Source: Phycisphaerae bacterium (GTDB lineage: Bacteria; Planctomycetota; Phycisphaerae; UBA1845; Fen-1342). From it: a DNA stretch of 35,369 nt. Below the pieces are notes generated by a model. The model was not told the DNA's origin, did no database searches, and saw only the letters and a program-made list of their open reading frames with translations. Position 1 is the first letter of the stretch. Every line of letters begins with the position of its first letter. Where the stretch lies: positions 1 to 35,369 of the forward strand of contig JASFQK010000053.1 in assembly GCA_050115495.1 (NCBI GenBank), read 5' to 3'. The position numbers were made by a program, and so were the translations under genes. This document shows, in pieces, positions 1 to 35,369 of this stretch.

Positions 1-125
1 GCGGACGCTGAATGGCGCGAAGCTTCTGCCGGACGTGATCGCCAGCGTCCGCTTCATCGACGGAGAAAAACCCGAGAAAGCCGCCGCCTGATCACGACGC
101 CATCAACGACTTTTGACAATAGCTC
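1..125 (+). mobile_element. IS256-family insertion sequence, 3' end (transposase C-terminus plus right terminal repeat), cut by contig edge
   Basis: Frame 2..91 reads RTLNGAKLLPDVIASVRFIDGEKPEKAAA*, resembling IS256 transposase C-termini. It is followed by ...ACTTTTGACAATAGCTC, an IS256-like end. Exact reverse complement of 35245-35369. Confidence 0.85.
2..91 (+). CDS. IS256-family transposase, partial C-terminus
   Basis: Manual translation: RTLNGAKLLPDVIASVRFIDGEKPEKAAA*. Confidence 0.8.
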   Translation, partial: RTLNGAKLLPDVIASVRFIDGEKPEKAAA

Positions 126-1357
126 GACGACAGGTCTATGCGAATCTCGACCGTCGAGGGCATGATCGGATAAGCGATCCGGCAGCGATACGCCTTGAAC
201 TTCTCGCCATCCCAGTTCAGCCGGTCGAATACATACTGGACCATTTCGGCGAAGCTCGGGACATCAGGCGTGGAGAGGGAAGCGGCGCCTTGCCCCACAT
301 AAGTGACGTGTTCCTCGGGCAAGGTTAAGTCGTCCATGACGTATTCGGCGTGGGGATAGGGCAGTTCCGCCCGGTGATCGCTATACACCGTCGATTTAGG
401 CTCCAGATCCGCCCACAGATCTTCTCGCACCAGCAAACAGAAAAGGAGGGATTCAGATGGGACGCGGACCATCGACATCACGCTGGCATGGAGATCATCA
501 GCGGAGCGATAGCGCGGCACGACGTCCTGGGCCCACCAACCGGTGACGCATGTGATTGCGCCTTTATTGCCGACGTCGGGGTTGGTTAATTCCCCCGTGA
601 GATATCCTCCCGCGCTGCGCACTCTGCGCAGTTGCGGCGGAGGCTGGCTGCAAAACCGGGGAATCAAAGCTAGGCCGATTTCTCCATCGTCCTGCGGAGT
701 GATCGACCGCGCCGAAACCGCAAACGGCGTGTCCGCATCATCGGTGATCATGGCGCGTGAGATGGTCAACGGCACGTTGCGGCGCAGCTGTCGCAGATTG
801 ACGTATCCGTCGAGCAAAGCGAGCGAAACCCTGGATGGATCCTCGCCGACCTCCATGAATCCGCAGCGGAGTTGCGTGGTCGCCTGCAGGCCCCACAAGT
901 GACGGTTCGCTCGAAAAGCGGCGCGGCGCTGCTGCAGGTTGAACTGACCGGCGTCGTCATTCCCCAACAGCGCGCTGAGCATTGAGTTGAAAGTGTTCCT
1001 GTCGCCCGCATGTATTTGGACGAGCCGGTCGAATTCGACCACGGCCGATTCGATGGCTTTCAGGAGCTCGTTTCGCACTCCGATGCGCGACGCGGCCTTG
1101 AGGAAATTCCGGATGTATGCGGCGCCTGGAACATGCGGGGCGGCAGCCAGTGGGCTGGTTGCGTGGGCAACCCTGAAGAGCCGCCAACTCAGGTTCATAT
1201 CTATTCCGGCGACCCTCTGCAGATCGGTGGCGCGGCTGATATTACCGGGCATATCGGCAATGGCGTTCGAGAAGGCGGCGCGCAGGCGGCCGAGGACGTC
1301 GACGGCATGCTCATCGAAAGGCCGCGAGTCGACCTTGGATTCTCGTATTTTCATCAT
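92..1357 (-). CDS. Uncharacterised ~400-aa family protein R1, putative HTH transcription regulator; last residues replaced by IS sequence
   Basis: AAGGA RBS before ATG. Family motifs RATDLQRVAGIDMNLSWRLF, HAGDR, WGLQA, FCSQP, RLNWD..KFKAYRCRIAYP shared with five paralogs. The tail SYCQKSLMAS is encoded by the IS end. Confidence 0.85.
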   Translation of the reverse strand: MMKIRESKVDSRPFDEHAVDVLGRLRAAFSNAIADMPGNISRATDLQRVAGIDMNLSWRLFRVAHATSPLAAAPHVPGAAYIRNFLKAASRIGVRNELLKAIESAVVEFDRLVQIHAGDRNTFNSMLSALLGNDDAGQFNLQQRRAAFRANRHLWGLQATTQLRCGFMEVGEDPSRVSLALLDGYVNLRQLRRNVPLTISRAMITDDADTPFAVSARSITPQDDGEIGLALIPRFCSQPPPQLRRVRSAGGYLTGELTNPDVGNKGAITCVTGWWAQDVVPRYRSADDLHASVMSMVRVPSESLLFCLLVREDLWADLEPKSTVYSDHRAELPYPHAEYVMDDLTLPEEHVTYVGQGAASLSTPDVPSFAEMVQYVFDRLNWDGEKFKAYRCRIAYPIMPSTVEIRIDLSSSYCQKSLMAS

Positions 1358-1374
1358 AGTTCATCCTTTACGTG

Positions 1375-1402
1375 ATTATGTGGGATTTCGCGTCTCGATC
1401 AA
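1375..1402 (-). promoter_or_regulatory. Putative sigma70 promoter for R1 (TTGATC-16-CATAAT)
   Basis: -35 at 1402-1397 and -10 at 1380-1375 on the minus strand, just upstream of the RBS. Confidence 0.45.
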
Positions 1403-1459
1403 GAGTGGATCTCGACAAAACTCTGAAAAAATTTCAGTACAAAATTCTGTGCAAAACCA

Positions 1460-1488
1460 TTGACCGCGACATGTCGATCAAATAGACT
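1460..1488 (+). promoter_or_regulatory. Putative sigma70 promoter for cargo gene 1 (TTGACC-17-TAGACT)
   Basis: Near-consensus hexamers with 17-nt spacer in an AT-rich intergenic region; palindrome CTGAAA-aaa-TTTCAG at 1423-1437. Confidence 0.65.
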
Positions 1489-1494
1489 GACTCC

Positions 1495-1620
1495 ATGGCT
1501 CGGAAAGCTCATTTCAACCTGTGGCGAGACGTAAAGGGCATGGTGCCCATCCAACACGAGGCAGGCGCAAGGGGACATCTGATCTCGTGTTGCGCGTCTT
1601 GCTGAGCTATCTGGAGCCGT
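1495..1620 (+). other. Candidate structured 5' leader RNA of cargo gene 1
   Basis: Nested stems 1495-1501/1614-1620, 1506-1511/1603-1608, 1524-1531/1595-1602, 1552-1560/1584-1592 and hairpin 1536-1548. Confidence 0.5.
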
Positions 1621-1699
1621 TTGGTGGAAGGGCGAAACGTCGATCTTGGTTTGTTCCCCGTACAGCCGGGAACGCTCGCTGGAAGGAGGCCTCTCGATC

Positions 1700-4027
1700 A
1701 TGCGAACATCATTGTTACTAAAGTGTCTGACCGCGGCCTGTCTGCTGGCCATCACGCCGCTTCTGTCGGCGGATGGACCGATGGATCCTCAGAGGGGCAC
1801 GCCATGGAATGACGACTGCAGTGCGGTCACTCCGGACCTGCTGGTCGCCAGCGGCGAGTTGATTTATCAAGGCGACAACACCGGAGCAACGTCCGATTGC
1901 TCGCTTTACGATGCTCCGGAGGTATGGCACGCGTTTACGATTGCGGAATGCATGGACGTGACGGTGGATTTCTGCGGCACGACACCGGCCTTCCCCCCTG
2001 GGCTTACCTCCCTGGTCGACGGTTGTCCGTGCAGCAGTGGTGTAGGATCCACGATGTATGATCGCGTCACCTGCGGTGACGGCAACACGACCCTCTACTT
2101 TTTCCGTCTTGAACCGGGCACTTATTATGTTCCGGTTCGGAGCCTCGCCTCCGAACAGCACCCGTACACGTTGACCATCCACGGAGAGGCTTGTCCCCCC
2201 ATACCGGTGAACGATGATTGCGGTAATGTCACTCCGGTCGACTTGAATCTCGGGGACGTCCTGACGTTCACCGGCACTACGTTAGGCGCGACGCAGACTT
2301 GCGATTGGACGGCTTGGCCGGGAGACGTCTGGGACGCGATCGTCACGACTGAACCGCTGGACATCACAATTGACTACTGCGACACGGATCCCGCGTTCGG
2401 TTACGTCGGCGACGCGTTGTTTCAGAGTTGTCCGTGCGACGGCGACAGTCGATTTCTGGCGGGATTGCGGGAATACGATTCCTGCAGCAACGGTAACGGG
2501 CGGATCCACTATTACAACGTGCCGGCGGGGACATGGTACATCCCCACATATTCGGGATTGCACGCGCTTGGGCTGTACGTCATGCACGTCAGCGCAACGG
2601 CGCCGACGGAGGTTCCTGAATGTCCGGAGGATTCGATATATTCGCAGAAACCGGAACCCACGGGAACGATGGTCACGGCGCCCACCAGCGCACATACAGA
2701 CTCGTTTGAATACCTGTGTCAGGACCGTTTCTCGAATCTCACGCACAGGATCGGATCCGTTAGCTGGTGGGGGTTCAATCTGCATTTCGACGGGGACTGG
2801 TACGAGTGTGATCCGTCCGGTGTGAACTTCAACGTGATTTTCTACGCCGATGACAACGGCATGCCCGGAGACCCGTTGTTCACGTTCAGCGATTTAACAC
2901 CGACGGTGACTCCAACTGACCTGTATTATGAGGACATGCGCCTGTACTACTTCGAGATCGCGGCGTTGCCGGAATGCGCATTCGTGGAGAATGGCTGGCT
3001 GTCGATTCAGAGTCAGCCGAATCCGAACGACTGCGCGTTTCTGTGGCTCGGTTCGTGGGTCGGCGACGGCTTCTCGTTGCAGAACGGCGGTACGTTGGGG
3101 ATCGATCTCGCCTACTGCCTGGGCGAGGGCGGTTGTCCAGTAATCCTTGGGGCCTGCTGTGACGAGTTGACCGGCATTTGCGTCGACTACGTCCCTTGGG
3201 ACGATTGCCTGGGCTGGGGACAGCAATTCACGATGGACACGCTCTGCGCCGAGCTTGATCCGGCGTGCGGCACGAGCACCGGCGCATGCTGCCACAACAG
3301 CGGGGATTGCGAGATCGTCACATTCAACGAGTGCGAGGCGTTGGACGGGACGTGGCTCGGCGCCGACACAACTTGCGACGAGTGTCCAACATACTGCAAT
3401 GCCGGCTCTTACAACTGCGCCGAGCATATCAGTTATGTGAAGTTGGGGGATGTGGACAACGCCTCCGGGTGCGGTTTGGACAGCGGCGGCATCCGCGGCT
3501 ATTCGAATTACACCAACATCACGTTCGACATGATTGCCGGTCAGAGCTATCAGTTCTCGGTTGCGAACGGTAGCGCGGATCAACCGGGTGACACCTGCCG
3601 GGCCTGGATCGACTGGAACCGCAATTACAGTTTTGATGACGCCGGGGAGGCGGTCATTATGACCGACTCGCCAGGCGTGGGGCCGTATACCGTGACGATC
3701 ACGCCGCCCTTGGACGCGGTGGGACTGACCCGAATGCGCGTTCGTATCGTGCGGTATGCCCCGGACGACGCTTGCAGGAGCTCCTACTTCGGCGAGGTGG
3801 AAGACTACACGATCGTCGTGACGCCGGGCCTGCATCCCGGCGATCTGAACTGCGACGGCGCCGTGAACAACTTCGACATCAGCCCGTTCGTGCTGGCGAT
3901 CACTGACGCGGCGGGCTATGCAGCGGCGTATCCGGAGTGCAATGTCCTCAACGCCGACTGCAATGGCGACGGCGAAGTAAACAACTTCGACATCGGCCCG
4001 TTCGTCGCCCTGATTACGGGCGGCTAG
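1700..4027 (+). CDS. Secreted Cys-rich multidomain protein with GEVED domain and C-terminal dockerin-like domain
   Basis: AAGGAGG RBS before ATG 1700; signal peptide; two NDDC-starting repeats; GACC Cys modules; WIDWN...TRMRVR...GEVEDY; duplicated Ca-loop GDLNCDGAVNNFDI / [14 protein letters not shown]. Confidence 0.85.
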   Translation: MRTSLLLKCLTAACLLAITPLLSADGPMDPQRGTPWNDDCSAVTPDLLVASGELIYQGDNTGATSDCSLYDAPEVWHAFTIAECMDVTVDFCGTTPAFPPGLTSLVDGCPCSSGVGSTMYDRVTCGDGNTTLYFFRLEPGTYYVPVRSLASEQHPYTLTIHGEACPPIPVNDDCGNVTPVDLNLGDVLTFTGTTLGATQTCDWTAWPGDVWDAIVTTEPLDITIDYCDTDPAFGYVGDALFQSCPCDGDSRFLAGLREYDSCSNGNGRIHYYNVPAGTWYIPTYSGLHALGLYVMHVSATAPTEVPECPEDSIYSQKPEPTGTMVTAPTSAHTDSFEYLCQDRFSNLTHRIGSVSWWGFNLHFDGDWYECDPSGVNFNVIFYADDNGMPGDPLFTFSDLTPTVTPTDLYYEDMRLYYFEIAALPECAFVENGWLSIQSQPNPNDCAFLWLGSWVGDGFSLQNGGTLGIDLAYCLGEGGCPVILGACCDELTGICVDYVPWDDCLGWGQQFTMDTLCAELDPACGTSTGACCHNSGDCEIVTFNECEALDGTWLGADTTCDECPTYCNAGSYNCAEHISYVKLGDVDNASGCGLDSGGIRGYSNYTNITFDMIAGQSYQFSVANGSADQPGDTCRAWIDWNRNYSFDDAGEAVIMTDSPGVGPYTVTITPPLDAVGLTRMRVRIVRYAPDDACRSSYFGEVEDYTIVVTPGLHPGDLNCDGAVNNFDISPFVLAITDAAGYAAAYPECNVLNADCNGDGEVNNFDIGPFVALITGG

Positions 4028-4057
4028 TCAGCGCTTGACCACGACACCTTGAAGTGT

Positions 4058-4174
4058 CCCCTCCTCCATATCGCCCGTGCGAGGTTCATGCCACGTACGG
4101 GCGACTTGTTTTGGCGCTCCGACGTGGCAGTCCCCCCGGCGGCGCGTTGCGGCCGGACCAGGCGTTTCTCGAAG
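4058..4174. repeat. 117-bp direct repeat, copy 1 (copy 2 at 7047-7163): terminator hairpin plus remnant of the MGMT-like gene 3' end
   Basis: About 8 mismatches in 117 nt by manual alignment; minus frame FEKRLVRPQRAAGG matches FEKHLVRPQRAAGG. Confidence 0.9.
4071..4112 (+). terminator. Rho-independent terminator after cargo gene 1
   Basis: Stem TCGCCCGTGCG/CGTACGGGCGA followed by TTGTTTT. Confidence 0.6.
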
Positions 4175-4365
4175 GCGATTGTAGGGCGGGCCGCGTCCGC
4201 CGAACGTCCACACGTCAAGACAATGCCGACTCGACGTGGGGCGCCCGGGCGGATAGAACCGGCTCACCTCCTGCTGAGCAGTTGGCGGACACGGCCCGCC
4301 CTACCCGCTGGTTTCCCGGTATTCCGCGAAGAACCGTTCTTGCGGATGGCGGAAGCGGCGTGTCG

Positions 4366-5577
4366 CTAGTCGCGTAACGGGTGAGTCAGACGCACTTCGC
4401 TCAGCATGATGGGGTATTCCAGGCGAAGGCGGTAGACGTCGAATCGCCCAGGATCCCAGCCGAGACGGTCGAACACGTGCGCCGTCATCTCCGCATACCG
4501 TGGGATCTCCGGCGTATGCAGCAGGCCACTGGCTCGGCCGAGATGCCGAACCGCCTCCCGCACGGGCACGTGGTCGCTCTTCTTCCGTGGGCCGTCAACC
4601 AAACCGCCATACACCGCCACCGTGTGCTCCAGCGGCCCGAACAGCTCATGGTCAATGAAATGATCGGCAATGAGCAGTTCCGACGGCGTGTGAATCCGCA
4701 CCACGTACGTAATACCTGTTTCGCCCCCACTTTGGCGAATGGGACCGCAACGCCGCATCACCTCCCCCGTAACACAACTGACCGCCCCAGTCCGGCCCAC
4801 GGGACCGGGCAGCAGTTCCCATTGGAGGGTACGGTCGCTCCGGTTGCACTCGATCCTTGGCCGCGGCGAACTCATAAACAACTCGGCGGTCGCCTCGTCC
4901 GGGTTCTCCACGTTGTAAATAGGCTCGATCGTGTACGCTGGAATCTCACCCCCCGCATCAGTCGTACACGTCGCCTTGCCCAACGGCCAACGCACGTCGG
5001 GACGCAGACGCTGCAAGCCGATCAGGCCGCCCAGCCTGGTGATGTCCAGTTGGCCGGACCTCTCTGAGAACCCCGTGAACGACGTCCGAAACTGCGTTTC
5101 CGCCGACGCGCCCCAGATGTAGCTATTGGCCTCAAACGCCAGGCGGCGGTGCACCACGTCGATCTCCGCCCGGCCTTCATGCGACTGCGCTGCCAGCAGC
5201 ATGTCGAGGCGCTTGCGGTTGCCGGCGTGCACGCGCTGGAGCTTTTGGTAGTCCGATAAGGCGGCTGTGGCCGTGTCGGTCAGAGCAGCGGGCACCCCCT
5301 GTTTCTGGGCCGCCCGCAGGAAGATCTTCGCGCCGCTGGTCCCCGGCACGTACCGGGCGGCCGCGAACGGATCCGAGCACCGAATGACGTTGAAGATCCG
5401 CCAACCCAGCCCCTTGTCGATCTGGAGCGCCTGGTGCAGTTCGCACGCCCGCGTGATGCGTTGAGGCAGGGCCCGAACGATCTCCGTGAAAGCCCCGCGG
5501 ACCCGTGCGATCGTCTCCGTGGTCTGCTCCTCGAAGGGGACCGCGGCTTCTTTAATGGTGGGCGTCTGTCTCAACAT
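4366..5577 (-). CDS. Uncharacterised family protein R2, putative HTH regulator, probably leaderless
   Basis: Motifs RACELHQALQIDKGLGWRIF, HAGNR, WGASA, RLGWDPGRFDVYRLRLEYP. Start set at ATG 5577, which lies 6 nt below a -10 box. Confidence 0.85.
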   Translation of the reverse strand: MLRQTPTIKEAAVPFEEQTTETIARVRGAFTEIVRALPQRITRACELHQALQIDKGLGWRIFNVIRCSDPFAAARYVPGTSGAKIFLRAAQKQGVPAALTDTATAALSDYQKLQRVHAGNRKRLDMLLAAQSHEGRAEIDVVHRRLAFEANSYIWGASAETQFRTSFTGFSERSGQLDITRLGGLIGLQRLRPDVRWPLGKATCTTDAGGEIPAYTIEPIYNVENPDEATAELFMSSPRPRIECNRSDRTLQWELLPGPVGRTGAVSCVTGEVMRRCGPIRQSGGETGITYVVRIHTPSELLIADHFIDHELFGPLEHTVAVYGGLVDGPRKKSDHVPVREAVRHLGRASGLLHTPEIPRYAEMTAHVFDRLGWDPGRFDVYRLRLEYPIMLSEVRLTHPLRD

Positions 5578-5583
5578 ACAGGA

Positions 5584-5612
5584 AGGATAAGGCCGTTCGC
5601 TCGCAATTTCAA
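5584..5612 (-). promoter_or_regulatory. Putative promoter for R2 (TTGAAA-17-TATCCT-6-ATG)
   Basis: -35 at 5612-5607, -10 at 5589-5584, ATG at 5577; no SD. Confidence 0.65.
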
Positions 5613-5631
5613 TGGATGTTTTAAAAAACGA

Positions 5632-5660
5632 TTGACAAAGACATCCGTTAGAACTATGGT
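5632..5660 (+). promoter_or_regulatory. Putative promoter for cargo gene 2 (TTGACA-17-TATGGT)
   Basis: Consensus -35 with 17-nt spacer; flanked by inverted GGATGT (5614-5619) / ACATCC (5641-5646). Confidence 0.7.
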
Positions 5661-5793
5661 AGATTTCACGTTGCTGGCCGCATGCCTCGACCACCGTCGA
5701 GCGCTGGTAACCTGGAGGAGTCGAGAAGGGCTAGCTTGTGTGGCTGGGAGGCCAGCCACTTGGTCAGGAGGCTGGGGGAACGAGGAGAAACGA

Positions 5794-6825
5794 ATGAGGC
5801 ATTTCCGAGTATTTCTGGCACTTGCGGTAGCCGCCGCCTGCATTAGCAGCGCGTCGGCGGAAGTGGCTGTTGCCACGGTCACCGTCGGCAACGCAGGGAA
5901 CGCCGGTGAATTGTCCGGATCCGGCGCCGGCGGCTACGGGCCGGACGGCATCTGCGGGGCGGTGGACTACGTGTACAGCATTGGCAAGCATGAAGTGACC
6001 GCCGGGCAGTACACGGAGTTCCTCAATGCCGTGGCGGCTACGGACGCGTATGGCCTGTACAACGTGTCCATGGAGACGCACCTTTACGGCTGCCAGATCA
6101 TGCGGACTGGCTCACCGGGCAGCTACACCTACAGCGTGGAGGAGGACTGGGCGAACCGCCCCGTGAACTTCGTGTCTTGGGGTGACGCAGCGCGTTTCAG
6201 CAACTGGCTGCACAATGGCCAACCGGTGGGATCGCAGGGGCTGGACACGACCGAGGACGGGGCATACTACCTCAACGGAGCGGTAACGGACACTGCGCTA
6301 ATGACCGTCAGGCGCGAAGCGGACTGGACTTGGGCGATTTCCACCGAGGACGAGTGGTACAAGGCGGCGTACCACAAGAACGACGGTGTGACGGGCAACT
6401 ACTTCGACTATCCGACCAGCAGCGACACCGCGCCGAGCAACCTTCTGATCGATCCCGACCCAGGCAACAACGCGACGTGCAAGGAGAACGGTGAGTACAC
6501 CATCGGCGAGCCGTATTACCGCACAGAGGTCGGTGCACACGAAAACTCCGACAGCCCGTACGGCACGTTTGATCAGGGCGGAAACGTGTGGGAGTGGAAC
6601 GAGACGATCGTGTCGAGTTGGGGGGTGGAAGAACGCGGCTTGCGGGGTGCGTCGTTCGACGAGCTCAGCGGCTGGCTGGCCGCGTCGTGCCGCTTCAGCT
6701 GCTACGCGACGAACGAGACCGAATGCCTCGGGTTCCGTGTCGCGGCGGTTCCTGAGCCAACTTCCCTAGCGCTACTGCTGTGTAGTATGGGAATGTTTGC
6801 CAGGCGAAGGGCGTTGCGAAGGTAG
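5794..6825 (+). CDS. FGE-sulfatase (SUMF1/EgtB/PvdO-like) domain protein with PEP-CTERM tail
   Basis: GAGGAG RBS; signal peptide; EVT..QY..FLNAVA, RPVNFVSWGDAARF.NWLHNGQ, EDEWYKAAY, GTFDQGGNVWEW, GFRV; tail VPEPTSLALLL...RRR. Confidence 0.9.
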   Translation: MRHFRVFLALAVAAACISSASAEVAVATVTVGNAGNAGELSGSGAGGYGPDGICGAVDYVYSIGKHEVTAGQYTEFLNAVAATDAYGLYNVSMETHLYGCQIMRTGSPGSYTYSVEEDWANRPVNFVSWGDAARFSNWLHNGQPVGSQGLDTTEDGAYYLNGAVTDTALMTVRREADWTWAISTEDEWYKAAYHKNDGVTGNYFDYPTSSDTAPSNLLIDPDPGNNATCKENGEYTIGEPYYRTEVGAHENSDSPYGTFDQGGNVWEWNETIVSSWGVEERGLRGASFDELSGWLAASCRFSCYATNETECLGFRVAAVPEPTSLALLLCSMGMFARRRALRR

Positions 6826-6888
6826 GTTCTTGCCCTTTGTCCCTCTCACTGTTTATTCTTCGCCGCCGAAGGAACCCATGGAGAGGGC

Positions 6889-6920
6889 CTGGGGGAAACC
6901 GTGGAGCCGGTTTCCCCCAG
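6889..6920. repeat. Perfect 12-bp inverted repeat (REP-like hairpin)
   Basis: CTGGGGGAAACC-8-GGTTTCCCCCAG. Confidence 0.6.
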
Positions 6921-6947
6921 AATCGACCCACGAATTCTGCTGAGGAG

Positions 6948-7022
6948 GCCGTTCTCGAAGCGTCTTCGCTTGGTCTCCTGGCGCTGGCCGGCCTAGGCCT
7001 GCTTCGTCGATGGTACTCATGA
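6948..7022 (+). pseudogene. Orphan, degenerate PEP-CTERM tail remnant
   Basis: Reads AVLEASSLGLLALAGLGLLRRWYS*, resembling a decayed VPEPSSL..hydrophobic..RR tail with no recognisable upstream domain. Confidence 0.55.
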
Positions 7023-7024
7023 TC

Positions 7025-7622
7025 TCATCGGGACGCACTAGAGCATCCCCTCCTCCAAGTCGCCTGTGCGAGGTTCATGCCACGCACGGGCGACTTGTTT
7101 TCGCGCTCCGACGTGGCAATCCCCCCGGCGGCGCGTTGCGGCCGGACTAGGTGTTTCTCGAAGTCTTCGACGGTAGGGGGCTGGCGGCCTTTGCCCGCGC
7201 GGATCGTCAGCCCCTCCTCGCGAAGACGGGCGGCCTGGGCCCGCACACCACCGGGGAAACGCTCGTTCAGCTTTCCGCCATCCTTGACGGTCCGCCAGTA
7301 CGGCGTGATACGCTTCCTGCCCGCCCGACGCGCCTCTTCGGCCGCCTCGGCGGCGATGAGGATGAACATCCCCGTGGTCATCGGACAGGCGCTGTCCGCT
7401 CCGGCCATGCGGGCCAGCTCGTCGCGGATCTGGGCGGCGGTGATGAGCCGCCCCTTCCGCGGCCGCCGCATGACCGCCACCACGTCCCGCGGCCGCGGAA
7501 TGAGCATCGTCCCCGTGCCGAACCGCTTCCGCATCCGCGGCGGAACCGGCACGATCTTGCCGTGGTTTGGGTGCTCCTGCTCAATCTTCTGCTGCCAGGT
7601 GACACCTTCCCGCAGCTTCCAT
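7025..7622 (-). CDS. MGMT/ATL-like (methylated-DNA-protein-cysteine methyltransferase DNA-binding family) protein; apparent +1 frameshift right after ATG
   Basis: ACPMTTGMF and ITPYWRTVKDGGKLNERFPGG motifs. The in-frame upstream KLREGVTWQQKIEQEHPNHGKIVP lacks a start codon; ATG 7622 is one base out of frame. Confidence 0.7.
7047..7163. repeat. 117-bp direct repeat, copy 2 (includes terminator hairpin at about 7060-7101)
   Basis: Matches 4058-4174; the stem is preserved despite substitutions. Confidence 0.9.
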
Positions 7623-7871
7623 TTCGGTCTCGCCCTCGCTCCGCTCGCTCTCTGAGATGTGGGTCAGCCTTGGGCGGCTTGGGCATCCGGGCTTGTTCAT
7701 CCGTCCCGGTTGGCTTGGGCGTCCGAACTCGTGAATCAACGTCGGGTGGGTCCGGCGTCCCGCCCGACATTCCTTCAATCCGCCCGGCGCATAGCTTACT
7801 CTCCAATCCCGCCGGCGTGCTTGATCGTTTTTGCGGATTGGGGGGGACTGCTCGCGCGGTTCCCCCTCGCC

Positions 7872-7899
7872 TTGTCCCCCCGCCCCGCCGCCGTACAAT
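7872..7899 (+). promoter_or_regulatory. Putative promoter of riboswitch-crcB operon (TTGTCC-16-TACAAT)
   Basis: -10 box ends 6 nt before the riboswitch 5' end. Confidence 0.6.
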
Positions 7900-7905
7900 G
7901 CCGCC

Positions 7906-7960
7906 GGCGATGGAGTCCGCCTTGAACCGCCCCTCGGCCCGGGACTGATGACGCCTACCT
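7906..7960 (+). ncRNA. Fluoride riboswitch (crcB motif)
   Basis: GGCGATGGAGTCCGCC...AACCGC...CTGATGACGCCTAC matches the fluoride riboswitch consensus and lies directly upstream of crcB. Confidence 0.93.
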
Positions 7961-8002
7961 GACCGCGATACCGGCGCCGACTGCTCACAGGTAGGAGTAA
8001 CC

Positions 8003-8386
8003 GTGCCCAAGCTGCTGCTGCTCTTCATCGGGTCCGGAACCGGCGGTGTGCTCCGCTATGCGATCAGCGGATGGACGCAACGCCTCGCCGACGGCTCGTT
8101 CCCCATCGGTACGCTCATCGTCAACGTCACCGGCTGCCTGCTCATCGGCTTCCTGACGCCCGCCCTCTCCGGACGCCTGCTCGTGCCGGAGGAGTACCGC
8201 GTGGCGATCCTCGTCGGCCTGCTCGGCGGCTACACGACGTTCTCGACGTTCAGTCTCGAAACGCTCGCCCTGCTCAACGACGGGCAGATCTGGCGGGCAA
8301 TGCTCAACGTGACCGCCAGCGTGATACTCGGCCTCGCGGCGGCCTGGGCCGGCTACCGCATCGCCGAAAACTGGCTGGGAGTGTGA
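8003..8386 (+). CDS. crcB: Fluoride efflux channel Fluc/CrcB
   Basis: AGGAG RBS and GTG start; G.GGVLRY, FPIGTLIVNVTGC and GLLGGYTTFSTFSLE motifs; 127 aa. Confidence 0.96.
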   Translation: MPKLLLLFIGSGTGGVLRYAISGWTQRLADGSFPIGTLIVNVTGCLLIGFLTPALSGRLLVPEEYRVAILVGLLGGYTTFSTFSLETLALLNDGQIWRAMLNVTASVILGLAAAWAGYRIAENWLGV

Positions 8387-8390
8387 CGAC

Positions 8391-8735
8391 ATGAAGATCC
8401 CCGAAGAAGGCTGCCTGCTGCGCATCTTCATCGGCGAAAGCGACAAGTGGCACGGCCAACCGCTGTACGAGGCGATCGTCCGCAAGGCCCGCGAGCTGAA
8501 CCTCGCCGGCGCGACCGTCCTCCGCGGCCCGATGGGCTTCGGCGCCCACAGCCGCATGCACACGGCGAAGATCCTGCGCCTCTCCGAGGACCTGCCGATC
8601 GTCGTCGAGATCGTCGACAGCCAGCAGAAGATCGACGAGCTAATGCCCTTCATCGACGAGGCGGTCGCCGAGGGCCTCGTCACGCTCGAACGCGTCCGCG
8701 TCATCAAGTACCGGGCAAGCGCCCCGCAAGCGTAA
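8391..8735 (+). CDS. DUF190 (PII-like) family protein
   Basis: LLRIFIGESDKWHGQPLYEAIV...GATVLRGPMGFG...LSEDLPIVVEIVD; usual crcB neighbour. Confidence 0.92.
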   Translation: MKIPEEGCLLRIFIGESDKWHGQPLYEAIVRKARELNLAGATVLRGPMGFGAHSRMHTAKILRLSEDLPIVVEIVDSQQKIDELMPFIDEAVAEGLVTLERVRVIKYRASAPQA

Positions 8736-8778
8736 CAGCTTGTGGCGAAAAGCCGCCCAACCCAACGCTAACGGGTAA

Positions 8779-10053
8779 TCAGCGAGAGCCGTCTGTCTCC
8801 GGCGACAGATCGGCGGGGCATGGGGGTGGGACGAAGCGCTGGGCGACCGCCGTCGAAACGACGGGATACGGCATGCGCAGACGGTACACGTCGCACGCAT
8901 CGATATCCCAGCCAAGCTTGTCGAACGCGTAGCACATTATCTCTTCGTATCGAGGAATATCGACGGTGTGGACCACCGCTCGACCCAGTCCCAGGTGCTC
9001 GACGGTCTCAGGACAGGGCAGCATGCTGCAGGCCGGTCGGGACGTCGGGACGATCGACAACCACGACTTCCCGCCCAGTTCGCTGTATACCACCACCTCC
9101 GGGGCGATTCGTGAGAACAGCTCCCGGTCGACGTACAAGTCGTTAATCAACAATTCCACCGGCGTCTGCACGGAGAGGCCGAACTCGTGCGCAGGATTCT
9201 GTGCATCCGCATAGCGCGGGAACGCGTCGCCTGGCATGCCGCCCATGATGCAGGTGACGGCAGCCTTGTCGCCGACCGAGCTACCCACCCATTGGTCCTC
9301 TGCTTCGCCGTTCGGAAGGGCCGTGCGTTCGATCTGCTCCGATGAAACCGTGCTGAAATCGCCCAGCAGCGGTACTCCCGAGGGCAGCGCGGCGTCCGGA
9401 TCCAGGGGACGATAGGGGTTGCTGTGGAAAGTCCCGGCCTCGTCGTATATACCGGCCCTCGATTGCCAGAGCGTCCAGCGAATCTCCGGACGCACACGGC
9501 GCAGGCCGATGAGCCCCACCACGGACGCCGCCTGCATCAACCTGGGGTCTTCATGGCGGTAGAGCATCATGCTCACCAGCCGCACGCGGGCCTGGACACC
9601 CCACGTGAAACTAGCGCACTGAAACCCCGCCTTCCGGTAGGTCAGGTGCGTCTGCTGGTCGCTGTCCCGCGCCGATGCGCCCAGCATGAGCTCCAACGCC
9701 GCCCGACTGCCGGCGTGATCGGCGATGATCCGTCGATACTCGCCCACGGCGGCCCGCACGCGGTCCAGGACGTCCTCCGGCGCAGCCTTGTCCCGCGCCG
9801 CTTCGAGGAAGATGTTCACCCCTTCGTCGCCGGGAATGTACTGCGCGGAGGCAAGCGGATCCTTTGAATCCAGAATGCGCATGATCTTCCACGCGAGCTT
9901 CTGCTGCACGCCAAGCACGCGCGTTAGGTCACGTGGCCGCCGCACATCCCCCGGCAGGGCGCTGAGGACGTGCGCAAAGGCACTCCTGATTCGCAGGAGC
10001 ACCTGCGTGGCCTCGTCCAATAATCCCGCGCCTTTCGTCCCCGACATCATCAT
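8779..10053 (-). CDS. Uncharacterised family protein R3, putative HTH regulator
   Basis: Motifs RRPRDLTRVLGVQQKLAWKI, HAGSR, WGVQA, GLRRVRP, KLGWD...DVYRLRMPYP. Start at the MMM codons chosen by alignment to paralogs; 10173 or 10164 are alternatives. Confidence 0.85.
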   Translation of the reverse strand: MMMSGTKGAGLLDEATQVLLRIRSAFAHVLSALPGDVRRPRDLTRVLGVQQKLAWKIMRILDSKDPLASAQYIPGDEGVNIFLEAARDKAAPEDVLDRVRAAVGEYRRIIADHAGSRAALELMLGASARDSDQQTHLTYRKAGFQCASFTWGVQARVRLVSMMLYRHEDPRLMQAASVVGLIGLRRVRPEIRWTLWQSRAGIYDEAGTFHSNPYRPLDPDAALPSGVPLLGDFSTVSSEQIERTALPNGEAEDQWVGSSVGDKAAVTCIMGGMPGDAFPRYADAQNPAHEFGLSVQTPVELLINDLYVDRELFSRIAPEVVVYSELGGKSWLSIVPTSRPACSMLPCPETVEHLGLGRAVVHTVDIPRYEEIMCYAFDKLGWDIDACDVYRLRMPYPVVSTAVAQRFVPPPCPADLSPETDGSR

Positions 10054-10228
10054 CTCCGCCCGGCTGAACTCAACATAGTCGTCGCCGTCGGCCCCGAACG
10101 CCACCGGGCTCCACGGAATGGCACGCAAAACGTGCGTCTTCGCGGGTGGTATACACGCGTCCATTGTACACATTCGCTCCTCGGAAACAAGGATGGAATT
10201 TACGCCGGAATTAAATCCGAGAAATCGC

Positions 10229-10257
10229 TTGGCGTAATGAAACCGACAGAGTATGAT
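10229..10257 (+). promoter_or_regulatory. Putative promoter for cargo gene 3 (TTGGCG-17-TATGAT)
   Basis: 17-nt spacer; inverted TTACGCC (10200-10206) / GGCGTAA (10231-10237) overlaps the -35. Confidence 0.55.
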
Positions 10258-10267
10258 GAAATCCCGG

Positions 10268-10683
10268 CTGAAGGGCAGTGGTGGAAGCCTCCGAGATACG
10301 GACTCCACCGCTCTGTACGAAGCGCAGCCCAGCGACGGGCGCCCCCGTGTGAGGGAGGTGAACAGCCCGTCGGCCGTGGCTGCCGTGGAGGCCTGCGGTG
10401 CACCCCTCTCCCTTCGAACGCCAGTGTCGACTGATCCGGCGACAGCCACGCAGCCCATGGCCGCGCCCGCGAACCGCCGCTGGCGACGCGGGGATGGGTG
10501 AGCACGCACCAGCCACCACGCGTGTTCGACGCGCTCGACCGGTCGCCGGCCGCAGCGTACGGGGATCTCTCGAGAGGCAAGAGGCTCTTCAGGACGCCTT
10601 GGCCGTGGAGGCGCCAGTGCAGGAAGTATGGGGCACGTGCACCCACCTGCGTCTCGCACATCTGTGCGTGGGCGTCACCACGG
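10268..10683 (+). other. Candidate large structured 5' leader RNA of cargo gene 3
   Basis: Closing stem 10268-10276/10584-10592 encloses stems 10277-10285/10304-10312, 10333-10340/10365-10372, 10375-10382/10443-10450 and 10500-10507/10520-10527; second domain closed by 10603-10608/10678-10683. Confidence 0.5.
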
Positions 10684-10714
10684 TTTGTTTGTGTAATCGC
10701 ACAGGAGGTTTGGC

Positions 10715-13700
10715 ATGAGGAAGAGAGGTATCGTGGGCCCAGGGCTTGTCGCCCTGTGTGGAAGTCTGGTCCTGGCCCTCGGCATGGTCCCGGATCGGCC
10801 TCCGGGAGCAGATCAGGCGGGAGTCAGCAACCGTTTTGTCCCCGCAGACCAGCGCCCAGCGCAATCGGCGAACCCGGCGAGGCCTGCGGATACACCTCCC
10901 GCGGATCTTCCGGGCGCCGTGCCGGCCACGGCGATCCCGTCCACCGACCAGGGCCGCGTGTCCGGGATCAACACCCAGCCTCACGGCCCGGTGGGTCCGC
11001 CGGCGCCTGACGCGTCGACGGCGAGGGCCCCGGCCAACACGCGCGGCTCGCTCTCACGCACCGGCCTTCGGCAAGGCGGCGACACGTGCGAGACCGCGTT
11101 CGTCATCAGCGGTCTGCCCTTCACCGACGCCGGCACGACGGTGGGTTACACCAACGACTACCAGCAATCGTGCTATTACGTGGCTCGCCCCGCCCCTGAC
11201 GTCGCCTACGCGTTCACGCCAACGCAGGATGTCAGCGTCAACATCTCGCTGTGCGATCCGTCGACGAATTTCGAAAACGCCCTCCTCGTGTATGAGGGCA
11301 GTTGCGCGCCGGAGAACCTGCTCGTCTGCAACGAGGCCGTCTGCGCCACGGACAGCATTCAGTGGGAAGGCGTCGCCGAGATCGACTGCGTGACGCTCGT
11401 CGCAAACACCACCTATTACATCGTCGTCGACGGCACGATGGGAGGCGAAGGCGACTATGTGCTGGACGTGACCGAATGCTCCCTCTGTAACCTGGCCTGC
11501 GGTCCCGAGGACATCCTGGAGGGCGAGCCCAACTGCTACACCGGTTACGAAGACACGTACAACGGTGGCTGCACCGACGGTGGCTACTTCAGCGCCATTG
11601 CATCCGGCGAGACCGTATGCGGCACAACCGGCGTGTACCTTCGCGACGGTGGGTTCTACTACGACGTGGACACCTATGAGCTCGTTCTGTCGAGCGATGC
11701 CACCGTCACCGTGACGTTTGCATCACAGACCACGCTAGTGATGCTGATTGCGGCCAATGGCGGTATTCCTGACTGCGATGCGTACATCAACACGCAAGGC
11801 GTGCGCGATGGCATCACGAGCACCGGGGGTTGCATGCCGCAGAGTCTCACGACGAGCCTGCCCGCAGGAACGCACTGGTTCATGGTCAGGCCCAACGGAC
11901 CCGGTACTCCCTGCGGCAGCGCGTACAAGCTGTCTATCGACACTGAGCCCTGCACAGTGCCCCGGGGAAGCTGCTGCCTGGCGGACGGCACCTGCGTCGA
12001 CGAAGTGCCCGCCATCACCTGCTACGAGTACTACGGCAGCATGATGTGGGTCGAAGGTGCGGACTGCGCGTCCGCCGACTGCTCGGCCCGCCTGAACGGC
12101 CCGACCTGTCACGAGGCGATCGAGCTGGACATTCCCTCTACCACGTGGGGCACCACGGAGGGCGGCGCGGAAGTCATCTATCCGAGCTGCGGCGGCATAA
12201 TCGACGACATGGACGTCGGCTCCTGGTACAAGGTCATCGGCACCGGCAATCGCATCACAGCCACCACCTGCGATGCCAACGGCCTTGGCGACCAGTGCCA
12301 CATGACCGTGTTCTGCGGGAACTGCGACAGCCCGCTGTGCGCGGCGGAGCATGACACGGGAACGCTGTGTGAAGGATCGACGCAATACGGGAACACGATC
12401 ACCTGGTGCTCGCAGCCTGGTTATGAGTACTACATCTGGATGCACCACTGGGTCGCCGTGCACATCCCCTTCGATTTCATCCTGACGGTGTACGACGACG
12501 GCGTCCCCTGCGACGATTATCCGCAGTGCGAGCCGCCGCTCGGCGCCTGCTGCCTCGGAGAGGTCTGCTACGGCGACGGCATGGAAGAGGGCGAGTGCGA
12601 CGCCGTGGGCGGTCGGTTCTACGTCTACCAGACGTGCGGGACGATGATCTGCACGAACGACTGCCCGGGCGACACCTGGCAGACGGCCGTGCAGATCGAT
12701 GCACTGCCGTACTACGGCGACGGGAACACCGTTCCGTGCATGGATCATTACTACCAGACTTGCGCGGACGACCCCGGGGGCACGAGCAATGATGCCCGCG
12801 ACGCGGTCTTCCAGTACACGCCCATGGAAGACGTGGTTGTCGATGTGTCTTTGTGCACGTACAGCAAACTGAACACGAAGCTGTCCGTATACGAGAACGA
12901 GATCACACCGACGTCGGACCCGAGCACGGCACTGGCCTGCTCCAACTACGCCTGCACGTCACCCGGGTGGCCCGCGGAAGGAGACGTATCGCGGGTTGAC
13001 TGCCTGCAGCTCTACGCCGGCTCGACCTATTACTTCGTGATCGACGGCGGCGTGTTCAGCCATCGGGGCTACTTCACGATTGACGTCACGGAAGCGGCGT
13101 GCGTGGCTGACCCGTGCGACATCACGTGCAGCCCCGGCGCCACGCCGGAAGGCGAGCCGGACCTCGTGGAAGACTATGTCGACAGCCACAACGGCGGCTG
13201 CAACTCGAATCCGCCCGTGTTCTCGTCGATCAGTTGCGGCGAGACCGTGTGCGGCGTCTCGGGTACGTATGCCTTCGGCACGTACAATTACCGGGATACC
13301 GACTGGTATGCGATCACGGTCACCGAGAACACCGAGTTCACCGTGTCTCTCCTGGCTGAGTTCGACGCCTACGTCGGCTTCGCCGACAACAACGGCATCG
13401 CCGATTGCAGCCTGGCCAGCGGATACCTGTTTACCGGCACCGAAGCGACGGCCTGCGAGGCCGGCAGCTTCACGGCCTGTCTGCCCGCCGGCGAGTGGTG
13501 GCTCGTGGTCCTGCCGCAGGTGTACAGCGGCCTGACGCCCCCGTTGGAGTATGAGCTGACCGTGACGTGCGCTGAAGGCACGGCGGCTGGCGCGTGCTGC
13601 CTGCCGGACGGCACCTGCACCACGACCGACGAGAACACCTGCTTCGACCTGGACGGTGTGTTCCAGGGCGCCGGAACGGACTGCGAAACGAGCCCGTGCC

Positions 13701-15004
13701 CGGGTGTCCCGGAGAACGATGAGTGCGTCCATGCAACGTTCCTCTCCGTGCCGTCAGAGACGCTCGGCACGACGATCAACGCCACCTGGGAGCAATTGAC
13801 CCAGGACGGTGGTGTGATCGGTGTGTGGTACAAGCTGGTGGGAACGGGCAATGCCGTCACGCTGTCGACCTGCAACGAGGTGACGGACTTCGATACATCG
13901 ATTCGCGTCTACTGCCTGGGATGCGACTGGACGACCGCGCAGTACATGCGGGCGATGCCGATCGAGGCCTTTCCTGGCGAAGAAGTGTCGCCCTACCAGC
14001 TCAACGACGCCAACTACCGCACGGATGATGACTGGCTCTGCCGGGATCACTCGCAACTGGCCAGCACGCACACTCTGTGCACGGAGCGCGGCGCGGAGTA
14101 CCTCGTGGTCGTCTACGGCTACAACGGCGCCCTGGGCAACTTCCGCCTCGACGTCTATGACGACGGCGTGCCGTGCGTGGATGAATACAATGGCTCGTGC
14201 ATCGTGACGCCGGCCAACGACGCCTGTGCCGCGGCCGAGCCGATCGGCGACGTGACCGACCTGTTCTGGAACACGTCCTTTGCGACCAACGACGGCCACG
14301 AGTCGACGGGCCCGGATGTGTGGTACTGCTACACGGCCCCGTGCTCCGGCCTCGTCACGCTGACGTGGGAACAGGTGGACCACTTGTCGTTCGACACCGC
14401 AGTCGCCGTCTATGACGGTTGCACATGCGGCCCGACGGGTGGACTGCTGGTGGCCTCGCAGCCCGGCGACCCGCTGGAGCTGACGTTCCACGCCATGGCC
14501 GGCAACCAGTACCTCATCATGGTCGGCAGTTGGACGAACCTCGGCGGCGCCGGTTGGCTCACCGTTACGTGCGAAACCGAGTCGTACGGCGCCTGCTGCC
14601 TGCCGGACGCCCCCTACTGCATCGACGCGTTCGAGTCGGAGTGCGCCGGCACCTTCATGGGTGACGGCACGATCTGCGGCACGGACGACTGCGATGGTGA
14701 CGGTATCCCGGACACCTGCGAGGTCTGCGGTGACCTGGATAACGACGCCGACGTCGACCATGACGACTACGTCATCTTCCTCGACGCGTTCGGCGGCGTC
14801 ACCGACGGCGTCCCGCCACAGGACTGGTGCTGCGACTACGACGGCAGCGGCGCGGTCGGCATGCTCGACTATGCGGCATGGCTCGCCTGCTATCGCGACT
14901 ACGTCGGCGACCCAAAGGCCCCGCCGCCGGGCAGTAGCCCCCTGCGGCGGTCCACCGCCCAGCCCGGCCGGACTCCGAGTCCGCGCCCGGTACCGAACCC
15001 CTGA
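10715..15004 (+). CDS. Large secreted Cys-rich repeat protein (1429 aa) with C-terminal dockerin-like domain
   Basis: AGGAGG RBS; N-terminal hydrophobic segment; internally duplicated modules (GDT..TA..I..LP; EGEP...D..NGGC; GACC); tail GDLDNDADVDHDDY...DYDGSGAVGMLDY. Confidence 0.85.
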   Translation: MRKRGIVGPGLVALCGSLVLALGMVPDRPPGADQAGVSNRFVPADQRPAQSANPARPADTPPADLPGAVPATAIPSTDQGRVSGINTQPHGPVGPPAPDASTARAPANTRGSLSRTGLRQGGDTCETAFVISGLPFTDAGTTVGYTNDYQQSCYYVARPAPDVAYAFTPTQDVSVNISLCDPSTNFENALLVYEGSCAPENLLVCNEAVCATDSIQWEGVAEIDCVTLVANTTYYIVVDGTMGGEGDYVLDVTECSLCNLACGPEDILEGEPNCYTGYEDTYNGGCTDGGYFSAIASGETVCGTTGVYLRDGGFYYDVDTYELVLSSDATVTVTFASQTTLVMLIAANGGIPDCDAYINTQGVRDGITSTGGCMPQSLTTSLPAGTHWFMVRPNGPGTPCGSAYKLSIDTEPCTVPRGSCCLADGTCVDEVPAITCYEYYGSMMWVEGADCASADCSARLNGPTCHEAIELDIPSTTWGTTEGGAEVIYPSCGGIIDDMDVGSWYKVIGTGNRITATTCDANGLGDQCHMTVFCGNCDSPLCAAEHDTGTLCEGSTQYGNTITWCSQPGYEYYIWMHHWVAVHIPFDFILTVYDDGVPCDDYPQCEPPLGACCLGEVCYGDGMEEGECDAVGGRFYVYQTCGTMICTNDCPGDTWQTAVQIDALPYYGDGNTVPCMDHYYQTCADDPGGTSNDARDAVFQYTPMEDVVVDVSLCTYSKLNTKLSVYENEITPTSDPSTALACSNYACTSPGWPAEGDVSRVDCLQLYAGSTYYFVIDGGVFSHRGYFTIDVTEAACVADPCDITCSPGATPEGEPDLVEDYVDSHNGGCNSNPPVFSSISCGETVCGVSGTYAFGTYNYRDTDWYAITVTENTEFTVSLLAEFDAYVGFADNNGIADCSLASGYLFTGTEATACEAGSFTACLPAGEWWLVVLPQVYSGLTPPLEYELTVTCAEGTAAGACCLPDGTCTTTDENTCFDLDGVFQGAGTDCETSPCPGVPENDECVHATFLSVPSETLGTTINATWEQLTQDGGVIGVWYKLVGTGNAVTLSTCNEVTDFDTSIRVYCLGCDWTTAQYMRAMPIEAFPGEEVSPYQLNDANYRTDDDWLCRDHSQLASTHTLCTERGAEYLVVVYGYNGALGNFRLDVYDDGVPCVDEYNGSCIVTPANDACAAAEPIGDVTDLFWNTSFATNDGHESTGPDVWYCYTAPCSGLVTLTWEQVDHLSFDTAVAVYDGCTCGPTGGLLVASQPGDPLELTFHAMAGNQYLIMVGSWTNLGGAGWLTVTCETESYGACCLPDAPYCIDAFESECAGTFMGDGTICGTDDCDGDGIPDTCEVCGDLDNDADVDHDDYVIFLDAFGGVTDGVPPQDWCCDYDGSGAVGMLDYAAWLACYRDYVGDPKAPPPGSSPLRRSTAQPGRTPSPRPVPNP

Positions 15005-15177
15005 CACCAGCTCGGCGTGACGGTCGGCCGCGAAGATGAGTGACCTCCTCCGCGGCCGCCGTCCGCCGAAGTTTCGAACACAGATGCGCAGCAGATAAGG
15101 AAACGAACGACAACGAGAGTAACGGTCTTCCGGCAACCGGAACGACGCCGCGAAGACCGCGTAGGAGGAAGAGGAAA

Positions 15178-15705
15178 ATGACGATCCGCAGAACACTTGT
15201 TTGCCTGACGATGTTGGCGGCCCTGGGCGGTGCCCCCCTGCTCGCGGCGGACATCACCGTCTGGCTCAACCCGGCCAGCCCATCCGTGGCCGTCGGCGAC
15301 ACCGTCGACGTCGACATCATGGCCAGCTTCAGTGAATCCGTGGTCGGCTGGGGCATCGACCTGGCGCTCGACGAGCCGGGCTACGCCGACTGGATCGACA
15401 CCGTCATCGGGTCCGCCTGGGACCCGAGCGATACGCTGGACCACGACGGTCTGGCTGGTTTGCGCCTTCCGCCCGGTGTCGGTGGCGACGTGCTGCTGGC
15501 GACGGTGACCTTCGCGGGTATCGCCCCCGGCACCACGACGCTGACGCTCAGCACCGGCCCTGAGGAAGATGAAGGCTTCCTGCTCGAGGCCGGCGACTGG
15601 GTGACGGAAGCAGAGTTCCTTCCGGGGACGCTCACCGTCGTCCCCGAGCCCACCGCACTGACGCTTCTGGCGCTCGCCGCCCTGACGACGCTGCGTCGGC
15701 GGTAA
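15178..15705 (+). CDS. Cohesin-like domain protein with PEP-CTERM tail
   Basis: AGGAGG/GAGG RBS; signal peptide; SVAVGDTVDVDI..VVGWGIDL..LLATVTF.GIAPGTTTLTL..GTLTV beta-sandwich pattern of cohesins; VPEPTALTLLALAAL..RRR. Confidence 0.75.
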   Translation: MTIRRTLVCLTMLAALGGAPLLAADITVWLNPASPSVAVGDTVDVDIMASFSESVVGWGIDLALDEPGYADWIDTVIGSAWDPSDTLDHDGLAGLRLPPGVGGDVLLATVTFAGIAPGTTTLTLSTGPEEDEGFLLEAGDWVTEAEFLPGTLTVVPEPTALTLLALAALTTLRRR

Positions 15706-15726
15706 TCACACTACGGAACCAACCAA

Positions 15727-15773
15727 GCCGCCCTGGCGTGCGAGTCCCCCGCACGCCGGGGCGGCGTTCATTT
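15727..15773 (+). terminator. Probable terminator after the dockerin-cohesin gene pair
   Basis: 16-bp stem 15727-15742/15750-15765 followed by GTTCATTT. Confidence 0.6.
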
Positions 15774-15947
15774 GGGCTGTTCGCGCGCATTGCCCCCACT
15801 CCATTGAGCGAACCGCCGTCTTCGGTGTACTCTGACACCCGTCGCAGCAGTCGAACCCCCTCACGTGGGAGACACGTTCCCTCACCGGCACATGCGGGGC
15901 GCGGGCGGTGCGCGGCTCGGGCCCCGGCCAGGCAAGGAAGGACACGC

Positions 15948-18900
15948 ATGATCACCAGCGTCCCCAGCACCGCCGCCCTGACCGCTCTCGTCCTCGCCGC
16001 CCTGCTGCCCGTCGGCTGGGCATCGGGCGGACCGCTCGAAACCGCCGGCCGCCACGAGTACAACGGCCCCTACGCCGGCGAATACCTCAACCGCGTCGCC
16101 TTCCCGCTCGGCGGTATCGGCGCCGGCATGATCTGCCTCGAAGGCACCGGGGCGATCTCGCACGTCTCCGTCCGCAACAAGATGGAGTTCTTCAACGAGC
16201 CCGCCGCCTTCGCCGCCCTGTGCATCCGCCGACCCGAGGGCAACATCGCCAAGGTCCTCGAAGGCCCCGTCCCGACCTGGAAAGCCTTCGGCGGCACCGG
16301 CAACGGCAACGGCTCCGCCGGCGCGACCCACGGCCTGCCGCGTTTCGACGAGGCGCAATTCCTGCCGCGCTTCCCCTTCGCCAGCATTACGCTCACCGAC
16401 GCCGAGGTGCCGCTCGAAGTCGAGATCACCGGCTGGAGCCCGTTCATCCCCGGCAACGCCGACGATTCGAGCCTGCCCGTCGCCGGCCTCGAATACCGCT
16501 TCAAGAACACCAGCGACCAACCCATCGACGCCGTCTTCTCCTACAACGCCAAGAACTTCATCGCCGCCGGCGGCGACGGTGACACCATTCTGCCCATCGA
16601 TCATGGCTTCGTGCTCTGGCAGGCCCCTGCCGACAACCACCCCGAACATGAGGGCGGCTTCGCGATCTTCGTCGACGATGTCGACACGGTCGTCGATCAC
16701 TGCTGGTTCAAGGGCGGTTGGTGGGACGCCGTCACGCTCGCCTGGAGCAACATCAGCGACGGCCGGCTCGTGGCCAACCCGCCGCAGGAAGGCCGCTGCC
16801 CCGGCGCCTCGCTGTTCACCCCGTTGAAGCTCCAGCCCGGCGAGGAGCGCACCATCCACCTGATGCTCGCCTGGTACGTCCCCCGCACGACGCTCCGCGT
16901 GGGCCGCGACGCCGAGGGTCCGGCGTTCAGCTCCGTCCCCTCGCACGGCACGGCCTCCGGCCAGCAGGACGTCACCGGCTTCGTCGGCCAGGGTCTGGTC
17001 AACACCTTCGATCCCTCCGGCGACGGGGCCATCGGCACGCTCACCTCGCCCGAGTTCGAGATCACGCACGACTACATCCAGTTCCTCATCGGCGGCGGCA
17101 ACCACCCCGAGAAGACCTGTCTGCAACTCCTCATCGGCGACAAGGTCGTCCGCTCGGCCGCCGGCAAGGATGCCGAGAAACTCGAATGGACGACATGGGA
17201 AATCGGCGACCTGAAGGGCCAGCAAGCCGTCCTGCGCATCGTGGACCAGGCCCGCGGCGGCTGGGGCCACGTCAACGTCGACCAGATCGTGCTCACCGAT
17301 CGCCGATGGGCCGACGCCAACGAGCTGATGGAGCATCAGGCCAGGTGGGGCTCCGTGGTCAAGGTCGTGCAGGATTTCGAGGGCGAGGACTACGGCGGCT
17401 GGGTGGCCGACCCGCCCGCGCCAAAATGCGACAAAACGTGCTGTTCCACGCCAGAACACCACATTCCCTGGTACGCCGGCCGGTTCAAGAACATGGACGA
17501 GCTGACCGCGTACTGGCGTGAGCAGTACAACCGGCTCCGCGAGGAATCGACCCTCTTCAGTGATGCGTTCTTCGACACGACGCTGCCGCCGGAAGTGGTC
17601 GAAGCCGTCGCCGCCAACCTGACGATTCTGAAGTCGCCGACCGTGCTGCGTCAGGTCGATGGCCGGCTGTGGTGTTTCGAGGGTTGCTGCGATACGCACG
17701 GCTGCTGCCACGGCTCGTGCACGCACGTCTGGAACTACGCCCAGGCGATCTGCCACCTCTTCCCCGACCTGGAGCGCACGCTCCGCGACACCGAGTTTCA
17801 CGAGAGCCAGGACACCCGCGGCCACCAGACGTTCCGCTCGTGCCTGCCGATCCGCCCCGTCGATCACAACTTCCACGCCGCCGCCGACGGGCAGCTCGGC
17901 GGGATCATGAAGGTCTACCGCGAGTGGCGTATCTCCGGCGACGACGAGTGGCTCCGCGCCATCTGGCCGCAGGTCCGCCAGAGCCTCGACTACTGCATCC
18001 GTACGTGGGACCCACGCGGTCACGGCGTTCTCGAAGAGCCGCACCACAACACGTACGACATCGAGTACTGGGGCCCCGACGGCCACTGCTCGAGCTTCTA
18101 TCTCGGGGCCCTCGCCGCCGCCGTCAACATGGGCTCATTCGTCGGCGACGACGTCTCGCAATATCGGACGCTGCTCGCCGCCGGCCGGACGTTCCTCGAA
18201 ACGAAGCTCTATGACGGCGAGTATTTCTACCAACTCGTGCAAACGGAGGGGCTCGACGCCACCTTCCACCCGCTCGACCCTGGCGACAACGGCCCCGGCT
18301 ACGCCGACCTCGTCACCACGCTCAACGAGCAGGGGCCGAAGTACCAGTACGGCACCGGCTGCCTGTCCGATGGCGTGCTCGGCTTCTGGATGGCCCGCGC
18401 CTGCGGCCTGGACCGAGACATCGTCGATCCGGCGAAGGTCCGCAGCAGCCTCAGCGCGATCTACCGCTACAACCTGTGCCGCGACCTGTCCGACCACGCC
18501 AATCCGCAGCGGCCGTCGTTCGGCCTCGGCCATGAGGGCGGACTGCTACTGTGCACGTGGCCGAAGGGTGGCCAGCCGGCACTACCGTTCGTGTACAGCG
18601 ATGAGGTCTGGACGGGCATCGAATATCAGGTGGCCGCGCACCTGATGATGGTCGGCCTGGTCGATGAGGGGCTGGAGATCGTCCGGTACTGCCGCGACCG
18701 CTATGACGGCCGCGTGCGCAACCCGTTCAACGAGTACGAGTGCGGCCACTGGTACGCCCGGGCGATGTCGAGCTACGCCCTGCTCCAGGGCCTCACCGGC
18801 GCCCGCTACGACGCGACCAGCAAGACGCTCTACATCGACTCCCGTGTCGGCGACGACTTCCGCAGCTTCCTGTCGACGGCCACCGGCTTCGGCACCGTCG

Positions 18901-19001
18901 GCCTCCGCAACGGCCACCCGTTCCTTGACGTGAAGCACGGCCACATCGACGTGAACAAGGTAATGGTCGCCGGCCAACCCGCCGAGCTAACGACGCCGTA
19001 G
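15948..19001 (+). CDS. GH116-family glycoside hydrolase (secreted) with an inserted beta-sandwich domain
   Basis: AAGGAAGG RBS; signal peptide; FPLGGIGAG, WSPFIPGNADDSSLPVA, GSCTHVWNYAQ, AADGQLG, HHNTYDIE, GCLSDG, YSDEVWTGIEYQVA, NPFNEYECGHWYARAMSS. Confidence 0.9.
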   Translation: MITSVPSTAALTALVLAALLPVGWASGGPLETAGRHEYNGPYAGEYLNRVAFPLGGIGAGMICLEGTGAISHVSVRNKMEFFNEPAAFAALCIRRPEGNIAKVLEGPVPTWKAFGGTGNGNGSAGATHGLPRFDEAQFLPRFPFASITLTDAEVPLEVEITGWSPFIPGNADDSSLPVAGLEYRFKNTSDQPIDAVFSYNAKNFIAAGGDGDTILPIDHGFVLWQAPADNHPEHEGGFAIFVDDVDTVVDHCWFKGGWWDAVTLAWSNISDGRLVANPPQEGRCPGASLFTPLKLQPGEERTIHLMLAWYVPRTTLRVGRDAEGPAFSSVPSHGTASGQQDVTGFVGQGLVNTFDPSGDGAIGTLTSPEFEITHDYIQFLIGGGNHPEKTCLQLLIGDKVVRSAAGKDAEKLEWTTWEIGDLKGQQAVLRIVDQARGGWGHVNVDQIVLTDRRWADANELMEHQARWGSVVKVVQDFEGEDYGGWVADPPAPKCDKTCCSTPEHHIPWYAGRFKNMDELTAYWREQYNRLREESTLFSDAFFDTTLPPEVVEAVAANLTILKSPTVLRQVDGRLWCFEGCCDTHGCCHGSCTHVWNYAQAICHLFPDLERTLRDTEFHESQDTRGHQTFRSCLPIRPVDHNFHAAADGQLGGIMKVYREWRISGDDEWLRAIWPQVRQSLDYCIRTWDPRGHGVLEEPHHNTYDIEYWGPDGHCSSFYLGALAAAVNMGSFVGDDVSQYRTLLAAGRTFLETKLYDGEYFYQLVQTEGLDATFHPLDPGDNGPGYADLVTTLNEQGPKYQYGTGCLSDGVLGFWMARACGLDRDIVDPAKVRSSLSAIYRYNLCRDLSDHANPQRPSFGLGHEGGLLLCTWPKGGQPALPFVYSDEVWTGIEYQVAAHLMMVGLVDEGLEIVRYCRDRYDGRVRNPFNEYECGHWYARAMSSYALLQGLTGARYDATSKTLYIDSRVGDDFRSFLSTATGFGTVGLRNGHPFLDVKHGHIDVNKVMVAGQPAELTTP

Positions 19002-19104
19002 CGGCCTGTCTCCGTGCCGGCCGTCGACGGCCAATCCGCGTTAACACCGCCGCGTAGCGTCGGCCCCCCGTGGCCGACGTCGAGTATCAGCAAGCATGTT
19101 CTCG

Positions 19105-20094
19105 TCACACCTGCTCCGGCGCTACGTCCGCCTCCCCCGCCGCGTCCAGCCGCTCCCGGCGACGAATGCGTCGCGAAAGCCGCCACAACGCAACCGCCGC
19201 CACCAGCGACACCAAGCTCTTACCCTGCCACTGCTCCGCATCCTGGGTGGCACCGAAGACGATGAAGAACGCCAGCGTGCCGGCGATCCAGGCCAATCGC
19301 TGGGAGTCGCGCCAGGTGCGTCCCTCGCCGGACCAGTGCACGAGCAACGTCAGGCAGGCGACGTTCAGGAGCACCAGGATGGTGAACACCAGCGGAAACG
19401 GCGGCGTCCCGTTCTCAAGGGCGTAACCCAGACCGATGAAGACAGTGGTCACGTTCACACAGCCGAGAACGAAAAACCACCGAGCCCGTGGCGCTTGCCG
19501 CGGTTCGACCGCGACAAGCTGGTTGGGCGCGAACCGTGCCGCGATCACGAGCGTCAGCAGCACCAGCCACGCCATCACGTAATGCAGTACTGGCGGCCGG
19601 TAATCTGTCAGCAACCACCCAACGGGCAGCCATAGCAGCAGGCCGGCGGCGCAGGCGACCAGCATCCCGCGTCCCAGCCACGGCTGCTTGCGCCGCTCGC
19701 GATAGAGCACGTGGGCCAGGAGGATGCTGGCCCCGATGCTGACGACCAAGTGGAAATGCAGCAGCATCAGGCCATAGCCCGCGTGTACCCCGCCCACGTA
19801 CCCGTACGACACTCCCGGCGTCAATTCGTGCCAGTCCGCGTTGAAAATCGAGCGAACGACGATGGCCTCTTCGTACACGCCGTAGGCCAGGCCAAGCAGG
19901 ACGAGGCTGGGCCAGCGCTTGTCCCAGCGGATCAGCAGCTCACGAACGAGCACCGCCCCGAAGCCGTACGGCAAGGCCATGATCACGAACGCCAGCGGAT
20001 TGAAGAACTCGGCGGGCCCCATGTGCCCCGAAACCAGTTCGCCGAGCAAAGGGGCGAGCAGCAACAGCGCCAGGCCCGGGGGAATGCGCTTCAC
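19105..20094 (-). CDS. Hypothetical integral membrane protein
   Basis: AAGGAGG RBS and GTG start; about 8-9 hydrophobic segments; 12 nt from the upstream gene. Confidence 0.8.
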   Translation of the reverse strand: MKRIPPGLALLLLAPLLGELVSGHMGPAEFFNPLAFVIMALPYGFGAVLVRELLIRWDKRWPSLVLLGLAYGVYEEAIVVRSIFNADWHELTPGVSYGYVGGVHAGYGLMLLHFHLVVSIGASILLAHVLYRERRKQPWLGRGMLVACAAGLLLWLPVGWLLTDYRPPVLHYVMAWLVLLTLVIAARFAPNQLVAVEPRQAPRARWFFVLGCVNVTTVFIGLGYALENGTPPFPLVFTILVLLNVACLTLLVHWSGEGRTWRDSQRLAWIAGTLAFFIVFGATQDAEQWQGKSLVSLVAAVALWRLSRRIRRRERLDAAGEADVAPEQV

Positions 20095-20106
20095 GAGTGC
20101 TCCTCC

Positions 20107-22842
20107 TTAGCCTGTCCGGTTGGCCTTCGTCGAACCGGCGCCGCGGCGCGACCTCTCTCGCCAGCGCTGCCAATCGTCCTTGACATTCAGGTCCCACGCC
20201 CCGTCGTCCCAGAAATCGCGCGACACGATGGCCGCAATCTCGTACTCATCCTCGCGCCCATCTTCCGGCACTTCGTAGATCGTCAAGCCGAGGTGAGCCG
20301 CCAACCGCTGATCGAACTCGCGAAAGACGGTGCGCATCGCGCGGCCGATACTCTTCGGATACACCTCGAAACAGACGAGCCGGTCGTCCTCGGCGACGGC
20401 CAGCAACTGCCGGCCGACGACCCGGCCGGCGCCGCTGCGGGCGTAAACGACGCGCTTGTTGATATCCAGCGTGACCGCGACGGCCGAGTAGCTGAAGTCA
20501 CCGCCCAGTCCGAGGCACGAGCCGACATACGAGCCGAGTCGCAGGACCTCGAGTGCATCCTGCTCGATGGATAGCTCCACGCAACCGCAGCCGCGCACCT
20601 CGGCCCGATGGCTCAAACCCTGCTGCCACTTCGCCGGATCCAGCTTGGGGTGCTTCTTCAGCCACTCTGCGTTCCTGGGATGCTTCTCGGCGTAGTCCCG
20701 ATCGCCGCTCCAGTACGCCTTGAGCAACCGCCGCAACGCCCGTTTGTTGCTCGACACCATCTGCTGGAGCATCACGGCGTGCTCAGCCTTGCCGCTCCGC
20801 TCGGCGTTGGGCAGGCCGGCGGCCATCCGCTCGATAGCCAGTTGGTTGAGCACATCGAGTTGCAGGGCCAGCCAGCCTTCGCGGATCAGCCCCGCGTCAC
20901 GCTCGGCCTGCGCCGGCCGTAGCGGACGTCCTTCGTGCAGGTGCTCCCGCAATCGCCGCGGGATCGGATTCGACGTGCCGGGGCCAACGTGCGCCTCGAC
21001 CAGCGCTGCGAGTTCACGAACGTCGAGCGTGGCGGGATCGACGCGGCACAGCGGATGCTCGGCGAACAACCGGATCAACGCCTGCCGCACTGGCGTGTCG
21101 ATCGCCCCGAGCGTCTGAGCCGCTCTCAAGAGCTGTCGCGGACAACGGTCGAACGCAGCGGCCGCCAGCCGCGGGCTGACCTCGCACATGGACCAGAGCC
21201 CCAGCCCGATCAGCCACGCAGCGTTTTTCGTTCTGGAGGCCGATTCGAGCTTGTGAAACGACGCGTCCTGCGCCTGCTCGACAACCTGCCACTGCTCGGG
21301 GGGCAAGCCCGAGAAAACGCTCAGCGCGAGTTGCACACGCGCGTCCTCCCGGAACGGCTTGTCGCACACGCGCCGCAGCACGCGGAAGAACGGCTTCAAC
21401 GCGCGGTCGAGCCGTGGAGAATCGTCCCAGTAGTCAATGACCCTGCGTAGCGCGTCCAGTGCTTTCGTGCGATACTCAAGGCGAATGGACTCGATCTGCT
21501 CGATGAAGTGCGGGGCCTGCCCACGCACGAAACGCCATTTCTGTTCGAGTTGGGCCTCGCTGAGTTCGTCAAACACAACGCCGACGAGCGTGTCTAGCAA
21601 TCGGCAGGCGCTGTGCGGATCGAGCCGCCGCCACGCTGGGTCTTCGAGGAGTTCCTTGAGCCCCTCCAGCCCGGAGCAATGCTCCCAGAGCGTCATGGCC
21701 CGCGCCGGCCACCAGTTGTCGGCGTCTTCCACAAAGTCGGCGAAGCCCTTCACCGCCGGGCCCACACCCTCCAGCGATGCCTTGTGCTCGAATGTGTAGT
21801 CGCGCCGGTACTCGTTCGCCAGCGTGAAGCCGTCGATCACGTAGCTCAGGCTGTATCCCTCGGCCACGCATCCCAGCGCGTGGTACATACGATGACGGTA
21901 CGCCCAGTCCGGCGACAGGACGTCGGCCCGCAGCAGCCCGCTGGTGGTCTTCTCGTCGAGTTCTGTCTGGCATGCCTGCGATTCGTTCACCAGCTCCGCA
22001 AAGTGAACGCATCTCGCCGGCGGCATCTTCGCGATCAACCCACACCAGGCCGCTGCATGCTGCTGCGACGCAACAGCCAGCAGCACGCTGACACATCGCC
22101 GCAACTGCGTATCCTGCTCCAGCCCCAGCGCCCAGTACGTGGACAAGACTGTGGAAACGTCCTTCCAATCACGGTCCCGCAGGCTCCACAGCAGGTGTCG
22201 CCGAAAGCAGCTCGGCAGAGCCGCAATCTGCTTCCGGTATTCCGCCGTCCAACACCGACCGGGGGCCTGCGGACCATCGCAGTTCGATGACTCCGGCGGT
22301 TGCTCCTTCTCGATCTGTGCCGCCGCTTCATCCAGGTACGGACCCAGTCGGGCCAGGATACGTTCCTCGTCAGCGGGGACGCACAGGTGTGAGCGCAGGT
22401 CGACTGGCGGCGTCTGAGGCGGTTTCGGCGGCTTGTACTTCGTGCCGCGATACGCCCGCGGGTGTGCCGCCGTGGGCCGTGGCGGGGCAACCGGCTCGGC
22501 GATCACCAGGGGCGGAACCGCCGCGGTATCCACCGCCGGGTCGGCGATGGTGTCGTTCAGCACACGCAGGACATTGACCAGGGTCTCCGTGCTCCAGGTC
22601 GAAACGCTCTCCAGCGTCCCCCACGCCGCGAGCAGCCGCCGCTTCATCGGCGCGATCGCGTCCGGGACATCCGCCAGCGACCGAACCTCCTCGACATACG
22701 GCCCCTCCGCCGGCGGGGCGAGCACGAAGCTCTCGTCGATGTCCTCCGGCGGCTTCGGCCACTCGAACTCCGCGAGCCGGCGGCTCACGACGCCGAACAA
22801 TCCGTCGGGTCTCCTAAGGATTGTGGTCAGCCAACTGGTCAT
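20107..22842 (-). CDS. Large hypothetical cytoplasmic protein (~910 aa)
   Basis: Long ORF; C-terminal segment LEVLRLGSYVGSCLG..SAVAVTLDINKRVVYAR..VVGRQLLA looks like a folded domain. Start moved to ATG 22842 because the upstream part is a non-coding repeat. Confidence 0.7.
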   Translation of the reverse strand: MTSWLTTILRRPDGLFGVVSRRLAEFEWPKPPEDIDESFVLAPPAEGPYVEEVRSLADVPDAIAPMKRRLLAAWGTLESVSTWSTETLVNVLRVLNDTIADPAVDTAAVPPLVIAEPVAPPRPTAAHPRAYRGTKYKPPKPPQTPPVDLRSHLCVPADEERILARLGPYLDEAAAQIEKEQPPESSNCDGPQAPGRCWTAEYRKQIAALPSCFRRHLLWSLRDRDWKDVSTVLSTYWALGLEQDTQLRRCVSVLLAVASQQHAAAWCGLIAKMPPARCVHFAELVNESQACQTELDEKTTSGLLRADVLSPDWAYRHRMYHALGCVAEGYSLSYVIDGFTLANEYRRDYTFEHKASLEGVGPAVKGFADFVEDADNWWPARAMTLWEHCSGLEGLKELLEDPAWRRLDPHSACRLLDTLVGVVFDELSEAQLEQKWRFVRGQAPHFIEQIESIRLEYRTKALDALRRVIDYWDDSPRLDRALKPFFRVLRRVCDKPFREDARVQLALSVFSGLPPEQWQVVEQAQDASFHKLESASRTKNAAWLIGLGLWSMCEVSPRLAAAAFDRCPRQLLRAAQTLGAIDTPVRQALIRLFAEHPLCRVDPATLDVRELAALVEAHVGPGTSNPIPRRLREHLHEGRPLRPAQAERDAGLIREGWLALQLDVLNQLAIERMAAGLPNAERSGKAEHAVMLQQMVSSNKRALRRLLKAYWSGDRDYAEKHPRNAEWLKKHPKLDPAKWQQGLSHRAEVRGCGCVELSIEQDALEVLRLGSYVGSCLGLGGDFSYSAVAVTLDINKRVVYARSGAGRVVGRQLLAVAEDDRLVCFEVYPKSIGRAMRTVFREFDQRLAAHLGLTIYEVPEDGREDEYEIAAIVSRDFWDDGAWDLNVKDDWQRWRERSRRGAGSTKANRTG

Positions 22843-22858
22843 CGCCCCGGCACCCACC

Positions 22859-23411
22859 AGTGATTCCGGTCGCGCGGCTCGCCGCGCGGATAACACCGTA
22901 TGTCCCGCCCATGGTATACGACCGGCGTTCCCCCTCAAAGCCGCGTCCCCCGCAGCGTCCCGCACATCATGACGATGCCGGCGCGGATCGCCCCGCCCCG
23001 GCTCCCTTGGCAGCGGGGGCGCGACTCCAGCGCCGGCATCGGTGCCGGCCACATCCCCCCGCAATCGGCCGGCTGACACGCCGCTACTTCCCAGTGACCA
23101 TCATGTCGGCGAAACAGGGTGCCCCGGCACGCAGATCGACCGTGACGATCCGCGCACCAGGGCGAGGAGGCCTGCAGGAGTATGACCTCGCGCGCCCCCC
23201 TCGCGCGAGTCACTCCACCTGCTATGGCTCGACGAGCAAGGCAACGAACGGCGAGATGTCGAAGTTGTTCACTTCGCCGTCGCCATTGCAGTCGGCGTTG
23301 AGAATATCGCACTCCGGATACGCCGCTGCATAGCCCGTCGGGTCGGTAATCGCCAGCACGAACGGCGAAATGTCAAAGTTGTTCACTTCGCCGTCGCAGT
23401 TCACGTCGCCC
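22859..23411. repeat. About 550-bp direct repeat, copy 1 (dockerin-coding 3' end plus downstream flank); copy 2 at 29052-29546
   Basis: Near-identical sequence, e.g. GACGATGCCGGCGCGGATCGCCCCGCCCCGGCTCCCTTGGC and GATCGACCGTGACGATCCGCGCACCAGGGCGAGGAGGC in both copies. Confidence 0.92.
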
Positions 23412-26377
23412 GGCGTCTCGCAGCCGTCCGGCACGCCGTTGTGGTTGTAGTCGGTATCGCAGTCTTCGCCGACGCAGTAGCCGCCAAAGTCGACCGAGAT
23501 ATCGCACTCGTCGGGGATACGGTTCTCGTTGCAGTCGTTCGAAGGGGCGTCGTAATCCCCATCGACGATGAATGCGACCGACTGCGTCCAGCCGGCCACC
23601 TCGTCGTATTGCTGATTCCAGCCGGTGGCAGCGCTGAATTCGAGCGTGTTGCCGTTCGCCGGGTGCGGCGTCACCGGCACCCACCACGGCCCGTTATCGC
23701 CGGTGCCGTCGAGCTGGAAATCGAGCCAGTAGGTTCCGGCCGGCAGATAAACGCTGCCCAGGTCGCACACGATCTCGTTGATACTGCGTGCACAAGGCTC
23801 GTAATACTCAGGGTCACCACCGAAGACGCGCCAAACGCCACTGTGTGAGGACGACGTACAATAGTTCGTGCTGGTGTCACCGAAGACGACTGCGCCGCCG
23901 GCGTCGGGCGAACCATCCCAGAGGCGGATGCTGGCGAAGTTGATGGTCGGAGGATCCTCGTCGGTCTGGTAGGCGTAGAGCCTGATCTTATGGATCCGGC
24001 AGTCACGCGCCAGCGTGAAGTCATCCGCGGCGCGCCAGCCATCCGCCACAGAGCAGTTCCAGCCGTAGTAGGTACTTTCGCTTTCGATATACGACTCGTC
24101 CTCGTAGTGGCAGCCGGTACCGTAACTGGTGATGAGCGGGCCGTTGTCCCAGATCACGCTGCTGCTGATCCCCAACTGGCACTCGTCCGGAATCAGGTCC
24201 CGCTGGCAGTCTTCGCTGACCTTGCCGTCCCCATCGGGATCGGAGGAATCGACGTCGCAATCGTCCGGGATGCCGTTCTCGTTGCAGTCCGCGGCGAGAC
24301 CGAGGGCCAGCTCGCACTCGTCCGGTATTCCGTTGTCGTTGCAGTCCATCGTATCGCACTCGGTGCCCGCCCCCAGCCAGGTGCCATCGCACTCGGCCTC
24401 GGTGGTCACGGTGCAGAACGGCTCGGCCCCGCGGCAGCAGGCACCAGTGGGCGCGTTGCAGGTGAGCGACGCGACGTAATGGGTGCCGGGAAACTCGTCG
24501 CAGGGTGGCGCGTCGAGCGACTTGTGCGAGACGCACGCGTAGTAGGTGCCGGGCTCGACGACCATCGAGACAGTGCCTTCCTCGCAGGGGACAAGGTAGA
24601 GATACGGCGCTATGTAACCCGTGTTGTTGTCGCAACCCGGAACGCCAGGCAGGATCTGCTCAATGAAGCCGGTGCGCGTCCTGCTCTCGGCGACGACGGT
24701 CCAGGTGAGCTCCGTTTCCTCGGTGACGACGATCTCGTACCAGTCGTGGTCATCCTCGGTGCAGGTACCGCAGATGACATCGCCGCAGGCGATGGGCTCG
24801 AAGATGTTCGGCTCCGCGTTACAGCCGTTGTTGGCAGTCTCACCACAGGCTTCCCGCTCGGTGATTGCCCCATCCGGGCACGGGGTCATGCACGGGCACA
24901 GGTCGCAGGACACGCCCAGGCCGAGGAACATGCCATCGATGCACTCGGCCTCCGAGGCGACCTGGACGCAGGAGCCGTCGTCGTGGCAGCAGGCACCTTC
25001 GGTGGGCGCGACGCAGTTGGCGGTGGTGGTGATGCCGGTCGGCTCGACGTCGCCTACGCCATCCTGCGCCAGAAGGACATCATAGCCGGAACCATCGTAG
25101 ATGTAGTACTCGGTCTGGTAGGGCCAATAGACCCCGGCGGTGAAGACAGTCGAGATTTCGTCGCCGTGGTTGGCGAAGAAGCGGAAGACCTCCGGACCGT
25201 AGCCGATGCCCATGTAGATGTTGTCGAGAACCACGACGCCATTGACAAGGACGTCGAGCCGGGAGTCGGACCACCCTGCACCGCTGGTGGAATACAGCTC
25301 GACGCGATGGTAGCAAGCCGCTTCGGTGCAGGGATTCGGGTCGCAGGGGATGTCGTCGCCGAGGTACTCGCCGCCGGCGGCGACGCACGCGGGGGCGGTA
25401 AGCATCTGGCAATCGTCGTCAATGCAGCAGGCGCCGGTGTGCTCGAAGCACGAGATAGTGAGTGTGCCGGGGCCGACCTCGGAGGGCCCTCGGCCACCGA
25501 TCTGGACGAGGTATGACTCGCCGGCGACGCATTCGACCTCGACGGCCGACCCCATATCCCCGGAGCCACAGACCGAGCTGTTGTCTTCGTTGTAAGCCAG
25601 CAAGGTCGTCGGCGGGCACGCACACGACTCCCAGACGGCGAGCCTGGTGTCGCAATCACTGCCACAGGTGTCGAACATCACCGGGCCGTTGCAGGTCGCG
25701 GTGTAGCAGTAGAACAAGTCGTTGTTCATCAAGGTGTACGTGTACGGCCTGATGCCGCTGGCGGTGGCCAGCGACGTGTCGAACGGGAGGTCGACGACTT
25801 CGCCGATCGGGATCGCGCCTTCACAGTCGTTGTTCTCGGCAGGCTCGTCGACCTTGATCTCGACGGCGTAGGACTGAGGGCCGGTGCCATTATTGAAGTA
25901 CACGGGATGGAGAACGGTGCCCGGGCCGGGCAGGCCGTGCCAGTAGAAGATGGGGGCCGTCACGCCATCCGGACAGGCGTAGAGCTCGTACCGGGTCTGA
26001 ATCGTGCGGTCCCAGCAATCGCTGCAATCGTAGTAGACGTAGTTACTGGCGCCGCTGATGGCGAAGCCCTGGCCACAGTAGCTGATGGTCACGATGTTGG
26101 ATTCGTAGGGGAGCTCGATTTCCCACCAGGTGGCGCGCTTATTGAACCCGCTGGGGCAGTCGATGGTGGCCTCGGTGTTGTCGCCAGTGGCGAGGAAGGG
26201 GTACGGCGGTGTGACGAGCGTGGCATTCTCGCACTGGTCGTTGGCCGGCGTATCCCGTTGCGACATCAGCGCCGCCGGGGGCCGCTTGCCCTCGGCATCG
26301 ATTGTCGGATCGGATGCGAGCACGACGCCCGTACATAGGAGTACGACGCCGAGCTTGAGGATCTTCACGTTCCGCAT
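23222..26377 (-). CDS. Secreted Cys-rich multidomain protein (1051 aa) with DCN.NGIPDEC repeats and C-terminal dockerin-like domain
   Basis: AAGGAG RBS; signal peptide; ND.C..A modules; GACC modules; Asp-rich [11 protein letters not shown] repeats; tail [18 protein letters not shown]...[18 protein letters not shown]. Confidence 0.85.
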
Positions 26378-26406
26378 GTCCTATCTCCTTCGCTGCCGAG
26401 GAAGAT

Positions 26407-26439
26407 GGATACGGGCCGCGATCACAGCGGCCCGCATCC
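26407..26439 (-). other. Intercistronic hairpin between the FGE gene and the dockerin gene
   Basis: 13-bp stem GGATGCGGGCCGC/GCGGCCCGTATCC just upstream of the RBS; no U tract. Confidence 0.45.
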
Positions 26440-26507
26440 CGAGATCATTCGATCAATTGAGGTGTACCGTAAACCGCTGATCGGCACACACGCGCTAAAC
26501 CACGGTC

Positions 26508-27485
26508 CTACCGCCTTCGAATCACGCCCACGATACCGAGCACCAGGAGCGCGAGCGTGCCAGGCTCAGGAACCTCGCAGACACGAAACCCCGTGGTGTT
26601 TTTCCCGATCGTCGGGGAGCCGTAGTAGCGGTACGACGCGCCCAGGTGACCGTCAAGGCCGCCGTACCACCCGCCCCGCGTGCCGCGATACGACCCGTCG
26701 GAAAGGATCGCTTCGTTCCACTCCCATACATTCCCACCCTGGTCGAACGTGCCATACGGGCTGGAGGAGTTCTCGAATTCACCGACTTCGGTGCGGTAGT
26801 ACGGCGAGCCGATGGTGTAAGAGAAATTGGCGTTGTTGCCCGGATCGGGATCGATCAGGCCGTTACTCGGGGCGGTGTCGCTGTTCGTCGGGTAGTCGAA
26901 GTAATTGCCGGTCACACCGTCATTCATGTGGTACGCCGCCTTGTACCACTCATCCTCTGACGGGATCACCCACGTCGCGTCAGCTTCACGCGTAATCGCC
27001 TGTAGTTCGGAGTGGCTCATCGCCCCGTTGAGGAAGTACGACCCATCTTCCGTCGTTCCCAGGCCTTGCGCCCCCGTCGGCTGGCCGTTGTGCAGCCAGT
27101 TGGTGAAGCGCACCGCGTCGCCCCACGACACGTAGTTCACCGGACGGTTAGCCCAGTCGTCCGCCACGGCGTACGTGTAACTGCCGGCAGAACCGCTCCG
27201 CACGATCATGCAGGCGTACGTGCCCGACGACATGGCCGTGTCGTACAGACCGTACGTGTCGGTCGCGGCCACGGCGTTGAGAAACGCTGTGTACTGACTC
27301 GCCGTCACCTCGTACGTGCCGATGTTGTACGTGTAGTCGACGGCCCCGTATCCGTCGCCGTGTGTGTCGTTCGGGTTCCCCGGGTTGCCCACGGCGACCG
27401 TGTCGATCACCACGTTCGCCCCCGCTCCGGCGGCCCAAGTGCAAACCACGACCACGGCCAGTAAGGTTCCAATTCGCTTCAACAT
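26508..27485 (-). CDS. FGE-sulfatase domain protein with PEP-CTERM tail (paralog of 5794-6825)
   Basis: AAGGAG RBS before ATG 27485; signal peptide; same FGE motifs; VPEPGTLALLVLGIVGVIRRR. Confidence 0.9.
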   Translation of the reverse strand: MLKRIGTLLAVVVVCTWAAGAGANVVIDTVAVGNPGNPNDTHGDGYGAVDYTYNIGTYEVTASQYTAFLNAVAATDTYGLYDTAMSSGTYACMIVRSGSAGSYTYAVADDWANRPVNYVSWGDAVRFTNWLHNGQPTGAQGLGTTEDGSYFLNGAMSHSELQAITREADATWVIPSEDEWYKAAYHMNDGVTGNYFDYPTNSDTAPSNGLIDPDPGNNANFSYTIGSPYYRTEVGEFENSSSPYGTFDQGGNVWEWNEAILSDGSYRGTRGGWYGGLDGHLGASYRYYGSPTIGKNTTGFRVCEVPEPGTLALLVLGIVGVIRRR

Positions 27486-27697
27486 AGCTAGTCTCCTTCC
27501 TCTCTTTGGGCGCCGACCGGAACTCCCGGTTCGCCGCCACGGTCCCCGCGATCGAGCTCCTCCGATGGAACTCCTCCTGAGATGCCGAAGGCAGGCAGTC
27601 CAACTCCGCGACAAGTGTTGCTGGCCACCGCCCTGTCCTCCACGGCGAGTGCGCGGCTTCGTGAGAAACGGCCGACTGAACGCACCTCGCAGCCCGT

Positions 27698-27726
27698 ACT
27701 ATATCGAGCCCAATTGTCGTGGTCAA
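27698..27726 (-). promoter_or_regulatory. Putative promoter for cargo operon 4 (TTGACC-17-TATAGT)
   Basis: Near-consensus hexamers; palindrome ATGTTTT-tg-AAAACAT at 27738-27753 upstream. Confidence 0.7.
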
Positions 27727-27767
27727 TATCTTCCGTGATGTTTTTGAAAACATATGTACCGCTGTCA

Positions 27768-27796
27768 TTGCCAACCTCGGTCGCCTGTGGTACTCT
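27768..27796 (+). promoter_or_regulatory. Putative promoter for R4 (TTGCCA-17-TACTCT, extended -10 TG)
   Basis: Back-to-back with the cargo promoter; in-frame ATGs at 27800 and 27806. Confidence 0.6.
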
Positions 27797-27805
27797 TGCA
27801 TGAGT

Positions 27806-29053
27806 ATGGCGAACAGAGATCATACGGTTATGGGACGCTCGGGCACTTTCAAGGCGGATGTCTCGGAAGTGATGACCCGCCTGCGCAGTGTGCTGGCTCA
27901 GTTAATCGCGGCCGTGCCGGACGACATCAGCAAGGGCGCCGATCTGCACCGCTCGTTCCACCTCGACCGCACCCTGAGCTGGAAAGTGTTCAAGGTCGCC
28001 CACGCCGCCGATCCCATTGCGGCGGGGGCCCACGTCCCCAGCCCGACGAGCATGGAGACGCTGTTTAAGGCCGCCCGAAAACGCGGCGTCCCCGAGGCGC
28101 TGATCGAGTCGGCGGCGCGGGCCGCAGCGGACTTCGAGGATCTCGTCGCGGCCCACGCGGACGACCGGGCCGCCTTTGACTCGATGGTCAGCGCATTGGC
28201 CCGCGACGACTCCTGCGACCAGATCGACCTCGTCCACCGCCGTCTCGGCTTTCGCGCCCAACGCCACATTCTGGGGGTGCAGGCCCGGACGCAGGTCAAG
28301 CTCCTCGCGCTCCAGCCAAGCCAGGACCCGCGATGGCTGGATGCCATCCTTGTCCAGGGCTTCGTCGGCCTGCGTCGCCTGCGGGGGGACGCCCCCTTCA
28401 TCATCTCCTACTCCGGGGCACGTGATGACGAGGGAGCACCCGTGCAGGTGCAGCGTCAGCCGCTGGGGCTGGCGAGTGACAGCGACGGGATGTCCCTGAT
28501 CGCCGAGTATTGCAGCCAGCCGCTGCCAGAGTTCCAGATTTCCCGGGTGGGAGACGGCTTCCTGCGCGGGGAGGTCCTGACCCGCGACGTGGGCAACCGT
28601 GCAGCCGTAACCTGCTTTGAGGGGCATGTCGTCTCGCCCGGAATGCCTCGCTACCGAGAGAAGGGCAACGATGTTGTCGCGAGTGTGGTAGTGGTGCGGA
28701 ACCCGTGTGAGATGCTCGTGGTGGATCTGCTGGTGCCGTCCACATTGTATGGTCCCGTGAAACCCAGTGCATACGTGAGGACGGACCACGTAGGCGACTC
28801 ATCTCGGGACCTGGTCACGAGGTGCGATTACCGCCTGCCGGGCAGGCCGGCGGTCCACCATCTTGGACGGAGCCCAGTTGTGCTCCACACGCCCGATGTG
28901 CCGCGCTACGCCGAGTTGGGATATGAGGTCCTTCGGCGCGCCGGTTGGAACGCCGAGGACTTCGACGTCTACCGCTGCCAGATCGAGTATCCGGTCATGC
29001 CCTCTTCTGTTGTCGTGCAGTTCGATCTTCCGGAAGCCCCCGCGACGCAGTAG
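27806..29053 (+). CDS. Uncharacterised family protein R4, putative HTH regulator
   Basis: Motifs KGADLHRSFHLDRTLSWKVF, HADDR, LGVQA, GLRRLR, YCSQPLP, GWN...FDVYRCQIEYP; exact start uncertain (27800, 27806 or 27830). Confidence 0.85.
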   Translation: MANRDHTVMGRSGTFKADVSEVMTRLRSVLAQLIAAVPDDISKGADLHRSFHLDRTLSWKVFKVAHAADPIAAGAHVPSPTSMETLFKAARKRGVPEALIESAARAAADFEDLVAAHADDRAAFDSMVSALARDDSCDQIDLVHRRLGFRAQRHILGVQARTQVKLLALQPSQDPRWLDAILVQGFVGLRRLRGDAPFIISYSGARDDEGAPVQVQRQPLGLASDSDGMSLIAEYCSQPLPEFQISRVGDGFLRGEVLTRDVGNRAAVTCFEGHVVSPGMPRYREKGNDVVASVVVVRNPCEMLVVDLLVPSTLYGPVKPSAYVRTDHVGDSSRDLVTRCDYRLPGRPAVHHLGRSPVVLHTPDVPRYAELGYEVLRRAGWNAEDFDVYRCQIEYPVMPSSVVVQFDLPEAPATQ

Positions 29054-29546
29054 TGATCCCGGTCGCGGCTTCTTGCGCGAGCAGCACCGCGTGTCCCGCA
29101 CATTAAGACGATGCCGGCGCGGATCGCCCCGCCCCGGCTCCCTTGGCGGCGGGGGCGCAATTCCAGCGCCGGCATCGGTGCCTTCCAAATCCCCCCGCAA
29201 TCGGCCGGCCGACACGCCGCCACTTCATCGTGACCATCATGTCGGCGAAACATGGTGCCCTGGCACGCGGATCGACCGTGACGATCCGCGCACCAGGGCG
29301 AGGAGGCATGCAGGACTGCGACCTCGCGCCCCCCCTCGCGCGAGGCAGTCCACCTGCTACGGTTCGACGAGCAGGCCAACGAACGGCGAAATGTCGAAGT
29401 TGTTCACTTCGCCGTCGTCGTTGCAGTCGGCGTTGAGGATGTCGCACTCCGGATACGCCGCGGCGTACCCCGTCGGATCCGTGATCGCCAGCACGAACGG
29501 CGAGATGTCGAAGTTGTTCACTTCGCCGTCGCAGTTCATGTCGCCC
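29052..29546. repeat. Direct repeat, copy 2 (lacks about 55 nt present in copy 1)
   Basis: Aligns to 22859-23411; the missing segment lies between two GTCCCGC micro-repeats (about 22902 and 22957) in copy 1. Confidence 0.92.
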
Positions 29547-31099
29547 ACAAGCGTTTCCTCCACCCACGGCAGCAGCCGCAACGCGATCGGAGTGCTGCTC
29601 GTGTAGAGGTTTGTGCCGTTCCGGCGGCTGTAACCGCCCGAGATCCCGGTCGAGGAGCAGTACAGACCCGAGTGGAAGTAGTCATTGCCCTGAAGATGGA
29701 GCCAGTACCGGCCCTCGGGCAGGGTCACGTCGACCGGCGTCTTATGCCACGAATAGCTGTACCGGAACGCCGGCATCGTCCAGCTTCCCAGAGACTGTGA
29801 TTCGTCGAACATGTTGCCCGATCCGTCATCCGGGTGAATCGTGGCGGTAAAGCCCTGGGGGTTGTAGCATTCGGTGCGGCCGTTCAACCAGATCTCGCCG
29901 ACACGCCAACCGCCGGACGCCACATCGAACGGCTGGAAGACCTCCCAGACGTAGACCGAACCCGTATCGCCCATCGCCCTGAGCGTGCCGATGCTGGGAT
30001 CCACGTCCTGGTCGAGCAGGAACGTCGGCGGCGTGCACGGATCATCCTCGCACTCATCCGGGATGCTGTTCTCGTTGCAGTCGAGGCTGGTGCCGTCGGC
30101 GATGTCCAGGCGATCCGCGATGCCGTTGTTGTTGCAGTCTTCGAGGGCCTGGTCGTAACGCGCGTCCAGCGTCACCGCCACGCAAGACGCCCCGGAGGGC
30201 ACCTCGTAGATCATGGTCGGATCGCTGCCGTCCAGATTGAACTTCGTGATGTTCTTGACGCCGTCATTCACGATCTCGTCGGCGAGGTAGATGGCGCCGT
30301 GCGTGTAGTCAATGGCGAAGTCGCCCAGACCCGACGACGTGAACTCGTCCGGCGTGCCGTCATAGAGGACTGTGAAGTTCTCGTTGTTGAAGTCCACGCG
30401 CACCAGGCAGTCGCTGATGGTGTCGCTGTCGATCCAGTAGATGTGCCGGTTGGCGACGTCGACTTGCACGCGCGTCCCGGTCGACGCCCCGTCGGCGATG
30501 GTCTTGGCCACGAACGGTGGACCGTCCAGGTTCATGCGTTGCACCTTGCCGTCGACGATGAAGTAGAGCCAGCCGTTCACCGCGTCGACCGTGGGGCGCC
30601 CCATACGGGTCGAACTGGAGTAGTCCGGAGCGCGGTAGACCTCTTCCACCGCTCCGCTGCCGTCCATCGGCCGCCGGCGGATAATGCCGGCGTTGTTGCC
30701 CTGCGAGGGCGCCTCGGTCCAGTACACATAGCCGCCCACCGGATCCAGGGTGCAGCCGCGCGCGTACTTCAGGCTGGTCTGGATCGTCTCTTGACCGCTG
30801 CCGTCCGGGTTGGCGCGGCGGACGTAGCCCGGGCTCGAGCCGTGCGACCAGTAGACGCGGCCCGTCTCGTCGATATCGAGCCCCACGACCAGCCAGTCAC
30901 CGGCCGGAAACGGATCGGTCGTGAACAGGAGCTGCGGGTCGCTGCCGTCGAGGCCCATCGTGACGATCCGACCATCCTGATACTGAGTCAGACCGGCGTA
31001 GAGCTGCGTCTGGGCCGCGCCGATTGCGGCTCCCAGGCATGCGACGGCCACCACGGCCGCAATTCGCCACTGCAATTGTCGTGAATCTCCTCGGTGCAT
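29357..31099 (-). CDS. Secreted protein with YWTD/LDL-receptor-class-B-like beta-propeller, DCN.NGI.D repeats and C-terminal dockerin-like domain
   Basis: GGAGG RBS before ATG 31099; signal peptide; repeats RVYWS, YVYWTE, WLYF, HIYWID, AIYLAD with R.NLDG-like turns; dockerin almost identical to that of 23222-26377. Confidence 0.85.
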   Translation of the reverse strand: MHRGDSRQLQWRIAAVVAVACLGAAIGAAQTQLYAGLTQYQDGRIVTMGLDGSDPQLLFTTDPFPAGDWLVVGLDIDETGRVYWSHGSSPGYVRRANPDGSGQETIQTSLKYARGCTLDPVGGYVYWTEAPSQGNNAGIIRRRPMDGSGAVEEVYRAPDYSSSTRMGRPTVDAVNGWLYFIVDGKVQRMNLDGPPFVAKTIADGASTGTRVQVDVANRHIYWIDSDTISDCLVRVDFNNENFTVLYDGTPDEFTSSGLGDFAIDYTHGAIYLADEIVNDGVKNITKFNLDGSDPTMIYEVPSGASCVAVTLDARYDQALEDCNNNGIADRLDIADGTSLDCNENSIPDECEDDPCTPPTFLLDQDVDPSIGTLRAMGDTGSVYVWEVFQPFDVASGGWRVGEIWLNGRTECYNPQGFTATIHPDDGSGNMFDESQSLGSWTMPAFRYSYSWHKTPVDVTLPEGRYWLHLQGNDYFHSGLYCSSTGISGGYSRRNGTNLYTSSTPIALRLLPWVEETLVGDMNCDGEVNNFDISPFVLAITDPTGYAAAYPECDILNADCNDDGEVNNFDISPFVGLLVEP

Positions 31100-31314
31100 T
31101 CTCAGAACCTCCGTCATCTAATAGAAGCTGAAACAAACACGCGACCGCGGCGAGAATTGACGCGAGCGGACAGTGTTCCGCCGCGCGATCCTGCGAATTT
31201 GGAGCAAGCACCCACGTCCCACTCCCACAACTACGGGTGGGCCCCAGCCGGGAGGGGTCACGGGCCGCCGCCGGCTCGCTGACCCGATAAGGGAGGCCAC
31301 CCGCCAATAAGTCC

Positions 31315-31343
31315 ACCTTAACGATCGGTCATATCGGGGTCAA
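31315..31343 (-). promoter_or_regulatory. Putative promoter for cargo gene 5 (TTGACC-17-TAAGGT)
   Basis: 17-nt spacer; two TTCGCGAA palindromes upstream at 31350-31357 and 31386-31393. Confidence 0.65.
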
Positions 31344-31419
31344 TGCTTTTTCGCGAATTCGTTAAAGAGTTCAAGAAAGGATTGTTTCGCGAAATCTCGC
31401 ACGAGTTCCATCTTCAAGC

Positions 31420-31448
31420 TTGCTTAGCATGTTGAAGACTGGTACGCT
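31420..31448 (+). promoter_or_regulatory. Putative promoter for R5 (TTGCTT-17-TACGCT, extended -10 TG)
   Basis: -35 straddled by inverted TCTTCAA (31411-31417) / TTGAAGA (31432-31438). Confidence 0.55.
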
Positions 31449-31451
31449 CTT

Positions 31452-32858
31452 ATGAGCGTTTGGTACGCCCCAGCGCGGCCCCGAGGGCCTATATGCGACT
31501 CAAGGAGTCTCGTATGGGTCGAAGTGACGGCCCCTGTTTATCGGGCCTCAGGAGAACCGGGCCCGTTCGTTGCCGGCGGCGGCCATACACGGGCCACTAT
31601 CCCCGACGGTGCCCATTTGGACAGCAACGAGACAGCCCCGGCCAGGTCGCACACGTTCGAGCTCGAGGCGACGCGCGTCCTCCAGCAGTTGCGGACGGCG
31701 CTCGCTCGGGTCGTGGCCGGCATTCCGGGGCACGTCTCCAAGCCCGCCGAGCTGCAGCGCTCGCTCAACGTCGACATCAACCTGAGCTGCAAGGTCTTCC
31801 GGATCGTCAACGCGGCCAGTCCGCTGGACGCCGGGCCGCACGTACCCGGACTCAGCGGCTTGCGCACCTTCCTCAAAGCAGCCCAGCGTGTCGGCGTCGC
31901 GGAGTCGCTCGTGAGCGCCGCCATGGCCGCCAGTGGCGAGTTCAATCGTCTGGTGGCCAACCACGCCGGCGACCGCCCTGCCTTCGACACGATGATCAGT
32001 GCGTTCACCGACTCGCCGGACGCCGCCCAGATCGGCTTGCAGCATCGCCGGGCCCTCTTCCGCGGCCACCGGCACGTTCTCGGCGTTCAGGCCCGCGTTC
32101 AAATGCGGAGCTTCTTCCTCCAGCCGGCGGAAGACGACCGCATGCTGGACGTGGTCTCGGTCGCCGGCGTCCTGGGCCTGCGCCAGTTGTGCCCCGGGGC
32201 GCCGCTGGTCATGGCGCGCTGGAACGTCAGCGGGGACGACGGCAATCTGCGGGAGGTGCAGTGCGAACCGCTCGATTCGTCGGCCGAAGCGGGTCTGGTC
32301 CCGAAGTTCTGCAGCCAGCCGTTGCCGCAGTACCGGACCATGGAGCCCATGCCCGGCATCATGTGCGGTGAGCTGGTCAGTAACGGCCTCGGCAAGCAAG
32401 CGGCCATCACGTGCGTGCAAAGCCACGTGCACCGCGCCGCCATTCCGCGCTACCGCGGGGAAGCGGACCGAGTCGGCGCGTACGCCGCGAGAGTCCGCAT
32501 ACCGAGTGAGGTGCTCCTGGTCGACGTGCTCGCCCGCGAGGACGTGTACGGGTCACAGAAGCCGATCGGCTACACGGTTTCGGAGCACCAGGGCGAGATC
32601 ATGGCGGTGTCAGCCTGCGCAGAGTGGCTCCGGCTGAAACCCTACGAATCGGTCGCATATCTTGGGAGGGGACCGTCCGTGCTATACACACCGGACTTCC
32701 CGCGCTCCCCGGAGCTGGGCGCCCACGTCTTTGAGCGAATGGGCTGGGACCCGGAGCGTTTCGATGTCTATCGCTGCCGCGTCGAGTATCCCATCATGCC
32801 GTCCACCGTCACGATTCAATTCGACCTGATCGACCCACCCACGGCGTCGGCCGAATAA
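31452..32858 (+). CDS. Uncharacterised family protein R5, putative HTH regulator
   Basis: Motifs KPAELQRSLNVDINLSCKVF, HAGDR, LGVQA, FCSQPLP, RMGWDPERFDVYRCRVEYP; true start may be TTG 31617 by alignment to paralogs. Confidence 0.85.
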   Translation: MSVWYAPARPRGPICDSRSLVWVEVTAPVYRASGEPGPFVAGGGHTRATIPDGAHLDSNETAPARSHTFELEATRVLQQLRTALARVVAGIPGHVSKPAELQRSLNVDINLSCKVFRIVNAASPLDAGPHVPGLSGLRTFLKAAQRVGVAESLVSAAMAASGEFNRLVANHAGDRPAFDTMISAFTDSPDAAQIGLQHRRALFRGHRHVLGVQARVQMRSFFLQPAEDDRMLDVVSVAGVLGLRQLCPGAPLVMARWNVSGDDGNLREVQCEPLDSSAEAGLVPKFCSQPLPQYRTMEPMPGIMCGELVSNGLGKQAAITCVQSHVHRAAIPRYRGEADRVGAYAARVRIPSEVLLVDVLAREDVYGSQKPIGYTVSEHQGEIMAVSACAEWLRLKPYESVAYLGRGPSVLYTPDFPRSPELGAHVFERMGWDPERFDVYRCRVEYPIMPSTVTIQFDLIDPPTASAE

Positions 32859-33137
32859 CGTTCCTATCCGACGAAACGACGCTGAGCCGCTCATCGCCCC
32901 CCCCACCTTCCCCGACGGTCGTGGCACCCGAGCCCCCGACAAGGTGTCTCGCGTGATACCCGCATCACGGAATTCCTGCACCGGGTGTCGCGAATCGCCC
33001 GATAATCTCCCCGTCATGGTTGATTCGAATCGCGCACCGAATCGGCAACGGAATGGTGGCGGGAGACGACCGTCGCCGCGTCGGCCGCGCACGCGTGCAT
33101 CGGCCTCATCCCGCGCGAGGCCAATCGGCATGTGTTA

Positions 33138-33151
33138 ATATCCTGGATATG
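33138..33151. promoter_or_regulatory. Candidate operator ATATCCTGGATATG upstream of R6
   Basis: Palindromic; 13/14 identical to 34649-34662. Confidence 0.6.
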
Positions 33152-33200
33152 TTTATGATTGCAGACTTCCGTTCTTTCCAGCGTGCGTTATAATGCCTCC

Positions 33201-34520
33201 ATGAGCGAAACCGCCATCAACCGCCCTGCCGAACCTCTTCAGGAACGTCTCAGCCGCGTCGCTGAGCGGTTCCGGGACGCTCTCAACGCGGTCATTGATC
33301 AGGTTCCCGTTGCCATCAAACGGCCCGCCGAGTTCCAGCGCGTTCTGCGGCTGGACCGCAACCTCTCCAGCCGCCTACTCCGGGCTGCCCGCCTGCACGA
33401 CCCGCTCGCCACGCTGCACCGCATGCCCGGCCCACACGGTGTACGGCTGCTCCTCGCCGCGGCCATCAAGGCCGGCGTCGACCGTGTAACCATCGCGGAA
33501 GCCGAACACGCCGTCACCGAACTTGAACGCGTCGTCGCCACCGAAGTTGGCACATGGCAGGAACTCAACGCCGCCATCAGCGGCTGGCTCCCCAACGCCC
33601 GCGCCGAATTCGAGTTGACCAATCGTCAAACGGCTTACCGCGCCATCAGCAACCTCCGCGGCGTTACGGCGGATGTCGAGCTCGCCGTAACGATCGTTCA
33701 TCCGGCGGCCGATGACGCGGATTGGGTGGACCGGGCCGGGATTACCGGCATGTGCCGAATGAAGCGTCTGCGGCCCGGCGCTGTCATGAGACTGCTGCAT
33801 GGGCGGGCAGTTTCCGCAACACCGGGGGTGGCGGAGCACCACGAACAGGTTCTCGTTGCCGGCTGGAGCCCCCTTACGCCGCTGCCGAGTAACCGCCAAC
33901 GTTTCTCGATCGATGGCAAACCCATCGACTTCACGCATGGCGCTCCGCTACTGAAGGAGTTCAGCACCTCCCCCTCCCCCGAGTTAGACCTGCACGTCGC
34001 CGGCAGCTTGTCGCAGTACGTGTTGCCCGGCGACTGCGTGGGCTGCGGCTCGTTGGCCGATTTGCTGTTCGCCGACGTCATGCCCAGACGCTACCCGGCT
34101 CACGCCAGTGCCAGCACCCGTCCCATAACCCCCGGCGTCGTGGTTCACATTCCCGTCAAAGTGCTCGTCGCAGACGTACTGGTTCACAGGGACGTGTGGC
34201 GCGGCGTGCAGCCCGAGCTACGGGCCTTCGACACGACGGGCCACGGCCTGGCCGATCCGACCGACCCCAGTTGCAAAGTGTATCGCGTCGACGTCCTCGA
34301 CCCCATTCTGGACATGGGCACGCGGCTGGATGCGTTTCGCGTAAAGGAGATCGGGGGTTACGTCGACATGATCCGCCACGTCTGTGGAAAGCTGGGTTGG
34401 GACTCCACGGCCTTCCACGGCTACCGCTTCCGGATCGAATACCCGCTGTACGGGACCCAATTCTGCATGATCTTCACTCCTCCACCGCTGGCTCCGCCCA
34501 GCACTGGGACCCCTGCCTAA
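33201..34520 (+). CDS. Uncharacterised family protein R6 (most divergent paralog), probably leaderless
   Basis: TATAAT (33189-33194) then 6 nt then ATG; motifs KRPAEFQRVLRLDRNLSSRL, LRGVTA, MKRLRPG, KLGWDSTAFHGYRFRIEYP. Confidence 0.85.
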   Translation: MSETAINRPAEPLQERLSRVAERFRDALNAVIDQVPVAIKRPAEFQRVLRLDRNLSSRLLRAARLHDPLATLHRMPGPHGVRLLLAAAIKAGVDRVTIAEAEHAVTELERVVATEVGTWQELNAAISGWLPNARAEFELTNRQTAYRAISNLRGVTADVELAVTIVHPAADDADWVDRAGITGMCRMKRLRPGAVMRLLHGRAVSATPGVAEHHEQVLVAGWSPLTPLPSNRQRFSIDGKPIDFTHGAPLLKEFSTSPSPELDLHVAGSLSQYVLPGDCVGCGSLADLLFADVMPRRYPAHASASTRPITPGVVVHIPVKVLVADVLVHRDVWRGVQPELRAFDTTGHGLADPTDPSCKVYRVDVLDPILDMGTRLDAFRVKEIGGYVDMIRHVCGKLGWDSTAFHGYRFRIEYPLYGTQFCMIFTPPPLAPPSTGTPA

Positions 34521-34644
34521 CGAAGACGGCTGTCGCTGAGCGCGAGGGGCGGATCAGTTCCGCTGCGCATCCACGGCAATCCGGGACGCCCCGGCCAATC
34601 GCCGAGCCCCACAGATAAACACCGTTTCAATCCGAAATGCTCCG

Positions 34645-34692
34645 AATCATATCGTGGATATGATTGACTATGGTTTGACGTGATGCTATCCT
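34645..34692 (+). promoter_or_regulatory. Operator-like palindrome AATCATATC-gtg-GATATGATT abutting promoter TTGACT-17-TATCCT
   Basis: Perfect 9-bp inverted repeat at 34645-34665; -35 at 34664-34669; extended -10 at 34687-34692. Confidence 0.7.
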
Positions 34693-34840
34693 CGCCTTCA
34701 TTGGTGGAGGTTGGGCGTACGCGTGCGGAGCCCCCGCCACCTGAGGAAGAGGAGAGGACGTCATGAAGTGCATCGTTGGTTCAGACCGCGGGGCAGTCGT
34801 ACACCCCCGCAATCAACATCGTGAGAGGAGGAACGAGAAA

Positions 34841-35244
34841 ATGATCATCAGACAGACCATGACCCTACTGGCAATTCTCACGCTCGTCAGCGGGGCCACA
34901 GCCAGCACGGTGCTGTATGACAACTTCGGCCCTGGAGACGAGTACAACCACCAAGTCGGCTGGACGATAGGCTTGGGGGGGTCAGAGGACCACATCGAGG
35001 CGGGCCCGGGCTTCAGGATGAACATGGGTGGAGACTACTACCTCGATGCCATCGACGCTCCCATCCAATTCTACGAGTATGTCCCAGGTGCCCCAAACGA
35101 AGTGACGCTGAGCGTCTACGACACGGCCGAAGATGCCTTCGAACCGGGCGACGTCCTTGAGACGTTATTTACAACAGACCTGACTACGAACCCGTACGCC
35201 CCGCCCAGGAGGTTCGAGTTCTCCGGCACGACCCTCCTCGAGGA
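34841..35244 (+). pseudogene. Exported protein (N-terminus typical of PEP-CTERM-type proteins) truncated by IS256 insertion
   Basis: AGGAGG RBS; signal peptide; VLYDNFGPGD.Y...GW start; the frame runs into the IS end and stops at 35278 with IS-derived SYCQKSLMAS. Confidence 0.7.
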
Positions 35245-35369
35245 GAGCTATTGTCAAAAGTCGTTGATGGCGTCGTGATCAGGCGGCGGCTTTCTCGGGT
35301 TTTTCTCCGTCGATGAAGCGGACGCTGGCGATCACGTCCGGCAGAAGCTTCGCGCCATTCAGCGTCCGC
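35245..35369 (-). mobile_element. IS256-family insertion sequence, 3' end (second copy, inverted)
   Basis: Exact reverse complement of 1-125. Confidence 0.85.

Follow-up and report, generated by a model that had tools for sequence, protein, structure and literature searches.

A family of candidate local transcription regulators paired with genes for exported proteins in Planctomycetota

The window analysed here, a 35,369-nt contig of a planctomycete (Phycisphaerae-type) genome, carries six diverged members of a nameless protein family, R1 to R6, each lying beside a gene for an exported-type protein. These proteins are very probably local, sequence-specific regulators, of either sign, since candidate palindromic boxes at the promoters of the neighbouring (cargo) genes are conserved with the regulator lineage and not with the cargo. 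An earlier note on this DNA read the proteins as one-component regulators, which is partly supported: sequence analysis points to a cytoplasmic location and to cognate boxes at target promoters, and the modelled helix-turn-helix (HTH) is suggestive.

The protein family

R1, R2 and R3 (92..1357, 4366..5577 and 8779..10053, minus strand) and R4, R5 and R6 (27806..29053, 31452..32858 and 33201..34520, plus strand) are real paralogs of ~410 aa (range 403-468 aa), in open reading frames with no internal stops. They can be aligned end to end, with pairwise identities of 24-42% (BLASTP E 1e-25 to 1e-114). The ordered motifs that the earlier note listed hold as consensus patterns; strictly written, each occurs in one to four of the six proteins. 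The start of R3 possibly lies further upstream, and the family domain of R5 begins near 31617. Both contig ends are IS right ends (1..125, plus strand; 35245..35369, minus strand). The first consists of a terminus and the 3' end of a transposase-like frame and lies outside the module; the same sequence is found at 22 contig ends. It has replaced the last 2-3 codons of R1, whose 95% identical ortholog, P0001, stops 2-3 residues past the IS junction.

The genome holds 57 family copies, six of them in the window. This is a tenfold expansion relative to six same-genus genomes, with 2-5 copies each; the sampled relatives have 0-11. With a median C-domain identity of 28%, the copies are old. Recent local tandem duplication as the origin of R1 to R6 was rejected, because a FastTree tree spreads the window copies over at least four clades; R6 represents the second main subfamily. 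In all, the family comprises 3,036 clusters at 50% identity. Pfam and NCBIfam profiles gave no name to any of the six window members, in agreement with the earlier note as regards Pfam, and PHROGs profiles gave none either; PADLOC returned one weak, unrelated Cmr5 match among the six, and the best PDB sequence match, MogR (E 0.94), is at chance level. Ten clusters looked up were all unnamed or 'hypothetical', tblastn did not find the family in plasmid and phage collections, and no description of it appeared in literature searches of listings and abstract starts, with subscription journals mostly outside their range.

Pairing with exported-protein genes

R1 to R5 stand head-to-head with a gene whose product has a signal-peptide-like N-terminus, and R6 lies 320 bp upstream of such a gene on the same strand, as the earlier note described. 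The R1 partner (1700..4027, plus strand) has a signal-peptide-like start, a GEVED domain (Pfam E 2e-16) and a C-terminal dockerin (Dockerin_1 E 0.0025, below the cut-off). Profile searches give the R2 partner (5794..6825, plus strand) an FGE-sulfatase-like domain and a PEP-CTERM tag, an architecture shared by the R4 partner (26508..27485, minus strand). The partners of R3 and R5 have dockerin tails that escape Pfam: the former (10715..15004, plus strand) is an exported, Cys-rich protein of 1429 aa whose sequence shows a variant dockerin-like tail, and the latter (29357..31117, minus strand) is an exported protein with weak LDL-receptor-B-like repeats and a tail that shares 95% identity, over 62 aa, with a dockerin that Pfam does score. 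The R6 partner (34841..35244, plus strand) begins with a signal-peptide-like stretch and is cut by the IS after ~135 codons, so that its C-terminal tag cannot be seen.

The pairing holds throughout the genome. A divergent dockerin or PEP-CTERM gene accompanies 41 of the 56 paralogs with an upstream gene, against 72 of 4,240 other genes (Fisher p 6e-56), and 41/48 against 72/1,242 when divergent pairs alone are considered (p 1e-39); these counts rest on our own gene caller and regex tags, and paralogs are not independent. The enrichment of exported neighbours that the earlier note expected of homologs was also found: a divergent neighbour with a signal peptide occurs at 24 of 38 family loci in 19 distant genomes and at 27 of 40 loci in close relatives, against 40/292 random genes and 109/300 divergent control genes under the identical heuristic.

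The proposal that each regulator is dedicated to one surface protein was overstated. Two further exported genes lack a dedicated regulator; they follow the partners of R3 and R4, and the scan found no promoter in the intervening gaps. The first (15178..15705, plus strand) encodes a small PEP-CTERM protein of a family with six members, five of which sit behind a regulator's partner, and is likely co-transcribed with the R3 partner; the second (23222..26377, minus strand), with a dockerin tail, is likely the second gene of an R4-linked unit. In a metatranscriptome (share 0.08), three 151-base contigs match R4 and its partner with 0 mismatches at a depth of 2-3, a signal too thin to demonstrate transcription and possibly stemming from DNA.

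Candidate boxes and promoters

Promoters were predicted by a consensus scan for sigma70-type elements only. The loci have back-to-back, near-consensus promoters and, between them, imperfect palindromes at 11-12 bp pitch that reach up to the cargo -35, with centres ~10 and 21 bp ahead of that hexamer (roughly -45 and -56). At R2 (5584..5660) the -35 elements of regulator (5612-5607) and cargo (5632-5637) are separated by 19 bp, and candidate boxes lie at ~5606-5631; the R2 start codon lies 6 nt past the predicted -10 (leaderless-type), and its two closest paralogs, located on C58 and C13, have the same box. At R3 (10163..10257) candidate boxes (10191-10228) separate the -35 elements of R3 (10190-10185) and cargo (10229-10234), and at R4 (27698..27796) they occupy 27727-27767, between those of the cargo (27726-27721, minus strand) and R4 (27768-27773). 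A candidate array of three to four boxes with ~12-bp pitch (1417..1459) lies between the predicted promoters of R1 (TTGATC-16-CATAAT, 1375..1402, minus strand) and its cargo (TTGACC-17-TAGACT, 1460..1488, plus strand), and ends at the cargo -35. The R5 region (31315..31400, minus strand) comprises a predicted cargo promoter (-35 at 31343-31338) with candidate boxes upstream of it. In the R6 arrangement, a palindromic box, ATATC-N3-GATAT (33138..33150), lies upstream of the promoter of R6 itself (-10 at 33189-33194, start codon 6 nt beyond), and a second copy (34649-34661, 12/13 identical) abuts the cargo promoter TTGACT-17-TATCCT (34647..34692, plus strand). This 13-mer pattern has two matches in 5.97 Mb, solely at these two promoters.

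Across 40 loci, a locus-specific repeat is detected at lags of 12 (z 6.3) and 24 (z 4.3), with an excess of 0.102 against 0.006+/-0.013 in control promoters (0/500 draws); a 'cargo without regulator' control was left out because it contained some family-linked promoters. The repeat is seen again in 20 loci of relatives (lag 11, z 5.5; lag 22, z 4.2), and in distant genomes periodicity is not significant with 8 usable promoters. The best palindrome has 6.0 of 8 pairs against 5.05+/-0.10 in shuffles (0/200); a fixed palindrome centre is weak because the centres shift by a few bases. A search by EM for a single family-wide motif yielded no more than an A/T skeleton for this genome; for distant genomes the motif was TTTC-N-GAAA-like. 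Covariation of helix and box inside the genome is marginal.

The boxes follow the regulators. The relatives' 20 loci match the box of the closest paralog at 0.57 and those of random paralogs at 0.39 (0/5,000; median rank 2 of 42), and copies of the boxes at second cargo promoters differ from them at 2, 2 and 7 of 30 positions. Judged in this way, a cognate operator appears to be conserved at the target promoter. In the 9 operon-type copies, a box precedes the -35 of the regulator gene or lies on it. The regulator's start codon falls 4-8 nt past its -10 in 25/48 cases, against 58/422.

Protein structure

The AlphaFold2 model of R4 (pLDDT 92) has a helical domain (15-156) and a beta domain (158-407), in line with the beta-rich C-terminus that had been proposed. 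The N-terminal HTH fared less evenly: HTH-like helices are modelled at 44-65 (44-51 and 55-65, net charge +3.25 across residues 40-66), but Foldseek with the N-domain returned nothing at E<=0.001, a null that is not evidence of a new fold. An HTH in this domain is therefore suggestive. A homodimer model of R4 scored 0.73 against 0.00 for the best control, at a mark reached by 20/30 solved homodimers and 1/23 monomers; runs share at least 87% of contacts (pLDDT >=84). The HAGDR and RxxFR motifs take part in the predicted interface; the HTH is not listed in it. Overall, the protein is predicted to dimerize with itself, each subunit combining an HTH-like helical domain with a beta domain of the aminopeptidase-N/VIT type. 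It is probably cytoplasmic, without a membrane segment, by a crude test (Kyte-Doolittle, 19-residue mean: maximum 1.76 among the 57, most <1.6).

Among the closest known kinds are the Cro/C1 (XRE, HTH_3 clan) one-component regulators (such as MmyB-type Caur_2278 3pxp, HigA, BldD). Unlike these, the family has no profile match (HTH_3-clan profiles, 0/81 members at E<=0.1), its N-domain of ~140 aa carries additional helices from which the predicted dimer interface is built, and its C-domain is a beta sandwich of the aminopeptidase-N/VIT type in place of a PAS, cupin or peptidase domain. The match to the aminopeptidase-N N-terminal/VIT/ribophorin I beta domain is at 6-10% identity and is confined to that non-catalytic domain. 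In contrast to M1 aminopeptidases, the family lacks HExxH (0/57) and the catalytic domain, and is apparently cytoplasmic and fused to an HTH-like domain.

Mechanism and alternatives

Each family protein would be a cytoplasmic homodimeric transcription regulator whose N-terminal HTH binds the paired palindromic boxes just upstream of the cargo -35. Protein bound at the -45 box would contact RNA polymerase and activate the cargo gene, and the same array may serve autoregulation of the often leaderless regulator gene. The beta domain would take a ligand or partner that controls the protein, most likely a peptide or small molecule. We regard this activator form, in which the homodimer switches the exported-protein gene on, as evenly poised between right and wrong.

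The same proteins and boxes may instead repress, with the array covering the UP-element region and -35 edge of a strong promoter until a beta-domain ligand releases it; this is a serious possibility, though less likely than not. The cargo promoters are near-consensus, their upstream region is AT-rich (A+T 0.62 against 0.35 in controls), and the boxes end 0-2 bp from the cargo -35. In the 19-bp-gap class, and in 3 of the 9 operon-type copies, they also extend over the -35 of the regulator gene itself. Cro/C1-type proteins, moreover, are mostly repressors. Against repression, the cognate-match excess is highest 16 to 2 bp ahead of the -35 and then stops, the adjacent -35/-10 spacer in the relatives' 20 loci being at background (0.35 vs 0.356). 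From clade to clade, and for either arrangement of the genes, the proximal box also varies little in its phase relative to the -35, a regularity typical of activators in contact with polymerase. Activation is slightly favoured.

It is improbable that the boxes are UP elements or another factor's sites and that the family protein does not bind DNA but acts in the cytoplasm as a partner of the exported protein, whether as chaperone, maturation factor or immunity factor. Generic UP elements would not give the closest paralog's box a median rank of 2 of 42, and among relatives of one paralog the box is kept whether the cargo is a dockerin or a PEP-CTERM protein. The R2 and R4 partners are 62% identical to each other, yet R2 and R4 are 33% identical, belong to separate clades and have unlike boxes, and most tagged genes in the genome have no family gene. 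That the family mobilizes or recombines small cassettes of exported genes, with boxes as end or attachment sites, would accord with the tenfold expansion and the reshuffling of cargo and regulator, but is very unlikely given the age of the copies, 0 recombinase or transposase matches in profile searches, the lack of phage and plasmid matches, boxes phased to the -35 within the promoter region rather than at module ends, and IS at the contig ends that are a separate element.

Relation to known systems and significance

The favoured regulator reading has a parallel in the controller (C) proteins of restriction-modification systems, which are small and HTH-only. C.AhdI is reported to have a leaderless mRNA and to autoregulate through a pair of neighbouring inverted-repeat sites at a sigma70 promoter, 15 bp apart (-44, -29), the activating site being centred at -44 (PMC2275141). 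The family resembles it in its leaderless-type regulator, candidate paired inverted-repeat boxes with the proximal one at roughly -45, predicted autoregulation, and own box for each protein. It differs in its size of ~410 aa, its 11-12 bp pitch, its dozens of copies per genome, and exported-protein targets and neighbours instead of restriction-modification genes. By this analogy it would work like C proteins without being a member of them.

In PrsK/PrsR/PrsT, PEP-CTERM genes are controlled via an upstream motif, as predicted here, and Haft et al. (2006, PMC1569441) state that more PEP-CTERM regulators and motifs are still to be discovered. That system is one global two-component sigma-54 system of Proteobacteria, whereas the family would supply numerous local regulators of the sigma70 type, each with a private box. 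No PrsR ortholog exceeds the TIGR02915 cut-off in this 92% complete genome (best 393.5 bits vs 502.6).

In its fullest form, our proposal is a new transcription-factor family of Planctomycetota (>3,000 clusters) combining an HTH with an aminopeptidase-N/VIT-type peptide sensor. The 57 regulator-operator pairs of a cell would be near-orthogonal, and each would act as a switch that regulates itself and one exported protein. Cells could then show varying combinations of surface proteins, and a cargo gene would change switch by moving behind another box. As a whole this is rather doubtful. Haft et al. (2006) left open how PEP-CTERM genes without the sigma-54 PrsR motif are controlled, and the family is a candidate controller for part of these in Planctomycetota. 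It is a large, probable regulator family without a name, with a domain pairing for which the literature searches, within their range, found no description. Given the predicted boxes, short DNA fragments and a single purified protein would allow a direct test of regulation. The 57 paralogs, each with its own box, form a natural set for the diversification of HTH specificity and a possible source of orthogonal switches, and the boxes could help to assign regulons, unlinked targets included, in uncultured planctomycetes.

Family size and distribution

The six paralogous reading frames recognized in the earlier note, R1-R6, are open at the coordinates given there and can be aligned over their length, with 24-42% identity. 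The ordered motifs claimed for them hold as consensus patterns; written strictly, each is found in one to four of the six proteins. The window spans one entire contig, C53, of a 5.97 Mb genome, in which tblastn and iterated profile searches of all six frames recovered 57 full-length copies plus a single fragment, distributed across 28 contigs. The 57 copies are a lineage-specific expansion, since genomes of the same taxonomic family carry 1-11 matches each (21 of 24 have the protein family) and those of the same genus 2-5 (6/6). R1-R6 are spread over at least four clades (FastTree, 95 rows), which rules out a recent tandem array as the origin of the window cluster. Both window ends (1-125 and 35245-35369) hold the right-hand end of the same multicopy IS, presumably IS256-like, which is also found at 20 further contig ends (22 in total). 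Its insertion replaced the last two to three codons of R1 and truncated the partner of R6, that is, the adjoining exported-protein gene.

An unfiltered profile search gave 3,036 representatives with E ≤ 0.001, of which 1,745 also reach 1e-30. Named homologs are annotated 'hypothetical' and come from Phycisphaerae, Planctomycetes or unclassed bacteria; matching Atlas clusters are mostly from Planctomycetota. The family is present in at least 20 of 301 genomes of the phylum, a lower bound given that six candidates were scored per genome. Pfam, NCBIfam, PHROGs and PDB sequences provided no family name for the paralogs, and a title- and abstract-level literature search found no description of the family.

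Neighbours of the family genes

Neighbours were taken from our own gene calls (4,370 genes), with dockerin and PEP-CTERM tags assigned by regular expression. Of 56 copies having any upstream gene, 48 have a divergent one, and a divergent dockerin or PEP-CTERM gene is found at 41/56 copies vs 72/4,240 other genes. Nine copies precede their partner on the same strand (operon-type); seven of these share one clade with three foreign copies of identical arrangement. The reverse association is weak, with a family gene directly upstream of 37/135 PEP-CTERM and 14/196 dockerin genes. The pairs have been reshuffled: the partners of R2 and R4 are 62% identical, the regulators 33%.

The association with exported neighbours extends to homologs. 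By a crude heuristic, a divergent signal-peptide protein adjoins 24 of 38 copies in 19 distant genomes (36 regions for 43 foreign matches; two copies at contig ends), 27 of 40 loci of close relatives (the higher-scoring part of the same-family and same-genus matches) and 40/56 copies in this genome, vs 40/292 random genes and 109/300 divergent control genes. Judged by eye, the partner tails in distant genomes follow the lineage: some are variants of PEP-CTERM, others belong to another type of dockerin or to a different C-terminal domain. In nine loci of distant Planctomycetota (L006, L007, L012, L013, L014, L018, L019, L034, L035) the partners share a C-terminal domain with an aromatic-Q ... 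SN-[AG]-[LIV] pattern, which has no name in Pfam and probably has a lineage-specific role in sorting or anchoring. Less typical neighbours are flippase-like, BioY and thiamine-synthase genes. At loci L001 and L004, some copies lie within polysaccharide-synthesis-like clusters that hold a flippase-like gene, an epimerase and an ABC transporter; given these, targets may include surface glycans.

A small PEP-CTERM protein family has six members (window 15178-15705; C2:142891-143421; C5:153782-154300; C6:77656-78042; C8:47395-47946; C37:22982-23524 on other contigs), without a match in Pfam or PDB sequences. Five of the six lie directly behind a variant-dockerin-tailed gene and five behind a regulator's partner; the protein is a candidate cohesin-like anchor for this dockerin subtype. 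For the FGE-sulfatase-like PEP-CTERM proteins (window 5794-6825 and 26508-27485), the genome encodes at least 12 paralogs (50-64% identity), several adjoining regulators of different clades. The 900-990 aa protein at 20107-23079 is unrelated to the module, with a weak HEAT-repeat match alone. Similar non-coding stretches lie behind dockerin genes near 23100-23220 and 29100-29350.

Promoters and repeated boxes

Consensus scans predict back-to-back sigma70-type promoters in the gaps. The cargo-side promoter scores at least 9.5 at 42/57 loci vs 438/2,343 controls, and the regulator start codon lies 4-8 nt past its -10 in 25/48 vs 58/422. Upstream of the cargo -35, sequences repeat within loci at lags of 12 (z 6.3), 24 (4.3) and 11 (3.1), relative to cross-locus shuffles preserving positional composition (40 loci with score ≥9.5 and gap 10-232; 17/57 dropped). 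The lag-12 excess is 0.102, vs 0.006 ± 0.013 in control promoters (0/500). The units, or boxes, are imperfect palindromes whose centres lie ~10 and ~21 bp upstream of the -35 hexamer. In relatives' loci (20/41) the repeat was recovered at lags 11 and 22.

Three sequence-based tests tie the boxes to their regulators. Firstly, 20 of 41 relatives' loci were kept, those in which identity to the closest paralog here reaches at least 45% and the two promoters both score; they represent 10 distinct paralogs. In these loci the 24 bp upstream of -35 match the box of the closest paralog at 0.57 vs 0.39 (0/5,000); this cognate box has a median rank of 2/42, and the -35/-10 spacer is at background. Secondly, ATATC-N3-GATAT occurs four times genome-wide, twice around R6, in its own and its target promoter (12/13 identical); the other sites are another paralog's cargo promoter and an unrelated position. 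The closest paralog of R6 carries ATGTC-N3-GACAT. Thirdly, boxes are found again at second cargo promoters. One of these, on C61 (331-400), belongs to a PEP-CTERM gene and has the box of a regulator on C22 in two copies; no regulator gene was seen in the 330 bp up to the contig start just upstream, and the gene is a possible target in trans. Counted against the tie are a marginal correlation between recognition helix and box similarity (partial r 0.086, p 0.05, relatedness removed) and the mean A/T skeleton of the boxes, which resembles a UP element. The nine operon-type copies have a TTTC-N-GAAA-like box, a pattern defined after viewing them, before the regulator's own -35 in six and overlapping it in three.

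Proposed mechanism

The gene pairing, promoter-like sequences and lineage-matched boxes are established; the fold and dimer of the family are predicted. Dimers would occupy adjacent boxes and set cargo transcription, and the regulators would feed back on their own low, leaderless expression. We give even chances to activation of the cargo gene, which is favoured because box phase is fixed and conservation stops at -35; the analogy used is the C.AhdI site at -44 (PMC2275141). Repression, which the strong cargo promoters favour, is a tentative alternative to this reading. A role for the protein away from DNA is unlikely, and a mobility function very improbable. The signal might, as a guess from fold neighbours, be a peptide or a small ligand that acts on the beta domain.

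The family would work like local one-component regulators. Its promoter logic resembles that of C proteins, but it belongs neither to these nor to the XRE profile families or the PrsK/PrsR system; in this genome no match scored above the PrsR cut-off. Further PEP-CTERM regulators and motifs were considered still undiscovered by Haft et al. (2006; PMC1569441). The paralogs represent a large unnamed regulator family whose predicted operators can be tested.
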